A stretch of DNA of 64,000 nucleotides from Candidatus Magasanikiibacteriota bacterium (GTDB taxonomy: Bacteria > Patescibacteriota > Patescibacteriia > Magasanikbacterales > UBA922): assembly GCA_049287025.1 (NCBI GenBank), contig JBAQFA010000051.1, positions 65,697 to 129,696 of the forward strand, in the 5' to 3' direction. Both the position numbers and the translations under genes were made by a program. The notes under the pieces were generated by a model. That model ran no database searches and had not been told where the DNA came from. It saw only the letters and a program-made list of their open reading frames with translations. Each line of letters opens with the position of its first letter. Positions within the stretch are counted from its first letter, which is position 1. This document shows, piece by piece, positions 1-64,000 of this stretch.

Positions 1-113
1 AAAATTTATCAAGATCAATTACAGGGTGTATTATTAAAAATTGTTGCCATGATAATTATGGTTATAGGTGTTTATATAATTAGCAGTTAAATTTTATTGA
101 ATTTAGTTTTATT

Positions 114-1418
114 ATGAAAATATTGTTTATTACTTCTAGCAATATGATTGCCCCTGATATGGCTCGTCTTTTGCAAGATGAAGGTAACCAGGTAAAATTA
201 TTTATTGATGACAAAAATCGGAGTGATAATTTCGAAAATATTATTAAGAAATGTAAAAACTGGAAACAGGAATTGGCCTGGGTAGGTAAGGATGGTCTGA
301 TAATTTTTGATGATGTTGGCTATGGTAAGATTCAAGATAATTTAAGAGAACATGGTTTTGCAGTTTTTGGTGGTAATGCTGAGAGTGATAAGCTTGAAAT
401 GAAAAGATCTTATGCCCAGGATGTGCTAAAAGATCATGGTTTGCAGACTTTGGAAACTTGGGATTTTGATAATATTGATGATTGTGTTAATTTTATCAAA
501 AAAAGCAAAAAAACTTGGGTTTTGAAACAAAACGATCACAAACTTAATATTAATACTGTCTCACAGTTTAAAGATAACCAAGATATTTTGGATGTTTTGA
601 AATTGTGTAAGACTAAATATAAAAATAAAGTTAAGGTTATTACTTTGCAAGAAAAAGTAGAAGGGGTGGAAATTGGTGTAGGCAGGTTTTTTAATGGCAA
701 AAATTGGGTTGGACCAGTGGAAATAAATTTTGAACACAAACGGCTTTTTGATGGCGACGTTGGACCAATGACAACTGAAATGGGCACTTTGGCTTGGCTT
801 GAGACTGAAAAAGATAGTGTGTTATTTAAAAAAACCCTATCTAAATTGAAACCATTTTTGAAAAAAATAAAATTTAGAGGAGATTTTGAAATTAATTTTA
901 TTATAAACGGCCAAAATATTTATCCTTTAGAAATTACTCCTAGGCTAGGCTCCCCAATAGTCCATTTACAGAGTGAAATGTTAAATTTGAAGTGGGCGCA
1001 ATTTTTGAAAGCTTTGGCTCTTGGTAAAAGCCTTAGACCAAAATGGAAAAAAGGTTATGGCTTGGTGGTGTTATTGGCTGTACCACCATTTCCTTATATG
1101 ACAAAGTTGGGAAAAAATTCTCCCAGAGGTGTGATTGTCTATTTGGATAAAGTTACAAAAAATGATTTTAAACATATCTTTTTTGAAGGGGTGTCAAAAG
1201 AAAAAGTTCAAGGCAAGGAACATTTTTATATTTCGGATGATGAAGGCTATGTTTTATATGTGACTGGTGTGGGGAAAGCTATTGCCAAGGTGCAAAAAAA
1301 TGTTTATGGAATAATTAAAAAAATCTATGTTCCAAAATCTCTTTATAGAAGAGATATTGGGTCCAAGTTTTTGTTTAGTGACGAGAAGCTTTTGAAAAAA
1401 TGGGGTTATATTAAATAA
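114..1418 (+). CDS. ATP-grasp ligase, phosphoribosylamine--glycine ligase (PurD/GARS)-like
   Basis: 434-aa ORF. Carries the PurD core motif 'EHKRLFDGDVGPMTTEMGTLAW' (cf. DHKRxxDGDTGPNTGGMG) and a PurD-like N-terminal Rossmann segment ('FGGNAESDKLEMKRSYAQDVLKDHG'). Confidence 0.7.
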   Translation: MKILFITSSNMIAPDMARLLQDEGNQVKLFIDDKNRSDNFENIIKKCKNWKQELAWVGKDGLIIFDDVGYGKIQDNLREHGFAVFGGNAESDKLEMKRSYAQDVLKDHGLQTLETWDFDNIDDCVNFIKKSKKTWVLKQNDHKLNINTVSQFKDNQDILDVLKLCKTKYKNKVKVITLQEKVEGVEIGVGRFFNGKNWVGPVEINFEHKRLFDGDVGPMTTEMGTLAWLETEKDSVLFKKTLSKLKPFLKKIKFRGDFEINFIINGQNIYPLEITPRLGSPIVHLQSEMLNLKWAQFLKALALGKSLRPKWKKGYGLVVLLAVPPFPYMTKLGKNSPRGVIVYLDKVTKNDFKHIFFEGVSKEKVQGKEHFYISDDEGYVLYVTGVGKAIAKVQKNVYGIIKKIYVPKSLYRRDIGSKFLFSDEKLLKKWGYIK

Positions 1419-1501
1419 AATTTATTTATGGCTTCTCTCTAGTTTAATATGGCCAAATTGTGTTATAATATAATTGAAAACTATTTAATCTAAAAGAAAT
1501 T

Positions 1502-2218
1502 ATGAAGAAAGAAAATAAATTTCAAAAAACTAAAGATTTTTTATCCCAGATACCTAATTGGGAAAAAGATTATAAAAAAAATAATGAAGTTCAATTGAAT
1601 TATGAAAAAAAAGATTGGGCTAATGCCAAAGCGTGTTTTTCTGAACATGATTTAAAGATTTTAGGTGAACCTGTGATGGAAGACTGGGAAACCCCGTATA
1701 TGAAAGATTTGGCCGAAGTAGCGACCTCTAAGGGCGGTGTGGTGTTGGAATTAGGTTTTGGTATGGCAATCTCGGCTAACTTTATTCAACAGCATAATAT
1801 TAAAAAACACATTATCATTGAAGCTAACAAAGCGGTAGTCAAACAAGCTGAAAAGTTTGCAAAAAAATCTAAACATAAAGTAGTGATACTGGCTGGTTTG
1901 TGGGAGGATATGATAAAAAAGATTCCTAACAATAGTTTGAATGGAATTTTATTTGACACTTATCCACTTTCGGAAGTTGAATTGTATCAGAATCATTTTA
2001 ATTTTTTTCCTTTTGCTTATCAAAAATTGGTTTCTGGCGGGGTGTTTACTTATTATTCAGATGAAATAAAGAAATTTGGTAAAGTCCATCTAAAAAAATT
2101 ACAAGAAGCCGGTTTTAAGAAAAAAAATATCAAGAGTAGGGTATCTAAGGTTGTACCACCAAAAAGTTGTGAATACTGGAAAGCTAAAACTATTTTAGTT
2201 CCCATAATTACAAAATAA
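1502..2218 (+). CDS. Class I SAM-dependent methyltransferase, guanidinoacetate N-methyltransferase (GAMT) family
   Basis: 238-aa ORF. Colinear with animal GAMT as recalled: 'ILGEPVMEDWETPYM', 'GGVVLELGFGMAI', 'HKVVILAGLWED', 'NGILFDTYPLSE', 'NHFNFF', 'SGGVFTYY', 'VVPPKSCEYW'. Confidence 0.75.
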   Translation: MKKENKFQKTKDFLSQIPNWEKDYKKNNEVQLNYEKKDWANAKACFSEHDLKILGEPVMEDWETPYMKDLAEVATSKGGVVLELGFGMAISANFIQQHNIKKHIIIEANKAVVKQAEKFAKKSKHKVVILAGLWEDMIKKIPNNSLNGILFDTYPLSEVELYQNHFNFFPFAYQKLVSGGVFTYYSDEIKKFGKVHLKKLQEAGFKKKNIKSRVSKVVPPKSCEYWKAKTILVPIITK

Positions 2219-2237
2219 ATTTAATTTATATAGACTT

Positions 2238-3929
2238 ATGGACGATCCCTTTTACTGTTCCCTGTCAATCTCCCTAAGACATTTGGTGGATTTTAGTTTT
2301 GCTCCCCAATTGCTTTTTTATTCATATATCCCAATTATTGTTGTTTCTTTAGTCTTTGGTTTGTTTGTATTTTACAAGAGCCAACGTTCAGTCAATGCCA
2401 GAAATTTGCTTTATATTGCTATAGTTTTTTCGTTGTTTCTTTTGAATGAAATTGTGCAGTGGGTGGCTATTCCTGCTTCTTTAGTAAATTTTGGTTGGTT
2501 GTTGTCGCCACTTTTACAATCTTTGGTTTGGTTTTTTACGATTAGATTTTTTTATCAATTTTTAGAAGATAGAGTTTTACCATGGAAATGGAATTTGTTT
2601 TTGATAGTGTTATTTTTACCAATAATTTTTTCTTTACCAACCAGATTCAATATCGCTTTTTTTGATCTAGTAAATTGTGAAGGAACTGTTGGACCAATTT
2701 GGTATTATCTCTATTCATTACAAATTATTTCTATTATAGTTTTATTTATTTGGGGAATGATTAAATATAAAATAAATAAGATTAGTAATTTAAAAAGGCA
2801 AATATTGTTATTAAGCATTGGTGTACCATTTTTTCTTTTATCATTTGCTTTGTCAAATATTTTAGGTGAGGTCTTACAAACTTACCAAATAAATTTGGTT
2901 GGTCCTATTGGTATGGTTTTGTTTATAGGATTGTTGGGTTATTTGATAGTTCATTACCATATATTTAATATCAGAGTAATTGCGGCTAAGGTTTTAGTTA
3001 TTACCCTAGTAGTTTTAATTAGTTCACAATTTTTCTTTATTAGGAATAATACTAACAAAATACTAACAGCGATTACTTTGTTGTTGACGGCAATTTTTGG
3101 TTGGCAATTGGCAGCTTCGGTTAATCGTGAGGTAAAACAAAAGGAAGAATTGGCCAAATTGGCCAAGTCTTTGGAAAGAGCCAATTTGCGTTTGCAAGAA
3201 TTGGATCGACAAAAGACAGATTTTCTTTCCATTGCCTCTCATCAACTCCGTACCCCATTATCTATTATGAAAGGGTATGTAGAACTTATCCAAGACGGAG
3301 CTTATGGTAAAATAGATAAGAAACTTTTTGGAGTTTTGACAGAAATGGATGAAAGTAATGAACGTTTGGTAAAATTAGTGGATGAATTTTTGGATATTAC
3401 GAGAATTGAACAAGGTCGGACAAAATTTTCTTTTGAATATTATGACATGAATAAATTGGCCGAGAGTGTTGCTAAAGAATTGACCAATCGAGCGCATGAT
3501 AAAGGTTTAGAAATTATTTATAAACCAGACAAGAAAATTGAAAAAATTTATATAGATGAAGAAAAGGTTCGTCATGTAATTTTTAATTTTGTAGATAATG
3601 CGATCAAATATAGTAATAGTGGCAAAATTATTATTACTACAGAAAAAGAGCAAAAAGGTATTACCGTAAGAGTAAAAGATCAGGGTTTTGGTTTTGGTTT
3701 GGAAGATCAGGCTAATTTTTATCAAAAATTTTATCGTGGTAAAAATGTAGAGGGTACTAACGTGACTGGAACAGGCTTAGGTCTGTATGTTTGTCGTAAG
3801 TTTATTGAGGCTCATTCGGGTCATGTCTGGGCTCACAGTAAAGGTGTGGGAGAGGGGAGTGAATTTGGTTTTTGGATTCCATTAACCAAAAAAACTGCGG
3901 AAAAGGCAAATAAAATATTGAGTAAATAA
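2238..3929 (+). CDS. Membrane sensor histidine kinase
   Basis: 563 aa. About 8 N-terminal TM helices, then a coiled coil. H-box 'SIASHQLRTPLS', N/G boxes 'VDNAIKYS' and 'GTGLGLYVCRKFIEAHSG'. No response regulator is adjacent. Confidence 0.8.
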   Translation: MDDPFYCSLSISLRHLVDFSFAPQLLFYSYIPIIVVSLVFGLFVFYKSQRSVNARNLLYIAIVFSLFLLNEIVQWVAIPASLVNFGWLLSPLLQSLVWFFTIRFFYQFLEDRVLPWKWNLFLIVLFLPIIFSLPTRFNIAFFDLVNCEGTVGPIWYYLYSLQIISIIVLFIWGMIKYKINKISNLKRQILLLSIGVPFFLLSFALSNILGEVLQTYQINLVGPIGMVLFIGLLGYLIVHYHIFNIRVIAAKVLVITLVVLISSQFFFIRNNTNKILTAITLLLTAIFGWQLAASVNREVKQKEELAKLAKSLERANLRLQELDRQKTDFLSIASHQLRTPLSIMKGYVELIQDGAYGKIDKKLFGVLTEMDESNERLVKLVDEFLDITRIEQGRTKFSFEYYDMNKLAESVAKELTNRAHDKGLEIIYKPDKKIEKIYIDEEKVRHVIFNFVDNAIKYSNSGKIIITTEKEQKGITVRVKDQGFGFGLEDQANFYQKFYRGKNVEGTNVTGTGLGLYVCRKFIEAHSGHVWAHSKGVGEGSEFGFWIPLTKKTAEKANKILSK

Positions 3930-3930
3930 A

Positions 3931-4024
3931 TCCCGCACCACGAGTTTATGTCTGTGATATTAAGGCTGGGTGAATTGATATTCATTTTTTACGTCAGCAC
4001 GTGAAGTGCTCGGTGGTGAGGGAT
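3931..4024. repeat. GC-rich element with imperfect 13-bp terminal inverted repeats (MITE-like) upstream of the bactofilin gene
   Basis: 'tcccgcaccacgag' ... 'ctcggtggtgaggga' flank about 65 bp that contain the internal hairpin agcac-gtgaa-gtgct. GC-rich relative to its surroundings. Confidence 0.25.
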
Positions 4025-4090
4025 AAAAACTTGTAAAATTGTTTCAAGTGGTGTATTATATCCATAAATAATTTTTAAAATATTATATAT

Positions 4091-4549
4091 ATGTTCCAAA
4101 AACCATCTCCAGAAATCGCTCTTAATAAAGACAGACAAATGAATTCTTCTCATGACGATGTCGAAACTGTCGTTGGTCCATCAGTGGTGGTTGAGGGTGA
4201 TTTTGCTTCTGAAGGTAACATTATAGTAAAGGGGACAGTCTCTGGTTCAGTCAAAACTAGTCGCTTATTAACAGTAGAAAAAGGCGCAAAAATTTTGGCC
4301 AGTGTCAAAGCTGGGAGCGCAATTGTGGCAGGGAGTATTAGAGGTAATGTAAAAGTGGATGATAAATTAGATTTATTGGAGACATCACAGATTGCTGGTG
4401 ATATTATTTGTCAGGTTTTAACTGTGGCGCCAGGAGCTTTGTTACAAGGAAAAGTAACTATGAAAGGTTTGGATATTATAAAAACTGAAGACGAAACTAA
4501 TAAATTATTTGGTAAATTTAAAAAAGTAGAGGATACAGAAAAGAAATAG
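4091..4549 (+). CDS. Bactofilin family cytoskeletal protein
   Basis: 152 aa. Beta-helical repeat pattern 'VVVEGDFASEGNIIVKGTVSGSVK...VAGSIRGNVKVDDKLDL...IAGDIICQVLTVAPGALLQGKV', typical of DUF583/bactofilin. Confidence 0.65.
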   Translation: MFQKPSPEIALNKDRQMNSSHDDVETVVGPSVVVEGDFASEGNIIVKGTVSGSVKTSRLLTVEKGAKILASVKAGSAIVAGSIRGNVKVDDKLDLLETSQIAGDIICQVLTVAPGALLQGKVTMKGLDIIKTEDETNKLFGKFKKVEDTEKK

Positions 4550-4583
4550 CTTGTTTTTTTAAAACTGATAAAAGTGATGCATT

Positions 4584-5348
4584 ATGTACGTATATCTCTA
4601 CGATAATTTTTTAAAGCAAAAGAAGTTTGATTCAATCTTAAAGGCAATAGAAACTAGATTGACAGATTTTAGTATAGCTGGTAAAATAATCCGGCTGCAA
4701 AATTTTACCAATGCCCAGGCAGTGGTAGAGGACGAAATCAATCGAGGGGCCACGACCATTGTAATTGTGGGTAATGATATAACATTTGGTCATGTTTTAT
4801 CGCGGGCAGCTACCTGCGATATTTTATTTGGTTTTTTACCAGTTGGTACAGAGAACAATTCCATTGCGCAAGTGTTGGGTATTCCAATTGGAGTAGAAGC
4901 CTGTGATATTTTGTCAAAAAGGCGCAAAGTTAGATTGGATGTGGGCTGGTTCAATAATCGTTATTTTGTTTCTCAATTGCATATACCAGTCAGTGATATT
5001 ACAGTAGAATACGATGAAAAGTTTAGAGTGTCGGCCAAAAATAAAATGGAGTTGGTAGTATGCAATCTACAGCCATATGTTTGGAAGGGTAGAGGTAAGA
5101 TTAATGATTATATTGTTCATCCCCAAGATGGTAAATTAGAAGCTTTTTTGCGTCCGGTCTCTGGTCGGGGAATAATTAGAGAAAAATTTGAAGAACCAAG
5201 TTTGTTTCCGTTTGAGGAAATGATTGTGAGCAGTCGTAAGCCGTTTGTCGTAGAGGCTGATGGCAAAGAATCAAAAGAAATAAAAATTAAAATTAAATTA
5301 GCTAAAAGTAGGATTGGGATGATAGTGGGAAGGGAGCGGAAATTCTAA
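4584..5348 (+). CDS. Diacylglycerol kinase catalytic-domain (DAGK_cat/YegS-like) lipid kinase
   Basis: 254 aa. 'ATTIVIVGNDITFGHVL' matches the GGDGT-type nucleotide-binding loop of the DAGK_cat family. N-terminal 'YVYLYDNF' resembles the family start. Confidence 0.55.
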   Translation: MYVYLYDNFLKQKKFDSILKAIETRLTDFSIAGKIIRLQNFTNAQAVVEDEINRGATTIVIVGNDITFGHVLSRAATCDILFGFLPVGTENNSIAQVLGIPIGVEACDILSKRRKVRLDVGWFNNRYFVSQLHIPVSDITVEYDEKFRVSAKNKMELVVCNLQPYVWKGRGKINDYIVHPQDGKLEAFLRPVSGRGIIREKFEEPSLFPFEEMIVSSRKPFVVEADGKESKEIKIKIKLAKSRIGMIVGRERKF

Positions 5349-5458
5349 ACAATATCCAAAATACATGGAACAAAATACACACAATAAAATACATAACATA
5401 AATTACGTGGATTAATAAAATTGTATGTTGTTGCGTGTATATTGTATGTTGTTTTTAA

Positions 5459-5540
5459 GCCCAGGTGGCGAAATTGGTAGACGCACTACCTTGAGGTGGT
5501 AACGCCGTAAGGCATGGAGGTTCGAGTCCTCTCCTGGGCA
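5459..5540 (+). tRNA. tRNA-Leu (anticodon GAG), type II with long variable arm
   Basis: Acceptor GCCCAGG/CCTGGGC. Anticodon loop TTGAGGT. Variable arm GCCGTAAGGC. T-arm GGAGG-TTCGAGT-CCTCT. Discriminator A. CCA is not encoded. Confidence 0.85.
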
Positions 5541-5543
5541 CAA

Positions 5544-5567
5544 GTCTTGACAAACAAGACTTTTTTT
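5544..5567 (+). terminator. Rho-independent terminator after tRNA-Leu
   Basis: gtcttg-acaaa-caagac hairpin followed by T7. Confidence 0.6.
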
Positions 5568-5575
5568 GTTATAAT
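5547..5575 (+). promoter_or_regulatory. Sigma70-type promoter for rnpB, embedded in the tRNA-Leu terminator
   Basis: TTGACA at 5547-5552, 17-nt spacer, TATAAT at 5570-5575. The RNase P RNA P1 helix begins about 8 nt downstream. Confidence 0.5.
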
Positions 5576-5582
5576 TTTTTAG

Positions 5583-5999
5583 TTCATTACATAGTAGATG
5601 ATCAATCTTCGACTTTATGTTGGAGGTAGGAAAGTCCGAACATTCACCCGATGTAAATTGGGTAATAGAGTAGCGGGTAACTCCCGTCGGTCGCGAGACT
5701 AGAGGTGCGAGCAGTGACGCCGAGACGCGAAAGTGTCGAGGCACCACGTAAAAGCGTAAGCTTTTCACGTGGTGAACTCTGATAGTGATATCAGAGGTGA
5801 AACGGCAAAATCCTTACTTGAATGAAAGAACAGCCTTTCGATTCACTTCGTTCGCTTAGAGCAGACTAATTATTGGATGCTTTGGGCGAATGAAGTGCAA
5901 TTTGATTGGACAAGTTAGTTCGCTTGACCCAGCTGGTAACAGCCTGGGCAGATAAATGATCGTCCTAGACAAAATTCGGCTTATAGCTATGTAATGAAC
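5583..5999 (+). ncRNA. rnpB: RNase P RNA (bacterial type A)
   Basis: 13-bp P1 helix: gttcattacatag at 5583-5595 pairs with ctatgtaatgaac at 5987-5999. Conserved 'GGAGGTAGGAAAGTCCGAACA' (P4 5' strand) and 'ACAAAATTCGGCTTATAG' (P4 3' strand, cf. ACAGAAcCCGGCTTA). Locally GC-rich with no ORF. Confidence 0.85.
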
Positions 6000-6045
6000 A
6001 ATAAGAAATTCCCTAAAAATGGGGATTTTTTATTTATAGTCTAAG

Positions 6046-6074
6046 TTGACTAAAGTGTAAATTTTAGCTAAAAT
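6046..6074 (+). promoter_or_regulatory. Candidate sigma70 promoter upstream of the sugar transferase gene
   Basis: TTGACT, 17-nt spacer, TAAAAT. Confidence 0.4.
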
Positions 6075-6086
6075 ACAGAGTAATAG

Positions 6087-6135
6087 GATTTATTCCTTAT
6101 TCCCTGCCTGCGCAGGCAGGTTTATTCCTTACTCC
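6087..6135. repeat. 18-bp perfect palindrome cctgcctgcgcaggcagg flanked by direct repeats tttattccttaYtcc (family B palindromic element, intergenic copy)
   Basis: Perfect palindrome at 6103-6120. Flanking 14-15-bp direct repeats at 6087-6101 and 6121-6135. Related copies lie inside CDSs at 6694, 16525 and 18300. Confidence 0.5.
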
Positions 6136-6142
6136 TTTTTTT

Positions 6143-7579
6143 ATGAAACGTTCAGAAGTAATTTTAATGGTTTTACAAGTGCCAATTGATTTTGTGTTAC
6201 TTGTTTTGGCTGGTATCTCGGCTTATTATTTGCGTTTTTCCGAATGGGCAATACAATTGCGCCCGGTAATTTTTAGATTAACTCTGAATGACTTTTTTGA
6301 AGTAGCATTTTTGGTCTCTATAATTTGGATAGTTATTTTTGCGATTTTTGGTTTGTATTCAGCTGATCAGAATAGAAAATTATCTCGGGATTTGCTACGA
6401 GTTTTATTAGCTTCTTCAGTTGGTTTGGGAATCATTGCTTTGTACGTTATGTTTGCTCTGCAACAATTTGATTCTCGCTTTTTGGTAGCAGGTGGTTTTA
6501 TCTTGGCAGTTATTTATGTTAGTCTGGGTAGAATTTTGATGCGTGGGGTTAAGTCGCTTTTGTATAGAATGGGAATTGGTTTGCGTCGCGTAGTTATAAT
6601 TGGTACCGAAGAAGTGACGAAAAGTATTGTTAATACTTTGCAAAATAGAAAAGAACTTGGATATAAAGTTGTAAAAGTTTTAGAAAAGTTTAACCTGTCT
6701 GCGCAGGCAGGTAAAAATTTAATTCCCAAATTAGACAAATTAAAATTGAATGAAATAATTTTTACTAATCCCAAAGCTGATGAAAAAGAAACTTTAGGAG
6801 CTTTAAATTATTGCAATCAACGTCATATTGTTTTTAAATATTCCGCTGATTTATTTGCTACTTATAGCGCCAATATGTCTGTGACGGCTTTGGCTGGTGT
6901 GCCAATTGTAGAATTAAAACGCACAACTTTGGATGGTTGGGGTAGGGTAATAAAAAGAATTTTTGACATTATAATGAGCGTCGTAGTTATAATTATCACT
7001 TCGCCCATAATGCTTTTAACGACTTTTGTAATTTTAATAGAAACTGGTCGGCCAATAATTTATAAAAATGAAAGAGTCGGAATTAGAGGAAAGAATTTTT
7101 TTACTTTAAAATTTAGGTCAATGTTTCAAAAAGATTCCACTGGAATGCAATTTGGTGAGGTGGGGTTAAAAAATGAACAAAAGGAAAAGGAATTAATTAA
7201 AACAAATAGTATAAAATCTGGTCCAGTTTACAAAATTGCCAATGATCCTAGGGTGACACCATTTGGAAGATTTATTCGTCGTTGGAGCTGGGATGAATTA
7301 CCGCAATTTTTTAATGTTCTTGGTGGCAGTATGAGTATTGTTGGTCCGCGTCCTCATCAACCACGAGAGGTAAAGCAATACGAAGATGAATATAGTACAG
7401 TTTTTACTTTAAAACCTGGAATTACTGGTTTGGCGCAGATCTCTGGTCGGAGTGATTTGTCTTTTGATGATGAAATGAAGTTGGACGTATTTTATATAGA
7501 AAAATGGAGTTTGTTTTTGGACATTATTATATTTTTAAAAACACCGTTTGTAATTTTTAAAAAACGTAAGGCTTTATGA
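6143..7579 (+). CDS. Polyprenyl-phosphate sugar phosphotransferase (bacterial sugar transferase, WbaP/WcaJ/EpsL family)
   Basis: 478 aa. N-terminal TM helices. C-terminal catalytic domain with 'KRIFDIIMS', 'YKNERVGIRGKNFFTLKFRSM', 'DELPQFFNVLGGSMSIVGPRP', 'KPGITGLAQISGR'. Confidence 0.85.
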   Translation: MKRSEVILMVLQVPIDFVLLVLAGISAYYLRFSEWAIQLRPVIFRLTLNDFFEVAFLVSIIWIVIFAIFGLYSADQNRKLSRDLLRVLLASSVGLGIIALYVMFALQQFDSRFLVAGGFILAVIYVSLGRILMRGVKSLLYRMGIGLRRVVIIGTEEVTKSIVNTLQNRKELGYKVVKVLEKFNLSAQAGKNLIPKLDKLKLNEIIFTNPKADEKETLGALNYCNQRHIVFKYSADLFATYSANMSVTALAGVPIVELKRTTLDGWGRVIKRIFDIIMSVVVIIITSPIMLLTTFVILIETGRPIIYKNERVGIRGKNFFTLKFRSMFQKDSTGMQFGEVGLKNEQKEKELIKTNSIKSGPVYKIANDPRVTPFGRFIRRWSWDELPQFFNVLGGSMSIVGPRPHQPREVKQYEDEYSTVFTLKPGITGLAQISGRSDLSFDDEMKLDVFYIEKWSLFLDIIIFLKTPFVIFKKRKAL

Positions 7580-8700
7580 AAATTGCCTTGGTTCACGATT
7601 ATCTGGCTCAAGATGGGGGAGCCGAAAGAGTTTTAAAAGCCTTTCATGAAATTTGGCCTGAAGCCCCGATTTTTGTTTTGTTTCATGACAAAAATAAAAT
7701 TAAAGGTTTTGAAAAGGCTGATATACGTGAATCTTTTATTGCCAAAATGCCTTTTGGCCGGAAGAAATTTAAACTATATTTTCCTTGGATGCCAAGAGCG
7801 ACTGAACATCACAATTTGCATGATTTTGATGTGGTTTTGTCTTCTACCTCGGCTTTTGCCAAGGGGGTTTTGACTCGCCCTGAGACTTTGCATATTTCTT
7901 ATTGTCATACTCCGACGAGATATCTTTGGACAGATACCCATGAGTATATAGAAGATCTAAAATATAATAAATTAATTAAATTGGCCCTACCTCGGATTAT
8001 CCACCACATGCGTTTGTGGGACAAAATGAGTGTGGATAGAGTCGATCATTTCATTGCTAATTCTGGGACAGTCAGAAATCGGATTCAAAAATATTATCGA
8101 CGGGATAGTGATATTATTTTTCCGCCAGTAGATGTTAATAAATTTAAAATATCCGAAACAGTCGGAGATTATTTTGTATCGGGTGGACGTCTTGTACCAT
8201 ACAAGAGATTTGATTTATTGGTTCAGGCTTTTAATCGTTTGAAATTACCTTTGAAAATTTTTGGCGATGGACCAGAATTAGCCAATTTAAAAGAAATGGC
8301 TAAACCAAATATAGAATTTTTGGGTAGAGTGACAGATGAAGATAAAGCTGAATTATTAAGTAAAGCCCGGGCTTTTTTACACCCGCAAGTAGAAGATTGT
8401 GGTATTACGCCAATTGAATCAATGGCTTGTGGTCGGCCAGTCATTGCTTATGGCGTGGGTGGAGTGACCGAAACTGTAATTCCCGGTAAGACAGGTATAT
8501 TTTTTAATGACCAGACTTGGGAATCAATTGTAGACGCGGTAATAAATTTTGATCATGAATTGTGGTATCCAGACTATATTCGCAATTGGGCGCTACGTTT
8601 TGATGTGGATAGTTTTAAAGAGAGGATTAAACGATATGTAGAGGACAGACAGGAAGAATTTAAACAGGGTTTGGAACAATGTAAATTGGAAATACGGTGA
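7576..8700 (+). CDS. Glycosyltransferase family 4 (GT-B, 'group 1')
   Basis: 374 aa. 'FGDGPELANLKEMA...FLHPQVEDCGITPIESMACGRPVIAYGVGGVTETV' matches the GT4 C-terminal EX7E region. Start overlaps the upstream stop (translationally coupled). Confidence 0.8.
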   Translation: MKIALVHDYLAQDGGAERVLKAFHEIWPEAPIFVLFHDKNKIKGFEKADIRESFIAKMPFGRKKFKLYFPWMPRATEHHNLHDFDVVLSSTSAFAKGVLTRPETLHISYCHTPTRYLWTDTHEYIEDLKYNKLIKLALPRIIHHMRLWDKMSVDRVDHFIANSGTVRNRIQKYYRRDSDIIFPPVDVNKFKISETVGDYFVSGGRLVPYKRFDLLVQAFNRLKLPLKIFGDGPELANLKEMAKPNIEFLGRVTDEDKAELLSKARAFLHPQVEDCGITPIESMACGRPVIAYGVGGVTETVIPGKTGIFFNDQTWESIVDAVINFDHELWYPDYIRNWALRFDVDSFKERIKRYVEDRQEEFKQGLEQCKLEIR

Positions 8701-8742
8701 TCACATATCATATAACACATATCACATAACAAACATATAAAT

Positions 8743-9987
8743 ATGAATGTAGGTATTGATATTCGTTGTCTCATGGATAAAAACAGAACCGGTGTTGGGG
8801 AATATACTTTTGGTTTGTTGGATAATTTATTTAAAGGCATTGATTCCACAAATTTTAAAAAAGATTACACTGATAATAAGAATCAGTTTTTTTTATTTTA
8901 TAATTCTAGTAAAGATATTTTAGCTAATTTGCCAAAATGGGGTTATGAAAATGTACATTATATTGGATTAAATTGGCCGAACAAATTGCTTAATTTGCTT
9001 TTGTGGTTGAGGTTGATTAGGTTGGATAAAATGGTGGCCAAAGTATTGAAAGATCAAAAGATCAACCTTCGTCCCGAGCTCAGGTCGAGGGAAAGATCAA
9101 AAGATCAAATTAACAATGTAACAATTCGACAATGTAACAATCTTAATATTTGGTTTTCTCCAAATCTAAACTTTACCAATTTATCCAAGGGAGTCAAGCA
9201 TATCCAAACCATTCATGATTTATCTTTTGAATTTTTTCCAGAATGTTTTACTTGGAAACAAAGATTATGGCATTGGTTTCTCAATCCAAAAAAACAGTGT
9301 AAACGAGCGGACATTATTTTAACACCATCGGAGAATACGAGACGGGACGTTGTCGACAGATATCATATATCAGATAACAAAATACAAGTATTGAGACCAG
9401 GACTGTCTGTAGACAGAGGACATAAGACAGAAGACATAAGACATAAATATGGTTTACCAGAGAAATATATTTTGTATTTAGGGACGTTAGAGCCACGCAA
9501 GAATGTTGAAAGCATAGTAGATGCCTATAAATTATATCGGTCACAGATCACTGATCACTACCCACTTGTCCTCGCTGGTGCTCTAGGTTGGAAAAATAAA
9601 AAATTAATGCAGTTAATCAAAAACACTCCCAACGTCAAATACAGTGGTTATGTGGATGGTGAGGATAAAATGGTATTATATAAAAATGCCAGTTTATTTG
9701 TTTTTCCAAGTTTATATGAGGGTTTTGGTTTGCCTGTTTTGGAAGCAATGTCCTGTGGCGTGCCTGTAATTACTTCTAATCGCTCATCGCTTACAGAAGT
9801 TGGTCAGGATGCAGTTTACTATGTTAATCCTAACAATGTTAATGAATTGGCGGGGGCAATGGAATTGATCATGAAAAATAATGAGTTAAGAACGCGGATG
9901 ATAGCCAGAGGTTTAGAAGTTGGCAAAGATTTTGATTGGCAAAAATCAGCTCAAGAACTACTAAGTGTAATAAATAATGTAAGTTGA
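8743..9987 (+). CDS. Glycosyltransferase family 4, carrying in-frame repeat insertions
   Basis: 414 aa. 'YLGTLEPRKN', 'VFPSLYEGFGLPVLEAMSCGVPVITSN'. Contains the family-A palindromic element (9049-9142) and a palindrome plus gacataa repeats at 9403-9447. Confidence 0.8.
   Translation: MNVGIDIRCLMDKNRTGVGEYTFGLLDNLFKGIDSTNFKKDYTDNKNQFFLFYNSSKDILANLPKWGYENVHYIGLNWPNKLLNLLLWLRLIRLDKMVAKVLKDQKINLRPELRSRERSKDQINNVTIRQCNNLNIWFSPNLNFTNLSKGVKHIQTIHDLSFEFFPECFTWKQRLWHWFLNPKKQCKRADIILTPSENTRRDVVDRYHISDNKIQVLRPGLSVDRGHKTEDIRHKYGLPEKYILYLGTLEPRKNVESIVDAYKLYRSQITDHYPLVLAGALGWKNKKLMQLIKNTPNVKYSGYVDGEDKMVLYKNASLFVFPSLYEGFGLPVLEAMSCGVPVITSNRSSLTEVGQDAVYYVNPNNVNELAGAMELIMKNNELRTRMIARGLEVGKDFDWQKSAQELLSVINNVS
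9049..9142. repeat. Family A palindromic element inserted in frame in the GT4 gene
   Basis: aaagatcaaaagatcaa-[cgtcccgagctcaggtcgagg]-aaagatcaaaagatcaa, then acaatgtaacaat x2. Encodes 'KDQKINLRPELRSRERSKDQINNVTIRQCNNLN'. Confidence 0.5.
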
Positions 9988-10114
9988 CGTTATAATAGAT
10001 ATAAATAACAGTTTAACATATATTATGTTAACATTAACACTGATAAGTCTGGTATATATTGGTAAAAAATGGCTAAAACTAGCTAAGTTTAAGAAAGTTA
10101 TTAACCTGTGAAGG

Positions 10115-10143
10115 TTGACTAATGTTGATTTTTGGGGTATAAT
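10115..10143 (+). promoter_or_regulatory. Sigma70 consensus-like promoter upstream of the large secreted protein gene
   Basis: TTGACT at 10115-10120, 17-nt spacer, TATAAT at 10138-10143. Confidence 0.5.
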
Positions 10144-10187
10144 CCGCTATTCTTAATTTAATCTTAATAATTTTTAATTAATAATCT

Positions 10188-13100
10188 ATGCGAAAAATCA
10201 TCATAGGAGTAGCCGTTTTTGCTCTAGCAATCATGGCTCTACCAAATACAGCCAGCGCTGGTGGCTGTTATTATCCAAGGACAGCTAGTGAAATTATTGC
10301 TAGTAGTCCAACTAAAATAAATTTTGAAAAAACTTATGCTTTGCCTTTGACAGGCTATTGGAGTGATAATGGTGTGATGTTTTCTTCGGACAATGGAAAA
10401 GCTATATATATTAATAGTTATAATCGTGGTGGTTCCACAACAGCTTCTGGTGAATATTCTCTGTCTAATAATGCTACTTGGCCAAAAACTAGTGCAAATG
10501 ATCCATTAAAAATAAATTTTAAAAATGCAGTAAATAAAGTTGGTTTGTATTTAGGTAATGGCGAAGGTAGCGAACCTGTTGTGGCCGTGGTATCTTTATT
10601 TAATAAGTCTGGAGAAAAATTGTGTGATATTGATGTAGATGTTAAGTCAGATAATGTAGATACATTTTTAGGTTTTGAAACTGTAGCTGATTTGTATTCA
10701 ATGACAATTGATTATGGTAATACTACTCTAAGTGAAGAAATAGATGATTTGATGTTTACTTATAGTTCTAAATATGATCCAATTTGTTCAGAAACAGATG
10801 ATGGAGAAGATTATTATGTAAAAGGTGAAACTACTGGTCACTGGCTTTGTGTTGAAGACGGATATCCAATAGTCACGGAAAAAGATGTTTGTGTAGATGC
10901 GAACACTGTAAGAGAATATATGTGTAATAGTGGATGTAATAATATTTTAGCAACCGACGTAAAATGTCCTAACGGTTGTGTAAATGGAGCTTGTGTATCT
11001 CCTAGCGATATTGTGGTGCCAACCTTATCCAATTTTGTAGCTTATGACACAATTAGTGGAATAGGTTTGGTAGAAAATAAAGTTGGCTACAAAAAATATG
11101 GTAGTTATTCAAAACCATTACCAGTTTCAATTTACAATTCAACTAAAGCAATTAAATTATCTTTGATGCTTAAAAATAGCAATGATAATTTTACTTATGC
11201 TTATGTCTGGAATAATAATCCTTCAGATGGTGTAGAAGCTGATTACAGTGAGCAGACTGTGAAATCTATGGCTGGGTCAGCCAATTTTAATTCTTCGGCT
11301 GTGACAACTTTGAATTTAACTGACTATTATCGTGGTAAGTATGTGATGGTGCATGCGTTTGTGAGAAATAATGATGGTAAATCCGAAGTGCCAAATATGT
11401 CAGTAGAAGTAGATGAAGTCGTGCCATTATATTTTAGAATTGAGAAATTAAAAACGCCAACAGTAAATAGTTGTGTAGATTCTGATAATGGTTTAGAAAT
11501 TTATACCAAAGGTAGTACCAAAGGAGAAAAAGAAGGTACTAGAGTTTATGGGATTTATAATGATTCTTGCAGTAATAAAGTTGGTGAATCTGGTTTGTAT
11601 AGTGGTAAATGGGTAGTGGAACAACATTGTAGTGGCCCAGTTGACAAACCATATGTACATACTCAATGGAATGATTGTCCAAATGGCTGTATGGATGGCA
11701 AATGTGCTGAAAAGACTGTTTATGATAATACCATAAAGCCTACGGTAGCTTATCCAACAAACAAACAAGTTCTAACAAATTATCCAAGAGTAGCAACCCT
11801 AAAATGGAATTCAATTAGTGAAGCAGTTTCTTATAATATAGAATTGACATGTGATCATTGTAATAGTGTCGCCTGGCAAGATTATTATAAATGGACTTCT
11901 AAATCTAATTATTATGTTACCACTCCTCTAGATGGTGACAATGAATTTAGATTTAAAGTAAAGGCTGTGTATGCAGATGGTAGTACCAGTCAATGGTCTG
12001 ATTATAGATATTTTAGTTATAATACGTCAGCGTATTCTGAGAGTGTCTGTAGTGACCCAGATGGTAATAATACTAATGTAAAAGGTTATTCTAATGGTCT
12101 AAATAAAGTGACTAACAAACCGATGAATTATGTTGATTCTTGTGTGGTAAGTGACACTAACACGGTTTATGCTTATAGTAGTAATTATGTTAATGAATGG
12201 GTGTGTACCGCAGGAAATATTGTAGATAGTAGAGTTAGCAAGTGTAAAAATGGTTGTGTTGATGGACTTTGTGTTGAAGACAGCGAAGTTAATTATGATA
12301 TATCTGGTACAAGAGTAGTATTTTATATTTCTCTGAACCAGACCATGAAGCATAAAGAAAGCGGAGTAAATATAAAGTTGAATTATTTTGATGATAAAAG
12401 AATTTTGGTAAATTTGGATGGTGGTGCATATTTTGATGAGACAGTTTTGAGTTTAAAGACAAAGACCCAATTTTCCTTGATAAATGACAGTGTAAATAAA
12501 ATTGCCTTTACCTATTTAGGTAAGACAGCTGATGGTAAACAGGCAAAAATTTTACTTGATTATGGTGCAGATACCAATTTGAATGAATATGGTGCAGATT
12601 GTAATTTGAAAGTATATACAAAGGGTGACCAAACTGGTGGTGATGGAGTCTATCGTTTGTATGGTAGTGACAAACTTTATCATAGTGTATCTGGTATTAC
12701 TATGTCAGCTGACCCACTTGAAAAAAGTGCTAAGATTTATTTAGCGCTAAAGGGTGCTAAAGTATCTAATGTATTGATTAGTGCGAGTAGCATGAAATCT
12801 TTTACTTCAGCTAATGAAAAATATAATTTGACAGTTACATATAATGGATCTGATCCTTGTGGTGGTAGTATTATCACAGTAAAAAGTGAAAAGATTAGCA
12901 ATGAGGATTCTTGTTATAATTTATCTGGTATGGGAAACTTAGCTAAAGCTTGGGGTGATAATAAGGTCTGGTATGTGGAAGGTAATAATAAATATTGGTT
13001 TTCTTCAGCCGATGTTTATTTGTCCTGGTTTAGTGATTTCTCTGGTATCAAACTTACTGATGATAGTACAATTAATTCATTGACTCAGGGTGATAATGTT

Positions 13101-13640
13101 TGTCTAAAAACCGTATCAACTTGCTACAATCTTTCTGGTAAAGGTTATTTGGCCAAATCTTGGAATGATAACAAAGTTTGGTATGTTGATAATTCTACCA
13201 AGTATTGGTTTGCTAGTGAAAGTATTTTTAAATCTTGGTTTAAAGATTTTTCTGGAATCAAACTTATCAATGATAGTGTAATGAATTCTTTTGCTCAGGG
13301 TTCTGGTGTGTGTTATAAAGGTAGTATTACTATTCCAGTGGTAGAGAAACCTATCGTATCTTCAGGTGTGTCTTGTGGTAATTCGGCCGGTGGCGATGGT
13401 TTATATAGTATGTGTAAAGGTGATTCTATCCGCCATAGTGATGGGTTTACTATTACCAATCAAGCTTACACTGATAAAGTTTTGTCTTTAAAAACTGATG
13501 GTTTGGTAGCAACTTATATGCGTTTACCTATGAATGTCCCAGTCGTCATACAAGATATTACAGGAAAGAATAAGTATGATGTCACTTATACGCAAAAAAC
13601 AGATAAACACGGTGCATTCTTACAGATTGACAGTAAATAA
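10188..13640 (+). CDS. Large secreted cysteine-rich surface protein (signal peptide; CxNGCxxGxC modules; FN3-like domain; two C-terminal ~75-aa repeats)
   Basis: 1150 aa. Signal peptide 'MRKIIIGVAVFALAIMALPNTASA'. Repeated 'CPNGCVNGACV', 'CPNGCMDGKC' and 'CKNGCVDGLCV' modules. C-terminal duplicated repeat 'CYNLSG.G.LAK.W.DNKVWYV...KYWF...FSGIKL'. Confidence 0.7.
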   Translation: MRKIIIGVAVFALAIMALPNTASAGGCYYPRTASEIIASSPTKINFEKTYALPLTGYWSDNGVMFSSDNGKAIYINSYNRGGSTTASGEYSLSNNATWPKTSANDPLKINFKNAVNKVGLYLGNGEGSEPVVAVVSLFNKSGEKLCDIDVDVKSDNVDTFLGFETVADLYSMTIDYGNTTLSEEIDDLMFTYSSKYDPICSETDDGEDYYVKGETTGHWLCVEDGYPIVTEKDVCVDANTVREYMCNSGCNNILATDVKCPNGCVNGACVSPSDIVVPTLSNFVAYDTISGIGLVENKVGYKKYGSYSKPLPVSIYNSTKAIKLSLMLKNSNDNFTYAYVWNNNPSDGVEADYSEQTVKSMAGSANFNSSAVTTLNLTDYYRGKYVMVHAFVRNNDGKSEVPNMSVEVDEVVPLYFRIEKLKTPTVNSCVDSDNGLEIYTKGSTKGEKEGTRVYGIYNDSCSNKVGESGLYSGKWVVEQHCSGPVDKPYVHTQWNDCPNGCMDGKCAEKTVYDNTIKPTVAYPTNKQVLTNYPRVATLKWNSISEAVSYNIELTCDHCNSVAWQDYYKWTSKSNYYVTTPLDGDNEFRFKVKAVYADGSTSQWSDYRYFSYNTSAYSESVCSDPDGNNTNVKGYSNGLNKVTNKPMNYVDSCVVSDTNTVYAYSSNYVNEWVCTAGNIVDSRVSKCKNGCVDGLCVEDSEVNYDISGTRVVFYISLNQTMKHKESGVNIKLNYFDDKRILVNLDGGAYFDETVLSLKTKTQFSLINDSVNKIAFTYLGKTADGKQAKILLDYGADTNLNEYGADCNLKVYTKGDQTGGDGVYRLYGSDKLYHSVSGITMSADPLEKSAKIYLALKGAKVSNVLISASSMKSFTSANEKYNLTVTYNGSDPCGGSIITVKSEKISNEDSCYNLSGMGNLAKAWGDNKVWYVEGNNKYWFSSADVYLSWFSDFSGIKLTDDSTINSLTQGDNVCLKTVSTCYNLSGKGYLAKSWNDNKVWYVDNSTKYWFASESIFKSWFKDFSGIKLINDSVMNSFAQGSGVCYKGSITIPVVEKPIVSSGVSCGNSAGGDGLYSMCKGDSIRHSDGFTITNQAYTDKVLSLKTDGLVATYMRLPMNVPVVIQDITGKNKYDVTYTQKTDKHGAFLQIDSK

Positions 13641-13656
13641 GATTTGAAGTTAAATA

Positions 13657-13684
13657 AAACCCCACTTGAAAGAGTGGGGTTTGT
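13657..13684. terminator. Bidirectional terminator between convergent genes
   Basis: aaaccccac-ttgaaaga-gtggggttt hairpin with A/T runs on both sides. Confidence 0.6.
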
Positions 13685-13692
13685 TTATGAAA

Positions 13693-13980
13693 TTATTTTT
13701 CCAGTTCAGCTAGTTTTTTTTCCAATTCATCAAAAGTTAAATTTCCAGCCCTGTATGATTCAAAAAGTGTTAATTCTTTTTTTATCAGCTCAGAGTCAAC
13801 TGGTTGGTTGTCTCTTTCTTGACCGTATATGGCTTCGGCAGCGGCAACGTTTTCTTCTGTAATTCTTTGTATTTCTTCATCAGTGCGCTGTGGTTCACCA
13901 GTCATTTCATCTTTTAGTTCCAGAGCTTCTTTAAGCTCTGGGTATTTGGCGAGTAAAGCCTCCAATTTTTGATTGTCCAT
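13693..13980 (-). CDS. Small acidic coiled-coil hypothetical protein
   Basis: 95 aa. Last gene of a tightly spaced minus-strand operon. No recognisable domain. Confidence 0.5.
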   Translation of the reverse strand: MDNQKLEALLAKYPELKEALELKDEMTGEPQRTDEEIQRITEENVAAAEAIYGQERDNQPVDSELIKKELTLFESYRAGNLTFDELEKKLAELEK

Positions 13981-13994
13981 AATTTTTAAATTAA

Positions 13995-15434
13995 TTAATT
14001 AGTAAAATAATTCATTTGTTTTAATTTTTCAACAGTTTTTATTGTTATTTTTTCAATTACTTCTGGTGTTAAGTCTTTAAATTGCGTTGCTAATTCTTTT
14101 GCAGATTCAGCAATAACTTTGGTAATTTGGCTTGTATAACTTTCGCCATTTTTACTTTCTTTTTTTCTTGTGTCGTCAACAAAAGACACTCCTTTACCAA
14201 TTTTATCAGTAAAAAATGAAGTTTTTTTTCGTACTGCATCCTGTGGTATTTGTGAAATTATTGTTTTAATTGCTTGTAGCCATTGATCGGATTCTGTTTT
14301 TTGTTCTGTTGTCTCTGCTTTCGGTATATATAAATATGCGACACAAGTATCAGTTCTTTCATATGCAGCAAAATCTTTTCTAAACTTGAATTTTAAGCGA
14401 ATTCCGTTTTGATCTAAATAATCAGAAAGTTTACTGAGACATTCTGCAACTTTAGTAGTGCCATCTGGGCTGGCGTTAATATAGAATCGTACCTCTCGTG
14501 CATTATCCTTGTATGGAGCATTACCTTTAAACCAAACGAATCCCGCTGCTTGGTCTGGCTGTTGACCGTCGATAAGTTCTTGTTCGGTAATGTGTCTAAC
14601 TTTAGAAGATTGTGTTACTATATCAATTAATCTGTTACTAATTTCGGTATCGAAGTTTGCAATGAAATTTTCTTTGTCTGGGACATTAATCTCATCTTTT
14701 ACCTCTTGGTCAGTCATACCAGATTTATGTATATATTCATACATTACTACCGGCATTTTTGCTAGCATCTCAACATCACTTAAAGACTGTCGTTTTTTAA
14801 ATTCATCATCTGTTTCCCCAATATTTTTTCTGTTTCTAAATCTATCCATCTTCCCTCGAAAGTCTTTATCATTGAGAACAAGTTGTAGAAAATTTTTAAT
14901 TTGTTCTTCAAACAGTTGTTCTCTTTCAGATTTTATTTTTGTTTCAAGCTTATTGGTTGTTGTTTTTGGTAAAGGTTGTTTTTCTTTCTGCCTGAGATAA
15001 TCTAAAATTTTCTGTCGCAGTTTAACTTGTTCTGGGTCTGTGGTTCCCCAGAGTTCTTGTACAATTTCAGAAGACAGCCCTCGATACTTGGTTGGGATGT
15101 CTTGTTCTGTTATTGGTGGTTCGATACTCTCAGGCTTTGACATTGGCTGTTTTTCCTTGCCTCTTAGATACTCCAAAATTTTTTGACGTTTTTCAATCTC
15201 GTCTGGATGTGAAGTCTGCCAGATCTCTTCAAGTATTTCTGCAGAAATGCCACGATATTGAGGTGGTATATCTTCTTCGGTTGTTGGTTGTTCAGTGTCT
15301 TCTTCCAATTCAAAAAGCGTCTCAGTTGCTAATTTTTCTTGAGCTTTTGTTTGACCAGAAGTTGAACGAGGCTGTTTTTCGGTTGGGTGTAATTCTGGGT
15401 TTATGATTTGTTCTATTTCTTCATCTCTGTCCAT
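13995..15434 (-). CDS. Hypothetical protein with a tandem ~50-aa acidic N-terminal repeat
   Basis: 479 aa. The repeat 'EEDIPPQYRGISAEILEEIWQTSHPDEIEKRQKILEYLRGKEKQP' is followed by a near-identical copy 'EQDIPTKYRGLSSEIVQELWGTTDPEQVKLRQKILDYLRQKEKQP'. No recognisable domain. Confidence 0.6.
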   Translation of the reverse strand: MDRDEEIEQIINPELHPTEKQPRSTSGQTKAQEKLATETLFELEEDTEQPTTEEDIPPQYRGISAEILEEIWQTSHPDEIEKRQKILEYLRGKEKQPMSKPESIEPPITEQDIPTKYRGLSSEIVQELWGTTDPEQVKLRQKILDYLRQKEKQPLPKTTTNKLETKIKSEREQLFEEQIKNFLQLVLNDKDFRGKMDRFRNRKNIGETDDEFKKRQSLSDVEMLAKMPVVMYEYIHKSGMTDQEVKDEINVPDKENFIANFDTEISNRLIDIVTQSSKVRHITEQELIDGQQPDQAAGFVWFKGNAPYKDNAREVRFYINASPDGTTKVAECLSKLSDYLDQNGIRLKFKFRKDFAAYERTDTCVAYLYIPKAETTEQKTESDQWLQAIKTIISQIPQDAVRKKTSFFTDKIGKGVSFVDDTRKKESKNGESYTSQITKVIAESAKELATQFKDLTPEVIEKITIKTVEKLKQMNYFTN

Positions 15435-15436
15435 AG

Positions 15437-16282
15437 TTAGTTTAATTCCTTTATTTTTTTGATTAATTCAGAAACAGGCAAACTATCTCCAAATGGTTTG
15501 TATAGCATTCCCTTAAATTTTTTTAATCCAAACTTTGAAAAAGTTTCTAAAATATTTAGATTAAACTCTTTTAAAGCTAAAAATACTTTTTTTAAATCTT
15601 GATCATAAAAATTTTCTTCCAGTCTGTAAAAGGCTGCTAATAATTGGTGACGTATTTCTGGGTTAAAGATTTTATAACACAGTTCTTTGCGGAAAGTATT
15701 CTCTAGAGGATAATATGCTGGTAGATTGCCAGCTTTGGTTTGTAATCCCGTTGTAAGTAATTTTTGTTTGTCGTTCTCATTTAAGTAAGTAAATTCATAG
15801 AGCACTTGTAATGTGTATTCTAAAACATAAAAAATACCTATTTTTTGAATAACATCTTTATCATTTTTTTCTTGTTCTTCTGGGGATAGTTTTTTTGTCC
15901 TGTCCGCTAATTTTTTCAATAAAACGTGATGTTCTATTACGGCTGTTTTGGTTTTTGTAAATATTTTGTTTATATCCCCTAATAATTCTTCAACTTGGGT
16001 GTTTGGTGCTGGGGTGTTTGAATAAATATCAATAACATTGCCGAGCGCTTGGATAAATTCAACCTCATTAATTTTTGTTTCCATTAGTATTATTTCTGTA
16101 TTTTTTATAGCTTTGTAAGCGTGAGTAGTGGTTAGGTTTTTATTTTCCAGAGCATTTTTTAGAGAAATTGTTGCTGATAGAATATTTTTTAGAATTATTT
16201 TTTGTTCTTCTGTACCCCAAAAGTTTAATGGTTTTGTGCCCAATTTTTGAATTGTTTCAAGAAGAGTGTAGAGTGGTGTCAT
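15437..16282 (-). CDS. Hypothetical alpha-helical protein
   Basis: 281 aa. Its stop lies 2 bp before the start of the downstream gene. No recognisable domain. Confidence 0.55.
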   Translation of the reverse strand: MTPLYTLLETIQKLGTKPLNFWGTEEQKIILKNILSATISLKNALENKNLTTTHAYKAIKNTEIILMETKINEVEFIQALGNVIDIYSNTPAPNTQVEELLGDINKIFTKTKTAVIEHHVLLKKLADRTKKLSPEEQEKNDKDVIQKIGIFYVLEYTLQVLYEFTYLNENDKQKLLTTGLQTKAGNLPAYYPLENTFRKELCYKIFNPEIRHQLLAAFYRLEENFYDQDLKKVFLALKEFNLNILETFSKFGLKKFKGMLYKPFGDSLPVSELIKKIKELN

Positions 16283-16364
16283 AAAGTTTTGTTTGTATGT
16301 TAAGTATAATATAATGGCTTAGATTAGTAAATAGTTGTTGGAGGGGTTGTTTTTTTGTTGATTT

Positions 16365-17585
16365 GTGATAAATTATAGCTATATGAAAATAGGTATTGAC
16401 GCTAGAATGATGGGTTCAAAACAAGCTGGTTTAGGACGTTATGTTGAACAGCTGGTTTTGGGTTTATTGGAACAGGACAAAGAGAATGAATATGTACTGT
16501 TTACAAACAACGGTAACACACCATGTCTGCCTGCGACGGCAGACACCCCACTCAAGAGGGGATTTAAAATTGTTGAAGCAAACATACCTTGGTACAGCTG
16601 GCAAGAACAGACAAAATTTAAAAAAATAATTGATAGGGAAAAAATTGATTTAATGCATTTTCCTCACTGGAATGTGCCGTTATTTTATAATAAGCCATTT
16701 GTCGTCACGGTGCATGATTTGATTATGTACCATTATCCTCGGCAAGAGGCGAGTACTCATGGGCCGTTTGTTTATTGGCTGAAAGATTTAGGACATCGCC
16801 TAGTACTTAATCACGCGGTACAAAAAGCCAAGCATATTATTGTGACGAGTGAATTTACCAAGCAGGATTTACATCAGACCTTGGGAGTTTCATTAGAAAA
16901 AATGACTGTGACTTACCAAGCACCGTTTCAAAACACGATTCATGATTCACATAACACGACACAAGTTTTAAAAAAAAATAATGTTGAAAAACCATACGTT
17001 TTGTATGTTGGGAATGCTTATCCTCATAAAAATTTGGAAGGATTGTTAAAGTCTTGGAAAATTTTTAATGAAAAATATGGCAATGAATACCAATTAGTTT
17101 TGGTTGGCAAAAAGAATTTTTTTTATGAAAGACTTTTGAAAGATCAAAAGATTGAAAGATCAAAAGATCAGGAAGAAAAATCAGGATTTTCCGATCTTCC
17201 GATCTTCCGATCTTCAATTATTTTTACTGATTACGTCACAGACAATGAACTATCCCAACTATACGTCAACGCTTCACTCTACGTCTTCCCTTCACTCTAC
17301 GAAGGTTTTGGTTTACCACCACTCGAAGCACAACAATATAATGTGCCAGTGGTTTCTTCCAGTGCTAGTTGTTTGCCAGAAATATTAGGCGAGTCGGCGT
17401 TGTATTTTGATCCAGAGAATTATGAACAAATGGCGGAGGTGATTTATACTGGTTTGACTAATGAAGATATGAGATTTGAATTAAGACAAAATGCGAGAGA
17501 AAACCTAAAACGTTTTAATTTAAATAATATGATTAGTCAGACGTTGTTGATTTATAATAATATTGTTAAATTATTACATTATTAA
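16365..17585 (+). CDS. Glycosyltransferase family 4, carrying in-frame repeat insertions
   Basis: 406 aa. 'VFPSLYEGFGLPPLEAQQYNVPVVSSSASCLPEIL'. Contains a family-B palindrome (16525-16544), a family-A element (17137-17216) and a 12-nt direct repeat (17273-17301). Confidence 0.8.
   Translation: MINYSYMKIGIDARMMGSKQAGLGRYVEQLVLGLLEQDKENEYVLFTNNGNTPCLPATADTPLKRGFKIVEANIPWYSWQEQTKFKKIIDREKIDLMHFPHWNVPLFYNKPFVVTVHDLIMYHYPRQEASTHGPFVYWLKDLGHRLVLNHAVQKAKHIIVTSEFTKQDLHQTLGVSLEKMTVTYQAPFQNTIHDSHNTTQVLKKNNVEKPYVLYVGNAYPHKNLEGLLKSWKIFNEKYGNEYQLVLVGKKNFFYERLLKDQKIERSKDQEEKSGFSDLPIFRSSIIFTDYVTDNELSQLYVNASLYVFPSLYEGFGLPPLEAQQYNVPVVSSSASCLPEILGESALYFDPENYEQMAEVIYTGLTNEDMRFELRQNARENLKRFNLNNMISQTLLIYNNIVKLLHY
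17137..17216. repeat. Family A palindromic element inserted in frame in the GT4 gene
   Basis: gaaagatcaaaagattgaaagatcaaaagatcagga ... tccgatcttccgatcttccgatcttc. Encodes 'LKDQKIERSKDQEEKSGFSDLPIFRSS'. Confidence 0.5.
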
Positions 17586-17656
17586 ACTGCTATCTACCTC
17601 TGTTTCTCTGTGTAGTAGAACAGTGCAAAAATGTAACAATGTTTCATTATATTTAT

Positions 17657-17678
17657 CCACCCCAAACAGGTGGTTTTT
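17657..17678 (+). terminator. Rho-independent terminator after the GT4 gene
   Basis: ccacc-ccaaaca-ggtgg followed by T5. Confidence 0.5.
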
Positions 17679-17790
17679 CTTTTTAAGAACACAAAAATAT
17701 GGTATAATATTGATGTTAAAATTAAGTCAGATTTTTCTCTTAAATTAGCTAAAAAATAGAGTTATTAAAATAGTAAAAGTTTTTTGTTAA

Positions 17791-20433
17791 ATGCCAGCAA
17801 AAAGAAATGTACAATTGAGGTCTTGTTCTCTGTGCGGTCGCACTGGTCATAATCGAGCGCGGTGTAAAAATAATATTGCAGAGACAAAAATTGAAAAAAA
17901 GGCTAAACCAACGCAAAAAAACAAATTATCAACTAAGAAAAAGTTGGTAAAAAAGATAGCGGAGGATTTTTTTGTTTCTCAAAAAATTGGTTTAGGTAAG
18001 CCTATACTTGTTAGAAGCGAGATTAATACCAAATCATCACCGCACATAATAAATTTGAAACGAAAAGAAGAAACAGTTTGGGACAAAGTTGGTGTTTATC
18101 AGGAAAAGGGTTTAATCCAAAAACAAAATGTGGTGGTAGATTTTGGGCAAATGGTAAAGAAGGCTAACGCCGTTGGATTGGGAATGAGGAGTAGGGGTTT
18201 GGAGGCGAGAAATATTAAAATACATAAATCAGATTCAGTGTTGAATAATAATTATAAAAAAAATAAACAGAAAATAAATATTAATTCAGTCTTCGCTAAC
18301 CTGTCTGTGCGGGCAGGAGCTGTGATGGACAAGCAAAAATTAAACAGAAATTTTACAAAAATTAAAAATATTATTTTAAGTACGTGGAATTCTACATTCT
18401 ACATTCTACATTCTACATTCCGAAATTTCAATTACAAAAAGTTAGCTTATGCTTCTTTAGTTTTATTAATACTAATTAGTTTACCATTTCCAGCTTTTAG
18501 TTATTACAATAGTGTGCAAAATACTAGTGCCAGAATAGTAGAGGCGAGTACCAATGCTTTTTTATCTTTACAGTCTTCAACGGTGGCGGCTATGAATTAC
18601 AACATTCCTCAAGCGCAATTTGATTTGAATGAAGCTTTAATTTCATTTGGTGAAGCCAATACAATTGTAGACAAAGAACATCAAGTGTTGCAGTATGTGG
18701 CTGGCCTTTTACCCGTGGTTGGTACCCAAGTAACTAGTCGTCAACATTTATTAGTAGCTGGTCACCACTTGGCTTTGGGTAATACTTATCTTGTAAAGGG
18801 TTTAAAAGAAGTGGAAGATAATAATAGTTTTTCTACAACTGACAAAATTAAAATTATTGCTAATCATTTGTCTAGTGCTATACCACAATACGAAGAAGCC
18901 TTGGCTGATTTGAGTGCAGTTGATTCTTCGGCTGTGCCAGTTGAATATCAAGAATCTTTTAATGATTTTAAGGTTTTATTTACGGCTCTAGTTGATGATA
19001 TGAATGACATCGTTGATTTGTCTGATTCTCTAGATTTAATTTTTGGTTCAGACCAATTAAAAAGATATTTGCTTGTATTTCAAAATAATAGTGAACTACG
19101 TCCGACAGGTGGTTTCATGGGTAGTTTTGCGATTATGGATGTGCAAAAAGGCAAAATTACAAATTTGGATATTCCGGGTGGTGGAACTTATGATTTACAA
19201 GGTCAATTGAATGAATATCTTAAACCACCATTACCTTTGCAATTGTCTAATGATAGATGGGAATTTCAAGATGCCAATTGGTTTCCAGATTTTCCAGCTA
19301 GCGCAAAAAAGATTGCCTGGTTTTATGAACATGGTCGTGGTACCACGGTTGATGGGGTAATAGCTCTCAATGCTTCAGTTTTGGAAAGACTTTTATCAGT
19401 TTTGGGTCCAGTGACAAATTCAGAAAATAATTTGACATTGGCATCTGATAATGTTTTACCTCAATTACAATACAAAGTAGAAGTTGATTATGATAAAGAA
19501 GAAAATAAGCCAAAAGAAATTTTGTCAGATTTGGCTTCGCAATTTTTAAATAGTATGACTCAGTTGGATGCCATGAGTGCCATTCGTCTTTTGTCAGAAT
19601 TAAATGAAGCTTTGACACAAAAAGAAATTCAAGTTTATTTTAATGATAGTATGCTCGAGTCCAAGATGAAAAGTTTTGGCTGGGCTGGAGAAATTATTAA
19701 TAATACGAATGATCAAGATTATTTGTATGTAGTGAATACTAATATCCATGGACAAAAGAGTGATGCAAAAATAAAACAAACAATTGAACATCAAGCGGTA
19801 ATTGATGACAGTGGTTCAATTTTGGATACAGTGGTAATTACTCGGGAGCATACCGGTACACCAGGAGAAATGTTTTTTGGTGTTAACAATGTGGACTATA
19901 TTAGAGTTTATGTTCCAGCTGAGGCAGAATTAGTTGAAGCGGGTGGTTTTGTTTATCCGCCCGAAGAAGCTTTTTATGTGCCAGAGGATTGGTATAAAAT
20001 TGATTCTGATTTGGAAACCAATGAAAAGGAAATTAATATTGATAAAAAAACCGGTACGAGAATTACTAGCGAATTTGGTAAAACCGCTTTTGGTAATTGG
20101 ACAATGACTGCTCCTGGTCAAATCAGTAAAGTTTATTTTACTTACAAATTACCTTTTAAAGTGATAACGGAAAATAATAAAGAAGAGACGACTTTTGAAA
20201 AATGGAAAAAAACTTTTGTAGGTGAAGCGACCGAAGTATCACGTTATAGTTTGTTTGTCCAAAAACAATCTGGGATTGATAGTGATTTTAATTCTCGGGT
20301 TATTTACCCAGCCAACTGGACACCAATTTGGCAAGAAAATGAAAATTTGCAGATGGCTGTTAATGGGGCCGAGTTTTCAACCAGACTCAAGACTGATGAT
20401 TTTTTTGGATTAATAATGGAAAAAAATAATTAA
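17791..20433 (+). CDS. Membrane protein with an N-terminal CCHC zinc knuckle and a large extracytoplasmic DUF4012-like domain
   Basis: 880 aa. 'CSLCGRTGHNRARC' fits C-x2-C-x4-H-x4-C. One TM helix near aa 215-235. 'NNSELRPTGGFMGSFAIMDV...DANWFPDFP' is as recalled for DUF4012. Confidence 0.55.
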   Translation: MPAKRNVQLRSCSLCGRTGHNRARCKNNIAETKIEKKAKPTQKNKLSTKKKLVKKIAEDFFVSQKIGLGKPILVRSEINTKSSPHIINLKRKEETVWDKVGVYQEKGLIQKQNVVVDFGQMVKKANAVGLGMRSRGLEARNIKIHKSDSVLNNNYKKNKQKININSVFANLSVRAGAVMDKQKLNRNFTKIKNIILSTWNSTFYILHSTFRNFNYKKLAYASLVLLILISLPFPAFSYYNSVQNTSARIVEASTNAFLSLQSSTVAAMNYNIPQAQFDLNEALISFGEANTIVDKEHQVLQYVAGLLPVVGTQVTSRQHLLVAGHHLALGNTYLVKGLKEVEDNNSFSTTDKIKIIANHLSSAIPQYEEALADLSAVDSSAVPVEYQESFNDFKVLFTALVDDMNDIVDLSDSLDLIFGSDQLKRYLLVFQNNSELRPTGGFMGSFAIMDVQKGKITNLDIPGGGTYDLQGQLNEYLKPPLPLQLSNDRWEFQDANWFPDFPASAKKIAWFYEHGRGTTVDGVIALNASVLERLLSVLGPVTNSENNLTLASDNVLPQLQYKVEVDYDKEENKPKEILSDLASQFLNSMTQLDAMSAIRLLSELNEALTQKEIQVYFNDSMLESKMKSFGWAGEIINNTNDQDYLYVVNTNIHGQKSDAKIKQTIEHQAVIDDSGSILDTVVITREHTGTPGEMFFGVNNVDYIRVYVPAEAELVEAGGFVYPPEEAFYVPEDWYKIDSDLETNEKEINIDKKTGTRITSEFGKTAFGNWTMTAPGQISKVYFTYKLPFKVITENNKEETTFEKWKKTFVGEATEVSRYSLFVQKQSGIDSDFNSRVIYPANWTPIWQENENLQMAVNGAEFSTRLKTDDFFGLIMEKNN

Positions 20434-20454
20434 AATTATATTTGATAAAATTTT

Positions 20455-22371
20455 ATGATACAAAATAATAATAGAGAAAATACTGATCATGAGTTTGTAA
20501 AAATTGATTTGGATAAAAAATCAATTGCCAAAAAGACAACCGTTTCTAAACCAATTGTAAAAAGAAAAGTTGAAAAAACCAGTGTAAATAAAGGTGAACA
20601 AAAAATAAAAAAAGAATTGCAGGAAATTTATAAAAATGATGATGGGACTATGCCTAACATGAAAGATTTTAAAAAAAAGAAAAAAAGAGGCTTAGCCAGA
20701 GCATTTATGACACTGTTGTTGGCTTGCTCATTTTTGGCTGGGGTAGCTTGGTTAGGTTTTTTTGTTTTTCAGCCCAAGGTTCAATTTGCTGAAAATGATG
20801 TAGTCTTGGCCATTGAAGGTAAAGAAAATGTCATGGTGGGGGAGGAAGTTAAATATCGGGTAAAATATAATAATATTCAGAATTCATCTTTAAAAAATGT
20901 AAAGCTGCAGATTCGTTATCCAGAAGGTTTTGTTTTTAACAATGCTAGTGTGAAACCAACCAATGAAAAACAAGATGAATGGGAGCTTGGTTCATTGGGG
21001 CAAAATGCTGATAATTATATTGATATTTTTGGTCAGATGTATGGCAGTTTGGAAGAAAAACAGTCTTTTCGCGCTTTCTTAAATTATACTCCAGATAACT
21101 TTAGTTCCGAGTTTCAAAAAGTGACTAGTTTAAATATTCAGATCACTGGGTCTCCAGTAGAAATTAATATTAAATCACCAAATGAAGCTGTGCCAGGATC
21201 AGAAATAGAATTTTTAGTAGAGGCAACCAATCGTGAGGAAATAAAAAAAGATAATATGTTTTTGGTTATGGAGCCAGCTGGTGGTTTTGTCAAAACTACT
21301 AGTAGTTTGTTAAATATTCCAGACGAAGAGTATCAGTGGAGCTTGGCATCCTTTGGTGATAAAAATAGTTTATCAATAAAAGGGAGTTTTAATCCAGAAG
21401 TCGGCACTGAAGAGGCAAAAGTAGTTTTTAAAGTTGTTGGTTGGAAAGATGTAGACAGACAGTCTGATCCTTATGTTTATTTAATGAAAGAAGTTCCAGT
21501 AAAATTATTAAAAACTGATTTGTCTTTAAATTTGGCAATTAATGGTTCAATTAATGATATTAAAGTAGAACCAGGAGAAGTTTTGAATACCAGTATCATT
21601 CTAAAAAATGCTGGCAGTTCACTTTTAAAGAATTTTAGTGTTAGATTGGTTTATGAAACACCATCATATAATGGTTTGAGTATGCTTGATTGGCGGGCAT
21701 TGACTGATAAAGCTGATGGCGACATAATTGGTGAACAGATTAATCCTCAAACTAGACGAGGTATAATAAATTGGACCTCTAAACATATTAGTGATTTGCG
21801 CCAGCTAGATCCAAATGAAGAATTAAATATTGACCTAAATATTCCATTTAAAGATTCAACTGACGTGGATCTGACAAAGTTTATTGGTACTAATGCTAAA
21901 GTTTTTGTAGAAGTAAAATATGATACAGATAGTGGACAAAAATTACTTACCAGTAATGAAATAAACATGATAATTAATTCTGATTTGAAGTTTGAGGTTC
22001 GTGATCAAGTAAAACAAGATTCACAAAATAAAGATGTTCATACTTTTACTTGGTTATTATCCAATAATTATCATGAACTTAAAGATATAGAAATTTCCGC
22101 TGATATCTATGGTGATATTGCTTGGCAAGAAGAAAATCTAGTTGTACCAGCTGGTGAGGCTAAGTGGGATGACAAAGAAAAGAAATTAGTTTGGAAAGTT
22201 GCTTCAATGCCAACCAGTCTAGATGTTTTGGCCTTACAATTTAGTTTTGTTTTAAATAGTAAAAATCCATCACAAACAAATCTAACTTCCAAAGTTAGTG
22301 TCAAAGCTACAGATACTATTACTGGAGAAGAAATATTAAAATCTGGTAATGAAGTTTTGTTAAATCAATAA
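20455..22371 (+). CDS. Membrane-anchored protein with repeated DUF11/CARDB-like beta-sandwich domains
   Basis: 638 aa. Lys-rich N-terminus, one TM helix ('AFMTLLLACSFLAGVAWLGFFVF'), then several repeats of the 'G..V.Y.V...N........V.L....P.GF' type. Confidence 0.5.
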   Translation: MIQNNNRENTDHEFVKIDLDKKSIAKKTTVSKPIVKRKVEKTSVNKGEQKIKKELQEIYKNDDGTMPNMKDFKKKKKRGLARAFMTLLLACSFLAGVAWLGFFVFQPKVQFAENDVVLAIEGKENVMVGEEVKYRVKYNNIQNSSLKNVKLQIRYPEGFVFNNASVKPTNEKQDEWELGSLGQNADNYIDIFGQMYGSLEEKQSFRAFLNYTPDNFSSEFQKVTSLNIQITGSPVEINIKSPNEAVPGSEIEFLVEATNREEIKKDNMFLVMEPAGGFVKTTSSLLNIPDEEYQWSLASFGDKNSLSIKGSFNPEVGTEEAKVVFKVVGWKDVDRQSDPYVYLMKEVPVKLLKTDLSLNLAINGSINDIKVEPGEVLNTSIILKNAGSSLLKNFSVRLVYETPSYNGLSMLDWRALTDKADGDIIGEQINPQTRRGIINWTSKHISDLRQLDPNEELNIDLNIPFKDSTDVDLTKFIGTNAKVFVEVKYDTDSGQKLLTSNEINMIINSDLKFEVRDQVKQDSQNKDVHTFTWLLSNNYHELKDIEISADIYGDIAWQEENLVVPAGEAKWDDKEKKLVWKVASMPTSLDVLALQFSFVLNSKNPSQTNLTSKVSVKATDTITGEEILKSGNEVLLNQ

Positions 22372-22375
22372 AAAT

Positions 22376-22765
22376 ATGAACCCAGAAAAAATAAAAGTTA
22401 TTTGGGATGACAAAGATAAGTTAGTCTATATAAAATTAGTAGGTGAGTTTGATCAAGACCATGCTGAACAAGCCGTTCAAAAATATCGAGAAGTTTTGGA
22501 TGAAATAGAAGAAAAAGATATTGTTTTGAATAAAGTTTTATATGATATTACTGAAGCTGGTGATGCTACGATTGGCGCCAGAAGAATTTTTGCTAGTTTT
22601 GCCAGAAGTATTACTCAGAGTTTTAAAAATTTAAAAGTTGCATATATAGATGGACCAAGGTTGGCTATGATTGTTAGTCGTTTTATCCATAGACTTACAA
22701 GTATTGGGGAAGTAAGATATTTTAAAACAGAAGAAGATGCGAGAGGATGGCTAAGAGGAGAATAA
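22376..22765 (+). CDS. Small hypothetical protein (STAS-like fold possible)
   Basis: 129 aa. Starts 5 bp after the upstream gene. No confident domain. Confidence 0.45.
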   Translation: MNPEKIKVIWDDKDKLVYIKLVGEFDQDHAEQAVQKYREVLDEIEEKDIVLNKVLYDITEAGDATIGARRIFASFARSITQSFKNLKVAYIDGPRLAMIVSRFIHRLTSIGEVRYFKTEEDARGWLRGE

Positions 22766-22781
22766 CGTTTGTAAAATATAA

Positions 22782-22807
22782 AACTAGCTATAAAGCTAGT
22801 TTTTTTG
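22782..22807. terminator. Bidirectional terminator
   Basis: aactagc-tataaa-gctagtt followed by T7. Abuts the 3' end of the minus-strand tRNA-Arg. Confidence 0.55.
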
Positions 22808-22809
22808 AT

Positions 22810-22884
22810 TGGTGCCCTCGGCAGGAGTCGAACCCACATTACCAGGTTCGAAGCCTGGTGTCCTATCCGTTGAACGACGAGGGC
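22810..22884 (-). tRNA. tRNA-Arg (anticodon TCG)
   Basis: Minus-strand sequence GCCCTCG...CGAGGGC-A-CCA. Anticodon stem CCAGG/CCTGG with loop CTTCGAA. T-loop TTCGACT. CCA is encoded. Confidence 0.85.
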
Positions 22885-22961
22885 AAAAAAACACGATACA
22901 AAATACACTTATCACTACACAAATAATATGTATCGTGTTATGTGTGTCATGTATCGTGTTT

Positions 22962-23037
22962 TGGTACGCCGCCTGGGGATTGAACCCAGGACCTTGGGCT
23001 TAAGAGGCCCCTGCTCTACCAACTGAGCTAGCGGCGC
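22962..23037 (-). tRNA. tRNA-Lys (anticodon CTT)
   Basis: Minus-strand sequence GCGCCGC-TA-GCTCAGTTGGTAGAGC-A-GGGGC-CTCTTAA-GCCCA-AGGTC-CTGGG-TTCAATC-CCCAG-GCGGCGT-A-CCA. Confidence 0.85.
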
Positions 23038-23057
23038 GCGTGTAAAATTTTATAATT

Positions 23058-23840
23058 CTACTCAAAATATTCACTTTTTGTATCTTGTTTAATTATATTT
23101 ATTTTTGGGCCAGGCCATTTTTTTATTTCCAAAGCATTTTCTGCCGCATTTACTTGAGCTTCTTGTTTACTGCTACCACGACCTTCGGCAATTTTTTCTT
23201 TATCTAAGTATACACCAACAATAAATTCCTTGGCATGATCAGGGCCGTCTTCTTGGATTACTTTGTAAGTTGGAGTAATGCCAATAATTTCTTGAGCTGA
23301 TTCTTGGAATCTTGATTTTGGATCCATCCACAAACCTTTTTCTAAGACTTCTGGTAATTTGGAAATAAACCATCTTAAAATAAATTGTTTGGCCATATCC
23401 CAACCCTGATCAACATAGATAGCACCGATTAATGATTCCATGACTTTAGCTAGAATATATTCTCTGGCTTTAGTGCCAGCGTCTTTGGATTCACCATGGC
23501 TCAAAAATAAGTATGGCTCCATGTCAATTTCACTGGCAATCTGGGCGCACATCTTGGCGTTTACCAGAGCGGCACGCCAATTGGTCAATTCACCCTCGGG
23601 ATTTTGATAATTTTCAAATAAATGTTCAGTAATAACTAATTCTAATACGGCATCACCCAAGAATTCTAACCGTTCATTGTGACCCAAAGCAAAATCACGA
23701 TTTTCATTTAAATAAGAACGATGAACCAAAGCCTGAACAATATAATTGGAATTATTAAATTTTATGCCGATTCTATCTTCAAGGTTTTTAAATTTTTTTT
23801 CTTTGTATTGTTCAACGACTTGCATAATTTTCTCCATCAT
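23058..23840 (-). CDS. rnc: Ribonuclease III
   Basis: Signature 'ERLEFLGDAVLELVITEHLF' and a C-terminal dsRBD ('GPDHAKEFIVGVYLDKEKIAEGRGSSKQEAQVNAAENAL'). Start moved to the internal ATG at 23840 (MMEKIMQ...). The track ORF extends to 23909. Confidence 0.85.
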   Translation of the reverse strand: MMEKIMQVVEQYKEKKFKNLEDRIGIKFNNSNYIVQALVHRSYLNENRDFALGHNERLEFLGDAVLELVITEHLFENYQNPEGELTNWRAALVNAKMCAQIASEIDMEPYLFLSHGESKDAGTKAREYILAKVMESLIGAIYVDQGWDMAKQFILRWFISKLPEVLEKGLWMDPKSRFQESAQEIIGITPTYKVIQEDGPDHAKEFIVGVYLDKEKIAEGRGSSKQEAQVNAAENALEIKKWPGPKINIIKQDTKSEYFE

Positions 23841-24014
23841 CTCGAGTGAGCCTGAATAGGCGACGAGAGATCCCTTAAATAAAAAGGTTAGATGGACACA
23901 CAGATTCAACTAATTTAACGAATTGGAACTGATCTTTTGTTAGGTTAAAACAATCCGTTCAAATTCGTCTAATTTGTTGAACTAGTAATCCGGTTTAAAA
24001 TTAATAAAGAACTC

Positions 24015-24443
24015 TTATTCTTTTTTTACTTCTATATTTTTATAAATTGCTCCTAATACACCATTAACAAATTTGCCACTAGATTGTCCACCGTAAGTTT
24101 TGGCTACCTCAATGGCTTCATTGATCGCAACTTTGGCGGGAATTTTATCATTAAATTTTAATTCATAAATACCAATCCGCAAAACATTTCTATCTACGAG
24201 TGATAATTGTTCTAAAGGCCAATTGGTGGCATACTGGGTTATTATTTTATCAATTTCAGACAAATTATTGATAACCCCGTCCACAGTATCATAGACATAT
24301 TGTTTATCTTCATTTAGTCCAGCGCCAAATTCTTCTAGGTTCTGATCAATAATGGCAGGCAAAACAGCCGTGGGTTGATTTTTGAAATCCCATTGATACA
24401 AAGATTGCATGACAATTGATCTGGCTAAATGACGATTGGACAT
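24015..24443 (-). CDS. nusB: Transcription antitermination factor NusB
   Basis: 142 aa. '[17 protein letters not shown]' matches the NusB N-terminal signature. Typical all-helical length. Confidence 0.75.
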
Positions 24444-24525
24444 AAGACATTGATTACACAGATTATTATGGATTTCACTGACTTTACAATATTTTGTTGG
24501 TTTATAAAATCAGTCCCAATCTATG

Positions 24526-24756
24526 TTATTTTGAAGTCTTACCAGTGGCTTTATGACTGCGTTTCAATCTAGCAGTGCGTTTTTCTACATTGACGACACT
24601 TTTGCCACGGTAGTTGCCACATTTGGCACAGGCAACATGAGGCTTGATAACAGCATTGCAAGTACTACATTTGGTGGTAGTGGTTTTTTTCAAAGCAAAA
24701 TGAGAAGCTCGGTCATGCTTTGATCTAGGTGTGCGTTTTTTTGAAGGTAGACCCAT
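24526..24756 (-). CDS. rpmF: 50S ribosomal protein L32
   Basis: 'KKRTPRSKHDRASHFALKKTTTTKCSTCNAVIKPHVACAKCGNY' is an L32 zinc-ribbon type. Start chosen at the internal ATG 24756 (MGLPSKK...). The track ORF extends to 24846. Confidence 0.7.
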   Translation of the reverse strand: MGLPSKKRTPRSKHDRASHFALKKTTTTKCSTCNAVIKPHVACAKCGNYRGKSVVNVEKRTARLKRSHKATGKTSK

Positions 24757-24896
24757 ATAAAATAAATTATAAATTACAAATGTCAAATTCCAAATGTTTG
24801 GAAAATAAGCTGGGAATATTATACAATAAATAGAAAATAAAATCAAGAGGTGGTCCAGGAATTGCTAAAAATCCGTTTTTTCGCTAGAATAGTAGT

Positions 24897-25835
24897 ATGT
24901 TAGAGAATAATAGACAGCTAGATTTGGCTGAATTTTTACAATCCAGTGAATGGGGCAGGTTTCAAGAGTCCACCGGTAAAAAGGTGGTAAATTTTGTGAT
25001 TGATGATATTCAGATACAGGGGCTTGAACACAGTCTGTCTTTTTTAGGGAAATATTTGTATATTCCCAGACTTAAGACATCAGACCTAAGACTTAAGAAT
25101 GTAATTGAATATTTAAAAAGTTCAGATTATATCTTTTTGAGGATAGAACCAATTGAAGAATTTTCAATTTTAAATTTTAAATTTTCAATGATTAAGAATA
25201 GACAGCCACAGACTACTTTAATTTTAGATTTAACAAAATCAGAAGAGCAGTTATTACAAGCCATGCATACCAAGACTCGTTATAATATTCATTTGGCGGA
25301 AAAGCATAATGTAGAAGTGAAAAATGAAAAAGATGTAAATGTTTTTTGGAATTTGAATTTGGAAACTACAGAACGTGATAAATTTAAAAGCCATGATAAA
25401 GATTATTATAAAAAAATGCTGGATAGCGGAATGGCTTTTCAATTAACAGCTTATTATAATGATAAAGCTATTGCTTCAAATATATTTATAAATTATAAAA
25501 ATACTTTTACTTATTTGCACGGAGCTTCGTCCGGAGAATTTAGAAATTTAATGGCACCATATTTATTACAATGGGAAGGAATAAAATTTGCTAAGAGTCA
25601 GGGCTGTGATTATTATGATTTTTGGGGGATTGCCCCTCAGGTAAAAGAAAACGATAAAAAATCCCGTAGTTGTTTTCATAATTTATGTTGGGAAGTTAAT
25701 CATAAATGGACCGGAGTGACTCGTTTTAAAGCAGGCTTTGGCGGACAGGTGAAAGAATATCCAGAAGGAGTAGATATTATTTTAAATAAAAATAAATACA
25801 AAATATATAAAATTATTAGGTTTTTTTGGCTTTAA
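24897..25835 (+). CDS. FemAB-family peptidoglycan interpeptide-bridge aminoacyltransferase-like protein
   Basis: 312 aa. 'FLQSSEWGRFQ', 'TLILDLTKSEEQLLQAMHTKTRYNIHLAEK', 'YDFWGI' are FemX/FemA-like. Carries an in-frame repeat at 25065-25101. Confidence 0.55.
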   Translation: MLENNRQLDLAEFLQSSEWGRFQESTGKKVVNFVIDDIQIQGLEHSLSFLGKYLYIPRLKTSDLRLKNVIEYLKSSDYIFLRIEPIEEFSILNFKFSMIKNRQPQTTLILDLTKSEEQLLQAMHTKTRYNIHLAEKHNVEVKNEKDVNVFWNLNLETTERDKFKSHDKDYYKKMLDSGMAFQLTAYYNDKAIASNIFINYKNTFTYLHGASSGEFRNLMAPYLLQWEGIKFAKSQGCDYYDFWGIAPQVKENDKKSRSCFHNLCWEVNHKWTGVTRFKAGFGGQVKEYPEGVDIILNKNKYKIYKIIRFFWL

Positions 25836-26109
25836 TATTGCCTTTTTTGTGCATATCTTGACTTTTTCTTGATTTTATGCTATATTATTATGTTGATTTG
25901 TGATATAATGAAGACAAAATTAATTTCTTTTTATGAATAAAATAAAGGAAATTTTGGCTAAATTTTGGGATATTTTTACGGTTTATAAACAAGGTAGAGA
26001 CAGATTAGAAAAGGAAGAATATCAGATAATTAAGGATGCAATAGAGGAAGCTAAAATAAACAAAATTCAAAAAATTAGAGAACATATAAATAAATTATAA
26101 TTTTTTACT

Positions 26110-29100
26110 ATGTCTTTTAAAGAATTCAAAAATTTTTTTCAGAGTCCAAAAGGTATAAAAAGAGATGAAAGAATTACCGCATCGGTAAAAGGTTTTTTTG
26201 ATGATAGGAAACAAACAAAAGGAATGGTGGATGCTTATGAATTTGATCGCAAAGAAAAAGAGAGAAATGATGCCGAGGCTAGTAAAATGGTGACATCTAG
26301 AAGGTTTCAAAATAAAGGTGAAAATATTGATGAAGGTGAAAGTGAAGTTCACAGTGCCGTTGAATATCCTGGTAAGTGGGAGATGTTAAAAGATCGATTG
26401 GTTGGTGGTAACAGACAAGAGCCGGTGGCAGATTTTTTGGAAGCAGAAGCTAGGGCTGAAGCCAAGATACATAAGCGTAGAGTACAGGATTGGATTGAGG
26501 GTAGTGAAGATGGTTCAGTAAAAGGTATAAGACAAATAATTGAAGAACAAAATCTTGATATTGATTTGGAATTTGTTTTAGAAAAAATTAATCAAAAAGA
26601 AAAAGATTGGGGTACACATTACGAACAATTTATTAGAGATATATTTAGTATGGTGGCAGAAATGAAAGTAATGATTTATCAGGAAAATCTTGTCCGATGG
26701 ATGACTGATTTGGTTGAAACAGAAGGTTTTGATATTGAAGTTGATCTAGATGGTATTTTGGGTAAATTAAATCAAGCTATAAATAGATCGGGTGGCGACT
26801 TTTCTAAGGTAAATTCGGAATTACAAGAAACAGAAAGAGAAATCAAAATTGAAGTCAAAAGACAAATGCTTTCTGGTTGGTTGGACAAGTTTTTGGCACC
26901 ATCTGAACAGTGTAAAACCGAAAAAGATACAGCTGTCAATGGGGTGGAAGAGGATTTGAAAATTGAGTTAGAAAAAGTGGATGGATTATCAAAGGCAACA
27001 TCTGAAGTAAATAAATTAGTCCAAAAACAAGATGCTTTAGAACTACGTAAGAGAATTTTGTCAGAGGAAATGTTAAAATTAGAGAGATTGGAACAAGAAA
27101 GTGAAGTGGGTGCAGAGGTTGAAGGTGGCGAAGTTGAAGTAGTTGTTGAAGGTGGTGGTAGAAAAAAAGGGAAAAAAGGTAAGAAGGTCGAAACCGCTGG
27201 TAATGCAAGTACAATAGAAGAAAGAAAAGCTAGAGTTCAAAAAGCGATTGATGAATATGAAGATGAATTGAAATTGGCAAGAGCAGAATTGGCTTTGTCA
27301 AGAGAAAAATTAGCTACAATAACTACCCAAGCTGGGGGTTCAGCGGAAAAGGTTAGGGTGTTAAAAGAAAGAAAAAAACAATTACAAGGTGAACAAAAAA
27401 GTGCAGAAGATGAACTTAAAAAAGTTAAGGGAGTTATAGAAACATTTAGACAAGATATTAATACTCAGGCTAAGTCTTCTGGAAGTAATGAAAGCTCATT
27501 TAGATTGGAAATAGCTAGAATTAAACGTAAAGCTTCTAATGATTTGGATAAATTGGGTGGTATAAAAGATTTTCCTGATTTGGATAATATTCCAGAGATG
27601 CCAAAATTAGATCTGCCAGAATTGCCAGATGAGTTTTGTTATTTGCCAAGTGATGTCCAAAGTAAATTATCCAAAAAGAAACCAGTAGATGTAAAAAAAC
27701 CTTGGGAATTGACTGGTCCGATGGCACCAAGTGGAATATTTAGAGCAGCTAGTGGTGGTAAGATTTCTCCTTTTAGAAAGGAAAGAGGCGGAGAAACAGA
27801 AAAAAGTGATAAAGATAGATTGAGAGAAATCTTAGCCGGAAATAATTTGGAGAAAAAAATTCAAGCTTTAGTAAAATGGGCAGAAGAAAAAAATAGAAGA
27901 CAAGGACTAGGTGACGAAAGTGATGAATATAGCGCTTTGAGTTTATTATTACGCGCGGAAAGTTTTGTAAATGGTTTGTCGGATAATGATAAAAAAGTGG
28001 AATGGTTAAAAACCATAGGTACATGGATAAATATGCCAGAAAGGGATAAACAGAATTATGATGCTTTGTCAGATACTGATAGAGCCATAATAAATGATTT
28101 AGAAATTAATTATAATCCTCAAACTGGTAAACCAGAATTATTTAGAAAAGATGACCTGGATAGGCTTGAACAGCAAATAGAGAATGAAAGTGATCCGGAA
28201 AAGAAATTAATTCTTTTGTTAAAAAAAGCCCAATATGAAGCTATGGGCTTGTTAGAAGGTGATTTTAATAAAACTTTGGAATTGGTCAGTCAAGAATTAG
28301 AAAAAATAAAAGATAATTGTGCTAGATTTATTTCCCTAGCTTGTTTGGTGGCAGAAAGAAGAAATAATCTTGGTGCTGATGATGGAGAAACCAAACGTAT
28401 ATTAGGTACGGCTGTGGAAATGACGGAAAAAGTTGAAGACTTGACAGAAAGAGAAAAATTAATAAAAAAATTAATTAAATCATATGGCGCACTTGGTCCA
28501 AGAAAAGAAGCGATTGATCACTTGGTAGGTGATACTAGTGAACCAATTTCAGAACCTGTTGAAGAGTCTGTAGAGACAGAAGAGTTAGATGAAGACGCTC
28601 CAGTCGTTGATGAACAATCTACTAGAACAGAAGATTTTGTTGGTTTTGATTATGATGAAGTTTTTACTGATGATGAAGCAGCTAGTCAAGTAGATGAAGA
28701 TGTGGACTCACAAACTGTTCCAAATCAAGATAAATCAAAGGATGTTGCCAAATTGGCCTGGTTGAAAAACTTGGGTAAAAGACTAGTTCCATCATTTTTG
28801 AAAAGAAATCAAGAAAAAGTTGAACCAAATCAAACTGGACCAGACGTTCAAGAACCAGAACAAGAGAGTGAAAGTGATCAGGAATTCAACAAATTGTTAG
28901 AATCGATGGAAGGAGATCATGTTAATATTAAGCTAAAGTCGTTAGCTGAGTTTGTTCAAGATCAGGAAAGTAAGGGTACTTTTGGAAGTATTTCTGATAG
29001 AGTAAAAGATATGGTTGGAGGGTTGAGTCAGGAACTTAATAAACGAGGAGAAAGAAGTTCAGAAAATACAATGGGAGCATACATTGATTTGGCTAGAGTT

Positions 29101-29451
29101 AATACTGCTTTGAATAATTTTACTGAAGCTAGAAAAAATTATGATAAATCAAGAAAAATGGGTCCATCTATAATTACCAAGGGTCCTGGTTATTATCAAG
29201 ATAGTCATTTGGATCAAACTTTTAAATGGTTGGATGCTATGATTGATGGATATATAAAACTAGGTCCGACTTCAAGAGCAAAGAGTAGAGCCAAAAATTG
29301 TTATAAAGAAATGGCAAAATTAAGAGGATATGTACGTAAGGCAGAAAAGAAGTATAGAGGAGATCCTGATAAACAGCCATTTGGTAATCATTTATATGAA
29401 GATATTAACGCAAGGATGGAAGGTTATGTACATCAAATAAATAAAAAATAA
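26110..29451 (+). CDS. Giant acidic hypothetical protein (coiled-coil and low-complexity regions)
   Basis: 1113 aa. No TM helix or signal peptide seen. E/K/D-rich, with a long coiled-coil segment and a 'GGEVEVVVEGGGRKKGKKGKK' stretch. No recognisable domain. Confidence 0.6.
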   Translation: MSFKEFKNFFQSPKGIKRDERITASVKGFFDDRKQTKGMVDAYEFDRKEKERNDAEASKMVTSRRFQNKGENIDEGESEVHSAVEYPGKWEMLKDRLVGGNRQEPVADFLEAEARAEAKIHKRRVQDWIEGSEDGSVKGIRQIIEEQNLDIDLEFVLEKINQKEKDWGTHYEQFIRDIFSMVAEMKVMIYQENLVRWMTDLVETEGFDIEVDLDGILGKLNQAINRSGGDFSKVNSELQETEREIKIEVKRQMLSGWLDKFLAPSEQCKTEKDTAVNGVEEDLKIELEKVDGLSKATSEVNKLVQKQDALELRKRILSEEMLKLERLEQESEVGAEVEGGEVEVVVEGGGRKKGKKGKKVETAGNASTIEERKARVQKAIDEYEDELKLARAELALSREKLATITTQAGGSAEKVRVLKERKKQLQGEQKSAEDELKKVKGVIETFRQDINTQAKSSGSNESSFRLEIARIKRKASNDLDKLGGIKDFPDLDNIPEMPKLDLPELPDEFCYLPSDVQSKLSKKKPVDVKKPWELTGPMAPSGIFRAASGGKISPFRKERGGETEKSDKDRLREILAGNNLEKKIQALVKWAEEKNRRQGLGDESDEYSALSLLLRAESFVNGLSDNDKKVEWLKTIGTWINMPERDKQNYDALSDTDRAIINDLEINYNPQTGKPELFRKDDLDRLEQQIENESDPEKKLILLLKKAQYEAMGLLEGDFNKTLELVSQELEKIKDNCARFISLACLVAERRNNLGADDGETKRILGTAVEMTEKVEDLTEREKLIKKLIKSYGALGPRKEAIDHLVGDTSEPISEPVEESVETEELDEDAPVVDEQSTRTEDFVGFDYDEVFTDDEAASQVDEDVDSQTVPNQDKSKDVAKLAWLKNLGKRLVPSFLKRNQEKVEPNQTGPDVQEPEQESESDQEFNKLLESMEGDHVNIKLKSLAEFVQDQESKGTFGSISDRVKDMVGGLSQELNKRGERSSENTMGAYIDLARVNTALNNFTEARKNYDKSRKMGPSIITKGPGYYQDSHLDQTFKWLDAMIDGYIKLGPTSRAKSRAKNCYKEMAKLRGYVRKAEKKYRGDPDKQPFGNHLYEDINARMEGYVHQINKK

Positions 29452-29464
29452 TTAATCATATTTT

Positions 29465-32400
29465 ATGACAAGAGAATCAACTCCAACAATTGAACAACCG
29501 AAAGATAAAGCAAAAGAACGTATAATTTTAGAGAAAAGAGCGAAGGAACAAATAAAATTAATAAGTGATATGGCACGAGAAAGTCGTTTGCATGATTATT
29601 ATAATATGCTGAGAGCAAAAGGTGAAAAAATGGCAGTAAAGGCTGACGCAGAAATTTTTAATAAGAGGGGTGAAAGTAAGAGAGGGGTAGATTCTGATGC
29701 CGCCAATCTGTGGGCGAATCAAGTGACAAATAAATTAGAAAGTTTTTTGGATAGAAAAGAAAAAAATAAATCTTATATAAAGGAAATAGAACTTATTAAT
29801 AAAGCCATTCAAGAGAGTAGACTTAATGATTATTATTTGGAACAAAAATCTGCCGGTGATGCTGTAGCTGTTGAGGCTGATACTAAGGTTTTTGGTACTG
29901 GTGATAGAAAGCGTGGTAAAGGAAATGATGCTGCTAACCAATGGGCTAATGAAAAAGTAAAAAAATTGGAAGAAATGATTGCTGGAAGTGTTTCAGAAAA
30001 AGAGATAAAAGAATTACTTGATGTTTTAGATGGTAATAATTTAGTTGATTCTGAAGTTAGTGCAGAAACTCCAACCAAGCCAGTTGATGTGGCGGAAGCG
30101 AAAGAGACAAAGCCGTCTACTGTAAGAGTACACTTGGTTGAAACTGGTGTAAAAGAAGAAGGATCGGAAGGTGGACCTAGAAGGAAATCAACAATTTTAG
30201 GAGATCCACAGCCAGAATCTGGTGTTGCCTCAGCACCCAGAGCAGAACAAAGTAATTCTGAATTTCTTACTAAATTGGAAACAGAGAAAGACCCTGCCAA
30301 ACGAATTGCTTTGTGGTTGGAATTGGCCAAGGAACAAAAGAAAAAAGGCCAAGGTGATTTTGAAGATTCTTTAGTAAAAGCTGAGAAAGAATTATCAAAA
30401 ATAGATGATATTAATAAAAAATTAAATTTATTAGTTAATATCATTGATGTTAGAATTAGTTTGGGTGCTGATGAAGTAGAAACAGGTAAACTTTTGGATG
30501 AAGCTGGTAAACAATTGGATAAATTAACTGATACAGATTTAAAAACTGTAATTCGTCATAATCTAATTATATTAAATGGAAAAATGACAAATGAGGGCGC
30601 TGAAATAACAGCATTAGTGGACAAATTAAAGAAAGTACAAGGTGATTTAAAAGCTGTAAAAAATGATCGTGATACTACAGGAGAAAAGAATTATCCAATG
30701 ATACATGTAAAAAAACCAGAGTCTGGCGCTATTACGACTGGTGATAATGGCGATTTGGAAAAATATAGAAAAATTATTTTGGAACAACCTAGAACTGTGT
30801 TTGATGAACAACTTTCAGAATTTGCAAATCGTAAAAATTCAGAATCAGATGAAATAGTTGAACTTTCAGAAGATGAATTAATGACCTCAGAAAAATTAGC
30901 TGACGCTTTGTTAGATTATTTTTGGGATTACATCAAAGAAAATCCAGATGCTGGATTTGTACCTTTGAAAAGTTTTGTGGATGTAAATAAATTAGGTGCC
31001 AAAGATATTCAAGAAATAATAGACAATTTAAATAAAAGAGGTTATCCAGTCCAGGGTGGTTATCCTATACAAATGGGCGATCCAACAATGGGTAGAATAA
31101 ACATTGGTGAACCAGTACTAAAGAGGATAATTTCTGCAGAAAATGATGAAGCAAAAAAAATTGGTGACAATGAGGCAAGTGCTTATAGATTATTAGCTTT
31201 GGCTACTAATCGTATTTTGGTAGCAAAGGGTAGACCGTCTGAATCATTAGATTCTGGTGTTAGATTTGCTCTAGATCAGGCCTGGCAGGTGGTACAAGAT
31301 CTGAATAAAGATGATAAGAATTTTGATTTGGTAGATAGATTAAGAGAAGAAATTGCTGTGTATTGGCAAGAATACGGTGATAATGGAAAATATTTAGAAG
31401 TGATGAGTTGGGACAGTGGTAGATCTAAAAAAACGGATAGTTTTGAAGCTCCATCTTTACCTGACAACACCATCGACCTCCTCGACGAATCAGGTTATGA
31501 AAGATTGGTACAACAATACCATGAAGCCTATCCAGATGAAGATGAAGAAGTACTAAAAAGTTTTGTTCAATCTCAATTAGATAAAGGTGTCACCACTATC
31601 AAAGCACCAGATCTAAAACATTTAAAAGAATTGGCTGATATATATACATATGAATATGGTATTAATCTAAAAACTGATGCCTATCGTGGATTAATCTCAG
31701 CCTTTAATGAAAATTTCCCTGACGCCACTCCAATTGAGTTAGTCACAATTGAACGTGCCTTAGAAGCTCTACCAGATGATCCAAAACAACTAGAAGCGGC
31801 TCGCTCAACATTTTTAAGTGTGCTTGAGGCTAAGAAGAGAAAGGGTGTACAAGATTTTGAACAATTTACTAGAGATTTGTCCCAAGCTTTTTCTGGATTA
31901 TCTGAAGCCGGTAAAAGGATTAATGATATGATTGAATATGGAAAAAGATTAGATAAAGATGCAGAAGTTCAAACCATGTTAAATGACATTAAGACTTGGT
32001 CAATTGATCAATTAGAATCTGAATTGGCCAAATATGGTAATGCTACAGTTATTAATTCTCCAGAAAGAAATGCTTTGAGTATTGAAGAGTCTGTCCGTCT
32101 TTCGTTTATTCAGGATGAATTGAGGAGAAAAACAGATGAAGTTTCGGTTGGTAGTTTGCGAACAACTGAAGCCGAAACCCAACAAGAATTTGCCGACATG
32201 ACTACAGATAGATTGGTATCTGAATTGATTAGATACGGTAGAATCGGTGGTTTTGATCCGTTTAACGTGAGGAAAATGTCAACAATTTTGTTGAATAATG
32301 CAGATCGTCCACGCTTTGATTATATTCGTAGTGAATTATTGAAAAGACCAGCTAATGAAGTAGCTAAAGCTAGGTTAGAATTGATTGGCAAAAACAGAAC

Positions 32401-33619
32401 ATCACGTGGGGCTACAGAAAGAGTATTGCGTGATTGGGATGCAACTAAAGATAGACCGGACTATGTAGATGATTTTGAACCTAATTTGGATGAAGATGCT
32501 TATCATGAATTAATTAAATCATTTCATGATAGATTTCCTGATGCCACTCCAGCTGAATTAGCTACAGTTGAACATGTTTTAGAAGGCCTACCTAATGACC
32601 CTAAACAATTGGAAGCGACTCGCTTGGCATTTATGAGTGTGCTTGGGGCTAAAGGAGATAAAGACGGACAAGCAGAAGAAAAAAGCAGACTCTTGTTAGA
32701 AGATAGTTTAAAAGGGACTGGATCAAAACCAGATGAACTAGTAGAAGAACAATTACAACAAAAAAGATTTGATGAATTTACTAGAGATTTGTCCAAAGCT
32801 TTTGCTGAACTTGGTAATATAGATTTTAAAATAAAACCAAGCGCTATACCCGATATCTCTAATGCTTATCATGAGTTAGCAGGTCTTGAATTTGATTCAG
32901 ATGAATTAAATGCATTACAATCAGATTTGGATACACGTGGAATTGATTACTCCTCTTTGTTAAAAGAAGATAAAAAAGGTCTTGATTCAGACAAAGTCGT
33001 AGATGCTGTAACTTTGGCTGCTGGCCTAGGTGTTGGTGTTTCTGTAGATGCACTTAAAAATATTCCCGTCGCTATAAGAAAGGGTTGGCTTGCAAAAGGA
33101 TTAGACTTTATTCTTGGAAGAAATAAAAAAAATAAACGACCAGAAATAGTATTAAAAACTGGTGCCCAAGAAGATTTAGATGTTGGGTTTGAAGATGACG
33201 AAGCCACTGAATCTACTGAACCTGGTAGAACCATACCATTTGCTTTACAAGAAGACGAAGAACCTTTACCATTAGAAAAATTAAAAAAAGGGTTAGCGGT
33301 TGAAGGGGGCGAAGCTGAAATTGATGGTAAAATTTCATCCAGGATGTCCAACCAAGAAAAAGAAGCTGGTAATGCAAAAGATCCAGAAAAAAGAACACAA
33401 GCATTTTTAAAATTGGCTAATGTTAGAGTGGCTGATTATGAGGCTGGACATGATGTGATAAATTTAGTAGGGGCGAGAAGCGTTTTAAATAAGGCTGAAC
33501 TATCTGCTAGACAAGTAAAAAATCCCAAAATACGAAAAGGTTTGATAGATGATATAGTTGTGTACTGGCAAAGACTTGGAGATAATGATACCGCCGGTAA
33601 AGTACGTGCTGGAAAGTAA
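29465..33619 (+). CDS. Giant acidic hypothetical protein with internal duplications
   Basis: 1384 aa. Internal repeats 'FPDATP(I/A)EL(V/A)T(I/V)E..LE.LP.DPKQLEA.R..F(L/M)SVL' occur twice, and 'L(H/N)DYY...(A/V)DA..(F)..(K/G)(R/D).KRG...DAAN(L/Q)WAN' occurs twice. A 'VYWQ..GDN' motif occurs twice. Starts 13 bp after the upstream giant. Confidence 0.6.
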   Translation: MTRESTPTIEQPKDKAKERIILEKRAKEQIKLISDMARESRLHDYYNMLRAKGEKMAVKADAEIFNKRGESKRGVDSDAANLWANQVTNKLESFLDRKEKNKSYIKEIELINKAIQESRLNDYYLEQKSAGDAVAVEADTKVFGTGDRKRGKGNDAANQWANEKVKKLEEMIAGSVSEKEIKELLDVLDGNNLVDSEVSAETPTKPVDVAEAKETKPSTVRVHLVETGVKEEGSEGGPRRKSTILGDPQPESGVASAPRAEQSNSEFLTKLETEKDPAKRIALWLELAKEQKKKGQGDFEDSLVKAEKELSKIDDINKKLNLLVNIIDVRISLGADEVETGKLLDEAGKQLDKLTDTDLKTVIRHNLIILNGKMTNEGAEITALVDKLKKVQGDLKAVKNDRDTTGEKNYPMIHVKKPESGAITTGDNGDLEKYRKIILEQPRTVFDEQLSEFANRKNSESDEIVELSEDELMTSEKLADALLDYFWDYIKENPDAGFVPLKSFVDVNKLGAKDIQEIIDNLNKRGYPVQGGYPIQMGDPTMGRINIGEPVLKRIISAENDEAKKIGDNEASAYRLLALATNRILVAKGRPSESLDSGVRFALDQAWQVVQDLNKDDKNFDLVDRLREEIAVYWQEYGDNGKYLEVMSWDSGRSKKTDSFEAPSLPDNTIDLLDESGYERLVQQYHEAYPDEDEEVLKSFVQSQLDKGVTTIKAPDLKHLKELADIYTYEYGINLKTDAYRGLISAFNENFPDATPIELVTIERALEALPDDPKQLEAARSTFLSVLEAKKRKGVQDFEQFTRDLSQAFSGLSEAGKRINDMIEYGKRLDKDAEVQTMLNDIKTWSIDQLESELAKYGNATVINSPERNALSIEESVRLSFIQDELRRKTDEVSVGSLRTTEAETQQEFADMTTDRLVSELIRYGRIGGFDPFNVRKMSTILLNNADRPRFDYIRSELLKRPANEVAKARLELIGKNRTSRGATERVLRDWDATKDRPDYVDDFEPNLDEDAYHELIKSFHDRFPDATPAELATVEHVLEGLPNDPKQLEATRLAFMSVLGAKGDKDGQAEEKSRLLLEDSLKGTGSKPDELVEEQLQQKRFDEFTRDLSKAFAELGNIDFKIKPSAIPDISNAYHELAGLEFDSDELNALQSDLDTRGIDYSSLLKEDKKGLDSDKVVDAVTLAAGLGVGVSVDALKNIPVAIRKGWLAKGLDFILGRNKKNKRPEIVLKTGAQEDLDVGFEDDEATESTEPGRTIPFALQEDEEPLPLEKLKKGLAVEGGEAEIDGKISSRMSNQEKEAGNAKDPEKRTQAFLKLANVRVADYEAGHDVINLVGARSVLNKAELSARQVKNPKIRKGLIDDIVVYWQRLGDNDTAGKVRAGK

Positions 33620-33642
33620 TTTGTCTGAGTAAAAAATTAGAC

Positions 33643-34218
33643 ATGAACAAATTTAAATATTCTTGGTCACAAAAATTATTTTTAAGAATCAATGCCGAGA
33701 TTGGCAGGCGAATTTGGCTTGATGAGATAATGAAACTGGCTGCCCACTGGTTAATTTATCTATACTCTTTTATTGTTTTGGTTTGGGGAGTGATTGTCTT
33801 AACACCGGTTGAGCTGAAATTATTTATAAAACTTCTTTTAACCGTGGTTGCTTTGAGTAACGTTATTGTTTGGCTCTTAGCAATTATTTGGCGTCACCCT
33901 AGACCAATTGAAGAATTGCCAAATGTAAAAGAAATTGTTTTACCCTTACAGACTTTTCGGTCATTTCCTTCTATTCACACTATGTTGTCGTTTATTCTTT
34001 TGTTTTTGACAATTCTTAGTGGAATTGGTATCTTGGGAATAATAATATTTTTTATTATTTCTGTAATTATTGCTACCGCGCGAGTGTATGTCGGAGTTCA
34101 TTATCCTCGTGATATTATTGGGGGAATATTATTTGCATTATTTTTTTCTGTAATTGTTTTTTGGTTATTAGAAAATGTTTCACAGCCGGTTTATCTTTGG
34201 TTGATAAAACTTATTTAA
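33643..34218 (+). CDS. PAP2-family membrane phosphatase (undecaprenyl-diphosphatase / PA phosphatase-like)
   Basis: 191 aa, multi-TM. PAP2 motifs 'WRHPRP' (KxxxxxxRP), 'PSIH' (PSGH) and 'ARVYVGVHYPRD' (SRxxxxxHxxxD). Confidence 0.75.
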   Translation: MNKFKYSWSQKLFLRINAEIGRRIWLDEIMKLAAHWLIYLYSFIVLVWGVIVLTPVELKLFIKLLLTVVALSNVIVWLLAIIWRHPRPIEELPNVKEIVLPLQTFRSFPSIHTMLSFILLFLTILSGIGILGIIIFFIISVIIATARVYVGVHYPRDIIGGILFALFFSVIVFWLLENVSQPVYLWLIKLI

Positions 34219-34226
34219 TATTATTT

Positions 34227-34931
34227 ATGAAGGCAATAATTTTGGCCGGGGGGTTGGGTACACGTTTACGTCCATTGACCTTAGAGACGCCTAAACCACT
34301 TTTACCAATCAAAGGTATCCCGATGGCAGAACAGGCGATTTTGAATTTTAAAAAATATGGTATTACTGATATTGTTTTATCTATTGGTTATTTGGCCGAT
34401 AAAATTAAAGAGTACTTTGGTAATGGTGAGAAGTGGGGAGTACAGATTGCTTACTGTGTAGAAGATGAACCTTTGGGTACTGGTGGAGCAATCAAAAAGG
34501 CAACTGAAGGCATAAAAGAAACTTTTATAGCTATTAATGGTGACAATTTGGCAGACTTTAATTGGGCGGAAATAATTTCTGTCCATAAAAAAAATCAAGC
34601 AAAAATTACTTTGGCACTTTTTCCAGTAGAAGACGTTACTCAATTTGGTATTGCTGAATTGGAGGGAGACAAAATCAGGCGTTTTATAGAAAAGCCAAAA
34701 GTTGAGGAAGCGCCCTCAAATTTAAATAATGCCGGCGGTTATATAATTGAACCAGAAGCTCTGGATATTTTGCCAACGGGGGTTTCTTCTATTGAACGTG
34801 ATTGTTTTGAAAAACTTGCAAGTCAAGGTGTGGTGTATGCCTATCAGCACAATGGGCAGTGGTATCCAACTGATACTTTGGAAAAATATAAACTGGCGGA
34901 TGAGAAGTTTGTGCCAGTCGTCATTTTTTAA
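34227..34931 (+). CDS. Sugar-1-phosphate nucleotidyltransferase (NTP_transferase family)
   Basis: 'MKAIILAGGLGTRLRPLTLETPKPLLPI'. Start set at ATG 34227. The track ORF start at 34161 overlaps the PAP2 gene. Confidence 0.8.
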   Translation: MKAIILAGGLGTRLRPLTLETPKPLLPIKGIPMAEQAILNFKKYGITDIVLSIGYLADKIKEYFGNGEKWGVQIAYCVEDEPLGTGGAIKKATEGIKETFIAINGDNLADFNWAEIISVHKKNQAKITLALFPVEDVTQFGIAELEGDKIRRFIEKPKVEEAPSNLNNAGGYIIEPEALDILPTGVSSIERDCFEKLASQGVVYAYQHNGQWYPTDTLEKYKLADEKFVPVVIF

Positions 34932-34959
34932 ATTTTTAATTTCTAGTAACTAATCTCTA

Positions 34960-35820
34960 ATGAAATTTCCAATTTTTAATTTTCAATTTTATAAATTTGT
35001 TGGGATATTAACGTTGTTGTTTTTGTTGTTGTTTGGCAGTTATAAATGTTATCGTTATTTTCATCCTAAATATATACCTTTACCACCCCGGCCGGAAGTT
35101 ACTATTACTATTATACCAGGTTGGGATTTACGTGATGTAGCAGAATATTTAGTCGCACAAAAATTGGCCAGCAGTACAGATGACGTTTACACCATTACTG
35201 GAGAGTCAGCGAAAAAATATAAAGTAAGTGATGACGCGGTTTATTTTGGACCGTCAGATGACTTACTTGAACAAAAACCATTTGGTTTGAGTATGGAAGG
35301 TTATTTGGCTCCAGAAACTATTCGAGTTTTTGCTGACGCTGATTTAGCAAGTATAATTGATAAATTTTATTTTGCTAGAAAAGATCAATTAACTCCAAAC
35401 ATTTTAGAAGCAGTAAAAGTTTCTAAAAAAAGTTTGCATGAAATTTTAACCATGGCCAGTATTTTGGAACGTGAAGTTAGAAATTTAGAAGACAAGAAAA
35501 AAGTCGCTGATATTTTTTGGCGGAGATTAAAGATCAATTGGGCCTTGCAAGCTGATTCTACCGTACATTATGCTGTGGGTAAAGAGGGAAATGTATTTAC
35601 TACAGCCGAAGATCGTCAAGTTGATTCATTATGGAATACTTATAAATATCCTGGACTGCCACCTAGTCCAATTTGTAATCCTGGGTTGGAATCAATTCAA
35701 GCTGCGCTTTATCCAGAAGCAAATAGTTATTGGTATTTTTTGACAGATAAAGATGGAACTGTACATTATGCTAAGACGTTGGAGGAACAAAATAGTAATA
35801 AATATAAATATTTAAATTAA
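34960..35820 (+). CDS. mltG: Endolytic murein transglycosylase MltG (YceG family)
   Basis: 286 aa. N-terminal TM anchor. 'WNTYKYPGLPPSPICNPGLESIQAALYPEANSYWYFLTDKDGTVHYAKTLEEQ' matches the YceG C-terminal signature. Confidence 0.8.
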   Translation: MKFPIFNFQFYKFVGILTLLFLLLFGSYKCYRYFHPKYIPLPPRPEVTITIIPGWDLRDVAEYLVAQKLASSTDDVYTITGESAKKYKVSDDAVYFGPSDDLLEQKPFGLSMEGYLAPETIRVFADADLASIIDKFYFARKDQLTPNILEAVKVSKKSLHEILTMASILEREVRNLEDKKKVADIFWRRLKINWALQADSTVHYAVGKEGNVFTTAEDRQVDSLWNTYKYPGLPPSPICNPGLESIQAALYPEANSYWYFLTDKDGTVHYAKTLEEQNSNKYKYLN

Positions 35821-35825
35821 TTTTT

Positions 35826-37331
35826 ATGTCAGATGAAAACAGAACAGGAGAACCACCCCGTTTTAAAATTGTTCCACCAGAACCATCTGTTGATGTTGTT
35901 GTAGTAGAAGAACCAGAAGGTGAAGAGGTAATGGAGTTACGAGAGAAGAGTCATAAAGTTGTGGCTGACATTACTAAGTGTCACGAGATTGTCGATTCTA
36001 TAACAGTTGAAAATTTATTTGATCCGTCTTGTGTTCCAGAAAATATAAAAAAATTAGAATTGGTCAAACAGGTACAAGATGAGGTTCACCAGACTTTGGA
36101 AGAAAATAATGATAATTTTTTTTCTTGTAAAGCATATTTAGAAGTCCATGATGCTAAAGTTTTGTTGAGTGCTTTAGAATTGTATGAAAAAATTAAACAA
36201 TTGTCATTAAAAAAAATTGGTCGCGAAAAACCAGATAGATTATCTGTTGAATATGATGTATGGTCGCTTTTAAATTCTAATGAGTTAAATTTGAAAGATT
36301 TACAATCTAGGCTAAATAATTTGTGTTATAGGAGTATAACCTCTAAGAATCCACATCCAGAGATTATTAAGGGTGTGCCAGATATGACTGGAGATAAAAA
36401 AGTTGATTATAAAATTGCTTTTGATACAATAAAACCTTTGTTTGAAGTTTTGACAAGGGTTAGAGATATACAGTTACGTAATGGTTTGGTAGACAAAGAC
36501 ACTCAGCTAGATCCTCTAGGAGTGGTTTTGGCAAAAATTATGAGTTATGGTCATGACAATACCGAAGCTTTACATCTAGCTTTGAGTCATTATGATGATG
36601 TCTCAGAAGCAGGTAAGAGAGAAATATTATTTTGGCTTCAACCTTTATTTGGTGAACAAAAAGCAGAAGGTGAGTTGGAAGAACGAATTAGGGAATATAA
36701 AAAGACCGAAGCAATCGGTGAATTGATGGCTCAATTACCAAACGTAGAAGCATTGTCACAATTTATTTATCAACATGTAGATAAAATTGCCATTGAACAC
36801 ACAACTGAACAACATGATTATCATGATAAAGAATACTTACTAAAGGCAATTTTAGAGTTGATTAAAGCTAATACTTTTTCTTCTGATTTACAAAATATAG
36901 GAATGGAAGGGGCATATGAAGCTTATAAGGCACAAGTGCATGAAAGGATAGAAGCAAAATTATCTGGCAGTATAAAAGAAATGAGACATCCTTTAACACG
37001 ACATGTTGGAGATTTTAATTTGCGTGAAACAGTGTCAGGCGACATAAAAAAAGAAATGATAGATGAGGCGGAATTTTTTGCTACAATGGGGCGTAATTAT
37101 AATTTGGTCGAAGCTTTGGAAAAAGGTTGGATATCAACTATTTGGTATTTTCAACGTACTTTTAAACCAGAACAGACAATTACGGCGGTAATTAAAATTG
37201 AAGAAGTGGACACTATTGTAAATACAACAGGCAAAGAATTGTTAGAGTATGTTGAAAATCGTCCAAGAGGTGTAAAAGATGAAAAATTAGATAAAATTAT
37301 TGAATATTTAAAAGAGCATGATGTGGTGTAA
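35826..37331 (+). CDS. Hypothetical acidic protein
   Basis: 501 aa. No recognisable domain. Tightly packed between mltG and queA. Confidence 0.5.
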   Translation: MSDENRTGEPPRFKIVPPEPSVDVVVVEEPEGEEVMELREKSHKVVADITKCHEIVDSITVENLFDPSCVPENIKKLELVKQVQDEVHQTLEENNDNFFSCKAYLEVHDAKVLLSALELYEKIKQLSLKKIGREKPDRLSVEYDVWSLLNSNELNLKDLQSRLNNLCYRSITSKNPHPEIIKGVPDMTGDKKVDYKIAFDTIKPLFEVLTRVRDIQLRNGLVDKDTQLDPLGVVLAKIMSYGHDNTEALHLALSHYDDVSEAGKREILFWLQPLFGEQKAEGELEERIREYKKTEAIGELMAQLPNVEALSQFIYQHVDKIAIEHTTEQHDYHDKEYLLKAILELIKANTFSSDLQNIGMEGAYEAYKAQVHERIEAKLSGSIKEMRHPLTRHVGDFNLRETVSGDIKKEMIDEAEFFATMGRNYNLVEALEKGWISTIWYFQRTFKPEQTITAVIKIEEVDTIVNTTGKELLEYVENRPRGVKDEKLDKIIEYLKEHDVV

Positions 37332-37336
37332 ATGTT

Positions 37337-38503
37337 ATGAACACATCAGACTTTGACTACAATTTACCTTTAGAATTAATTGCACAAAAACCAGTAGAGC
37401 CACGAGATTATTCACGGTTGTTTGTGGTTGATAGAAAAGAAATAGGAAAAGATCCTTCGGCGAAGTTTACCCCGATGAATATCGGGGCTCAGGACAAGCA
37501 TTTTTATGATATTATTGATTATCTAAAACCAGGTGATTTGATAGTTTGGAATAATTCCAAAGTTTTTAAAGCTAGATTATTTGGTGAATTAGAATCAACC
37601 AATAATCAAGAATTGTTTGAACATAAAAAAAAGATTGAAGTGTTTTTAGTTAGAGAAATGGAAAATAAAGGCGTATGGAAAGTTCTTGCTAAACCCGGTC
37701 GGCATGTGAGAGTGGGTATGAGAATTAGATTTTCAGAAGACTTTTATTGTGATGCTATGATTAAAGATCCAGAAGGAACTATTCTAGTGCAATTTCCATA
37801 TGATGCCGAGACAGTTATGAAGAAGGCGAATAAATATGGTCATATTCCAGTACCGCCATATGTAAAAGACGAACCAGATCAAATTGAAACTTACCAAACT
37901 GTTTATGCCAAAGACGAAGGGTCGGTCGCAGCACCAACAGCTGGTTTTCATTTTACCAAAGAACTAATTGAAAAGATAAAAGCCAAAGGCGTGGAGTTTG
38001 CTGAGGTGACTTTGCATGTTGGACTTGGAACTTTTTTACCAGTGAAATCAGAAAGAGTAGAAGATCACACTATGCATAGCGAGTGGATAGAATTGTCACA
38101 AGAAAATGCAGATAAGATTAATAAAGCCAAAGCTGAAGGTAGACGGGTGGTGGCGGTTGGTACTACGACTGTAAGAACTTTGGAAGGTGTGGCGCAAAAG
38201 TTTCTCCCCCTACCAGGGGGAGTTAGAGGGGGTCTGCAACCAGAAGGACCCCACCCAACCTCCCCTTATAGGGGAGGAGCTGTTCATGCCTACAAAGGAG
38301 ATATTAATATTTTCATCACCCCAGGTTTTGAATTTAAAGTTGTTGACGCAATGATTACTAATTTTCATTTACCAAAGTCTACCCTACTTATGTTAGTGAG
38401 TGCGTTTATTGGTGATCGGGAAAAGACTTTGGAAATATATAATCAAGCTGTGGCAGAAAAATATCGATTCTTTAGTTTTGGGGATGCAATGTTTATACAT
38501 TAG
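37337..38503 (+). CDS. queA: S-adenosylmethionine:tRNA ribosyltransferase-isomerase, with an ~28-aa in-frame insertion
   Basis: 'FDYNLPLELIAQKPVEPRDYSRL', 'VGTTTVRTLE', 'ITNFHLPKSTLLMLVSAF'. The insertion 'LPLPGGVRGGLQPEGPHPTSPYRGGA' is encoded by three GC-rich hairpins (38204-38277). Confidence 0.85.
   Translation: MNTSDFDYNLPLELIAQKPVEPRDYSRLFVVDRKEIGKDPSAKFTPMNIGAQDKHFYDIIDYLKPGDLIVWNNSKVFKARLFGELESTNNQELFEHKKKIEVFLVREMENKGVWKVLAKPGRHVRVGMRIRFSEDFYCDAMIKDPEGTILVQFPYDAETVMKKANKYGHIPVPPYVKDEPDQIETYQTVYAKDEGSVAAPTAGFHFTKELIEKIKAKGVEFAEVTLHVGLGTFLPVKSERVEDHTMHSEWIELSQENADKINKAKAEGRRVVAVGTTTVRTLEGVAQKFLPLPGGVRGGLQPEGPHPTSPYRGGAVHAYKGDINIFITPGFEFKVVDAMITNFHLPKSTLLMLVSAFIGDREKTLEIYNQAVAEKYRFFSFGDAMFIH
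38204..38277. repeat. Three consecutive GC-rich palindromes inserted in frame in queA
   Basis: ctcccccta-ccagggggag at 38204-38222, ggggtc...gacccc at 38229-38252, cctcccc-ttata-ggggagg at 38259-38277. About 65% GC within a 35% GC gene. Confidence 0.55.
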
Positions 38504-38533
38504 ACAGTCTCCAGCAAACAGTAGACATTATTT

Positions 38534-39028
38534 ATGAAAAAAGAGTTTGAAGAAAAATTTAAAAAGACTCTAGAATTTTTGGAAGATTCCAAAATAGAAA
38601 GTCCAAATAAGCCTGCTCTTCCCCATGTAAAAAGAGTCGGAGAATTTTTGTATAAAAAAGGTTTCAGTGATGAGGTTGTTAATGCTGGCTTACTGCATGA
38701 TTCTTTGGAATGGTCAGAGACTGGAGAAGATGATATTGAAAAGAAGTTTGGCAAGAGAATTTTGGAAATTGTAAAAGCCAATTCTAAAGATAGATCTATA
38801 GATGGTACAATGAACCGAGCAGTAGACATGATGGAAAGATGTAAAAAATTTGGTGATGATGCTTTGGCAGTCAAAGTGGCTGATGTGTTGGATAGCTGTA
38901 ATTATTATTTTGTACAAAAAAAGGAGAAAGAATTGATAACTTATAGAAAATTTGCAAAATTGTTATTAGAAAATTTGTCTGATAATTTAAAAAAGATTTT
39001 TTTGGAAGATTTAAAGATAGTTGAATAA
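38534..39028 (+). CDS. HD-domain phosphohydrolase
   Basis: 164 aa. 'HVKRVGEFL...NAGLLHDSLE' gives the H...HD motif. Confidence 0.6.
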   Translation: MKKEFEEKFKKTLEFLEDSKIESPNKPALPHVKRVGEFLYKKGFSDEVVNAGLLHDSLEWSETGEDDIEKKFGKRILEIVKANSKDRSIDGTMNRAVDMMERCKKFGDDALAVKVADVLDSCNYYFVQKKEKELITYRKFAKLLLENLSDNLKKIFLEDLKIVE

Positions 39029-39111
39029 AAAAGTAGTGTATTTACAAAAGTTTAATTTGTGTTATATTATCTATATTAGCATAATAAGACTAAGAAAATA
39101 ATTTAAAAAAT

Positions 39112-39603
39112 ATGTGTAGTCGAGAAGTAGACTTAAGTTTTGGAGAATTGGCTAGAAAAATAAAGTATGGGCCAAGACCTAGTACGGAAAAAATAGAACA
39201 AGATTTTTTTGGGGAAGGAAAAGAGCTTCCCCAGTCTTTTTTGGATAAAGTGACAGATTTTTTAATTAGAGAGGATCACTACTCGCCTAGACCAGGACAC
39301 CACAGAGTCTTCGATTCCATTTTTATGTTAGAAGGTCATAAAATTTTGGTTCACTATATATTGAGAGAACGTTTTGACCATAAGAATCAAACAGATGATT
39401 TGTTAACACATGATGGTATGGGCTATATTAGGATAGGAGAAGGAGAATTGCATAATAGTATGATAGAAATTGATGATAAAAATCCAGAAGTGGGAGAAAG
39501 AGAGACGCTGGGTCTAACCGATGATAATTTGGTTAAATTAATTAGGAAAGAGATGATCACTTATCTACGTAGTCTTGGAGAATTAGCTTTTAAAGAAAAA
39601 TAA
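39112..39603 (+). CDS. Hypothetical protein
   Basis: 163 aa. No recognisable domain. Confidence 0.45.
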   Translation: MCSREVDLSFGELARKIKYGPRPSTEKIEQDFFGEGKELPQSFLDKVTDFLIREDHYSPRPGHHRVFDSIFMLEGHKILVHYILRERFDHKNQTDDLLTHDGMGYIRIGEGELHNSMIEIDDKNPEVGERETLGLTDDNLVKLIRKEMITYLRSLGELAFKEK

Positions 39604-39607
39604 AAAA

Positions 39608-39630
39608 TCGGGGTATGAACCTCGGTTTTT
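39608..39630 (+). terminator. Rho-independent terminator (hairpin with loop tatgaa)
   Basis: tcgggg-tatgaa-cctcgg followed by T5. An inverted copy of the same hairpin lies at 40787. Confidence 0.55.
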
Positions 39631-39633
39631 AGT

Positions 39634-39662
39634 TTGACAAAACACGAAAAATGTGCTATAAT
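39634..39662 (+). promoter_or_regulatory. Perfect-consensus sigma70 promoter (TTGACA-17-TGnTATAAT)
   Basis: TTGACA at 39634-39639, 17-nt spacer with TG at 39654-39655, TATAAT at 39657-39662. Lies 54 bp upstream of the TSP3 gene. Confidence 0.55.
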
Positions 39663-39715
39663 ATCTCTAGTTTTTAAATAAAATTGGCTAAATAAAGCCA
39701 AATAATTAGAAAAAT

Positions 39716-40321
39716 ATGAAAGAAGGACCATGGTTTAAAACGGCGGCTAAATTTGTCATACCATTGGTTGGATTAGGAATGGCAAGCCCAAATGCTGAAG
39801 GAAGAGAGCTTAAGTTTGAAAAAAATAAAGCTTCATATGCTATTGACCCCGATGGTGATGGTGTACCATCTGTACGTGAGGACTCAGAGGGTCGACTGGT
39901 TAGAGGTGATAATTGTCCAAAAAAGCCCAATCCTGACCAATCGGATGCTGATTATGATGGTGTTGGAAATGCATGTGACAATTGCCCTGAGGAAAGAAAT
40001 CGAAGGGAGAATCCTGGTGAGAGTAAAAGATACCGGGTGGGAGGGGATGGTTCTATCATTGGTGATCCTTATGAAATATTTGAGAAAGCTAAACAGCCAG
40101 ATAAAGATGGTGACGGTATCGGCGATGAATGTGATTTTGATGGCAATGATGTGGATGGTGATGGCATTATTAATGGCGCTGATAATTGTCCACATAATCC
40201 GAACAAGGGTCAATCAAATTTGGACCACGATGGTCTTGGTGATGCATGTGATGACGATGCTGATGGGGATGAAATTTCTAAAAAGAATGATAGAAATGAC
40301 TTAGATCCAAATAAATTTTAA
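39716..40321 (+). CDS. Thrombospondin type 3 repeat (calcium-binding) protein, secreted
   Basis: 201 aa. N-terminal hydrophobic signal. Repeated 'DNCPxxPNxDQSDxDxDGxGxACD' units, e.g. 'GDNCPKKPNPDQSDADYDGVGNACDNCP', 'DKDGDGIGDECD', 'DNCPHNPNKGQSNLDHDGLGDACDDD'. Confidence 0.7.
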   Translation: MKEGPWFKTAAKFVIPLVGLGMASPNAEGRELKFEKNKASYAIDPDGDGVPSVREDSEGRLVRGDNCPKKPNPDQSDADYDGVGNACDNCPEERNRRENPGESKRYRVGGDGSIIGDPYEIFEKAKQPDKDGDGIGDECDFDGNDVDGDGIINGADNCPHNPNKGQSNLDHDGLGDACDDDADGDEISKKNDRNDLDPNKF

Positions 40322-40356
40322 AATTATTTTATATTAATTCAGTCAATTATAAAAAT

Positions 40357-40779
40357 ATGGGAAATCCTACACAAGAAGGAATAAATCCAAGTGCTCGAGA
40401 AGTTGAAGGAGCTTTTTTTGGGACAGATTCTCGTGGAAAAAAATATCAACCTTTAGAAACTGATGAGGAAATTTTCGTTAGAGAAAGAGCAAAAAAAGTA
40501 AGTAGATTGAAAGAATTGTTAAGATATTGGAATAATGGAATTGATGATTTTGATATCACTACACGTCCGGTAATTGATGACGACGTAGAAAAACTTGTAT
40601 CTGGTGGATATCCTATGGCGGTAGCGGAAACTGCTGAATGTTTAAGATTTTTAAAACACGATTGTGGTATGAGTGAAAATGATGTCAAAAATTCACTTGT
40701 AGGTGTGACTCCTATTAATTCCAATTGGTTTGACAGAGACTTAGAAAAACACATTTTAGAAGTGTACAGAGAAATTTAA
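40357..40779 (+). CDS. Hypothetical protein
   Basis: 140 aa. No recognisable domain. Confidence 0.45.
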   Translation: MGNPTQEGINPSAREVEGAFFGTDSRGKKYQPLETDEEIFVRERAKKVSRLKELLRYWNNGIDDFDITTRPVIDDDVEKLVSGGYPMAVAETAECLRFLKHDCGMSENDVKNSLVGVTPINSNWFDRDLEKHILEVYREI

Positions 40780-40786
40780 ATAAAAT

Positions 40787-40810
40787 CCGAGGTTCATACC
40801 TCGGTTTTTT
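40787..40810. terminator. Bidirectional terminator (hairpin with loop ttcata, inverted copy of the one at 39608)
   Basis: ccgagg-ttcata-cctcgg followed by T6. Serves the convergent genes at 40357 (+) and 40840 (-). Confidence 0.55.
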
Positions 40811-40839
40811 GTTTTATTGTGTTACTCTGTTGTTCTGTT

Positions 40840-41511
40840 CTAAGTGTTCAAATGTAATGGATTAAAATTTGTATCCTTATCAAAAAAATCTTCATTTTCT
40901 TTTTTCTTTAGGAAATTGACCACACGGTAGGTGAGAGGTAAGAAAATAATTTCAATCCCAACTTTGAAAATGTAGTTTGATATCCAAATAATCCAAATCA
41001 AGTCCCAAGGCAAGACTCCTGCAAAGGCGATGAGTAAAAATATAGTAGTGTCAAAGAATTCACCAACCAATGTGGAACCTATGGCACGGAGCCAAAAATA
41101 TTTACCAGCGGTTTTTACTTTTAATTTTGCCAAAATATAACTATTTAAAAATTCACCAATTAAATAAGCACATAAACTTCCCAATACTATTCTAGGTACG
41201 ACACCAAGGATTGCATCATAGGCGCCTTGGTTACCCCAATCCATGGCAGGAGGAAGAATACCTACAACAAAAAAAGTGAAGACCATTAATAAATTCATGA
41301 TAAAGCCAGTCCAGATAACTCGTCTGGAGTTGGCATAGCCATAGACCTCTGTAAGAACATCACCAAATATATAGGCTAGAGGAAAAAGAATTGTGCCACC
41401 ATCAAAACTAAACCAGCCGAGTGATAAAATTTTACTACTGGCGATGTTAGATAGGATTAGGACGACTGAGAATAATGTGGTGATGAAGGCGAGGTATTTG
41501 TATTGTTTCAT
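40840..41511 (-). CDS. Queuosine-precursor transporter, YhhQ/COG1738 family
   Basis: 223 aa, about 6 TM. 'FDGGTILFPLAYIFGDVLTEVYGYANSRRVIW' matches the YhhQ signature. Confidence 0.7.
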   Translation of the reverse strand: MKQYKYLAFITTLFSVVLILSNIASSKILSLGWFSFDGGTILFPLAYIFGDVLTEVYGYANSRRVIWTGFIMNLLMVFTFFVVGILPPAMDWGNQGAYDAILGVVPRIVLGSLCAYLIGEFLNSYILAKLKVKTAGKYFWLRAIGSTLVGEFFDTTIFLLIAFAGVLPWDLIWIIWISNYIFKVGIEIIFLPLTYRVVNFLKKKENEDFFDKDTNFNPLHLNT

Positions 41512-41661
41512 AAATTTTAACTATCCAGATATCCGGATAATCCAGATTTACGGATAAATTAATGAATAAAAAAAAGATGAGCACCGAGCCATCTAATGTC
41601 ACCTTGATGGGGTAATAAATTATGGAAGTATTATATGGAAAAAAATTTATTTTGTCAATAA

Positions 41662-42885
<1,224 letters not shown>

Positions 42886-42937
42886 TTATTTACCAATTTT
42901 ATATTATTTTGCAATAAATTTCAAGGTGTGGTAAGAT

Positions 42938-43588
42938 TTGTTTGTTAATCATAATTTTATGCAGAGAAATCGAATTGAAATGGGTGACTTTAAAAAAGAG
43001 ATGGGTGTTGCTCCACATGTTTCTTTTAAAGGACAAAAACATAAAGAAATATTATTTGAAAATAATCCAGCAAAATATCCTCCGGAAGCATATCCAGCCG
43101 AGAATACACCTTTTGGTAATATAAATATAGAAGAAAATCCAGTTATTGAAATTGCAATGAAACAAGGTTTGATCATGATTTTGGATGATGGTAGGGCATG
43201 GGTGACTATTAAAGGAAAAGAATTTTTAGAATGTCATAATAAAAAAAATTTTGAAAATGGTTATTTTGACGGTCAAGACAGAGTGCCTTTTTTTGGTAGG
43301 CTTGATAAAAAAGATATTGAAAATAATGGTTATTTAAAATGGGGTTTAGAAAATGGCCTGTTGGAACAAGAGGGTGAGGGAGAAATTAAAGTTAAAGTTC
43401 CAGAAGGATATGAATTTTTGAATACTCTTAAAAATTTAAATACAGCGTTTGCTGTTGATGGCGATAAATACGCTTATAGTAAATTCACAGATGCTGGTGG
43501 TACGTTGGCTCAGAGGGCAAAAGAGCGTAAACGTGATCAGAGGGATAAATATAGACAAACATTGGAAAAAATTTTAAAGGGCCGATAA
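42938..43588 (+). CDS. Hypothetical protein
   Basis: 216 aa. No recognisable domain. Confidence 0.45.
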   Translation: MFVNHNFMQRNRIEMGDFKKEMGVAPHVSFKGQKHKEILFENNPAKYPPEAYPAENTPFGNINIEENPVIEIAMKQGLIMILDDGRAWVTIKGKEFLECHNKKNFENGYFDGQDRVPFFGRLDKKDIENNGYLKWGLENGLLEQEGEGEIKVKVPEGYEFLNTLKNLNTAFAVDGDKYAYSKFTDAGGTLAQRAKERKRDQRDKYRQTLEKILKGR

Positions 43589-43599
43589 GCCCTTTTTTT
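43577..43599 (+). terminator. Rho-independent terminator overlapping the stop codon
   Basis: aagggc-cgataa-gccctt followed by T5. Confidence 0.55.
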
Positions 43600-43609
43600 A
43601 TTATCTTTT

Positions 43610-44464
43610 TTGTTCTACAATATAAGAATGAGAGAATACTTTTGGTTTAATATAATGTGCTTATCAATCTCAGTGTTTTGTGGACTGGGGACGTTTTTGA
43701 TTTGGCAGAATTTTTTAAATACTGAGTCATTTGTTCATTATACAATTACATCACAAATTGAAGTAGAAGATCAAAAGACTAAAAGATCAGAAGATCAAGT
43801 AATTTTGAATAAAGATCTTCCGATCTTGCGATCTTCTACTCTTGACATAGCAAGTACAACAAAAAATAAAAAAATTATTGAACTACCAAAACAATACAAC
43901 CTCGCCGTCCCATTTACTTCCCAAGCGCCAGAAAAGAATTGGGATCAGCCGTGGCAGGATGCTTGCGAAGAAGCAGCACTTCTGATGTTGGATGCTTATT
44001 ATAAAAATTATAAATTGAGTCCTTTATTTGCCAAGGATGAAATTTTGAAAATGGTAAAGTGGGAGGAAAATAAAGGCTGGGGGAGAAGTATTGAAATAGA
44101 AAAGATAAAACAGGTAGCAGAGGAATACTTAAAAATTTCCAATTTCCAATTTCCAATTTCCAAACTCGTGATTATTGAAAATCCCACAGTTGAAGATATT
44201 AAAAAATCGATTGCCAATGATAATCCAGTGTTAGTCGTGGCCGATGGAAAAGCTTTACCCAATCCACATTTTCAAAATGGTGGTCCAGAGTATCACGCCT
44301 TAATTATTCGTGGCTATACTGAAACCAAATTTATTACCAATGATCCGGGTACACAGTTTGGTGAAGCGTTTGAATATGAGTATGATGATTTGATGGATGC
44401 GATTAGAGATTGGAATAATGGAGATGTGAAGAATGGACGCAGAGTAATTTTGGTGATAGAATAA
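43610..44464 (+). CDS. Peptidase C39-like (papain-fold) domain protein, membrane-anchored, with in-frame repeat insertions
   Basis: 284 aa. N-terminal TM helix. 'VPFTSQAPEKNWDQPWQDACEEAALLMLDAYY' fits the Peptidase_C39_2 pattern. Family-A element at 43766-43840, tttccaa x4 at 44135-44163. Confidence 0.5.
   Translation: MFYNIRMREYFWFNIMCLSISVFCGLGTFLIWQNFLNTESFVHYTITSQIEVEDQKTKRSEDQVILNKDLPILRSSTLDIASTTKNKKIIELPKQYNLAVPFTSQAPEKNWDQPWQDACEEAALLMLDAYYKNYKLSPLFAKDEILKMVKWEENKGWGRSIEIEKIKQVAEEYLKISNFQFPISKLVIIENPTVEDIKKSIANDNPVLVVADGKALPNPHFQNGGPEYHALIIRGYTETKFITNDPGTQFGEAFEYEYDDLMDAIRDWNNGDVKNGRRVILVIE
43766..43840. repeat. Family A palindromic element inserted in frame in the C39-like gene
   Basis: gaagatcaaaagactaaaagatcagaagatcaag ... 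aaagatcttccgatcttgcgatcttc. Encodes 'EDQKTKRSEDQVILNKDLPILRSS'. Confidence 0.5.
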
Positions 44465-44471
44465 GGCAACT

Positions 44472-46505
44472 ATGATTGATTTTCAACAAGAACTAAATGA
44501 TGAACAATTAAAAGTCGTTACCAATGGTGATGGACCTTGTTTAGTTTTGGCTGGGGCGGGATCTGGTAAAACACGCACGATTACTTATCGCGTAGCCTAT
44601 TTATCAGAACAAGATGTAAAGCCAGAAAATATTTTACTAGTAACTTTTACGAATAAGGCAGCACGGGAAATGCTAGAGAGAGTAAAGGTGTTAACTGGTG
44701 GTGATATTCATTTGCCATGGGCGGGGACGTTTCATCATATTGGTTATAGATTACTGAAAAAATATGCGACTCTGATTGGCTACAAAAATAATTTTTCTGT
44801 ATTAGATAGTGAAGATAGTTTGGATTTGATTAAACTTTGTCTTAAAAATGAAGGTATTGATCGAAAAGAAAAACGATTTCCTTCCCCAGCTGTGGTTCAG
44901 GCAATTATTTCTTATGCGCGGAATTCAGAAACCACGATTGCTGATGTTTTGGATTTGAAGTATGAACATTTTTTATATATCAGTGATATAATTGTTAGAA
45001 TTGCTGAAGATTATCAAAAAAGAAAAATAGCTGCGAATGTGATGGATTTTGATGATCTACTGGTGAATTGGTATATGTTGTTAGTTAAGGAACAAGGAGT
45101 AAGGAGTAAGTTAGCCGAACAATTTGAATATATTTTGGTTGATGAATATCAGGATACAAATAAAATTCAGGCCTCAATAATAAATTTATTAGCTTCTAAA
45201 CATAATAATTTATTGGTCGTGGGTGACGATGCTCAGAGCATTTATTCTTTTCGAGCGGCTGATATACAGAATATCTTAGCGTTTGAAAAAAAATATAGTC
45301 AAGCTAAAATTTTTAAATTGGAAACTAACTATCGCTCTACGCCAGATATTTTGGATTTGGCCAATGATATTATCGCGAATAATCTAAAGCAATATGAAAA
45401 GAATTTAAAAGCCATTAATACTAATTTTACTAAACCAGAACTGATTGCTTTTGCTAGTCAGGCCGAAGAAGCGCAATTTATAGTGCAAAGAATTAAAGAA
45501 TTGGAAAATGAAGGTATAGACCTAAATAAAATCGCCGTATTATTTCGTGCAGCTTATCATTCCCAAGCTTTGGAAATGGAACTGGTAAAACGGGGGGTTG
45601 ACTATGATTATCGTGGCGGAGTAAGATTTTTTGATCGAGCGCATGTCAAAGACGTTTTGGCTTATTTGCGGATTATAAATAATATTGCCGACGAGGTGGC
45701 TTGGCGGAGAGTTTTAAATATGCAAATTGGCATCGGCCCAACTTGGGCAGAGCGGATACTGTCATTAATTATTCAGAATCCAGAATTAGCAAATGACCTG
45801 TCTCATGTTGGTGCACAATTGCCAGCCAAAGCTCAGGTAGGGTGGAATGATTTTTTACAGATTTATGAAAGATTAATGTTAGTTGAAAATAAAAATCCAG
45901 GTGATCTTATTCTTGCAGTATTAGAATCTAAATATACAGAATATATTGAAAATGAATATCCAGATTATCGTGAACGTTTGGAAGATATAAAACAATTATC
46001 TTTATTTTCAAAAAATGAAACCGAACTAGATAAGTTTTTGGCTGAGGCTACGTTGCAAGAGAATTTTCGTTCACTTACCCCCGGCCAATCTCTCAAAGAA
46101 AGAGAGGAGAAAATTGTTCTTTCTACGATTCATCAGGCCAAGGGTTTGGAATGGGAGGCAGTGTTTGTGTTGGGTTTGTCAGCTGGACAATTTCCCAATG
46201 ATCGGGCTTTGCGTGAGCGTGATGGTATAGAAGAAGAAAGGCGTTTGTTTTATGTAGCAGTCACTCGCGCTAAAAAATATTTATATCTTACATATTCATT
46301 TGGTGGTGGATGGGGTGATTCTTTGGCTGGACCAAGTATGTTTATTGATGAGCTTAATAAAAAATTAGTGTCGGCCGAAGGTGTTGGAGGAGGAAATGTG
46401 TTTGAAGATTTTGATGATGAAGTGGAATATATAGATGAAGATTCTCAAATTATAGATAGTAAAAAGTTTCCTGGGAGTTTTTTGAAAGATTTGGGTGAGT
46501 TGTAA
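44472..46505 (+). CDS. ATP-dependent DNA helicase, UvrD/PcrA/Rep family
   Basis: 677 aa. Walker A 'LAGAGSGKTRT', 'LLVTFTNKAAREM', 'LVDEYQDTN', 'VGDDAQSIYSFRAAD', 'STIHQAKGLEWEAVFV'. Confidence 0.85.
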   Translation: MIDFQQELNDEQLKVVTNGDGPCLVLAGAGSGKTRTITYRVAYLSEQDVKPENILLVTFTNKAAREMLERVKVLTGGDIHLPWAGTFHHIGYRLLKKYATLIGYKNNFSVLDSEDSLDLIKLCLKNEGIDRKEKRFPSPAVVQAIISYARNSETTIADVLDLKYEHFLYISDIIVRIAEDYQKRKIAANVMDFDDLLVNWYMLLVKEQGVRSKLAEQFEYILVDEYQDTNKIQASIINLLASKHNNLLVVGDDAQSIYSFRAADIQNILAFEKKYSQAKIFKLETNYRSTPDILDLANDIIANNLKQYEKNLKAINTNFTKPELIAFASQAEEAQFIVQRIKELENEGIDLNKIAVLFRAAYHSQALEMELVKRGVDYDYRGGVRFFDRAHVKDVLAYLRIINNIADEVAWRRVLNMQIGIGPTWAERILSLIIQNPELANDLSHVGAQLPAKAQVGWNDFLQIYERLMLVENKNPGDLILAVLESKYTEYIENEYPDYRERLEDIKQLSLFSKNETELDKFLAEATLQENFRSLTPGQSLKEREEKIVLSTIHQAKGLEWEAVFVLGLSAGQFPNDRALRERDGIEEERRLFYVAVTRAKKYLYLTYSFGGGWGDSLAGPSMFIDELNKKLVSAEGVGGGNVFEDFDDEVEYIDEDSQIIDSKKFPGSFLKDLGEL

Positions 46506-46561
46506 ATTGTATTATTGAATTTATAATAATAAAAACAGCCTTTGTGGGGTTGTTTTTTTGT

Positions 46562-46885
46562 ATAGAGTTTAATTATAGGGCGCAGAGATGGAGTGCTGCG
46601 CGGGTTATCACGACGCCGTGCAGGCCGGTAGCACAGCTCTGAGCTGAACTACCCGGATTGCATTGCAACACTCCATCTGGACGCTTTCACGTCCTTGCCC
46701 TCCTTTTTGGCTTTTGCAGTCTGTAAACACGCTTTGATGCGGCGACAAGGGGGTGCCTTGATTGGCATACCCTTTGTGCTTACAGACGGCGTCTGCCTTT
46801 TCCATTTTCCTCCTAGTTAGAGTAAACAACAACCGTGGTGCGTGAACTATCTTCGGTTGTTGTTTCTCTCGGTTGGTGTATTTGA
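46562..46885. other. GC-rich (~55-60%) structured island with no convincing ORF: candidate ncRNA of unknown class or horizontally acquired fragment
   Basis: Nested inverted repeats: agatggagtg at 46578-46587 pairs with cactccatct about 90 nt downstream. Hairpins cagctc-tg-gagctg and ttgcattgcaa. Hairpin aaacaacaaccg...cggttgttgttt near the 3' end. Confidence 0.3.
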
Positions 46886-46919
46886 GATATATCATTATTT
46901 ATTAATTTTGTCAACAGTC

Positions 46920-46948
46920 TTGACTTTATATAAATTTCATACTATAAT
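46920..46948 (+). promoter_or_regulatory. Sigma70 consensus-like promoter for ndk
   Basis: TTGACT at 46920-46925, 17-nt spacer, TATAAT at 46943-46948. ATG lies 30 bp downstream. Confidence 0.5.
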
Positions 46949-46977
46949 CTAGCCAATAAATTTTAATCTATATTTAT

Positions 46978-47457
46978 ATGAATTTTGAAGGAATTTTTGA
47001 AAAAACGATTTTAATTGTTAAACCAGATGGCGTACAAAGAAGTTTGGTTGGTGAAGTGTTGCGTCGTTTGGAATTAAAAGGTCTTAAAATTGTTGGTCTA
47101 AAAATGATGTTACTAGACGAAATAAAACTTCGCGAACACTACGCTCATCATGTAGAAAAGCCATTTTATTCTGGTTTGGAAAAGTTTATGAAATCCAGCC
47201 CAGTGGTTTGTATTTGTGCTGAAGGTAAAGGGGCCGTAGAAGCTGTGCGTTTGATCGCTGGCACCACTAATGCGGCCAAAGCTGACGGTGGCACAATTCG
47301 TGGTGACCTCGCTATGGGTATGTGTAATGTGGTACATTGTAGTGATAGTGTAGAAACTTCCAAAGCTGAAGTAGAGAGATTTTTTAAAGAAGGTGAAATC
47401 TTTGATTATGATAAGACAGAATATTTGCATGTATATATGGATGATGAACGAGTGTAA
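46978..47457 (+). CDS. ndk: Nucleoside diphosphate kinase
   Basis: 159 aa. 'TILIVKPDGVQRSLVGEVLRR', 'NVVHCSDS' (active-site His), 'RGDLA'. Confidence 0.9.
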   Translation: MNFEGIFEKTILIVKPDGVQRSLVGEVLRRLELKGLKIVGLKMMLLDEIKLREHYAHHVEKPFYSGLEKFMKSSPVVCICAEGKGAVEAVRLIAGTTNAAKADGGTIRGDLAMGMCNVVHCSDSVETSKAEVERFFKEGEIFDYDKTEYLHVYMDDERV

Positions 47458-47496
47458 GTTTAAGAAGTATCTAAGTTTTCTAAGTTAACTAAGTTT

Positions 47497-47529
47497 AAAA
47501 GCGCCTTTATATTATGAAGCGCTTTTTTT
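47497..47529 (+). terminator. Rho-independent terminator after ndk
   Basis: aaaagcgc-(14-nt loop)-gcgctttt followed by Ts. Confidence 0.5.
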
Positions 47530-47908
47530 GTACAAAAAGTTATCCACACTAGGTCTTGCAAATTTTTTGGCGTTTTAGTAAGATAAAACAGATAGAAATA
47601 ATATGAATTCACAAAATAACAACCAAAATATATATAAGAACTGGAGTATCAAGTTGTCTATTGTCGTACGCAATCTTTTTGTGTACGTTTTGTATTCTAG
47701 GGTGCTATATATAAATGGTTGCTATAATGATTAATAAATATTTATATAATAAAAAGCACTCTAGAAAAACTAGAGTGCTTTAATTTTATAAAAATTGTTC
47801 TTTAAACAAGGAGGAAATAGGGTAGACAAATATTTTTAACAGATAGATAATTAAAATTAGTTATTTTTCTGGTGGAGATATCAACCAAATATCTTTTGGA
47901 GGGATCCA

Positions 47909-48097
47909 ATGGGAAAACAGGAGTGGACCTGTCCTGGATGTGGTTGTGATGTCAAGAAGAAGAACACTCGGCTCTGCCCCGAGTGTGGAGTTGGTCGGTA
48001 CGATAAAAAGCGTACACCACAAGTTGGTGTGTCGCCGGCAATCATGAGCTTTTTCGAGATTGCTTATCCTCCTGAAACAAGGAGGAAAAAATCGTGA
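47909..48097 (+). CDS. Zinc-ribbon microprotein (CPxCG ... CPECG)
   Basis: 62 aa, 'MGKQEWTCPGCGCDVKKKNTRLCPECGVGRYDKKR'. SD GGAGGG lies 5 nt before the ATG. Locally GC-rich. Competing antisense ORF 47861..48157 rejected. Confidence 0.45.
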   Translation: MGKQEWTCPGCGCDVKKKNTRLCPECGVGRYDKKRTPQVGVSPAIMSFFEIAYPPETRRKKS

Positions 48098-48491
48098 CGA
48101 CAGTATGGGGTGGCGGGAGTATGGACTTGTGGTCTTTCCCGCCACCCTGAGGATCATGACAAAACCGCCAGAAACTTGAGAGAAAAATTTATTGTTCTTT
48201 CAAGGAGGTTACGGCGGTTTTGTTTTTAAATTTGACATGGTTATTTTGATGTGAGATAATATGTTTGATCCTGATAGCTGTGGCAGTTCATATCATATCC
48301 GCAAATATTCATACTTGGGAAACCTATATTTCTCCAGCCTGTGGGCTAGAGGTGCGGTTACCCACCTGATTTTCAGGGGTATGGATATGTCCTGCTTCGG
48401 GCTGATGGATCTACAAAAGACAATCTTAAAGAGGTTGTTTTTTTAACTTGACTTTTGTAATTAATTAGTGTATTATATTTTTGCTTTTTAT

Positions 48492-48565
48492 GGACCCGTA
48501 GCTCAGTTGGTTAGAGCGCTACATTGACATTGTAGAGGTCAGAAGTTCAACTCTTCTCGGGTCTA
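48492..48565 (+). tRNA. tRNA-Val (anticodon GAC)
   Basis: GGACCCG-TA-GCTCAGTTGGTTAGAGC-G-CTACA-TTGACAT-TGTAG-AGGTC-AGAAG-TTCAACT-CTTCT-CGGGTCT-A. No CCA encoded. Confidence 0.85.
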
Positions 48566-48670
48566 CAGAGGATGCTCAGTTTCGGCCAAAGGCCGACCAG
48601 CCTCTGGCTGGGGTTAGAGCGTCCCGATTTTACATCGGGAAGGTCAGAAGTTCAACTCTTCTCGGGTCTA
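48566..48670 (+). other. Partial tRNA-Val duplicate lacking a 5' acceptor strand, with the anticodon arm replaced by hairpin tcccga-ttttaca-tcggga (UUA anticodon-like loop)
   Basis: 48613-48670 repeats GGTTAGAGCG ... AGGTCAGAAGTTCAACTCTTCTCGGGTCTA, the exact 30-nt 3' end of tRNA-Val. The preceding 48 nt contain the hairpins tcggcc-aaa-ggccga and agcc-tct-ggct. No sequence pairs with the 3' acceptor strand. Confidence 0.4.
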
Positions 48671-48758
48671 CTAGGGCTTTGCTTATACTATGCCCTATAA
48701 ATAGTTTACTACTTGAAAAAATTTTATAAGTGTAGTATACTCCTTTTACTTTTTATAA

Positions 48759-48835
48759 AGGGCAATTAGCTCAGTTGGCTAGAGCGCAACACTGATAATG
48801 TTGAGGTCCCAGGTTCGATTCCTGGATTGCCCACC
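48759..48835 (+). tRNA. tRNA-Ile (anticodon GAT)
   Basis: GGGCAAT-TA-GCTCAGTTGGCTAGAGC-G-CAACA-CTGATAA-TGTTG-AGGTC-CCAGG-TTCGATT-CCTGG-ATTGCCC-A-CCA. CCA is encoded. Confidence 0.9.
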
Positions 48836-48945
48836 AAACACAGTTGGACAAAACTGTGTTTTAATTTACAAAAAAGATGCTTAGTAATGAGATTCTCGGA
48901 GCGAAGCGAAGATCCCGATTTTTATCGGGACTGGATTGCCCACCA
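48836..48945 (+). other. Terminator hairpin, then a second tcccga-tttttat-cggga hairpin fused to a 15-nt copy of the tRNA-Ile 3' end (ctggattgcccacca)
   Basis: aacacagtt-ggacaaa-aactgtgtt followed by T4 at 48836-48868. 48909-48945 reads gatcccgatttttatcgggactggattgcccacca, then the hairpin ccgtcc-aaaata-ggacgg. Confidence 0.4.
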
Positions 48946-49024
48946 AGCCGTCCAAAATAGGACGGTTTTAAATTTGATTTTTTTGGGAAATAGGTATATA
49001 ATTGATTTTACATTAATTTATTTT

Positions 49025-49663
49025 ATGATACTAAATCTTACAGAAAAACAAAAGGCTGAAGAAGATGGAGAGGAAGAGTCTTTACCGATTGTAAGTGAGA
49101 CAGAAAAGGGTTTTTTGGCTAAAACCAGTCTTTTCTTTTTGGAGTTAATCAAGATTGTCATCTTGGCGGCAATTACCATTGGTTTGGTACGTTATTTTTT
49201 GTTCAAACCATTTTATGTAAAAGGTCAATCAATGGAACCAAATTTTTATGAAAGTGACTACCTTATTATAGATGAGTTATCTTATCGTTTTCGTGAACCC
49301 GAGCGGGGGGAGGTTATTGTTTTTCGCGCTCCCGTAGATAAAAAAGAATTTTACTTGAAAAGAATTTTAGGCTTGCCTGGTGAGAGAGTGAAGGTTGGTG
49401 ATGGTAAAGTCGTGGTTTATAACAATGATTATCCCCAAGGAATTTTAGTGGATGAATATTATTTGACCGAAAGCACACCTGGTTCAACTATGACTACTTT
49501 AGGATCAGATCAATATTTTGTAATGGGGGATAATCGTGATGCCAGTTATGATTCACGTCGGTTTGGTCCGATTGACAAAAATGACGTTGTTGGACGCGCT
49601 TGGGTGAGAGGTTGGCCATTTACTCGAGTAGGTAAGTTGGGCACGCCTGAATATAATTTTTAG
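49025..49663 (+). CDS. lepB: Signal peptidase I (S26 family)
   Basis: 'FYVKGQSMEPNFYESDYLIIDE', 'GEVIVFRAP', 'YLKRILGLPGERV', 'YFVMGDNRDASYDSRRFGPI'. Start set at ATG 49025. The track ORF start at 48827 runs through the tRNA-like fragment. Confidence 0.8.
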   Translation: MILNLTEKQKAEEDGEEESLPIVSETEKGFLAKTSLFFLELIKIVILAAITIGLVRYFLFKPFYVKGQSMEPNFYESDYLIIDELSYRFREPERGEVIVFRAPVDKKEFYLKRILGLPGERVKVGDGKVVVYNNDYPQGILVDEYYLTESTPGSTMTTLGSDQYFVMGDNRDASYDSRRFGPIDKNDVVGRAWVRGWPFTRVGKLGTPEYNF

Positions 49664-49687
49664 ATTATAAATTTTTAAAAGATATTT

Positions 49688-51106
49688 ATGCTAACAAAAA
49701 ATAAAAAAACTGCAATTAAAAAAAAGAAAATCATATCACCGAAGAAGGTTGAAAATAAAGTTACTGTAAATTTGGAAGAAAAAAATGATGAAATTGTTGA
49801 AGGGATTAAAACTGCCAAAGGTAAAGTTTTGTCTTTACTGAGAGGTTTTAAAGATATTCTTCCAAAGGAAGATAATTATTGGAAAACAATTCGTCATTCG
49901 GCTGAAGATTTGGCCGAAGCCTATGGCTATAAATGGATTGAAACACCGATTGTAGAAGAAGCGGGTTTGTTTATTAGATCAATTGGTAAAGGTACAGATG
50001 TCGTGGATAAGGAAATGTATGTGTTTGAAGATACTGATGGTGATAAAATTTGTCTTCGACCAGAAGCCACAGCTTCAGTTGCTCGAGCTTATATTTTACA
50101 TGGTATGCATTCTTTGCCTCAGCCGGTAAAGGTGTGGTATTTAGGACCAATGTTTCGCCATGACCGACCACAGGCTGGCCGATATAGAGAATTTCACCAG
50201 TTTAGTTGTGAGACTCTAGGGGTAAAAGACCCAGTCGTAGATGCCGAATTAATTGCGGTGGCTTATAATTTTTTAAAAGATCTAAATATTAGTTCAGTGG
50301 TTTATATCAATAGTATTGGCACTTTGGCAGATAGACAAAATTATATTGTAGAATTAGTTGGTTATTTGCGAGCCAAGAGAAGCTATTTGTGTGAGGAATG
50401 TAAAAAAAGAATAAATAAAAATCCATTGCGGGTTTTGGATTGTAAAAATCCTGATTGCAAAACTATTTTGGAAGAAGTGCCCCAGATTATAGACTGGTTA
50501 AGTGATGAATCTAGAAATTTTTTCATGAAAGTTTTGGAATATTTGGATGATCTTAATATTCCTTATGAATTAAAACCAACTTTGGTACGTGGACTAGATT
50601 ATTATACTGATACCGTTTTTGAATTATATAAAGAAAGTGGCGAAGAGGGAGCCCAAAGCGCTCTTGGTGGTGGTGGTCGTTATGATGGTTTGGTGGCTGA
50701 ATTAGGTGGTAAAGAATCAGTTCCGGGTTGTGGTTTTTCTCTAGGTCTAGAAAGAATTGTAAATGTTTTGAAAGAACAACAACAGGCGAGTGGTATTGAA
50801 TATCAAGAAACTAATAAATTTTATTTTGCTCAGCTTGGTGAACAGGCTAGACGTAAGACTTTAAAAATATTAGAAGAATTACGTTTGAATGGAATTGTCG
50901 TAAAGCATAATTTGGCCAAGACTGCCTTGAAGGCACAGTTGGAATTGGCCAACAAATACAAAGCTGATTACACTTTGATTTTGGGTCAAAAAGAAGTTCA
51001 GGATGGTACAATTATTATTCGTGATATGGAGTCGGGAATTCAGGAAATTATTGATCAAAAGAAATTGGTTCCAGCTATAAAAAAGAAATTGGAGAAAATG
51101 AACTAG
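49688..51106 (+). CDS. hisS: Histidine--tRNA ligase (class II), with a ~45-aa Lys-rich N-terminal extension
   Basis: 'GFKDILPKE', 'ICLRPEATASVARAY', 'FRHDRPQAGRYREFHQFSCE', 'GGGGRYDGLV'. Confidence 0.85.
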   Translation: MLTKNKKTAIKKKKIISPKKVENKVTVNLEEKNDEIVEGIKTAKGKVLSLLRGFKDILPKEDNYWKTIRHSAEDLAEAYGYKWIETPIVEEAGLFIRSIGKGTDVVDKEMYVFEDTDGDKICLRPEATASVARAYILHGMHSLPQPVKVWYLGPMFRHDRPQAGRYREFHQFSCETLGVKDPVVDAELIAVAYNFLKDLNISSVVYINSIGTLADRQNYIVELVGYLRAKRSYLCEECKKRINKNPLRVLDCKNPDCKTILEEVPQIIDWLSDESRNFFMKVLEYLDDLNIPYELKPTLVRGLDYYTDTVFELYKESGEEGAQSALGGGGRYDGLVAELGGKESVPGCGFSLGLERIVNVLKEQQQASGIEYQETNKFYFAQLGEQARRKTLKILEELRLNGIVVKHNLAKTALKAQLELANKYKADYTLILGQKEVQDGTIIIRDMESGIQEIIDQKKLVPAIKKKLEKMN

Positions 51107-51188
51107 TTTATTTGACTTTTGGCTAGAACTAGTGTATTATTAAAACAAGATTAATTTATCTAATTTTATTCACAGGAGGTGAATAAGT

Positions 51189-51434
51189 ATGTCAGAAATA
51201 AAACGTAAAAAAGGTGAATCCTTTGAAGCTTTTATGCGCCGAATTAAACGGCGTTGGCAACAGTCCGGTAAATTGTTACAGGCTCGTAAAATCCAATACG
51301 TCCAACCTACCTTGAGCAAGAACATGCAAAAGAAGCATACCGTAAAAAAGTTGCAAATGGTTTCAAAAATGAATTATCTGCGTAAAATTGGTCGTTTACC
51401 AGAAGAAGAAGAAAAATTCACTAAAAGAAAATAA
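51189..51434 (+). CDS. rpsU: 30S ribosomal protein S21
   Basis: 81 aa, basic. 'GESFEAFMRRIKRRWQQSGKLLQARK'. SD AGGAGGTG lies 8 nt upstream. Confidence 0.7.
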   Translation: MSEIKRKKGESFEAFMRRIKRRWQQSGKLLQARKIQYVQPTLSKNMQKKHTVKKLQMVSKMNYLRKIGRLPEEEEKFTKRK

Positions 51435-51439
51435 ACTTT

Positions 51440-51883
51440 ATGTCTTTGCGTGATGTAATTCAGGAGGCGCAAAAACAAGCTATGAAAGAACGCAAAGAGA
51501 AAACCTTATCTACTTTGCGTCTTTTGTGGTCACAAATTAGAAATACCGAGATTGATAAAAAAAGCGATCTGACTGATAGTGAAATTTTGGATGTGATCAA
51601 ACGGCAAGTTAAACAATTAAAAGATTCATTAAAAGATTTTGAACGGGGCGGTCGACAAGATTTGATCATGGGTGTAAATGAAGAAGTGAATTTGCTAGAA
51701 AGTTATTTGCCAGCGCAAATGGGAGATGAAGAACTCAAAAAAATAACTGAAGAAGTTTTGCAAAAAAATAATATTACTGAAACAAAAGATATAGGAAAAG
51801 CGATTGGCCTCGTGATGAAAGAAATTAATGGTGGGGCAGACGGTAATCGAGTGCGCGAGTTGATCAGTCAAATTCTAAAATAA
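51440..51883 (+). CDS. GatB/YqeY-domain protein
   Basis: 147 aa. 'DSEILDVIKRQVKQLKDSLKDFERGGRQDL', 'ELKKITEEVLQ' are YqeY-like. Confidence 0.65.
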   Translation: MSLRDVIQEAQKQAMKERKEKTLSTLRLLWSQIRNTEIDKKSDLTDSEILDVIKRQVKQLKDSLKDFERGGRQDLIMGVNEEVNLLESYLPAQMGDEELKKITEEVLQKNNITETKDIGKAIGLVMKEINGGADGNRVRELISQILK

Positions 51884-51899
51884 ATAAAAAAATTAATTC

Positions 51900-54020
51900 T
51901 TGTCCCTGGTTTCCATGCTGACTAGGACTGACAAAAAATTAAATTGGTTAAAAAGAACTACCACATTGTTTGCGGTTATTTTTATGGTAGTTTTTTTGTT
52001 TGCTTTTTTGCAACCGACCTCTGCTCAAGGAGTAATACAAGGTGGCAATGAAAATACTGATACTCTTGGTATAGAAACTATTGATCAAAATATTGGTTTG
52101 ACTGGTATGGACATAAGATTAGTAGCGGTCAAAATCATTCGGGCAGTTTTAGGTTTACTTGGTATTATTGTTTTGGGTTTAGTTTTATATGCAGGTTATA
52201 CTATTATGACCTCAGGTGGTAATGAAGAAAAAGTTCAACAAGGTAAAAAGATCTTGATCAATGCGGTAATTGGTCTCATAATTATAATGTCTGCCTTTGC
52301 TATAGTACAATTTATTATTAATATGCTTAGTGGCAATGGCGGTAGATTTGGAAATGATAATAGTTCTCGTCCAAGAATTGAGACTTTTGCTGGCAGTGGG
52401 TCACTGGGCAAAATAATCCGTGATCATTACCCAATGCGAGGGCAAACTGGAGTAAAAAGAAATACAAAAGTAATGATTACTTTTGCCGATGCAATTGACC
52501 CGAGTACCATAATAGAAAATACTAACAATACTTGCTGGGCTCCAGATGGTTCCCCAACATCCACTTGTCCTACTGGAGCAGTTCCATATTATGGTGATTG
52601 TTTGGTGCGAGCAGATTTTGATTGGGGGAGAGATTGTGATCATCTAATTTCCAACAATTTAATTATTTATAAAACAGATGATACAACCAAGACTCCGGTA
52701 GAGTCGGCTGCTATGACGACTTATAATGCTGATAGAGATGCTTTTACTTTTGTATTCAAGCCACTTTCCCCATTAGGTAGTGATGAGGGAGACGTGTGGT
52801 ATACAGTGACTTTGGATAATGATATAAAAAGAAAAACAGGTGAAGGTGCTTTTGATAGTCAATTTTATAAATATTATACGTGGCAATTTCAAACTGATAC
52901 AGGATTTGATTTCACACCACCATATGTAGTAAGTGTTGATCCAGTGGCAACTGATAATAATATTTCAAAAAATACTATTATACAGATTATGTTTAATGAA
53001 GCGATGGATCCGACAGCGGTACAAGGAGTTTTGGACGGTACTGGTTTATTTAATAATTTAGTTTTTCATAGTGTGAGTATAACTGGTGAGTGGCAAGTGT
53101 CCAATGGTTACACAACCGTAGAATTTGTTTCAGACCAACCGTGTGGCATAAATAGTTGTGGCGGAACAATTTATTGTTTGCAATTGGATTGTTCGCCAAT
53201 AGACACAGATTGTTCAGAAGATTTTCAAACACTTATTCGTACAGCCGCGAAGTTGTCTGGAGGGCAATCATTTGAAGCTCTGCCTTTTTCTGGAGTTATG
53301 GATGCCGCTGGCAATGCTCTAGATGGCAATGAAGATGATATAGCTCAGACTAAGCCACCTATGCCAGGCACAATGGAGGAGAGAGCAGTTATTGGGCTTG
53401 GTGAAGAGACAGCTGACAACTATTTGTGGTCTTATAACGTAAAAAATAAAATTGATAATATATCACCCTATGTCCAAAAAGTTTATCCTGGGTTAGACGA
53501 AGGGTCGGTGTCAAAAGACGCTGTAGTAGAAATTAATTTTAGTCGAAAAATGCGTTCGTATAATTTTAGTGATATCCAATTGGACCAACACCCTGATGTT
53601 GTAGATGATTTAAATATTGATTTTGCTTTTTGGGTCAGATCAATTGTTAGTGAAAATAATAAAACAATTGGAAGAATATATAATAGTAGTGGTTTTGGTT
53701 CTAATGGAGCTAATTTTTATTATTTTCCTCAAGTGCCAAGTAGTATCGTAAGTACAAATTTTAATTGTTTGTACCCTGGTCGGGGTCCAGTCAGATCACC
53801 ATCGGATATTAATTTTTCTCCCACTTGTGTTGTTGGTGAATATGACGAAAATGGTAATCCGATTGCATCGTCAATTCAAAATTGTGTGAATGTTAGTAAC
53901 GTTAGTTCAACTATAGATACTGGCTGTATTGATGTTAGTGATGTAAATGTACAGGCAACTGATTCAGTGACTAGTTGTTTAAATTATCTTCAACGACTTG
54001 ATGTTAGTCCAATTTTTTAA
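51900..54020 (+). CDS. Large surface protein with an N-terminal double-TM VirB2/TrbC-pilin-like module and a cysteine-rich extracellular region
   Basis: 706 aa. 'IRLVAVKIIRAVLGLLGIIVLGLVLYAGYTIMTSGGNEEKVQQGKKILINAVIGLIIIMSAFAIVQFIINML', then a Cys-rich domain. Paralogous N-terminus to the next gene. Confidence 0.65.
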   Translation: MSLVSMLTRTDKKLNWLKRTTTLFAVIFMVVFLFAFLQPTSAQGVIQGGNENTDTLGIETIDQNIGLTGMDIRLVAVKIIRAVLGLLGIIVLGLVLYAGYTIMTSGGNEEKVQQGKKILINAVIGLIIIMSAFAIVQFIINMLSGNGGRFGNDNSSRPRIETFAGSGSLGKIIRDHYPMRGQTGVKRNTKVMITFADAIDPSTIIENTNNTCWAPDGSPTSTCPTGAVPYYGDCLVRADFDWGRDCDHLISNNLIIYKTDDTTKTPVESAAMTTYNADRDAFTFVFKPLSPLGSDEGDVWYTVTLDNDIKRKTGEGAFDSQFYKYYTWQFQTDTGFDFTPPYVVSVDPVATDNNISKNTIIQIMFNEAMDPTAVQGVLDGTGLFNNLVFHSVSITGEWQVSNGYTTVEFVSDQPCGINSCGGTIYCLQLDCSPIDTDCSEDFQTLIRTAAKLSGGQSFEALPFSGVMDAAGNALDGNEDDIAQTKPPMPGTMEERAVIGLGEETADNYLWSYNVKNKIDNISPYVQKVYPGLDEGSVSKDAVVEINFSRKMRSYNFSDIQLDQHPDVVDDLNIDFAFWVRSIVSENNKTIGRIYNSSGFGSNGANFYYFPQVPSSIVSTNFNCLYPGRGPVRSPSDINFSPTCVVGEYDENGNPIASSIQNCVNVSNVSSTIDTGCIDVSDVNVQATDSVTSCLNYLQRLDVSPIF

Positions 54021-54027
54021 TTAGTTT

Positions 54028-57000
54028 ATGAAAGGTTTAAAAAGCAAAATTTTATTTAGTTTCTTAATTGCAGTTTTTTTAATTGGAGGCTTTTTGTGTG
54101 TTTCTAATTTTGCTTTGGCTCAAACAGATACTTTGGGTTTAAACTCAGTTGGCGATAATATTGCCTTAGCTGGGACTGATATTAGAGTAATTGTTGTTAA
54201 AATAATCCGAGCTCTTTTGGGGTTATTGGGGATCATTGCTTTGGTAATAGTTTTGTATGGTGGCTACGTATATATGACTTCGGGCGGTAATGAAGAAGAA
54301 ATTGGTAAAGCAAAAAAGATTTTGATAAACGGTGTAATTGGATTAATAATTATTTTCTCGGCTTTTGCGATTGTCCAATTTGTTTTGAACAAATTGGCCG
54401 ATGCTACTGGTCTTAATGATAATAATATATCCAAACTTTGTTCTGATCCAAATTATGCTGTATTACATCATGACCAATGTTATCCAGATAATTGGTGTCA
54501 AGATCTAACTGATTGTTGTGAAAAAAATAGTTTTGTTGTAAAGAGTATTACCCCAAACACTGATTCCACTAATATGAATAATGTGTTGGTTAGAGTAGTG
54601 TTTAGTGGTCGTATTCAGTATAATTCTGGTGATGTAAAAATTTATAAAAGTGGTAAAGACATTTCTACTGATTTTGAGTTTAGTGTGGTAGGTTCTAGTA
54701 GTAAAGACGAAAATTCAGTGATTGAGGCTAGATATAATGGTCAAGAAGTCTGTGATGAAGGTGGAAAATGTCTGCCGTCTGGTGAATATAAGGTAGTTGT
54801 TAGCCCTGACATAAAGGATCTGTCAGGTAGACAAATAACCAAAGATACGGCTTGTGGCACCTATTTCTTAGAAGCCAGTTTCCAAGTTAATACAGGGGAG
54901 TTTGCTGGTTATTATCATTTAGATGGTACAACTAGTAGTTTGTATATTACACCGAATACAGTTCATCCTTTGTTAAATGACAAAGTGACAGTGGGGGTAT
55001 GGGTAAAAGTAAATGGTCCAGCTATAGATAGTTGGGTAGATGCTACGAGTGGTAAGACTGTAACATCTACAGCGGGTTGGGTTATATCCAGCGAAGGTTT
55101 TGGAGTAGAGTTGATGGCCAATCTTAATGCTAGTAATACTGTCAATATAGCTGGTGGAATTATGGATGCAATTGATCCAATAGTTTCGAATGGAAAAGGT
55201 GGATACTCGTCTCATCCCAGAACTAATACTACAGTGGTGACAGATAAAAAGGTAAATGAGTGGTTTTATGTGTCAATGACTTATGATGGTAGTATTATAA
55301 AATTATATATTAATGGTGAATTTAAAAAATCAGTTGTTCAGACCGGTCCGATAAAACAATCTAAAACAAGATTTAGTATTGGGTCTTTGGATAATTTACG
55401 TTATAATTTTAATGGTGACGTGGATGAAGTTCATGTTTATAATAAAGTTTTAACGCCTCAACAGATAACACAAAATTATAGTGGCGGTCTTGGTCGGTTG
55501 GATCATTTTAGTTTAGTTCAAGACGGTATTATCCTAAATTTACATTTTGACAAGACTGATGATTTGACAGATTATTCTACCTATAAACATGTAGTGAAAA
55601 ATAATAATGCAATTTGGGTAAATGCTACTACTGAACCAGGTGTTGATAAAGGAATAAAAAAAGATATAACGCCACCTAATTTAGAAAATATTATTATTGA
55701 TGGTAAAGTGTCTAGTAATGGTCAATTGTATCGAGGTCGAACTTATAGTTTTAAAACTAGACTATCTGACAACAGTGGGGCGGGTTTGGTGCGTTTTTCA
55801 TTAGACAAAATAAAGTCTGGTGATGTTTTGGAACGAAATTTAAATTCTTATGGTGGACCTAGAATAAATAGGGTAGGTGGTTCTGATGCTCCACCGAGTA
55901 ATAAATATGATTATCACTATGCACTATATTTACCTTTGGTTTCCACGGCTCTACAAGATTACCAAGTGACTTTGGAAGGTTGGGATATTGATAGTAATAG
56001 TACGATTGTGACTACTACGTTTAGAGTAATTGGTGAACATTGTGACAATGAAGTGCAAGATGGTGATGAAACAGGTGTGGATGTGGGTGGTTCTTGCGGT
56101 CCAGGTAGAGATGGTGCTTGTAAAAATGATATTGACTGTGCTCCAAATTATAAGTGTGTAAATAATTTTTGTGTACCTAGTCCATTGATTACTGATGTTT
56201 TGCCAATGCGAGGTGCAGGTGGTAATTGGGTCACAATTCTTGGTAAAAATTTTGGTGATAGTGGAAAAGTGTATTTTGGAGCAGACACAGTTGGTAATGC
56301 TCAATATAATGGTCCATGGAATTGGTCTGAAGTTAGTCTGGTTGATTGTGGTGGTTATGATACTTGGCATAATAGTTGGATAATTTTTGAAGTACCAGAA
56401 GGAGTAATAAATGATTTGTATAATATTAAAGTAGAGAGGGCTGATAATGGTTTATCTGATACTACTAGGGATAATATTGGCCCAAGACCAAATGAAATTG
56501 GTTTGTTTGTAAAAAATGATACTAAGAGTCCAGGGTTGTGCCAAGTTGGAGTAGACATAAATGATAATGATATCCCATATGGAGCAGTTGTGGCCACAAG
56601 AAATACCCCAATATTTTTGGTTGGTAAGTCATTTGGTGATACTACCAAATCTGGTAGAGCGGTAATGTTTGGTGGTTCTTATGATGCTCTCCAAGGGAAA
56701 TTAACTGGGGGACTTCAAGCTCTGATACAGACCAATGGTTGGAATGATGCTCGGATTAATTCTTTTGTTCCTAGGAATTCTCAATATGGTAAACAGTCAG
56801 TTTATGTGACAGTTGATGGTCAGGCTAGCAATGGTTTACCATTTACAGTGGTAGATAAAGATGGTTTGTCTGAGCATACCCCAGTGATTGAAGAGATTAG
56901 TCCAACCTCCACTACGCCTGGCAGTTTAATAACTATTTTTGGTAAAAATTTTGGTGACATGCCAGGTAATATTTTTGTGGCCAAAACTAAAGCTGATGCT

Positions 57001-60000
57001 TTGAGTTGTAATGTGGATTCACCCCAAAATAAATGTATAAGGCTTTACAATCAAAATGACACTGAATTTCCAGAAAAATGTGATAATACCTGGAGTGATG
57101 ATCAGGTAGTGGCTAAGGTACCGGGTGGTTCTTGGCTTGATAGGCCTATAGTAGCCCCAGAATCTGGTTATCAGGTAACAACTAGCACTAACAATAGAAT
57201 ATTTAATATAAATTCTTTGCCAGCGGATGAAAGTGTTTTGAAATCGGCTTTAGATTTTTCTTCGCCATTTACTTTGGAAATAAAATTTAAATTGGACAAA
57301 TTACCAGCATACCATCAAACAATAGTAGATTCGAGTGATTGGCCTTATCCACATTTGAGATTTGATGGGGTAGATGATTATGTAGAAGCACCAGGGTTAG
57401 ATTTGACTGGTAAGTCTTTTACTGTGGAATTTTTTGCTAAACGTGGTGCTATAAATAGTGGTGACGATTTTATTATCGGTCAGGGGATTAGTGAAAGTTA
57501 TAAAGGATTACAAATTGGTTTTAGACCAAATAATAAATTTACCTTTTCGTTTTGGTATTCAGACGTTGATACTCCTGCTTACACTGATTTGGATTGGCAT
57601 CATTGGGCGGTTACTTATGATAAAGATATACACAAAAAAAAGATTTATAGAGATGGGATATTAATTTTGGAAAATATAAATCCTAACGGCTATATTTACA
57701 CCGCTGGTAGTAAATTAAATATTGGTGGGTGGGTAGATGATGTCTACGGTAATCGTTGGTTCAAAGGTGGTTTAGATGAATTGAGAATATTAGACAGAGT
57801 TTTGTCTCAGCAAGAAATCAGTGAGGATGCTGCCAAAATAAATACTGGTGATAGTTATGTTTTTAGAAATAATGTTTTGCTCTGGTATCACTTTGATGAT
57901 AGTAGTGAACTAGTTGTTGAAGATAAATCTACTTATGGTAATAATGGTACTCTAAAAAATGGCGTTGTTCGTGCCGGTTGGGGAAGTGGTGGCTCGAGAG
58001 GCATATATGAAGGTATCGTCGGTAGAGCGGGAAATTATGGATTTATATTTCCTTTTGTTGATGATAAACCAGTTTTTTGTTTTGCCTTGCCAACTGTTGG
58101 TGTTGAAAATGTGGAACCAATATGTAGTATCCAAACAGTTAGAGTTGGAGAAACTTACCATTATGTTATTACTTGGGATAAAGATAGGGGGGCAATAAGA
58201 TTGACTGATTCTGGTGGTCATAGTGAAACAGCTTTTGCAACTGGTTTAGATTTGAGTCAAGATCAATTTTTGATTGGTAAATTTGTGACTGATAACAGTG
58301 AAGCAACGATTGAATATTCGTTGAATAGGTTAAATATTTTGCCTGGTTCAGCTTTGTTTGATAATGATGTAACCAGCCTTTTTAATAATAATAATCGTCC
58401 TGGTTGGTCAAATTTAATGACTAAGTCTGGAATTATTTCCACCGACTTAACCGGTGGTGAAATTACCCCAACAAATGGCCTAACTGCTGGTAAATTTTAT
58501 ACAGTTTTAAGACGTTATGATGGTCTAAGTAGTTTAGGTGATGATAATTTTGATATAACAGATGGTCCAACCAAGCCTGGTTTGTGCAAGTTGACGCCAA
58601 ATAGTGGGTTGTCTCCATTACCATCAGGTCAATATTTAACTTTGAATGGTGAGGGTCTTAGTTCCAACGTTGATCCAGTTGTTTATTTTTGGCAAGTAGG
58701 CTCTGTGGCGGGTAACTATAGTACCTGGCTTGGATCTAATAGAGATTTGTATAATGGTGCGCCAGTTTTACACAGAACCTCAACTAACGAGATTGAGACT
58801 GCTATCCCGGTGTCTTCTCTTGGTAATAGTTTGTCAAATCCAGGGGACATAAAAGTTGTTGTAAATGGTCAAGATACTAATTCTCTACGTTATCAATTAA
58901 GTGATTGTACCCAAGCGAGTGAAGTTGAAGCTAATGTTATGTCAAGTTCAAGTTATCATTGCTGTTCTACTCCTGACTCAAGAGATTATGGTTTGTGGAA
59001 AAATACAGTTTGTGATGGTGACACTGTTAGTGCTGGTTATGTGTGGCGTTTTACCAATGGTAGAATAATTACCGCCCCATTTGTTTTGGAACGTTGTGAT
59101 GCTGTTTCTATACCTTCGCCCTCACCTAGTTTGATAAATACAGAAGACGCGAGAAATGCTTGTCCAAATGCTATTATAACAACGGTATTTTCTAGACCCA
59201 TGAATAGTTCAACCTTGGTTGCGAGTAATGTGAAAGTTTATACTTGTGGTAGCACGGAGTTTGGTAGTATTGATTGTGATACAAATAAAGTTGATGTCAC
59301 AAGTAATTATGCTTTTGTTGTAGAAGGAGAGAGTGTTTTAAAATTAAATCCACCTGCGTCAGGTCATACCACCAATACTTGGCATCGAGTGGAATTATCT
59401 AGTAATATTGAATCAATTGAAGAAATTGATGAATTTGACAGTCAGAGATTGGTTGGTCAAAAATTAAAAGCCACCAGACCTTTATCACGGACTAATATTG
59501 CTTATCACTTTGATTTTAGAACCGGGGCAACCAATTGTAAATTAGTCGGAGCAAATATTGAACCAAATCTTTACTCAGTAGATTATCTTGGTAAACTCCA
59601 GGATCGTCGTTATCTTTTTGACAAGAGCACTAATGCTCTGTATCATCCGGCCAATCCTTTATATTTATTTATCAATGGTCGAGCAGATCAGGAATGTACA
59701 AATATTAGTGCCGAAGGTTATCCTTGGCAGTGGAATCCACGTTATCCAAATTATAATAGTGATACACCACCGGCTACTATACCCACTGATGTAGCTACAG
59801 CAACTGTACAGTTAGCACCGTCTTCTGGTACTTCAACACCTATTTATACCAATACCAGAGCTACAGCCATTGGTTGGCATGAGGGGTTGGGTAATTTATC
59901 AGTTAGTACAATTGTTTCTTCTTCTGTAGCTGGTGATTCTGATAAAGTAATAACAGCTACTTCGGCTATATCAATTATTTTAGGTCCACCACGGGTGACA

Positions 60001-63000
60001 TATTATGAACCAAATTGTTCCGAAGCTTGTATTAATGGCAGCCTTAGAATTGGTTTTAGTCGACAAATGAAAGTGGATACTTATAATGATAGTAATGGTA
60101 TAAAAATGTACAAGTGCGCTAATGCTAATTGTTTATCAGATCAACTAACGGCAGTAGATAGTAGATATTATGAGGTTGATTCCGATGCTTCTACTAATTG
60201 GGAAATGATTGTACAGATGGTAAGTTCCTCACATTATTTAGAGCCAGATACAAATTATAAAGTTGTTTTAAATGGTTATTATAATTCTGGTGTTTATGTT
60301 AGTAGCACTGCAATACAGGGTCTGACTGAGTTATCTGGTATTATTTCTGATAACACCATTAGTCTAATACCGTTTCAGTGGCAATTTAAGACTGAAGCCG
60401 GTGGCGTGGTTTGTAAGGTAAATAGAATTGAGACTGAACCTGTAAATATTTATCATAATTATATTGGACAAAAATCACTAGTAGTAGCCAATCCCTATAG
60501 TAGCCCAAATGAGTGTAGCGCGACTGGACAACTTCTAAATCGTTGGGATTATGGTTATACTTGGAGTTCAGCTAACGGTTCAATCGCTTCGGTGTCTAAT
60601 TTTAATTATAAAGCTTCTTGGCCAGATTTTTGTGCAATGGATTGCTTACCAAAGGGGAGTGATATCTCTTCTAGTACTAATAATATTGGTTTGTCAGTCT
60701 GTGGTAATGGTACAGTTGATTTGGGAGAAGATTGTGATATTGCGCGTGCCGGTGAGGTCATTGGTGTGTCTTGTAGTTTAAGTTGTTTGCGTCCAGGAAA
60801 TAATGTTACAACTGGTACCTCTGGTTTTGTTTGTGGTGATGGCATTGTTAGTTCAACATTGGGAGAACAATGTGAACCGTCTGTTGAGGGTACAGATGTT
60901 TGCTCAAGTAAATGTTTGTTAACTGGTTCTAAACCACAGACTAATGTAGTGGTTTCCGGCGCCTCTATTTGTGGTAATAATAAATTAGAAAAAGGCGAAG
61001 CCTGTGATCCAGAAATTGGTGTTAGTGGTTGTACCAATAATTGTTTGCACACTGGAGCGCAGTTAGCATCTTATTGGTGTGATAGTGATCCAGCCTCGGC
61101 TTTTGCTACTTCTACAATATGTCTTAATGCTCCTAGTGTTTGTGGTAATAATAAAATAGAAAAGGGTGAAGAATGTGAAGTCAATTTGGATAGTACTTCT
61201 TATTTAAGAGTTTTAAATCAAGATAATTATAATGCTGTAAATGGTAGTTCTGGTTTACTTGTAACTAGTGGCACGCCCGCTTATTATTGTTCAGATTCTT
61301 GTTTACTAAAGAATTTGTGTGGCGCGACTTTTATACCAGATAGTTATGGTCATAAATGTAATGCCAGTAGTGATTATTGTAATAATGATTGTACCTTAGC
61401 AGGTTCATCGCCTGTGTATGCGACTTCATCTTTTTGTGGTAATGGTGTAGTTGAAAATGGTGAATCTAATATTTGTGAGGTGACTTCCACTATAGCTGAT
61501 ACTGTCCCTGGTACCAACCCTACCCAAATGGTGACAGCCATTGGTAGTCTGATGACATCTAGTTCCACCCAGGAGACTGATATTCGGGCAAATTTATTTC
61601 AAGATAGTACGATTTTAGGTTCATCCAATTATTATTTGATGTGTGGTTATAATGAGTTTGAAAATCCTGAATCTGATGTATATAATAATTGCCCATCAAA
61701 TGCTAATAATGGCTATGGTGTAGGAACCAATTCTTGTTGTTATGCTAGACCTCTGCGTAAAACTGGTTCAGAATATCCTTTGGATTCAGCTGGTCTGTCT
61801 GGTCCTGGTGTTTGTCGTAATACTTATATAGCGGTTGAGTTTGATGGTTATTTGGATGAAAAGACAGTTAATAAAGATACGGTATTTTTGGCGACTGGTA
61901 TAAATACTAATACTAGTACATACAATTGCTGGTCTGGAAGTAATAATGTGACTGATAAAGTAATTTCTGCTTTAGATTATGTACCAAATTATCTGGTTTT
62001 AGGAGACGGTAGTTTTATAAATAAAAGTTTGGCTTTTATAAAGAACATTTTTGTAAAAATTACAAGATTTTTTGTTGAATTAGTTTATGCATATAGTCCT
62101 GTGGTAACAGATTATGATACTTGGTGCTCACCAAATTTGGTAAAGGATGTTCAGGTAAGTTATAGAGTGGATGCGTCATCTACTACCCATAGTATTATTA
62201 CAAAGTTAGATATACAGTTAAATGCTGTTTTGGAAGCGGAAAAAACTTATGCTGTGGTACTGGTGGGTGGAAAAAGTGGTATAAAAGATAAGTATGGTGT
62301 TGGTATTAAAAACCAGAGAACAGACAGTAATGCTTTAAATGATGGTTGGGTGTTCAAGACCAGAGCTGATATTTGCACATTGAGTCAAGTGGATGTAAGA
62401 CCCGACAATCATCTGTTTACAAGACCATTAACAACCACAACCTTTGAAATTTTTGGTATTAGCCAGTCAGCTAATAATCAATTATTACAACCAATTGCCA
62501 ATGTGTATGATTGGAATTGGATTTGGTCGCCGACTACAACTCAATTATTCGATATACCAGTCGCTGGTACTAGCTGGGATAGTAATAATATTATTATTGG
62601 CTCTACCGAATTAGAAGGGGATTTAATGGCTGTTGGTAAAGCAGAAATTGTTAGCTCGACTGATGCAAAAGAGGTTGGGAAAGTTTTGGCAGATACTTTT
62701 GATTTGACAGCGAATTTTTGTGAAAGACCATGGCCAGATTTTAATGATGATGGTACTTGGGAACCATTTAAAGACACTGTTTATAATTTTAGCTTGAGCT
62801 ATTGTGCAGATAAGGGGGCTTCTGGGGATACGAGTGATGATTTACCATTTTTGACTAATTCAGTATTTGTCACCAGTAGCGATCCAGCCAATTTGAGTTT
62901 TGCTGCGTCCACTGGTACTTTGAAAAGGTTTTTCTTATTTAATGATAAAAATGATGATGTAATTGGGATTCAAATTTTTAGCAATGAAGATGGATTGGAT

Positions 63001-64000
63001 GTTGATAAATGGTACAAAGCTCAGCCGTTTGCTGGTCAAAAAACTTTGACAACTGGTAGAGTGGCTAATTACCCAGCTTTGGTAGATGAAAATAATTATT
63101 ATGTAAATGTTTTGAATATTGATGAAGCTACTAATATTACCTATAGCAATATTTATTTGTTCAGTCTTAATAAAGGAGCGCAAAAAAATACTAGAACAGT
63201 TTTTGAAAAATTAGTCCTGGACTCACTCAAGTTTAATATAAACCTAACTGATTTTGGTTATTGTTTGCGTTCCAGTGCTGATCTTTATGTTTCACCTTAT
63301 AATTATATAGAAAAAGAATGTGATACAGATTTTGATTGTCGTGATAGTTTTGGTGTGCCTCTCACCAACGCCAATGGAACTTGTTCCAATGTTAAAACCA
63401 AAATATTTAGAGATTTGGATAGACTAAATGATATAAAAGAAATTCAAGGTATTTTTGATAAGTTTAAAGCTGGTTCAACAATGTACCCTGATCTAAAAGG
63501 TGGTACTTATATCCCAGGCTATACCAATTCCAAATGGTCTTCTTGGGGATTATTGGCAAGTAAAATAAACAGTGGCTTACCATCAGACCCCTTAAACACC
63601 TGGGTAGGTTGTGATAGTAATGCCGAACAGGGTACCTGCTGGAATGCAGTTAGTTCAACTTTTTATTGTCCGCATTTTGCCAGCATCTATGAATACAAAG
63701 TAGCCACTTCTACCAATACTTTTTTGTTCCATGTACCATTAGAATATTTCAAACCTTGGTATGGGGTGTCTAGCCACTATGTTTCACCGACTGGTAGTTA
63801 TTCATTTGACAGACTGTGTGAACCTGATTTTTCTTATAGTCCATTTGGAGCCTCTTGTGGTGATGGAGTGGTAAATAGTAATGAAGAATGTGATCCACCC
63901 GGTTCAATGCGAGTAATCGCTAGTACTACCCAGGGTTTTGTGGCGACTTCTACTTGTAGTGATACTTGTATGTGGAGTGATAATAATTTTTATGAAACAA
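54028..64000 (+). CDS. Giant surface protein (>3300 aa, 3' end beyond window): double-TM pilin-like N-terminal module, LamG/ConA-like lectin domains, IPT/TIG domains, Cys-rich CGNGxxExGExCD repeats
   Basis: ATG at 54028, frame 1. The ORF track lists no frame-1 plus-strand ORF anywhere in 54028-64000, and codons read sensibly at 56191, 58561, 63301 and 63991. N-terminus 'IRVIVVKIIRALLGLLGIIALVIVLYGGYVYMTSGGNEEEIGKAKKILINGVIGLIIIFSAFAIVQF'. LamG-like 'EWFYVSMTYDGSIIKLYINGEF' and 'HHWAVTYDKD...IYRDGIL'. IPT-like 'ITDVLPMRGAGGNWVTILGKNFGD' and 'IEEISPTSTTPGSLITIFGKNFGD'. Cys repeats 'CGNGTVDLGEDCD', 'CGDGIVSSTLGEQCE', 'CGNNKLEKGEACD'. Confidence 0.7.
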   Translation, partial: MKGLKSKILFSFLIAVFLIGGFLCVSNFALAQTDTLGLNSVGDNIALAGTDIRVIVVKIIRALLGLLGIIALVIVLYGGYVYMTSGGNEEEIGKAKKILINGVIGLIIIFSAFAIVQFVLNKLADATGLNDNNISKLCSDPNYAVLHHDQCYPDNWCQDLTDCCEKNSFVVKSITPNTDSTNMNNVLVRVVFSGRIQYNSGDVKIYKSGKDISTDFEFSVVGSSSKDENSVIEARYNGQEVCDEGGKCLPSGEYKVVVSPDIKDLSGRQITKDTACGTYFLEASFQVNTGEFAGYYHLDGTTSSLYITPNTVHPLLNDKVTVGVWVKVNGPAIDSWVDATSGKTVTSTAGWVISSEGFGVELMANLNASNTVNIAGGIMDAIDPIVSNGKGGYSSHPRTNTTVVTDKKVNEWFYVSMTYDGSIIKLYINGEFKKSVVQTGPIKQSKTRFSIGSLDNLRYNFNGDVDEVHVYNKVLTPQQITQNYSGGLGRLDHFSLVQDGIILNLHFDKTDDLTDYSTYKHVVKNNNAIWVNATTEPGVDKGIKKDITPPNLENIIIDGKVSSNGQLYRGRTYSFKTRLSDNSGAGLVRFSLDKIKSGDVLERNLNSYGGPRINRVGGSDAPPSNKYDYHYALYLPLVSTALQDYQVTLEGWDIDSNSTIVTTTFRVIGEHCDNEVQDGDETGVDVGGSCGPGRDGACKNDIDCAPNYKCVNNFCVPSPLITDVLPMRGAGGNWVTILGKNFGDSGKVYFGADTVGNAQYNGPWNWSEVSLVDCGGYDTWHNSWIIFEVPEGVINDLYNIKVERADNGLSDTTRDNIGPRPNEIGLFVKNDTKSPGLCQVGVDINDNDIPYGAVVATRNTPIFLVGKSFGDTTKSGRAVMFGGSYDALQGKLTGGLQALIQTNGWNDARINSFVPRNSQYGKQSVYVTVDGQASNGLPFTVVDKDGLSEHTPVIEEISPTSTTPGSLITIFGKNFGDMPGNIFVAKTKADALSCNVDSPQNKCIRLYNQNDTEFPEKCDNTWSDDQVVAKVPGGSWLDRPIVAPESGYQVTTSTNNRIFNINSLPADESVLKSALDFSSPFTLEIKFKLDKLPAYHQTIVDSSDWPYPHLRFDGVDDYVEAPGLDLTGKSFTVEFFAKRGAINSGDDFIIGQGISESYKGLQIGFRPNNKFTFSFWYSDVDTPAYTDLDWHHWAVTYDKDIHKKKIYRDGILILENINPNGYIYTAGSKLNIGGWVDDVYGNRWFKGGLDELRILDRVLSQQEISEDAAKINTGDSYVFRNNVLLWYHFDDSSELVVEDKSTYGNNGTLKNGVVRAGWGSGGSRGIYEGIVGRAGNYGFIFPFVDDKPVFCFALPTVGVENVEPICSIQTVRVGETYHYVITWDKDRGAIRLTDSGGHSETAFATGLDLSQDQFLIGKFVTDNSEATIEYSLNRLNILPGSALFDNDVTSLFNNNNRPGWSNLMTKSGIISTDLTGGEITPTNGLTAGKFYTVLRRYDGLSSLGDDNFDITDGPTKPGLCKLTPNSGLSPLPSGQYLTLNGEGLSSNVDPVVYFWQVGSVAGNYSTWLGSNRDLYNGAPVLHRTSTNEIETAIPVSSLGNSLSNPGDIKVVVNGQDTNSLRYQLSDCTQASEVEANVMSSSSYHCCSTPDSRDYGLWKNTVCDGDTVSAGYVWRFTNGRIITAPFVLERCDAVSIPSPSPSLINTEDARNACPNAIITTVFSRPMNSSTLVASNVKVYTCGSTEFGSIDCDTNKVDVTSNYAFVVEGESVLKLNPPASGHTTNTWHRVELSSNIESIEEIDEFDSQRLVGQKLKATRPLSRTNIAYHFDFRTGATNCKLVGANIEPNLYSVDYLGKLQDRRYLFDKSTNALYHPANPLYLFINGRADQECTNISAEGYPWQWNPRYPNYNSDTPPATIPTDVATATVQLAPSSGTSTPIYTNTRATAIGWHEGLGNLSVSTIVSSSVAGDSDKVITATSAISIILGPPRVTYYEPNCSEACINGSLRIGFSRQMKVDTYNDSNGIKMYKCANANCLSDQLTAVDSRYYEVDSDASTNWEMIVQMVSSSHYLEPDTNYKVVLNGYYNSGVYVSSTAIQGLTELSGIISDNTISLIPFQWQFKTEAGGVVCKVNRIETEPVNIYHNYIGQKSLVVANPYSSPNECSATGQLLNRWDYGYTWSSANGSIASVSNFNYKASWPDFCAMDCLPKGSDISSSTNNIGLSVCGNGTVDLGEDCDIARAGEVIGVSCSLSCLRPGNNVTTGTSGFVCGDGIVSSTLGEQCEPSVEGTDVCSSKCLLTGSKPQTNVVVSGASICGNNKLEKGEACDPEIGVSGCTNNCLHTGAQLASYWCDSDPASAFATSTICLNAPSVCGNNKIEKGEECEVNLDSTSYLRVLNQDNYNAVNGSSGLLVTSGTPAYYCSDSCLLKNLCGATFIPDSYGHKCNASSDYCNNDCTLAGSSPVYATSSFCGNGVVENGESNICEVTSTIADTVPGTNPTQMVTAIGSLMTSSSTQETDIRANLFQDSTILGSSNYYLMCGYNEFENPESDVYNNCPSNANNGYGVGTNSCCYARPLRKTGSEYPLDSAGLSGPGVCRNTYIAVEFDGYLDEKTVNKDTVFLATGINTNTSTYNCWSGSNNVTDKVISALDYVPNYLVLGDGSFINKSLAFIKNIFVKITRFFVELVYAYSPVVTDYDTWCSPNLVKDVQVSYRVDASSTTHSIITKLDIQLNAVLEAEKTYAVVLVGGKSGIKDKYGVGIKNQRTDSNALNDGWVFKTRADICTLSQVDVRPDNHLFTRPLTTTTFEIFGISQSANNQLLQPIANVYDWNWIWSPTTTQLFDIPVAGTSWDSNNIIIGSTELEGDLMAVGKAEIVSSTDAKEVGKVLADTFDLTANFCERPWPDFNDDGTWEPFKDTVYNFSLSYCADKGASGDTSDDLPFLTNSVFVTSSDPANLSFAASTGTLKRFFLFNDKNDDVIGIQIFSNEDGLDVDKWYKAQPFAGQKTLTTGRVANYPALVDENNYYVNVLNIDEATNITYSNIYLFSLNKGAQKNTRTVFEKLVLDSLKFNINLTDFGYCLRSSADLYVSPYNYIEKECDTDFDCRDSFGVPLTNANGTCSNVKTKIFRDLDRLNDIKEIQGIFDKFKAGSTMYPDLKGGTYIPGYTNSKWSSWGLLASKINSGLPSDPLNTWVGCDSNAEQGTCWNAVSSTFYCPHFASIYEYKVATSTNTFLFHVPLEYFKPWYGVSSHYVSPTGSYSFDRLCEPDFSYSPFGASCGDGVVNSNEECDPPGSMRVIASTTQGFVATSTCSDTCMWSDNNFYET

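Follow-up and report, generated by a model that had tools for sequence, protein, structure and literature searches.

The locus analysed here raises the question of what a short, GC-rich palindrome that recurs within and between genes represents, and from what kind of element it might derive. We searched for this palindrome, denoted family B, in the window, that is, the entire 64-kb stretch of DNA under analysis, and in other genomes.

Copies of the palindrome in the window

The relevant features are the following.

6090-6135, no strand given: period-7/8 tandem repeats (TTATTCC-type), older than the palindrome, which splits them
6103-6120, no strand given: family-B palindrome CCTGCCTGCGCAGGCAGG (18 bp, perfect) in an intergenic region, 22 nt ahead of the sugar-transferase ATG (6143)
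6694-6711, plus strand: copy CCTGTCTGCGCAGGCAGG in the sugar-transferase gene (6143-7579), read NLSAQAG, with LSAQAG as residues 185-190
8846^8847, plus strand: empty site in a GT4 gene (8743-9987), where the window reads GATTC^CACAAA
16525-16542, plus strand: probable diverged copy TCTGCCTGCGACGGCAGA in a variable loop of the GT4 gene 16383-17585, with the family-frame reading LPATAD
18300-18317, plus strand: diverged copy CCTGTCTGTGCGGGCAGG (15/18 match) in the DUF4012 gene (17791-20433), read NLSVRAG

The preliminary description had united four sequences, at 6103, 6694, 16525 and 18300, in one family; all four are present; those at 6103, 6694 and 18300 are retained as members, and the one at 16525 is a probable member. 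A search of the window allowing up to three mismatches recovered three sites (6 strand matches), compared to 0.02 expected from shuffled sequences, and 0/100 shuffles reached that number. At 34% GC, the window contains few GC-rich perfect hairpins, the palindrome copies among them. The intergenic copy has the RNase P RNA (5586-5999) on one side and the ATG at 6143 on the other, and its RNA is predicted to form a hairpin of -12 kcal/mol, with 7 bp in the stem and GCGC as the loop. The copy at 18300-18317 falls within a 16-residue block, missing from the ortholog in locus L001 of a related genome and located in a poorly conserved linker, so that the edges of the insertion are not definable there; its hairpin is kept on the sense strand via G-U pairs (-11.9 kcal/mol) and lost on the antisense strand (-6.2 kcal/mol).

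The GT4 sequence at 16525 is part of a hairpin, TGTCTGCCTGCGACGGCAGACA (16524-16545), that encodes CLPATAD. It matches the family at 14/18 positions in the identical codon phase (tgT CTG CCT GCG ACG GCA GAc), and the substitution of T:A for the C1:G18 pair retains the pairing, yielding an 8-bp stem at -13.7 kcal/mol. A 54%-identical ortholog of this protein (P0195, locus L149) contains a perfect 18-mer in the equivalent loop, read SLPAQAG. The exact GT4 20-mer is non-recurrent, with a single match in the metagenome collection, on an unrelated contig of 66% GC, which argues against family membership. Taken together, these sequence comparisons suggest that the GT4 hairpin is probably a diverged copy of the family.

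Precise insertion, spread and reading frame

The genome used for comparison is that of a Magasanikbacteria relative that is 87% identical to the window (loci L001 and L003; syntenic over 21 kb). In the DNA alignment with these loci, the copies at 6103 and 6694 are exact 18-bp insertions, and the corresponding empty sites read ..CCTTATTC^TTTACTCC.. and AAATTCAA^TAAAAATTT, respectively. The direct repeats that flank the copies (TTATTCCTTATTC / TTTATTCCTTACTCC and AAAGTTTAA / AAAATTTAA) exist as described, but their interpretation as target-site duplications does not hold: the repeats of both copies are already contained in the empty sites, where those of 6103-6120 are adjacent, and each insertion is exactly 18 bp, so that no bases were duplicated. 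At 8846^8847, the relative has a copy of its own, CCTGACTGCGCAGGCAGG (DS/LTAQAG/TDF; L001:13785 and L003:7563), an extra block of exactly 18 bp that is found in three assemblies (NCBI, ENA and JGI). The window and the relative differ in the presence or absence of copies in both directions, and the host proteins involved are otherwise unchanged between close relatives. All 17 aligned sugar-transferase orthologs (17/17) show a clean 6-residue gap at the 6694 insert (between KFN and KNL), and in almost all of the 120 matches listed the protein is 472 aa long, not 478. The proposed mobility of the palindrome, with copies that preserve the reading frame, is borne out by these exact insertions and 6-residue in-frame inserts as well as by the many copies in other genomes. 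The LSAQAG insert, for which a surface loop had been considered, is placed by a structure model of only moderate quality (mean pLDDT 57.6) in a low-confidence loop (pLDDT <50) between strand 174-180 and helix 193-199.

A genome scan that required exact matches detected the identical 18-mer at at least 120 loci, so that the copy numbers and taxonomic proportions are lower bounds and might be biased; 69 of the matches listed are labelled Patescibacteria, and other carriers include Bacteroidota and the cultured isolates Litoribacter ruber and Rosettibacter primus. The identity of the 18-mer across many phyla, as well as its match to the termini of a nuclease cassette discussed below, goes beyond the preliminary description. 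The flanks of these loci are unrelated, except for a few within-genome repeats and orthologous loci. Insertion favours purine^pyrimidine steps: a purine precedes the element at 79/104 flank positions of non-coding copies (76%, two flanks pooled; p = 5e-8) and in 36/37 coding copies. About 15% of the sites (15/101) are in or beside short-period repeats, compared to 6/285 random positions (Fisher p = 1e-5).

The majority of the genic copies (38/48, 79%) are in the same frame, xxC CTG CCT GCG CAG GCA GGx, translated as LPAQAG (p = 1e-10); it is also the frame of every window copy and of those in the relative and in L149. The other 10/48 use other frames, and some of the long open frames behind them are probably spurious; given that the 18-mer lacks stop codons in all six frames, any phase is tolerated in principle. 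The sites are dispersed over unrelated proteins and loops. In UvrA of Wildermuthbacteria, LPAQTG aligns to an exact 6-residue gap in PDB 2R6F, and the copy in EF-G is located in a variable loop.

A GIY-YIG nuclease cassette and the origin of the palindrome

Half-site analysis tied the 18-mer to cassettes of 282-291 bp that start with CCTGCCTGC(C)GCGCCGC and end with GCGGCGC(G)GCAGGCAGG. The cassette lacks a start codon and encodes a GIY-YIG (Slx1-like) nuclease domain of ~85 residues (PF01541). Five cassettes were analysed at the DNA level (L092, L151, L152, L153 and L156, the latter, in ArgRS of Candidatus Taylorbacteria, a CPR lineage, being the one full CPR cassette verified at this level). 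All five contain the 9-mers at both ends, have a length divisible by 3 and lack duplicated flank bases; to the left is a purine in 5/5, to the right a pyrimidine in 4/5. The inverted repeats reach 16-22 bp, well past the 9-mers. In each of the three cassettes checked, only one of the six frames is open; this open frame corresponds to the LPAQAG phase in L092 and L153. The junction peptides are LPAPRP… on the N side and …RQAG on the C side; among the cassette cores in representative clusters, 100/119 have an LPAP-type N junction, 91/119 an RQAG-type C junction and 80/119 both. Nearly all cores are internal to larger proteins, the hosts including ArgRS, QueC, trigger factor, pseudouridine synthases, HsdS, HsdR, HsdM and methyltransferases, with heavy clustering at one conserved HsdS sequence (PQDPND/EPASVLLERIK). 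Intermediate forms, a 39-nt one in L092 (CCTGCCTGCCGCGCCGC-TTCACTTT-GCGGCGCAGGCAGG) and a 20-mer in L098 (CCTGCCTGC-CG-GCAGGCAGG), have their termini in common with the full cassettes. In L040, L098 and L052, the palindrome has a small free-standing GIY-YIG gene nearby, at a distance of 20, 35 and 122 nt, respectively (p about 0.002).

Because the cassette is bounded by the 9-mers of the palindrome at both ends, the 18-mer equals the outer 9+9 bp of the cassette inverted repeats. We consider it fairly probable that the family-B palindrome represents the ~290-bp cassette without its cargo, with the outermost 9 bp of each inverted repeat joined head to head, be it a remnant, a footprint or a minimal derivative. 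The full cassette would insert bluntly, mostly at a purine^pyrimidine step and without target-site duplication, and could be mobilised by its own nuclease; the start-less nuclease could be made only within the host protein, as one of its internal segments. If the interior of the cassette were precisely lost and the ends retained, 18 bp would stay in the host gene, and an in-frame cassette so reduced would contribute the residues LPA+QAG; the two repeats are offset by one extra C, which could explain why exactly 9+9 bp are retained. Excision or transposition, which we infer from the sequences, might involve cleavage of the inverted-repeat stem by a structure-specific nuclease at the bulge after position 9, followed by religation; alternatively, the 18-mer may be a minimal substrate that is moved in trans. 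Several observations count against a cassette origin: the 64-kb window and the 21-kb syntenic relative contain neither a GIY-YIG gene nor a full cassette, no cassette-sized length occurs at the 6694 site among the 120 sugar-transferase orthologs listed, the GIY-YIG genes near 18-mers in CPR loci are free-standing, adjoin tRNA genes and lack arms, and the 10/48 off-frame genic copies are not predicted by a pure in-frame-footprint origin.

Less likely, albeit worth serious consideration, is the possibility that the 18-mer belongs with the REP or small-dispersed-repeat types, as a minimal mobile hairpin that looks autonomous and is copied from site to site by a host or single-strand (HUH/Y1) enzyme, and that GIY-YIG cassettes inserted into or captured such palindromes. 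This would fit the precise insertion without duplication, the strong hairpin, the frequent association with slippage-prone short tandem repeats, the tolerance of any phase, the nested or tandem arrangements at L143, L127, L018 and L029, and the lack of a nearby cassette at most copies. However, the R^Y preference is not accompanied by the conserved target tetranucleotide or guide that IS200/IS605 or REP/RAYT systems need, the 5' GTAG or CGTC tag of the REP family is missing, genomes carry few copies, not tens to hundreds, and no recurring transposase-like gene was found near the copies. Furthermore, the frame used by 79% of the genic copies is the only open frame of the cassette, a bias for which direct insertion would need peptide selection alone, and the cassette ends are conserved in about 100 clusters.

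It seems rather improbable that the intact 18-mer serves the GIY-YIG nuclease as a homing site, with the cassette as a homing-endonuclease gene that splits its centre and the palindrome as a target spread by, for example, recombination. The two halves of the palindrome exactly bound the cassettes, its centre takes further inserts (the 39-mer and the 20-mer), and the concentration in HsdS fits homing via flanking homology; homing endonuclease genes typically interrupt their own sites, as noted in passages of Dunin-Horkawicz 2006 (PMC1564403). Yet the exact insertion of the 18-bp site itself into unrelated genes would be left unexplained, cassette-free HsdS needs no palindrome at that position, the junction being compatible with the whole unit having inserted into GA^C, and inverted repeats of 16-22 bp that extend beyond the 9-mers are typical of element ends, not of a split host site.

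We find it very hard to believe that the palindrome owes its maintenance to a role of its own instead of being selfish DNA; such a role could be that of a signal for DNA uptake or recognition, of a hairpin in a regulatory RNA or of a peptide, LPAQAG, that is useful to the host. Its sequence is constant across phyla and decayed copies are scarce (708 kb around the index copies yielded four additional copies with one mismatch and none with 2-3), the diverged 18300 copy retains the hairpin on the sense strand only, and the 18-mers at the same position in a tRNA-Gln fragment are identical in four Parcubacteria genomes despite differing flanks. However, the few copies per genome are unlike uptake signals, presence and absence vary between close relatives with otherwise unchanged host proteins, the sites are scattered over unrelated proteins and loops, and a T-rich run follows only 5/52 non-coding copies, which are therefore not terminators. 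An assembly or library artefact or chance resemblance, conceivable in that the carriers are mostly metagenome-assembled genomes and identical sequences occur in very different taxa, is already contradicted by the results and practically negligible, given that an artefact would be blind to reading frame and R^Y steps, that copies show substitutions, some of them compensated, that cultured isolates carry the 18-mer and three assemblies the relative's copy, and that the matches in the window far exceed the chance expectation.

Relation to known elements

The Rickettsia palindromic elements, to which the palindrome had been likened, are reportedly about 100-150 bp long and confined to Rickettsia, and we know of no nuclease cassette associated with them; the likeness holds for the behaviour, namely in-frame insertion into genes, and fails for the size (18 bp), the host range (Patescibacteria and other phyla) and the identity with the ends of a GIY-YIG cassette. 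Nostoc and other cyanobacteria contain very small dispersed repeats (SDR) of 21-27 nt, mobile hairpins revealed at orthologous loci and sometimes nested in one another, with no encoded enzyme linked to them to our knowledge; the 18-mer likewise is a mobile hairpin of <30 nt but belongs to another sequence family and host group and has a candidate parent cassette. The GC clusters of yeast mitochondria and the derived translational-bypass 'byp' elements, from a eukaryotic organelle, are 27-60 nt long, and some of them duplicate their target or are bypassed by ribosomes. The 18-mer, similarly, is a GC-rich palindromic island in an AT-rich genome that invades coding sequences; in contrast, the insert lengths here are all divisible by three, and the frame bias speaks for translation of the insert.

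Similar to inteins and free-standing homing endonuclease genes, the cassette is a selfish nuclease unit, in frame in conserved host proteins and dependent on host expression; by contrast, it lacks a Hint (protein-splicing) domain, shows no sign of removal from the protein, has 16-22-bp inverted repeats and many unrelated sites, and would leave or spawn an 18-bp derivative. The REP/REPIN sequences moved by RAYT (Y1 HUH) transposases are GC-rich hairpin repeats of 20-40 bp, mobile without target-site duplication, that carry a GTAG or CGTC tag, are extragenic, species- or RAYT-specific and often arranged in doublets, and number in the tens to hundreds (Bertels and Rainey 2011, PMC3116915; Di Nocera et al. 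2013, PMC3733652). The 18-mer is also short, GC-rich, hairpin-forming and mobile without target-site duplication but shares neither the tag nor the extragenic restriction, the high copy number, the doublet habit or the species/RAYT specificity. The closest precedent for the cassette is an Slx1-like GIY-YIG domain in the middle of HsdR that is missing in an 80%-identical homolog and was judged 'very recently inserted' (Dunin-Horkawicz, Feder and Bujnicki 2006, BMC Genomics 7:98, PMC1564403). The cassettes described here are likewise PF01541 domains inside HsdR but also inside HsdS, HsdM and many other proteins; the passages of that paper on the HsdR case present a single example, as a curiosity of domain architecture, and make no mention of inverted repeats, LPAPRP/RQAG junctions, the start-less in-frame design, the range of housekeeping hosts or 18-bp palindromic remnants. 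An in-frame GIY-YIG cassette of ~290 bases with many bacterial protein hosts is barely described, and the 18-bp palindrome is real mobile DNA that is precisely inserted into genes of this bacterium of the candidate phyla radiation (CPR), adding six amino acids to their products.

Insertion of the palindrome in the window

The window has a GC content of 34%, and the best matches of its proteins are in Candidatus Magasanikbacteria, which belongs to the candidate phyla radiation (Patescibacteria). All of the family-B palindromes, hereafter the 18-mer and its variants, that were listed in the preliminary description were found in place.

Family-B palindromes in the window
6103-6120: CCTGCCTGCGCAGGCAGG, intergenic, between the RNase P RNA (5586-5999) and the start codon of the sugar-transferase gene
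6694-6711: CCTGTCTGCGCAGGCAGG, within the sugar-transferase gene (Bac_transf and CoA_binding_3 domains)
16524-16545: hairpin TGTCTGCCTGCGACGGCAGACA, within a GT4 glycosyltransferase gene
18300-18317: CCTGTCTGTGCGGGCAGG, within the DUF4012 gene

The family pattern, with up to 3 mismatches allowed, matches 3 sites in the window versus 0.02 expected, and the family-B sites rank among the very few GC-rich perfect hairpins of the window. The sugar transferase consists of 478 residues, and almost all of its best 120 homologs of 472. In an alignment of 18 sequences, the sole length change in the region is a 6-residue gap facing LSAQAG, a peptide that is missing from all 17 aligned orthologs, including the 88% identical P0002. 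The claim that the element is inserted in frame into coding genes and is absent from the orthologs is thus borne out, both by these 17 gaps and by a comparison of UvrA with its structure (PDB 2R6F), where an exact 6-residue gap faces LPAQTG of the Wildermuthbacteria protein. In the structural model of the sugar transferase, which is of moderate quality (mean pLDDT 57.6) and weak outside the nucleotide-binding-like domain, LSAQAG is predicted, with low confidence, to form a loop between strand 174-180 and helix 193-199 of that domain.

The syntenic DNA of a relative with approximately 87% protein identity was taken from three independent assemblies (L001, NCBI; L002, ENA; L003, JGI). When aligned to this DNA, 6103-6120 and 6694-6711 each appear as 18 extra bases, with no other change. 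The direct repeats that flank the palindrome had been taken for a target-site duplication; this interpretation does not hold, given that the repeats are already adjacent in the empty sites of the relative (..TTATTCCTTATTC^TTTACTCCTTATTCC.. and ..AAATTCAA^TAAAAATTTAA..). Another GT4 gene of the relative contains a separate copy, CCTGACTGCGCAGGCAGG, read as LTAQAG between DS and TDF; the window is empty at this position (8846^8847). In all three pairs of empty and filled sites, exactly 18 bp are gained and no bases are duplicated. Because each side has both copies and empty sites, presence and absence differ in both directions between these lineages; all these events map within a single 12-kb glycosyltransferase cluster. 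The copy at 18300 belongs to a 16-residue block that is absent from the relative, in a linker too variable for its edges to be fixed.

The GT4 hairpin is located in a hypervariable loop. When read by codon (tgT CTG CCT GCG ACG GCA GAc), it has the phase of the family and agrees with it at 14 of 18 positions, with the C1:G18 pair replaced by T:A. In the same loop of a 54% identical GT4 ortholog (P0195, encoded in locus L149), there is a perfect 18-mer that is read as SLPAQAG. A separate repeat family was rejected for this hairpin: none of the fetched loci contains the exact 20-mer, and its single occurrence in the metagenome collection is due to chance. The hairpin is probably an old family-B copy. 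The loop past YVLF is a hot spot of insertion (window 16546-16561; L001 18940-18958; orthologs P0122-P0240): beside the hairpin, the window carries CCCCACTCAAGAGGGG (TPLKRG) and the relative carries CCTCCCCTAATAGGGGAGG at the same place, and other GT4 orthologs contain peptides of the TSPYKGE, PLxRGE or RPKADQPLAG type that resemble further palindrome families.

At 38200-38280, the QueA-like gene (37337-38503) is enlarged by a GC-rich block (…FLPLPGGVRGGLQPEGPHPTSPYRGGA…) of about 25 residues. Two further palindromes, CTCCCCCTACCAGGGGGAG (38204-38222) and CCTCCCCTTATAGGGGAGG (38259-38277), are included in it, and exactly here the alignment to the QueA structure (PDB 1VKY) breaks, with query residues 288-317 facing about 5 residues. 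This block probably represents a second family of in-frame palindromic inserts. In the fetched loci, no recurrent GC-rich perfect hairpins other than those of family B were detected; TCCGTCAGCTGACGGA was dismissed as a recurrent hairpin because it comes from one orthologous locus encountered three times.

Several other features of the window were observed. Within the DUF4012 gene, at 18388-18422 and 70 nt downstream from the diverged copy, the coding sequence includes 4-5 tandem units of the heptamer ATTCTAC. The 22 nt preceding the ATG of the sugar transferase (6121-6142, TTTATTCCTTACTCCTTTTTTT) include no purine-rich Shine-Dalgarno sequence on the coding strand and contain CTCCTT, which resembles an anti-Shine-Dalgarno sequence. 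Over the approximately 10 kb at ~54100-64000, no complete ORF of at least 150 aa is listed, for which the simplest explanation is a single very large gene that extends past the end of the window, given that ORFs running off the end are unlisted; no rRNA was detected in this region either.

Distribution, target preference and reading frame

An exact-pattern scan of one genome per species yielded at least 120 loci containing the 18-mer. Among the matches listed, 69 are titled Patescibacteria and come from many classes, namely WWE3, Uhr-, Beckwith-, Woese-, Gottesman-, Roizman-, Shapiro-, Nomura-, Kaiser-, Wildermuth-, Yonath- and Zambryskibacteria, Saccharibacteria, Paceibacterota and others, with taxonomy read from record titles, some of which may be wrong for binned genomes. 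Another 11 of the listed matches are Bacteroidota, and the remainder come from scattered low-GC genomes and from high-GC genomes in which a chance match is plausible; two of the matches are from cultured isolates, Rosettibacter primus and Litoribacter ruber, the latter included in the Bacteroidota count. Each 8-kb locus contains a single copy or a few. Across 708 kb surrounding the index copies, we found four additional copies with 1 mismatch and none with 2-3 mismatches, and this near-absence of mismatched copies implies that the copies are young, short-lived or constrained. In Bacteroidota, the 18-mer is the core of larger repeats that occur in multiple copies and whose flanks are conserved, such as ..GCGTTAACGAYGGTAGCGG[18-mer]CATCCTTTTTT.. 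(L047, L093, L102, L109 and L017 of Sphingobacteriales bin43; L008 and L058 of Saprospiraceae; L071 of Litoribacter ruber).

Apart from a few composite repeats within genomes and a few orthologous loci, the flanks are unrelated between loci. The sole target signal, in 99 sites among the matches listed, is a purine at the position preceding the element and a pyrimidine at the position following it: in non-coding copies, this preference is followed at 79 of 104 flank positions (both flanks pooled, p = 5e-8), and among the listed coding copies, 36 of 37 have a purine at -1. About 15% of the copies are located in or beside tandem repeats of the period-7 type, compared to 2% of random positions.

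The 18-mer is stop-free in every frame, with the three readings PACAGR, LPAQAG and CLRRQ. Among the listed matches from low-GC genomes, 48 of 100 copies fall within stop-free frames of at least 200 codons, by which, rather than by gene calls, copies were assigned to genes, and 38 of these 48 are in the LPAQAG phase (p = 1e-10), as is every genic copy of the window, the relative and L149. In the EF-G of a Paceibacterota genome, the insert occupies a variable loop ahead of the NIIDTPGH strand. Neither the frame bias nor the flank preference could arise from an artefact. Other roles and vectors were discarded: a T-rich run follows only 5 of 52 non-coding copies, which argues against terminators; almost all of the 25 viral contigs containing the 18-mer have 50-67% GC, apparently by chance or in a different context, which argues against a phage vector; and no transposase recurs within 1.2 kb of the copies. 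There is also no transposase gene among the window ORFs scanned against Pfam.

A GIY-YIG cassette bounded by the halves of the palindrome

A search for isolated half-sites of the 18-mer revealed, in a WOR-3 genome (locus L092), a 291-bp segment that is bounded by CCTGCCTGCGCCGCGCCCCGGAC and GTCCGCGGCGCGGCAGGCAGG and lies in frame within an HsdR gene, where it encodes a small GIY-YIG domain. This HsdR gene also contains a perfect 18-mer and a 39-nt form with arms only 8 nt apart, in which PQSEAAR is read between LPA and QAG; locus L098 contains a 20-bp form, CCTGCCTGC-CG-GCAGGCAGG. Homologs of the L092 domain (PF01541) are preceded by DLPAPRP or ACLPRR and followed by AARQAG or SRRRQV, peptides encoded by the arms, and are fused to HsdS, HsdR, HsdM-like and MsrB sequences. 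Exact 9-mers were found at both ends in the DNA of L151 (hsdS of a type I operon), L152 and L153; these cassettes are 291 and 285 bp long, with 315 bp in L152, which includes a nested 30-nt hairpin, and all three have a purine on the left and no duplicated flank bases. The arginyl-tRNA synthetase (ArgRS) gene annotated as Candidatus Taylorbacteria (GCA_016188445.1, JACPHS010000016.1), another lineage of the candidate phyla radiation, carries a 282-bp cassette, CCTGCCTGCgccgcggccgg…ccggacgcgGCAGGCAGG, between A and C. All five full cassettes are free of duplicated flank bases.

A profile search of 1.84 billion representative proteins gave 125 clusters at E <= 1e-30, almost all of them internal segments of larger proteins. 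Among the 119 cassette cores that were fetched, the N junction is of the LPAP type in 100 and the C junction of the RQAG type in 91, with 80 showing both. The host proteins include ArgRS, QueC, trigger factor, two pseudouridine synthases, a PD-(D/E)XK nuclease, DNA methyltransferases, HsdR and many HsdS, in which the cassette is inserted between PQDPND and EPASVLLERIK of a conserved sequence. In several HsdS proteins (P0272, P0298, P0303, P0391 and similar ones), tandem degenerate mini-units, such as GLPAPECKLRQAG and GSPAHQSKLMQAG, lie beside the cassette and resemble repeated derivatives that consist only of the inverted repeats and are translated within HsdS. PF01541 scores 46-61 bits (cut-off 22.6) in ten cassette-bearing proteins, and precomputed matches to this family exist for P0241-P0249; judging by these profile matches, the cassette encodes a predicted nuclease domain of the GIY-YIG superfamily.

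In the three cassettes checked, only one of the six frames is open. The open frame is the LPAQAG phase in L092 and L153; for the L151 type, whose repeat has one extra C, it is the ACL phase. No start codon stands at the beginning of any cassette inspected. The 64-kb window contains only remnants, with neither a cassette nor a GIY-YIG gene. A scan of viral contigs for the cassette protein yielded only ordinary phage GIY-YIG genes without arms.

Small free-standing GIY-YIG genes adjoin tRNA genes (L040, 1700-2100; L098, 1-400; L052, 6650-7260). In three loci of the candidate phyla radiation type, the GIY-YIG gene is bracketed by a direct repeat of the 5' 25-35 nt of the tRNA, and the palindrome interrupts the upstream, redundant tRNA copy, 20-122 nt from the GIY-YIG gene. 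Four Parcubacteria genomes have the interruption between positions 10 and 11 of tRNA-Gln, and L098 has it in the D-loop of a different tRNA; L051 and L057 have the same interrupted tRNA-Gln fragment without the GIY-YIG gene. An intron-like insertion into tRNA was considered and rejected: removal of the 18-mer restores the tRNA-Gln call in L052, yet this copy is a degenerate duplicate beside an intact gene, only 5' tRNA fragments are present in L040, L051 and L057, and no tRNA is called in L098, whether the insert is present or removed. Within the window, ARAGORN predicts a tRNA with a TTA anticodon ('Stop') at 48599-48671, between tRNA-Val and tRNA-Ile, which is not reported by the Rfam tRNA model at the gathering score and could be a false positive, a pseudogene or a suppressor-like tRNA.

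Origin of the palindrome and relationship to known elements

The 18-mer encodes exactly LPA and QAG, the junction residues of the cassette. Judged from the sequences, the simplest reading would be that the 18-mer consists of the outer 9+9 bp of the cassette inverted repeats. Because the cassette could persist in genes only in its one open phase and in the sense orientation, the remnant would almost always be read as LPAQAG, matching the observed bias. The size series of approximately 290, 39, 20 and 18 bp, together with the duplication-free purine^pyrimidine junctions, fits a single family. Past position 9, the two repeats are out of register by one base, and the folded stem would therefore form a perfect 9-bp outer helix followed by a bulge, at which a structure-specific nuclease of the Slx1 type could cut. 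Joining via 2-nt CG overhangs, typical of some GIY-YIG enzymes, was dropped because the repeats differ at position 10 and the overhangs would mismatch in the sequenced cassettes. Alternatively, the 18-mer might be mobilised in trans, as a minimal substrate, or might be the homing site of the nuclease.

Among known systems, the preliminary description had pointed to Rickettsia palindromic elements. The likeness extends to in-frame insertion into genes and absence from orthologs but not to size, with a unit of exactly 18 bp compared to ~100-150 bp with palindromic ends, nor to the host, which here is Candidatus Magasanikbacteria, with carriers mainly in Patescibacteria. For MITEs, a target-site duplication is expected, and there is none at the three pairs of empty and filled 18-mer sites or at the five cassettes; the 18-mer is MITE-like in sharing terminal inverted repeats with a 282-291-bp candidate parent, but this parent encodes a GIY-YIG domain rather than a DDE transposase. 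REP/REPIN elements have a GTAG or CGTC tag at the end of the hairpin and are extragenic, high-copy and arranged in doublets, whereas family B shows only R at -1 and Y at +1, has few copies, and is genic in 48 of the 100 low-GC copies listed; neither the window ORFs that were compared with Pfam nor the surroundings of the copies included a RAYT (Y1 transposase) gene. IS200/IS605 elements, including their PATE derivatives, likewise insert without duplication but 3' of a fixed tetra- or pentanucleotide target; the target of family B is not fixed, and its empty sites differ (ATTC^TTTA, TTCAA^TAAA, ATTC^CACA). Family B therefore lacks defining features of Rickettsia palindromic elements, REP/RAYT systems, classical MITEs and IS200/IS605 derivatives. 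As for inteins, these have a Hint domain and splice-junction residues, whereas Pfam detects only GIY-YIG and host domains in the cassette proteins, with LPAPRP…/…RQAG junctions.

The nearest record of the cassette is a remark by Dunin-Horkawicz et al. 2006 (PMC1564403) on a GIY-YIG domain of the Slx1-like type inside one HsdR that is absent from an 80% identical homolog; the relevant passages of that paper do not mention repeats, junction motifs, host range or remnants. We found no occurrence of the 18-mer or LPAQAG in the searchable literature, and literature searches gave nothing specific on in-frame palindromic elements in bacteria of the candidate phyla radiation or on GIY-YIG cassettes with inverted repeats.

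Returning to the derivation of the 18-mer from the cassette ends, we tentatively propose, as a possibility that falls somewhat short of probable, an unrecognised class of element: a 'domain transposon' of ~290 bp with GC-rich inverted repeats at its ends, devoid of a promoter and a start codon, that would insert bluntly and in frame and, on exit or collapse, would leave an 18-bp LPAQAG scar. The GIY-YIG nuclease, which would be structure-specific, would be translated as part of the host protein; the hosts would include the essential ArgRS, trigger factor, EF-G and UvrA, the scars would be spread over Patescibacteria and other phyla, and the addition of LPAQAG would be permanent. Among known mobile elements that encode a protein, it would be the smallest, and it would also represent a new way for conserved proteins to gain loop insertions.

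If the link to the cassette holds, a noise-like 18-bp motif becomes a historical marker of invasion by a nuclease cassette, and the recurrent 6-residue insertion (LPAQAG and its variants) in conserved proteins of uncultured bacteria with very small genomes is explained. The parasite, about 94 codons long, would be unusually economical, using the transcription and translation of the host, and it would provide a candidate enzyme, with a defined 18-bp substrate, for probing duplication-free DNA movement by GIY-YIG (Slx1-like) nucleases. Annotators could mask or flag the inserts and the cassette for protein alignment, phylogeny and structure prediction. That cassettes are so heavily concentrated in type I restriction-modification genes suggests that they interact with host defence.

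Follow-up and report, generated by a model that had tools for sequence, protein, structure and literature searches.

Rickettsia palindromic elements (RPEs; Ogata et al. 2000 and 2002, summarised in PMC10969869), repeats of about 100-150 bp, are the closest analogue of the repeat family described here. Like that family, they are dispersed palindromic repeats of a small genome that lie in frame in unrelated genes, are translated at positions the protein fold tolerates, and are accompanied by no transposase. Until now, palindromic repeats within reading frames have mostly been regarded as peculiar to Rickettsia, apart from a few MITEs elsewhere; the same behaviour is now seen in a CPR lineage. 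Three loci (c1, c2 and c3; Table 1) in a 64-kb stretch of Magasanikbacteria DNA, called the window below, carry copies of what we call family A, and more copies occur in other Magasanikbacteria and in metagenome contigs. Family A is probably a real repeat, dispersed in the DNA of Magasanikbacteria (Patescibacteria/CPR), that behaves like the RPEs.

Table 1. Positions of the host genes and of the parts of each family A copy in the window.
Feature	Position	Strand	Description
Host gene 1, GT4 glycosyltransferase, 414 aa	8743..9987	+	ORF; c1 at about aa 102-134
c1 whole	9046-9142	+	left-arm module, GC hairpin, second octamer array
c1 left-arm module, part 1	9046..9065	+	TTGA + AAGATCAA x2
c1 nested GC-rich imperfect hairpin	9066..9091	+	CCTTCGTCCCGAGCTCAGGTCGAGGG; local stem predicted; 26 nt
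c1 left-arm module, part 2	9092..9109	+	AAAGATCAAAAGATCAAA; TRF period 8, 2.2 copies, 100% match
c1 second octamer array	9110..9142	+	ACAATGTA / ACAATTCG / ACAATGTA / ACAATC; TRF period 8, 3.9 copies
Host gene 2, GT4 glycosyltransferase, 406 aa	16365..17585	+	ORF, Pfam; c2 at about aa 258-285
c2 whole	17136-17217	+	left arm, loop, right arm
c2 left arm	17136..17170	+	TTGAAAGATCAAAAGA x2.1 = AAGATCAA-type octamers x4
c2 loop/spacer	17171..17184	+	GGAAGAAAAATCAG; mostly un- or weakly paired in predicted fold
c2 right arm	17185..17217	+	GATTTTCC GATCTTCC GATCTTCC GATCTTCAA; stop-free complement of left arm
Host gene 3, C39-like peptidase, 284 aa	43610..44464	+	ORF; c3 at aa 52-77
c3 whole	43763-43839	+	left arm, loop, right arm
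c3 left arm	43763..43798	+	GTAG AAGATCAA AAGACTAA AAGATCAG AAGATCAA
c3 loop	43799..43813	+	GTAATTTTGAATAAA; unpaired in predicted fold
c3 right arm	43814..43839	+	GATCTTCC GATCTTGC GATCTTCTAC; outer GTAGAAGATC / GATCTTCTAC pairing perfect

At the DNA level the repeat family is real; c2 and c3 are palindromic, and translation runs through the copies in frame. Its full form is an imperfect hairpin of 75-85 bp, with a left arm of three to four tandem AAGATCAA octamers and a right arm that is a complementary octamer array. The complete architecture, (AAGATCAA)x4, loop, (GATCTTCC)x3, is found at two of the three loci (c2 and c3), and copy lengths across c1-c3 run from 75 to 97 bp. The original prediction gave positions and motifs that are found as it described them, and it had all three copies sharing direct repeats and an inverted arm, which is so for c2 and c3 but not for c1, a half-copy without the GATCTTCC arm. 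Allowing up to two mismatches, AAGATCAAAAGATCA has nine matches in the window, eight of them within the three loci, against 0.68 expected, a count reached in none of 100 shuffles. The composite AAGATCANNAGATC-N5-35-GATCTTNNGATCTT matches only c2 and c3 (0.00 expected in the window), and these two loci hold the only GATC clusters in the window (at least three sites, spacing 30 bp or less), with six sites each. Local DNA alignment, scored against a background of 3000 random window segments (mean about 14, SD about 3), gives 68 for c2-c3 (z=18), 38 for c1-c2 (z=8.5) and 29 for c1-c3 (z=5.0). No background pair scores as high, and the copies align with one another far better than random sequence does.

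The arms of c2 and c3 are short tandem arrays by TRF (c2 left arm: period 16, 2.1 copies, 100% match, and period 8, 4.0 copies; c2 right arm: period 8, 3.9 copies, 95% match; c3 left arm: period 8, 4.0 copies, 75% match). Predicted folding of the two hairpins gives z from -4.4 to -6.0: -29.8 kcal/mol (z -4.4) sense and -36.6 (z -5.4) antisense for c2, -27.3 (z -5.0) and -32.1 (z -6.0) for c3. Such arrays abound in the window, where 12 heptamer and 7 octamer arrays are found and about 0.6 and 0.75 would be expected, an enrichment of some 10- to 20-fold. Family A itself has a low copy number, with three loci in 64 kb and the CC variant described below at only six metagenome loci. An Rfam search of the window and eight related loci returned no match to the element, only RNase P RNA and tRNAs.

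The c1 copy consists of the left-arm module only, with no inverted GATCTTCC arm and no DLPIFRSS, and over its whole length it forms no hairpin (RNA z -2.9 and -1.7); the hairpin is therefore not universal to family A. The first part of its module, TTGA included, has 19 nt identical to the c2 left arm. Where c2 has the 2 nt "TG", c1 then has a GC hairpin and three flanking bases, which lengthen it by a net 27 nt (9 codons). This GC hairpin is the "core hairpin" predicted at c1; it is present, but with up to three mismatches allowed it has no second occurrence in the window and so is no recurring core. The second octamer array of c1, which encodes NNVTIRQCNN, occupies the position of the inverted arm and is non-complementary to the left arm; ACAATGTAACAAT, at up to one mismatch, has three matches against 0.29 expected. 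The same combination of left arm and ACAATGTA array recurs, again without a palindrome, at the c2 site of the syntenic relative L097, where a decayed left arm that has lost every GATC is joined to a non-complementary ACAATGTA-type octamer array. A decayed left arm with a different right arm indicates turnover at this site rather than one clean insertion. The c1 site in L097 holds a different, 113-bp nested palindrome, and other small hairpins nest in existing copies, as the GC hairpin does in the c1 left arm.

All three copies lie within long stop-free ORFs, and their hosts are envelope-related. The hosts had been called three unrelated genes; two of them are GT4 paralogues, which carry their copies at different positions, and the third is the C39-like peptidase. 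Each copy had been expected to read as KDQK...SDLPIFRSS, and the in-frame read-through is seen in all three, the DLPIFRSS part being missing from c1. Host gene 1 matches Pfam Glycos_transf_1 (5.7e-37) and Glyco_transf_4, and the model of host gene 2 has a GT-B fold that matches MshA, BshA and WaaG. In the AlphaFold2 models of these two proteins, which are confident overall (mean pLDDT 88.5 and 85.8), values below 50 are restricted to the inserts and one other variable loop in each. The c1 and c2 peptides are modelled in such low-confidence helix-to-strand loops: residues 111-130 of host 1, between helix 94-104 and strand 136-139, and residues 257-270 of host 2 (P0001 numbering), between helix 246-260 and strand 279-283. 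The c3 peptide lies between an N-terminal membrane anchor and the peptidase domain (Pfam Peptidase_C39_2, residues 98-246). Elsewhere in Magasanikbacteria the element is found in a Wzy_C O-antigen-ligase-like protein (L025), an 812-aa membrane protein (L056) and a C39-like peptidase (L103).

The coding copies sit at helix-to-strand loops or inter-domain linkers, positions that in homologues are empty or hold other palindromic or short-tandem repeats. In alignments most homologues have a gap at the c1 site and many at the c2 site, which shows a segment of variable length exactly before the FPSLYEGFG region, where the original prediction had placed the GT4 insert. Orthologues at each of the three sites are empty, carry other palindromes, or retain decayed copies. 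That the copies were "inserted", as first proposed, agrees with loops that are empty in most homologues, but this is a comparison with distant homologues, with no filled/empty polymorphism seen within a species, and the C39 copy is shared with orthologues.

The C39 linker, which is hypervariable in the orthologue alignment, gives the longest view of a single site. The right arm of c3 is identical at 23 of 24 nt to that of the 52%-GC orthologue L103, while elsewhere in the gene the identity at third codon positions is 0.35-0.37 and synonymous sites are saturated. In the closest orthologue, P0135 (75% amino acid identity), the right arm is about 69% identical, near the third-position identity of the gene (0.69-0.72), and peptide and DNA repeat have both decayed. 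Orthologues of 56-62% identity also carry the element in this linker, with a patchy distribution on the tree, arms near the consensus occur there in at least two distant clades, and P0192 has a separate insertion inside its right arm. Wherever the peptide is found in orthologues (P0137, P0151, L103 and P0192), it comes with the DNA repeat. The C39 copy is no recent private insertion. Near-consensus arms at this linker could also mean selection for function rather than neutrality, a point against the explanation we prefer.

The perfect complement of the left arm, (TTGATCTT)n, contains TGA in each of three frames within three units, so a perfect element is closed in all six frames. Intragenic copies have CCGATCTT or GCGATCTT instead, and the reading frame stays open; the change from TT to CC removes the in-frame TGA. 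In L056, CC is found at the single arm junction with a would-be in-frame TGA, and the two out-of-frame junctions keep TT and CT. The codons that result are rare in the genome (CTT 0.10, CCG 0.11, ATC 0.09, TTC 0.06, CGA 0.09), and those of the c2 right arm have a log10P of -6.5 versus -3.8 expected. Intergenic relatives (L060, L003, L101 and L104), by comparison, have near-perfect arms that still contain TGA. Taken together, the rare codons, the near-perfect arms between genes and the TGA-removing substitution place the element at the level of DNA. Every frame of an 8-bp tandem array encodes one and the same cyclic peptide of eight residues, and the shared peptide is therefore not independent evidence of kinship. 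It would appear that this peptide (cyclic KDQKIKRS, then DLPIFRSS) is a by-product and not the selected object.

Among the intergenic relatives, L060 lies between two co-directional genes and folds at -43.9 kcal/mol (z -11.7); on the gene strand a stem of -37.7 kcal/mol is followed by the U-run UUUUUUGUUU. L003, L101 and L104 resemble it. Intergenic relatives are found just after stop codons, in 22 tail-to-tail versus 6 head-to-head settings. An intrinsic terminator-like (SPRITE-like) identity was rejected for the coding copies, in which the CC substitutions break the U-runs. The same octamer hairpin is intergenic in Polyangiaceae, Vicinamibacterales and Pseudomonas, a distribution that points to a sequence-specific factor for which the explanation we prefer does not account.

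By that explanation, the element would be selfish or neutral repeat DNA, as with the RPEs, whose copies would be translated as a disordered hydrophilic peptide and tolerated where a protein is permissive. The flanks of c1, c2, c3 and L060 show no direct target-site duplication, and neither a transposase nor a DNA methyltransferase was found among 20 scanned window ORFs; without duplications or a nearby transposase, classical cut-and-paste movement is unlikely. Candidate routes of spread and renewal are slippage of the octamers (arrays being homogenised within the genome), copying or recombination between copies, and a putative hairpin- or octamer-specific activity. A bolder version, to which we give only a small chance, holds that the (AAGATCAR)n / (YTGATCTT)n hairpin is the substrate or product of a conserved, putative sequence-specific activity in Polyangiaceae, Vicinamibacterales, Pseudomonas and the CPR, which in Magasanikbacteria would initiate and refresh 7- and 8-bp arrays, as well as small hairpins, at permissive loops of envelope proteins. 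If true, this activity would be an active generator of protein-loop diversity and not passive junk.

Four other accounts of the element have to be weighed. The hairpin may be a selected mRNA or DNA signal, kept because it regulates the expression or targeting of envelope proteins, whether it acts as a module for translational pausing (the stem together with the cluster of rare codons), as a site cut by RNase III or otherwise processed, or as an array of GATC octamers that binds protein. We think this unlikely, with a real if minor chance of being right. It draws on the near-consensus arms at the C39 linker of orthologues with saturated synonymous sites, on the rare-codon run of the right arm, on the recurrence of the octamer hairpin in four distant bacterial groups (GC 33-72%), on the placement of intergenic relatives directly after stop codons, mostly tail-to-tail, and on topology: in the C39 peptidase about 20 codons separate the membrane anchor from the start of the element, in L056 about 38 residues lie between the last hydrophobic segment and the element, and in L025 it falls between membrane segments. 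Yet both GT4 hosts lack a membrane anchor, most orthologues of all three genes lack the element, and in the closest C39 orthologue it has decayed at about the neutral rate; the c2-site left arm of the syntenic relative retains no GATC, c1 has no stem at all, and A.C mismatches weaken the sense-strand stem so that the antisense folds better. An account based on the peptide, in which similarity stems from selection on a shared linker or short linear motif (KDQK...DLPIFRSS) and not on DNA, was already disfavoured and is hardly credible. The peptide does recur in at least five proteins, always as a hydrophilic loop segment, but such recurrence is automatic for an 8-bp array; rare codons are fixed in every copy, in genomes of 33% and 52% GC, the two halves are mutually reverse-complementary, perfect non-coding copies exist, and the peptide is predicted to be disordered and is absent from most orthologues.

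The other two accounts concern how the arrays change and move. Octamer arrays might be contingency (phase-variation) tracts, in which slipped-strand mispairing would add or remove a single 8-bp unit, shift the frame and so turn surface-related genes off and on. The unit (8 bp, 16 bp) is indivisible by three and lies inside envelope-related ORFs (GT4, Wzy-like, C39-like), 7- and 8-bp arrays are in strong excess in the window, and c2 has a perfect 16-bp tandem duplication where its relative has a different perfect one, which indicates that slippage or duplication occurs over evolutionary time. Known contingency tracts are usually longer and perfect; those of family A are short (2-4 units) and often imperfect (75-100% match, the c3 left arm being lowest). 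No length variant is on record for P0001, both contigs carrying the identical protein, and the inverted-arm architecture and intergenic copies are left unexplained, all of which makes the contingency account improbable. A classical MITE, mobilised by a transposase from another part of the genome, has if anything a slightly smaller chance. Terminal inverted repeats, by which MITEs are recognised, are present as the inverted arms of c2 and c3; the element is small, occupies multiple genomic sites and is occasionally nested, and MITEs are known to create in-frame fusions (review PMC10969869). Against this, target-site duplications are lacking and the flanks are inverted instead, extending the stem (TTGAAAGATC..GATCTTCAA at c2, GTAGAAGATC..GATCTTCTAC at c3), the arms are tandem octamers with no unique terminal sequence, and besides the absence of a transposase from the scanned ORFs, a search of viral contigs gave 0 matches.

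As RPE-like repeat DNA, family A suggests that colonisation of protein loops by repeats is general in small, gene-dense genomes. Three of its features stand out: octamer-array arms in which a filter against stop codons can be read directly, loops that serve again for other repeat families in other species, and the surplus of 7- and 8-bp arrays around it. For CPR metagenomics, such inserts inflate apparent protein divergence, split alignments in two and yield spurious small ORFs. The cross-phylum octamer hairpin also offers a well-defined bait sequence for its putative recognising factor.

Several described repeat classes share some of these properties. REP, REPIN and BIME sequences and terminator-like repeats (e.g. 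SPRITE) likewise form short hairpins and lack target-site duplications. The intergenic relatives (L060, L003 and those of GC-rich genomes) resemble REP-type repeats in lying just downstream of genes, L060 resembles a terminator in its strong stem followed by a U-run, and in Pseudomonas the octamer arms flank REP-like cores. REP and REPIN sequences, however, are extragenic, whereas all three copies in the window lie within genes and are translated; the window shows no RAYT transposase, and the REP-type tetranucleotide GTAG (GTAG/CTAC) flanks c3 only. MITEs with in-frame fusions (Coxiella QMITEs, PMC5896051; ERIC, Correia) are also small, have inverted arms, lie inside ORFs and add peptides; family A differs in having arms of 8-bp tandem units and no target-site duplication, and no related insertion sequence is seen in the 64-kb window.

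The STRRs of heterocystous cyanobacteria are similar as arrays of short 7-8 bp units dispersed over a genome. They were reportedly described by Mazel and colleagues in 1990 as tandem heptanucleotides, mainly intergenic, and we know of no description of STRRs as paired inverted arrays translated within housekeeping genes. PARCELs and mitochondrial palindromes are, like family A, translated protein-coding DNA with dyad symmetry, but PARCELs are 25-residue units in many-fold arrays within dedicated ORFs of unknown function, and mitochondrial palindromes are long, perfect and lineage-specific, whereas family A adds one short segment to enzymes that are conserved in the rest of their sequence. Contingency loci share a non-triplet unit inside surface-related ORFs; family A differs in its mere 2-4 imperfect units with an inverted array, and in the absence of observed length variation. 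The RPEs differ from it in lacking, to our knowledge, arms made of tandem octamers, while family A has octamer-array arms and no target-site duplication. Given its CPR host and its length of 75-97 bp, family A is not filed under RPE-1 to RPE-10, a separation made by host and length. In family A, unlike the RPEs, the same sites hold different repeat families from lineage to lineage, and non-coding relatives with perfect hairpins exist.

Family A is a dispersed DNA repeat whose hosts in the window (about 34% GC, with strongly positive GC skew) are, by Pfam, two family-4 glycosyltransferases (GT4 #1 and GT4 #2) and one Peptidase_C39_2 protein, the C39-like peptidase. Its 15-mer occurs nine times in the window at two or fewer mismatches (0.68 expected) and the two-arm pattern twice (0.00 expected). 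A 24-nt octamer consensus slid along both strands exceeds shuffle level only at the loci of c1, c2 and c3, the copies in GT4 #1, GT4 #2 and the peptidase respectively. Local alignment scores of 68 (c2-c3), 38 (c1-c2) and 29 (c1-c3) are reached by no pair in a background of 3000 random window segments (about 14 ± 3), confirming that the copies resemble each other beyond random DNA. The original prediction, of three palindromic copies in frame in three unrelated genes, is partly confirmed as an observation and partly supported as an interpretation: all three segments exist and read through in frame without stop codons, but c1 lacks the inverted GATCTTCC arm and has another octamer array instead.

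Features of the window and related loci (window coordinates unless a locus is named)
Feature	Position	Sequence or description
c2 left arm	within 17136-17217	TTGA AAGATCAA AAGATTGA AAGATCAA AAGATCAG
c2 spacer		14 nt, between arms
c2 right arm		GATTTTCC GATCTTCC GATCTTCC GATCTTCAA
c3 left arm	within 43763-43839	GTAG AAGATCAA AAGACTAA AAGATCAG AAGATCAA
c3 spacer		15 nt, between arms
c3 right arm		GATCTTCC GATCTTGC GATCTTCTAC
GC-rich imperfect hairpin splitting the c1 left-arm module	9066-9091	CCTTCGTCCCGAGCTCAGGTCGAGGG, 26 nt
Second octamer array of c1	9110-9142	ACAATGTA ACAATTCG ACAATGTA ACAATC, unrelated to left arm
Second octamer family after A-type left arm	9110-9142; L097 10773-10803	ACAATGTA-type, peptide NNVT(I/M)xQxNN
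Different nested palindrome exactly at c1 site	L097 5188-5300	113 bp; outer arms GTCATCTTGAGCGAA / TTCGCTCAGGATGAC; peptide end ...LRFAQDD
Left-arm-only copy	L096 2212-2246	AAAGATTTAAAGATCAGAAGATCAAAAAATAA
Heptamer array	9411-9446	AGACATA x5
Heptamer array	18389-18420	ATTCTAC x4.6
Heptamer array	42224-42259	TAGGTTT x5
Heptamer array	44134-44163	AATTTCC x4.3
Segment of GT4 #2	16916-16963	48 nt, peptide QNTIHDSHNTTQ
Intergenic palindrome	22888-22976	adjoins two tRNA genes
Block of three ORFs	13693-16282 (minus strand)	HopA1-family-like protein (478 aa) and two unannotated ORFs
RNase P RNA	5586-5999	103 bits (gathering 100)
Inverted repeat flanking RNase P RNA	5562-5594 / 5987-6019	33 nt
GC-rich palindrome	6097-6122 and 6692-6717	26 nt, CCTGCCTGCGCAGGCAGG core

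The arms of c2 and c3 are period-8 arrays of 2.9-4.0 copies (Tandem Repeats Finder), and the same program finds the left arm of c2 to be also a perfect 16-bp duplication. In c1 (9046-9142) the left-arm module is as in c2 (19 nt identical, TTGA included), and the hairpin that splits it is nested in frame, at a net gain of 27 nt, and occurs once within the window. The GT4 #2 protein (16365-17585) has 100% identity to a Candidatus Magasanikbacteria MAG protein in NCBI, and its close homologues are all from Magasanikbacteria; the window is part of a genome of this Patescibacteria (CPR) lineage. Sense-strand hairpins reach -29.8 kcal/mol (z -4.4) for c2 and -27.3 kcal/mol (z -5.0) for c3; the antisense strand folds better (-36.6 kcal/mol, z -5.4, and -32.1 kcal/mol, z -6.0) because AA/CC mismatches turn into G.U pairs there. 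Folding gave no single overall hairpin for c1, and a search of Rfam matched no family to the repeat.

Since 8 and 3 share no common factor, all frames of an octamer array encode one and the same peptide cycle (KDQKIKRS in the left arm, DLPIFRSS in the right), so a peptide shared among copies is automatic; a common frame in every copy was discarded as evidence on the same ground. The right arm consists of codons that this genome seldom uses (CTT 0.10, CCG 0.11, ATC 0.09, TTC 0.06, CGA 0.09), with a log10P for c2 of -6.5 vs -3.8 expected. The same codons occur in L103, a metagenome C39 orthologue (57% identity) whose genome has 52% GC; its right arm is 23/24 identical to that of c3, and third-codon-position identity elsewhere in the gene is 0.35-0.37. 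Non-coding relatives with near-perfect arms exist at L060, L003, L101 and L104; that of L060 (-43.9 kcal/mol, z -11.7) has a gene on either side, both in the same direction, and on the gene strand its hairpin runs into UUUUUUGUUU. A perfect family A element is closed in all six frames: three units of a perfect right arm (TTGATCTT)n are enough to put a TGA into every frame of that strand, and the left arm does likewise when read as its reverse complement. Where a perfect arm has TT, coding copies have CC or GC, a stop-avoiding replacement that explains the A.C mismatches in the sense-strand stem; at the related locus L056 the change is made at only the one junction at which a TGA would fall in frame, and two out-of-frame junctions retain TT and CT. 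Such a stop filter would predict a T-rich arm without in-frame TGA in intragenic copies, and TTGATCTT or CTGATCTT in intergenic ones. The automatic peptide, the rare codons, the non-coding relatives and the stop filter are four observations that point to a DNA-level element, and selection at the level of the peptide is a less likely explanation.

Comparison of orthologous sites shows turnover among lineages. In 30 orthologues of GT4 #2 the segment before the FPSLYEGFG region is very variable in length, many having no insert and others unrelated ones, and it lies in exactly the place where a linker just before this motif had been proposed. L097, a syntenic relative whose GT4 #2 has 76% protein identity to the window protein, retains at the c2 site a decayed left arm (AATCAAGAAAACAAAA), a perfect duplication with all GATC lost, joined to a ACAATGTA-type array with no inverted arm, the same combination as in c1. 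The duplicated 16-mers at this site are identical inside each genome and different between genomes. The ACAATGTA-type array is not complementary to the family A left arm; peptides like the one it encodes appear in several further GT4 #2 orthologues. The c1 site is gapped in most homologues, phmmer splitting most GT4 #1 homologues into two stretches around it, and in L097 it holds another palindrome (table). Further repeat-like peptides (e.g. CHCEELQSDEAI...ARNDS and NDPSLTLPLLRGG) were noted in other homologues at the c1 site and the GT4 #2 loop.

The linker at the c3 site is hypervariable among C39 orthologues, and family A is found at the equivalent place in P0137 (62% identity; DNA in L095), P0151, L103 and its neighbour P0192. 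In P0192 a nested insertion (peptide SAQGGSASGGQ), analogous to the c1 hairpin, interrupts the right arm; other small hairpins nest into family A in both. In the closest C39 orthologue, P0135 (75%), family A is decayed, with a right arm about 69% identical and third codon positions at 0.69-0.72, a pace of decay close to neutral in this one lineage. A neighbour-joining tree of 117 C39 orthologues places the carriers in two or more distant clades amid many non-carriers; with carriers patchy and the tree weakly resolved, it does not distinguish an old element that was kept at the C39 linker from one that was inserted there repeatedly. In a sister lineage, a left-arm-only copy at L096 provides an NTP-transferase gene with its final codons and its stop, so the module can also supply a C-terminus. 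That family A is dead in this lineage is only partly true, given the copy retained at this 3' end.

Disordered loops accommodate family A in frame. AlphaFold2 models both GT4 proteins with good overall confidence (mean pLDDT 85.8 for GT4 #2 and 88.5 for GT4 #1); in each, just two stretches have values under 50, one of them encoded by the repeat (residues 257-270 in GT4 #2, 111-130 in GT4 #1) and the other a second variable loop. In these models the c1 and c2 inserts lie where a helix of a Rossmann-type domain leads into a strand, and the topology usual for such folds suggests that they would point away from the substrate cleft. MshA, BshA and WaaG are among the GT-B enzymes of known structure that the GT4 #2 model matches. 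The c3 insert follows an N-terminal membrane anchor and precedes the peptidase domain.

A two-arm pattern scan of one genome per species yields 94 loci (L001-L094) against roughly 0.1 expected by our own rough estimate. Only five are CPR-like; the remainder come from Polyangiaceae (about 70% GC), Vicinamibacterales (about 64%) and fluorescens-group Pseudomonas (about 60%). The hairpins there, made of the same AT-rich octamer despite such different genomes, are perfect (AAGATCAR)2-4 / (YTGATCTT)2-4 with variable loops, multi-copy in Pseudomonas and in MAGs of the other two, mostly intergenic and often directly 3' of stop codons. Strict copies number more than 20 in SMAG_U2550 of the Polyangiaceae. 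Arms in Pseudomonas flank variable cores, REP-like TGTAGGAGCTGCCGAAGGCTGC among them. Within the window, tandem arrays of at least 2.8 copies number 12 for heptamers and 7 for octamers, against about 0.6 and about 0.75 in second-order Markov shuffles, and periods 3, 6 and 9 are not enriched to that degree. A similar excess is found in most Magasanikbacteria loci examined (L096, L097, L025, L056, L103, L003), some arrays being conserved at orthologous positions in relatives. With 7-/8-bp arrays thus lineage-wide inside genes, mostly at variable loops, family A is one paired, palindromic instance.

We infer that family A belongs to the Rickettsia-palindromic-element (RPE) type, as DNA that is selfish or neutral and is perhaps renewed when octamers slip and one copy serves as template for another, or else by some hairpin-specific activity. 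Classical transposition is an unlikely route of spread because target-site duplications are absent (the flanks are inverted instead, lengthening the stem) and the 20 ORFs scanned include no transposase; neither they nor the syntenic annotation of L096 include a transposase or methyltransferase. A classical MITE is likewise less likely, as is phase variation by way of the repeat. The main rival holds that family A is a selected nucleic-acid signal, and is favoured by C39-linker arms near consensus in distant clades, and by several copies lying 20-40 codons past a membrane segment, together with the rare-codon run; it must contend with the decay of family A in close relatives and its absence from most orthologues. 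Avoidance of GATC, or restriction-modification, is unsupported as an explanation, the observed/expected ratio of GATC being 0.87 in the window, 0.6-1.4 in related loci (L066, at 0.24, excepted) and 0.68-0.86 in L096 and L097, whose arms have lost GATC.

Other repeats were observed in the window. The GT4 #2 segment encoding QNTIHDSHNTTQ is 81% complementary to the intergenic palindrome at 22888-22976, the two representing a further repeat family common to coding and non-coding DNA; the 76% orthologue of GT4 #2 retains a similar peptide. The palindrome with the CCTGCCTGCGCAGGCAGG core, one copy just upstream of a Bac_transf sugar-transferase gene and one within it, is another small hairpin family. 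The window RNase P RNA, scoring only 103 bits against 173 bits for that of L060, may also have inserted repeats. The minus-strand block, between the gene for a 1150-aa protein and GT4 #2, is missing from the otherwise syntenic L097 and L098, and local GC skew falls to 0 over it.

A profile of the encoded peptide, doubled for the 40-aa minimum, gave only 13 weak matches among 5.8 billion proteins, mostly ORFs of 51-92 aa over (AAGATCAA)n-type arrays (two of the short ORFs from Photobacterium and Pseudomonas); it missed even the window proteins and so had no value for counting host genes. The database 'hypothetical proteins' P0121-P0133 (Photobacterium, Pseudomonas, metagenomes), mostly translations of long arrays of this type with KDQKIKRS repeated, are probably spurious ORFs. 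Viral contigs gave 0 matches to family A, and a metagenome scan for the CC variant (right arm with CC instead of TT, reading frame open) only six loci, too small a number to support statistics on frame or orientation. In a limited literature set, full-text search found the 14-mers in no paper, and no relevant report of palindromic or in-frame repeats in CPR bacteria.

The nearest analogue is the RPE, a palindromic repeat found in frame in unrelated genes (review PMC10969869), and the likeness is one of behaviour. Other kinds of translated palindrome are the PARCELs (PMC2996958), the Coxiella QMITEs (PMC5896051) and the coding palindromes of Nematomorpha mitochondria (PMC6649704). Unlike RPEs, family A has arms that are octamer arrays, a visible stop-codon filter and perfect non-coding relatives, and its loops are re-used by different repeat families. 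Family A is real, RPE-like in its behaviour and unusual in its architecture.

Follow-up and report, generated by a model that had tools for sequence, protein, structure and literature searches.

Three adjacent minus-strand genes, here termed A, B and C, were analyzed in a genome of Candidatus Magasanikiibacteriota bacterium, a member of the Candidate Phyla Radiation (CPR; GCA_049287025.1, contig JBAQFA010000051.1). On balance, we favor the reading that they form an operon in which a phospho-Ser/Thr lyase (B) and two other proteins are tied together through a shared N-terminal tag and not through a known pathway, with A as the proposed tag-binding hub. The assignment of B to the HopA1 family is already present in NCBI naming, where an identical protein is called 'T3SS effector HopA1 family protein'. 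What is new here is the A family and its association with the tag on neighboring gene products. The window referred to below is the whole stretch of DNA analyzed, 64,000 nt long (contig positions 65,697-129,696, forward strand).

Organization of the operon

The ORFs and gaps confirmed an earlier note on this DNA, which had described a tightly spaced operon of 281, 479 and 95 aa proteins on the minus strand (Table 1). A, B and C are real genes in a tight operon with its own terminator. Only 2 nt separate the A stop from the B start and 14 nt separate B from C, a spacing that resembles translational coupling. The hairpin behind C had been considered a bidirectional terminator shared with a large secreted protein. 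It does lie between convergent genes, 17 nt past the end of the one encoding the 1150-aa protein, but a qualifying T-run was found in the minus-strand orientation only. The promoter-like site upstream of A is weak evidence, because the regional count of such sites did not exceed that of shuffled sequences.

Table 1. Features of the A-B-C locus, in coordinates of the window
Feature	Position	Strand	Basis or content
Gene A	15437..16282	minus	ORF, 281 aa; mostly helical
Gene B	13995..15434	minus	ORF, 479 aa; N-terminal tag, two IPxQY repeat units, HopA1/LanY-type lyase domain (predicted)
Gene C	13693..13980	minus	ORF, 95 aa; acidic orphan
Intrinsic terminator 3' of C	13657..13682	minus	hairpin with 10-bp stem and T-run
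Promoter-like site upstream of A	16303..16331	minus	TTTACT-17-TATACT; consensus match only
Tag in B, residues 30-46	15297..15347	minus	KAQEKLATETLFELEED; PSSM; segment predicted disordered
B repeat unit 1, residues 48-100	15135..15293	minus	holds motif IPPQYRGISAEILEEIW; pLDDT about 90
B repeat unit 2, residues 105-157	14964..15122	minus	self-alignment
B lyase domain (HopA1/LanY fold, predicted), residues 166-479	13998..14939	minus	Pfam, Foldseek, catalytic residues
B R316, candidate catalytic residue	14487-14489	minus	aligned to CaoY R187
B K350, candidate catalytic residue	14385-14387	minus	aligned to CaoY K219
B R360, candidate catalytic residue	14355-14357	minus	aligned to CaoY R229
B Y367, candidate catalytic residue	14334-14336	minus	aligned to CaoY Y236
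Tag in C, residues 41-57	13810-13860	minus	TEENVAAAEAIYGQERD; PSSM
Variable cassette	9946..14981		B lyase domain, C, terminator and gene of the 1150-aa secreted Cys-rich protein; relative to L002

The flanking genes encode glycosyltransferases, Bac_transf and DUF4012 proteins. All of them are on the opposite strand, as had been stated before. The proposal that the three genes are an inserted, mobile module was not upheld: the GC content of the region was ordinary, no flanking repeats that would mark an insertion were found, and A together with the 5' third of B was syntenic in a relative.

A predicted lyase domain in B

The C-terminal part of B matched the Pfam family HopA1 (PF17914) with 43.5 bits (cutoff 22.7; E 4e-11; residues 293-444), and the precomputed PF17914 label was present on 32 of 35 B homologs. 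The previous view that none of the three proteins matches a family thus holds for A and C but not for B. In Foldseek searches with the B model, the best structural match was LxmY (9dk1_B; E 1.7e-6, probability 1.0). HopA1 was also matched (4rsw_A / 4rsx; E ~1.5e-5, probability 1.0, target-normalised TM about 0.5), at a sequence identity of 12-14%. Lyase domains of class III lanthipeptide synthetases displayed weak fold similarity (probability 0.85-0.97). The pLDDT of the domain was 81-98 per 10-residue block and mostly above 93.

Residues R187, K219, R229 and Y236 of CaoY, which were defined by mutagenesis and are needed for beta-elimination of phosphate (CaoY study), aligned without gaps to B, and their counterparts were kept in 32-33 of 33 family members. 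As judged from sequence and structural model, the C-terminal domain of B is a HopA1/LanY-type phospho-Ser/Thr lyase fold with the CaoY catalytic set. From its family, B is predicted to convert pSer/pThr to dehydroalanine/dehydrobutyrine, an irreversible dephosphorylation. Lyase activity has been demonstrated for LanY members only, HopA1 itself being of unproven biochemical activity.

The proposed beta-elimination of phosphate from pThr/pSer is the same as in the phosphothreonine lyases OspF/SpvC. However, B had no sequence match to OspF/SpvC in Pfam or PDB, and the fold similarity was limited to the weak one with the related LanKC lyase domains. The LanY branch is without the Lys104/His106 pair of OspF (CaoY study).

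B resembles the LanY proteins (CaoY, LxmY, ThoD/TvaD) in its best structural match and in the four CaoY residues, the K-to-R-to-Y spacing being identical. LanY functions only as a heterodimer with a kinase of the APH family whose gene lies nearby, and its substrate is a precursor peptide with a leader, whereas B has no adjacent APH-family (PF01636) kinase. Neither a precursor with a leader and a Ser/Thr/Cys-rich core nor tailoring or export genes adjoin B. No APH or protein kinase was detected among the 33 window proteins scanned, nor any kinase among the annotated or scanned neighbors of the B homologs examined.

B also resembles HopA1, the secreted type III effector of Pseudomonas syringae (PF17914, structures 4RSW/4RSX). 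Its C-terminal domain passes the Pfam cutoff of the family and matches the crystal structures, and both are stand-alone lyase-fold proteins without an adjacent kinase and with a non-catalytic N-terminal region. B is encoded right after the gene of a possible binding partner, A, and hopA1 directly follows shcA, the gene of its chaperone ShcA. The N-terminus of B differs from that of HopA1 in its CPR-specific tag and IPxQY repeats. The window contained no T3SS genes, and A matched no solved chaperone structure. To our knowledge, no T3SS is known in CPR bacteria.

The earlier note had reported a perfect tandem repeat of ~50 aa in B. The repeat is real (alignment score 182 versus 30 +/- 6 for shuffles), but it is not perfect: the two units are identical at 58% of the protein and 67% of the DNA positions. 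The underlying module of the B family, IPxQY..SE..EE.W, is present in two copies in B, and the IPPQYRGISAEILEEIW motif was single-copy in at least 11 other B homologs. Speculatively, the conserved Ser of the IPxQY(R)G(L)(P/S)SE module (RxxS / SxxE context) could be a phospho-acceptor that docks in the lyase site as a pseudo-substrate.

The A family and the tag on its neighbors

A total of 62 A homologs with 37-86% identity were found in Magasanik-, Uhr-, Peregrini- and Parcubacteria, and a search of 1.84 billion proteins gave 135 representatives, with lengths of 265-290 aa in nearly every case. The A family is a small, CPR-restricted family of stand-alone, mostly helical proteins of ~280 aa. 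Residues D141, Y152, E155, Y156 and Q159 are invariant and mark a helix that is the probable site of any contact with the tag. The AlphaFold model of A (pLDDT 93.7) had no match among PDB and viral structures (best E 0.25, TM <= 0.25), and no family was assigned by Pfam, NCBIfam, PADLOC or PHROG. At the sequence level, A and B gave only spurious matches to solved structures (TbpB, FliS, a haemoglobin and a designed repeat protein scored by summing weak repeat matches).

The proteins encoded next to A homologs in CPR lineages are otherwise unrelated and usually carry a 17-aa acidic N-terminal motif, the tag. In B it lies in a segment with low model confidence (residues 15-47, pLDDT < 50). With a PSSM built without its own group, the tag of B scored 13.4, a value reached by one of 223 background proteins and by 3 of 1000 shuffles. 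Proteins downstream of A ranked 0-4 against the 223 background proteins in eight of nine groups (leave-one-group-out PSSM), and the hold-out loci L036, L037 and L038 scored 10-11. When all 49 window genes were scanned with a PSSM lacking this lineage, C (17.2) and B (14.7) were the top two, the next-best score being 8.5 and the background -4.3 +/- 6. The low score of locus L023 was due to a 2-aa insertion, and that of L011 was marginal.

Pfam searches (E <= 0.01) with eight same-strand proteins downstream of A, and with that of L010, gave no match. A convergent 1012-aa neighbor of A in L012 matched methyltransferase and radical-SAM families. Receiver-domain or other Pfam identities considered for the A-neighbor proteins were rejected, the L012 protein being the exception. 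Neighbors of A in other lineages included methyltransferase-like, repeat and small acidic proteins, and the methyltransferase-like and small acidic ones are encoded in housekeeping neighborhoods.

The scheme of a conserved small-to-medium protein beside variable clients, whose short disordered terminal segment it would recognize, is also found in T3SS class I chaperones, T6SS Eag/DUF1795 adaptors and the FliS-flagellin pair. A differs from these in having no sequence or fold relationship to them (a FliS profile match, E 0.54, was not significant), and its binding to the tag is predicted. Simple charge pairing of A with the acidic tags was not supported, the A family being not uniformly basic (pI 4.7 to 9.3).

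Comparison with the closest relative

The trio is not a conserved three-gene system: 14 other A loci were without B, 13 other B loci were without A, and C is an orphan. Adjacency of A and B was found here and in one related genome (L002), which was compared with the window by blastn. The earlier note had offered as a refutation that the proteins belong to housekeeping families and have no conserved linkage; the linkage of A with B is indeed not conserved, but that of A with the tag is.

In the relative, A and the 5' third of B are flanked by the same glycosyltransferase genes as here, and their DNA identity of 82.5% is the maximum of the locus. At the protein level the identity was 86% for A and 79% for B residues 1-150, and dropped to 27% for the B lyase domain and 25% for C. 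The DNA similarity ended sharply at about window position 14982, inside repeat unit 2 (B residue ~151), and the cassette beyond it shared no DNA similarity with the 1.2 kb that takes its place in L002. The candidate catalytic residues were retained in both B versions.

C has a pI of 4.4 and no Cys. Among 5.8 billion clusters it had no homolog besides itself, and its counterpart in the relative is a 64-aa ORF at the same position. As C lacks homologs, its role is judged from a single pairwise comparison. Because C was exchanged together with the lyase domain while A and the tag/repeat region were kept, C may be a cognate inhibitor of the lyase. The immunity-like role suggested earlier is thus possible for C.

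At the sequence level this pattern looks like the replacement of an effector/immunity cassette, as in the polymorphic toxin/immunity systems (CDI, Rhs, LXG), where the N-terminus is kept and the C-terminal domain and the following ORF are replaced together at a sharp breakpoint. B would then be an exported polymorphic effector against phospho-signaling of a host or competitor, with C as its immunity protein and A as an export chaperone or adaptor recognizing the tag. This explanation is unlikely as a whole, although it accounts for the swap and for the catalytic residues kept in both versions. It is also in line with HopA1 being a secreted effector, the predicted disorder of the B N-terminus, T4SS-pilin-domain proteins in the window and serine recombinases next to B homologs. 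However, neither a recognized secretion signal nor a toxin-delivery domain was detected, and no secretion system was complete. Pfam, NCBIfam and PADLOC detected nothing besides HopA1 in B, with no LXG, Rhs, PAAR or TPS delivery or trafficking domain, and the two alternative C-terminal domains share one fold family. The other B homologs had no conserved small gene downstream, the other clients of A include methyltransferase-like and small acidic proteins amid housekeeping genes, PADLOC and PHROG gave no matches, and the pattern comes from one genome pair. The T4SS-pilin-domain proteins are encoded in the same 64 kb, and the serine recombinases adjoin the B homologs of L024 and L035.

Proposed function of the operon

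In the favored reading of a lyase operon organized around A, B would beta-eliminate phosphate irreversibly from pSer/pThr of proteins or peptides. As no partner kinase is encoded close by, the substrates of B would most likely be phosphorylated by a different kinase. This stand-alone mode, which has been suggested for the effector HopA1 by analogy, is favored over a role as one half of a RiPP dehydratase. A is probably an adaptor, chaperone or docking hub that would bind the tag and recruit, stabilize or hand over its clients B and C. More weakly, B may serve as an effector against another cell. A more specific version, in which diverse CPR clients bear a portable N-terminal tag with the A family as its receptor, the client here being a kinase-independent lyase effector with a cassette-swapped inhibitor C, is rather doubtful.

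If true, the pairing of A with the tag would amount to a system of client recruitment or export targeting that has not been described before. Two settings are known for lyases of the HopA1 family: effectors of plant pathogens, and RiPP dehydratases, which are always paired with a kinase. In ultra-small CPR bacteria, the kinase-less clade suggests that irreversible Ser/Thr dephosphorylation also has a place in episymbiont biology, on host or own proteins. The compact CPR B proteins would lend themselves to assays of whether stand-alone proteins of the HopA1 type are lyases. Most CPR proteins are without known function, and A with its tagged variable neighbors offers a testable handle on some of them.

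Other explanations

It is quite unlikely that the three genes are chance neighbors without a functional unit, the tag being a shared acidic, Ala/Glu-rich disordered composition or the remnant of one orthologous neighbor gene. Adjacency of A and B in only two related genomes fits this explanation, and the orphan C could be a spurious or very young ORF. The tag is short and of low complexity; in the composition-shuffle control p was <= 0.012 in six of nine groups and 0.03-0.14 for L011, L036 and L037. It was not detected in the same-strand genes downstream of A in L016 (product PilT-like by eye) and L039 (NNMT-like methyltransferase). Several A loci are orthologous (RuvX-A-x-RecO), and therefore descent from a single fast-evolving neighbor gene, instead of a portable tag, could account in part for the common N-terminus. 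However, the position of the tag was constant near residue 30 in A-downstream proteins, and the top two of the 49 window genes were exactly the two after A. Within the 35-member B family only the two A-adjacent members carried it, and it was missing in the 33 B homologs away from A. In a paired control of A neighbors in 18 loci, the median score was 9.8 downstream versus -4.3 upstream (Wilcoxon p = 4e-4). Proteins whose C-terminal domains are unrelated also bear the tag, among them two consecutive paralogs in L005 and the convergent neighbor in L012, and the genes here are spaced as if translationally coupled.

Less probable still is a RiPP dehydratase (class V lanthipeptide/thioamitide) in which B supplies the LanY-like lyase half, with C as a possible precursor and the kinase encoded elsewhere or being A: the LxmY match, the catalytic residues common to B and CaoY, a weak Nif11-leader-like match inside B (TIGR03798, E 0.0023, below cutoff) and a Peptidase_C39-like protein point to it, but the defining co-occurrence of PF17914 with an APH kinase was absent from the window proteins scanned and the B loci examined, no RiPP gene accompanied the B homologs, no cyclase, decarboxylase or transporter gene adjoins, and C is a highly acidic orphan without Cys. 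A was rejected as the missing kinase of a LanK-LanY pair, as it is helical, resembles no LxmK, APH or ePK fold in the PDB and is unlinked to B outside one lineage. The Peptidase_C39-like protein is encoded at 43610-44464 of the window.

An anti-phage or phage origin of the trio was also rejected, no PADLOC, PHROG or viral-contig matches being found. A partner-switch system, raised in the earlier note, was not borne out: A, B and C are without STAS, anti-sigma-kinase (HATPase_c-type) or phosphatase (PP2C) domains. A SpoIIAA-like protein is encoded in the window by a separate gene at 22376-22765.

Organization of the operon

The three minus-strand genes A, B and C were present exactly as an earlier note on this DNA had described them, and their spacing is operon-like, with 2 nt between the A stop and the B start and 14 nt between B and C. 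A promoter-like site lies upstream of A. The opposite-strand flanks carry glycan and envelope genes (Bac_transf, three GT4 glycosyltransferases, DUF4012 and DUF11). Neither repeats nor a GC anomaly marking an insertion were seen at the locus. Proteins identical to those of the operon have already been deposited from a Candidatus Magasanikiibacteriota MAG. One of the glycosyltransferase genes contains a perfect 16-nt tandem duplication (TTGAAAGATCAAAAGA x2).

Positions of the features discussed (L-numbers denote loci of other genomes holding A or B homologs)
Feature	Sequence	Position	Strand	Remark
Gene A	window	15437-16282	minus	ORF, 281 aa
Gene B	window	13995-15434	minus	ORF, 479 aa
B repeat modules with conserved Ser	window	15135-15293, 14964-15122		
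B first lyase-domain helix	window	14829-14909		residues 176-202
Gene C	window	13693-13980	minus	ORF, 95 aa
Hairpin	window	13657-13682		10-bp stem and T-run; 3' of C, just past stop of convergent 1150-aa gene
1150-aa secreted protein gene	window	10188-13640	plus	
Tandem duplication, 16 nt	window	17136-17167	plus	within glycosyltransferase gene 16365-17585
SpoIIAA-like (STAS) protein gene	window	22376-22765	plus	129 aa
RNase P RNA, class A	window	5586-5999	plus	103 bits, just over cutoff
tRNA genes (five)	window	5459-5540, 22813-23037, 48492-48833		
Adjacent large protein genes	window	26110-29451, 29465-33619	plus	1113 and 1384 aa
T4SS_pilin/Big_5 protein gene	window	51900-54020	plus	706 aa
Giant ORF	window	54025 to beyond 64000	plus	>3,325 aa
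Consecutive tagged genes	L005	6093-6968, 7072-8076		
A with RuvX and RecO	L007, L018, L037	about 4500-7100		
A with RecO and methyltransferase	L039	4229-7021		
Serine recombinase genes	L024	3-1586, 4100-5683		
Serine recombinase gene	L035	2016-3752		
Putative Xre-type HTH gene	L024	2026-2229		68 aa
Putative Xre-type HTH gene	L035	4369-4572		68 aa
~115-aa helical protein gene	L001	986-1360		
~115-aa helical protein gene	L004	5456-5983		
~115-aa helical protein gene	L028	3790-4140		
~115-aa helical protein gene	L034	293-643		

Gene B and the HopA1/LanY lyases

The earlier note had recognised no family among the three proteins, which holds for A and C and is wrong for B. Residues 293-444 of B matched Pfam HopA1 (PF17914) with 43.5 bits (cutoff 22.7), and the NCBI name is already HopA1 family. 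In the AlphaFold model, calculated from an input alignment of 33 homologs, a disordered stretch (residues 1-47) is followed by two helical repeat units and then by the C-terminal domain (residues 166-479), which was modelled with very high confidence (pLDDT above 93 for the most part). Foldseek against the PDB matched B with LxmY, the lyase subunit of lexapeptide dehydratase (E 1.7e-6), and with both structures solved for HopA1 by crystallography (E ~1.5e-5), each hit having a probability of 1.0.

Proteins of the HopA1-like "LanY" type are known to remove phosphate from pSer/pThr by elimination, and in CaoY, such a lyase subunit of a class V lanthipeptide dehydratase, R187 and K219 are required and R229 and Y236 are conserved (PMC9486802). 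The CaoY sequence around these residues was obtained by translating the mutagenic inserts in the supplement of that paper. It aligned with B ungapped, LRVYV with VRFYI, R187 corresponding to R316, K219 to K350, Y227-x-R229-x-D231 to Y358-x-R360-x-D362 and Y236 to Y367, and these positions are invariant or kept in 32 of the 33 B family members. Given the Pfam and fold matches and the aligned, family-conserved CaoY residues, phospho-Ser/Thr lyase chemistry is very probable for B, as judged from conservation. Weak similarity, below threshold, to leader or N-terminal domains of Nif11-type RiPPs (TIGR03798, E 0.0023; Pfam Nif11, E 0.08) was seen in the helix that opens the lyase domain.

Those LanY enzymes that have been characterised work in obligate partnership with nearby-encoded APH-type kinases, and their substrates are leader-bearing precursor peptides. 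A RiPP reading of B is weak because no protein kinase of any kind was found in the 64-kb window or among those neighbours of B homologs that were annotated or scanned, and because C is very acidic, contains no cysteine and had no homolog among 5.8 billion clusters. B instead resembles the stand-alone, effector-type branch of the HopA1/LanY family. The neighbours of B homologs were varied housekeeping genes and, in two loci, serine recombinases and a putative Xre-type regulator. In the L024/L035 clade, B homologs adjoin large serine recombinase genes, one of which (L024, 4100-5683) was Pfam-confirmed and the others are its BLAST homologs, and are preceded by a 68-aa protein with an Xre-type HTH by eye; here the lyase gene may be carried on a mobile element. 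Another clade has its own lineage-specific alternative partner, a conserved helical protein of ~115 aa that is unrelated to A and is encoded directly 5' of the B homolog.

Tandem repeats in B

The tandem repeat reported for B is real, though not perfect as had been claimed: between residues 48-100 and 105-157, identity is 58% at the protein and 67% at the DNA level (alignment score 182 vs 30 +/- 6 for shuffles). At least 11 other B homologs have one copy of the repeat core, (I/V)PxQY(R/K)G(L/M)(P/S)SE(V/I)VEE(M/L)W, close to their N-terminus, so this IPxQY module is a B-family element that was duplicated in the present B. Repeat 1 was modelled at pLDDT ~90. The motif IPxQY(R)G(L)(P/S)SE has a conserved Ser whose surroundings (RxxS / SxxE) resemble kinase consensus sites; this Ser could be a pseudo-substrate within a phospho-Ser lyase.

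Gene A and the N-terminal tag of its neighbours

A total of 62 A homologs (37-86% identity) were detected in Magasanik-, Uhr-, Peregrini- and Parcubacteria, and an exhaustive profile search of 1.84 billion proteins yielded 135 A representatives, nearly all stand-alone and 265-290 aa long. A is predicted to be mostly helical (pLDDT 93.7); its fold had no match among PDB and viral structures (best E 0.25, TM <= 0.25), and none of the profile libraries matched. Of the 16 distinct A loci and 15 B loci compared, only those in the window and in the close relative Magasanikbacteria GW2011_GWC2_37_14 (L002/L003/L008) have A and B side by side. Conserved synteny of all three genes was not borne out, the trio not being a conserved unit.

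Most A genes are closely followed by a same-strand gene of variable length without a Pfam family. Alignment of the N-termini of these downstream proteins revealed a common acidic motif of 17 aa at about residue 30, here called the tag, with a consensus of roughly AQ(K/Q)E(G/Q)EAAxxLxx(L/M)ExE; the version in B is KAQEKLATETLFELEED (residues 30-46). With a leave-one-group-out PSSM, the held-out proteins ranked 0-4 of 223 background proteins in eight of nine groups. In the composition control, where each N-terminus was shuffled, six of nine groups had p <= 0.012, the two hold-out loci 0.03-0.04 and L011 0.14. L038, an additional hold-out locus that is distant, scored 10.9, and L039 gave no tag match. 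When the 49 genes of the window were scanned with a PSSM built without this lineage, the two highest scores were those of C, 17.2 at residues 41-57, and of B, 14.7, followed by a third-best gene at 8.5 (background -4.3 +/- 6). Within the B family the tag was present in two of 35 proteins, exactly the two adjacent to A (13.4 and 15.0; others <= 7.8). Paired comparison of 18 A loci gave a median of 9.8 for downstream vs -4.3 for upstream neighbours (Wilcoxon p = 4e-4). The tag was also found on second downstream genes (L005, L009) and on the convergent 1012-aa methyltransferase/radical-SAM neighbour in L012.

The five tests, and the tag on second downstream and convergent neighbours, indicate that the conserved relationship is that of A with the tag on its neighbours, irrespective of their C-terminal domain. 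This falls short of certainty because of exceptions (L016, L039, L023 and L011) and the orthology of some loci. We infer that A may physically bind the tag.

The third-best gene in the window scan encodes the SpoIIAA-like protein (residues 31-47), whose score is probably due to chance; no second partner-switch-type domain lies near the locus. In several lineages (L007, L018, L037), A and its tagged neighbour belong to a conserved group of housekeeping genes, in the order RuvX-A-x-RecO and located downstream of SecY-Adk-Map. The A gene of L039 comes after RecO and shares 4 nt with the start of an untagged NNMT/PNMT-like methyltransferase gene.

Mosaic evolution of the operon

Identity to the close relative is 86% for A and 79% for B residues 1-150 (tag and both repeats), but only 27% for the B lyase domain and 25% for C. 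The relative's divergent lyase domain nevertheless keeps W301, G304, R316, D338, K350-F-R352, Y369 and an R-x-D...Y block. In DNA comparison with L002, window 14982-17130 was the best-conserved stretch of the locus (82.5% identity) and similarity ended close to B residue 151; the 5 kb that follow (lyase domain, C, terminator and 1150-aa gene) had no DNA similarity to the relative's 1.2 kb in the same place. Polymorphic toxins are known to exchange cassettes of a C-terminal domain plus immunity gene, and B-C displayed the same pattern. This pattern, seen in one genome pair, is the sole indication that C might be a cognate inhibitor.

The 1150-aa secreted protein matched no Pfam family, has an N-terminal signal-like hydrophobic segment by eye, is rich in Cys and contains internal repeats (DNA repeat families D1, D3, D7). 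Its gene is missing from the relative's syntenic locus and shares the variable cassette with the B lyase domain and C. In L005, an Uhrbacteria A homolog is followed by two consecutive genes whose products are 62% identical over the first 39 residues, which include the tag; the C-terminal domains of the two are unrelated, one with a SAM-methyltransferase-like GxGxG motif by eye. This pair is a second example of the tag on a swappable domain.

In its architecture B is new within a known enzyme family; it is from CPR, kinase-independent, and has tag and repeats before the lyase domain. The preferred reading of the operon is that of a module centred on A, in which two clients carry the tag, one of them probably a phospho-Ser/Thr lyase with exchangeable catalytic domain and small downstream partner. 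Between the cell's own phosphoproteins and another cell as the lyase target, we lean slightly towards an effector-like role.

Other features of the window

RNase P RNA and five tRNA genes were detected in the window, and no rRNA. The two adjacent very large proteins had no Pfam match at E <= 0.001. The 706-aa protein carries T4SS_pilin and Big_5 domains and is followed by a giant ORF that runs past the window end, with a pilin-like N-terminus by eye (hydrophobic hairpin). This pair suggests that a large apparatus, at the surface or associated with a pilus, is encoded here.
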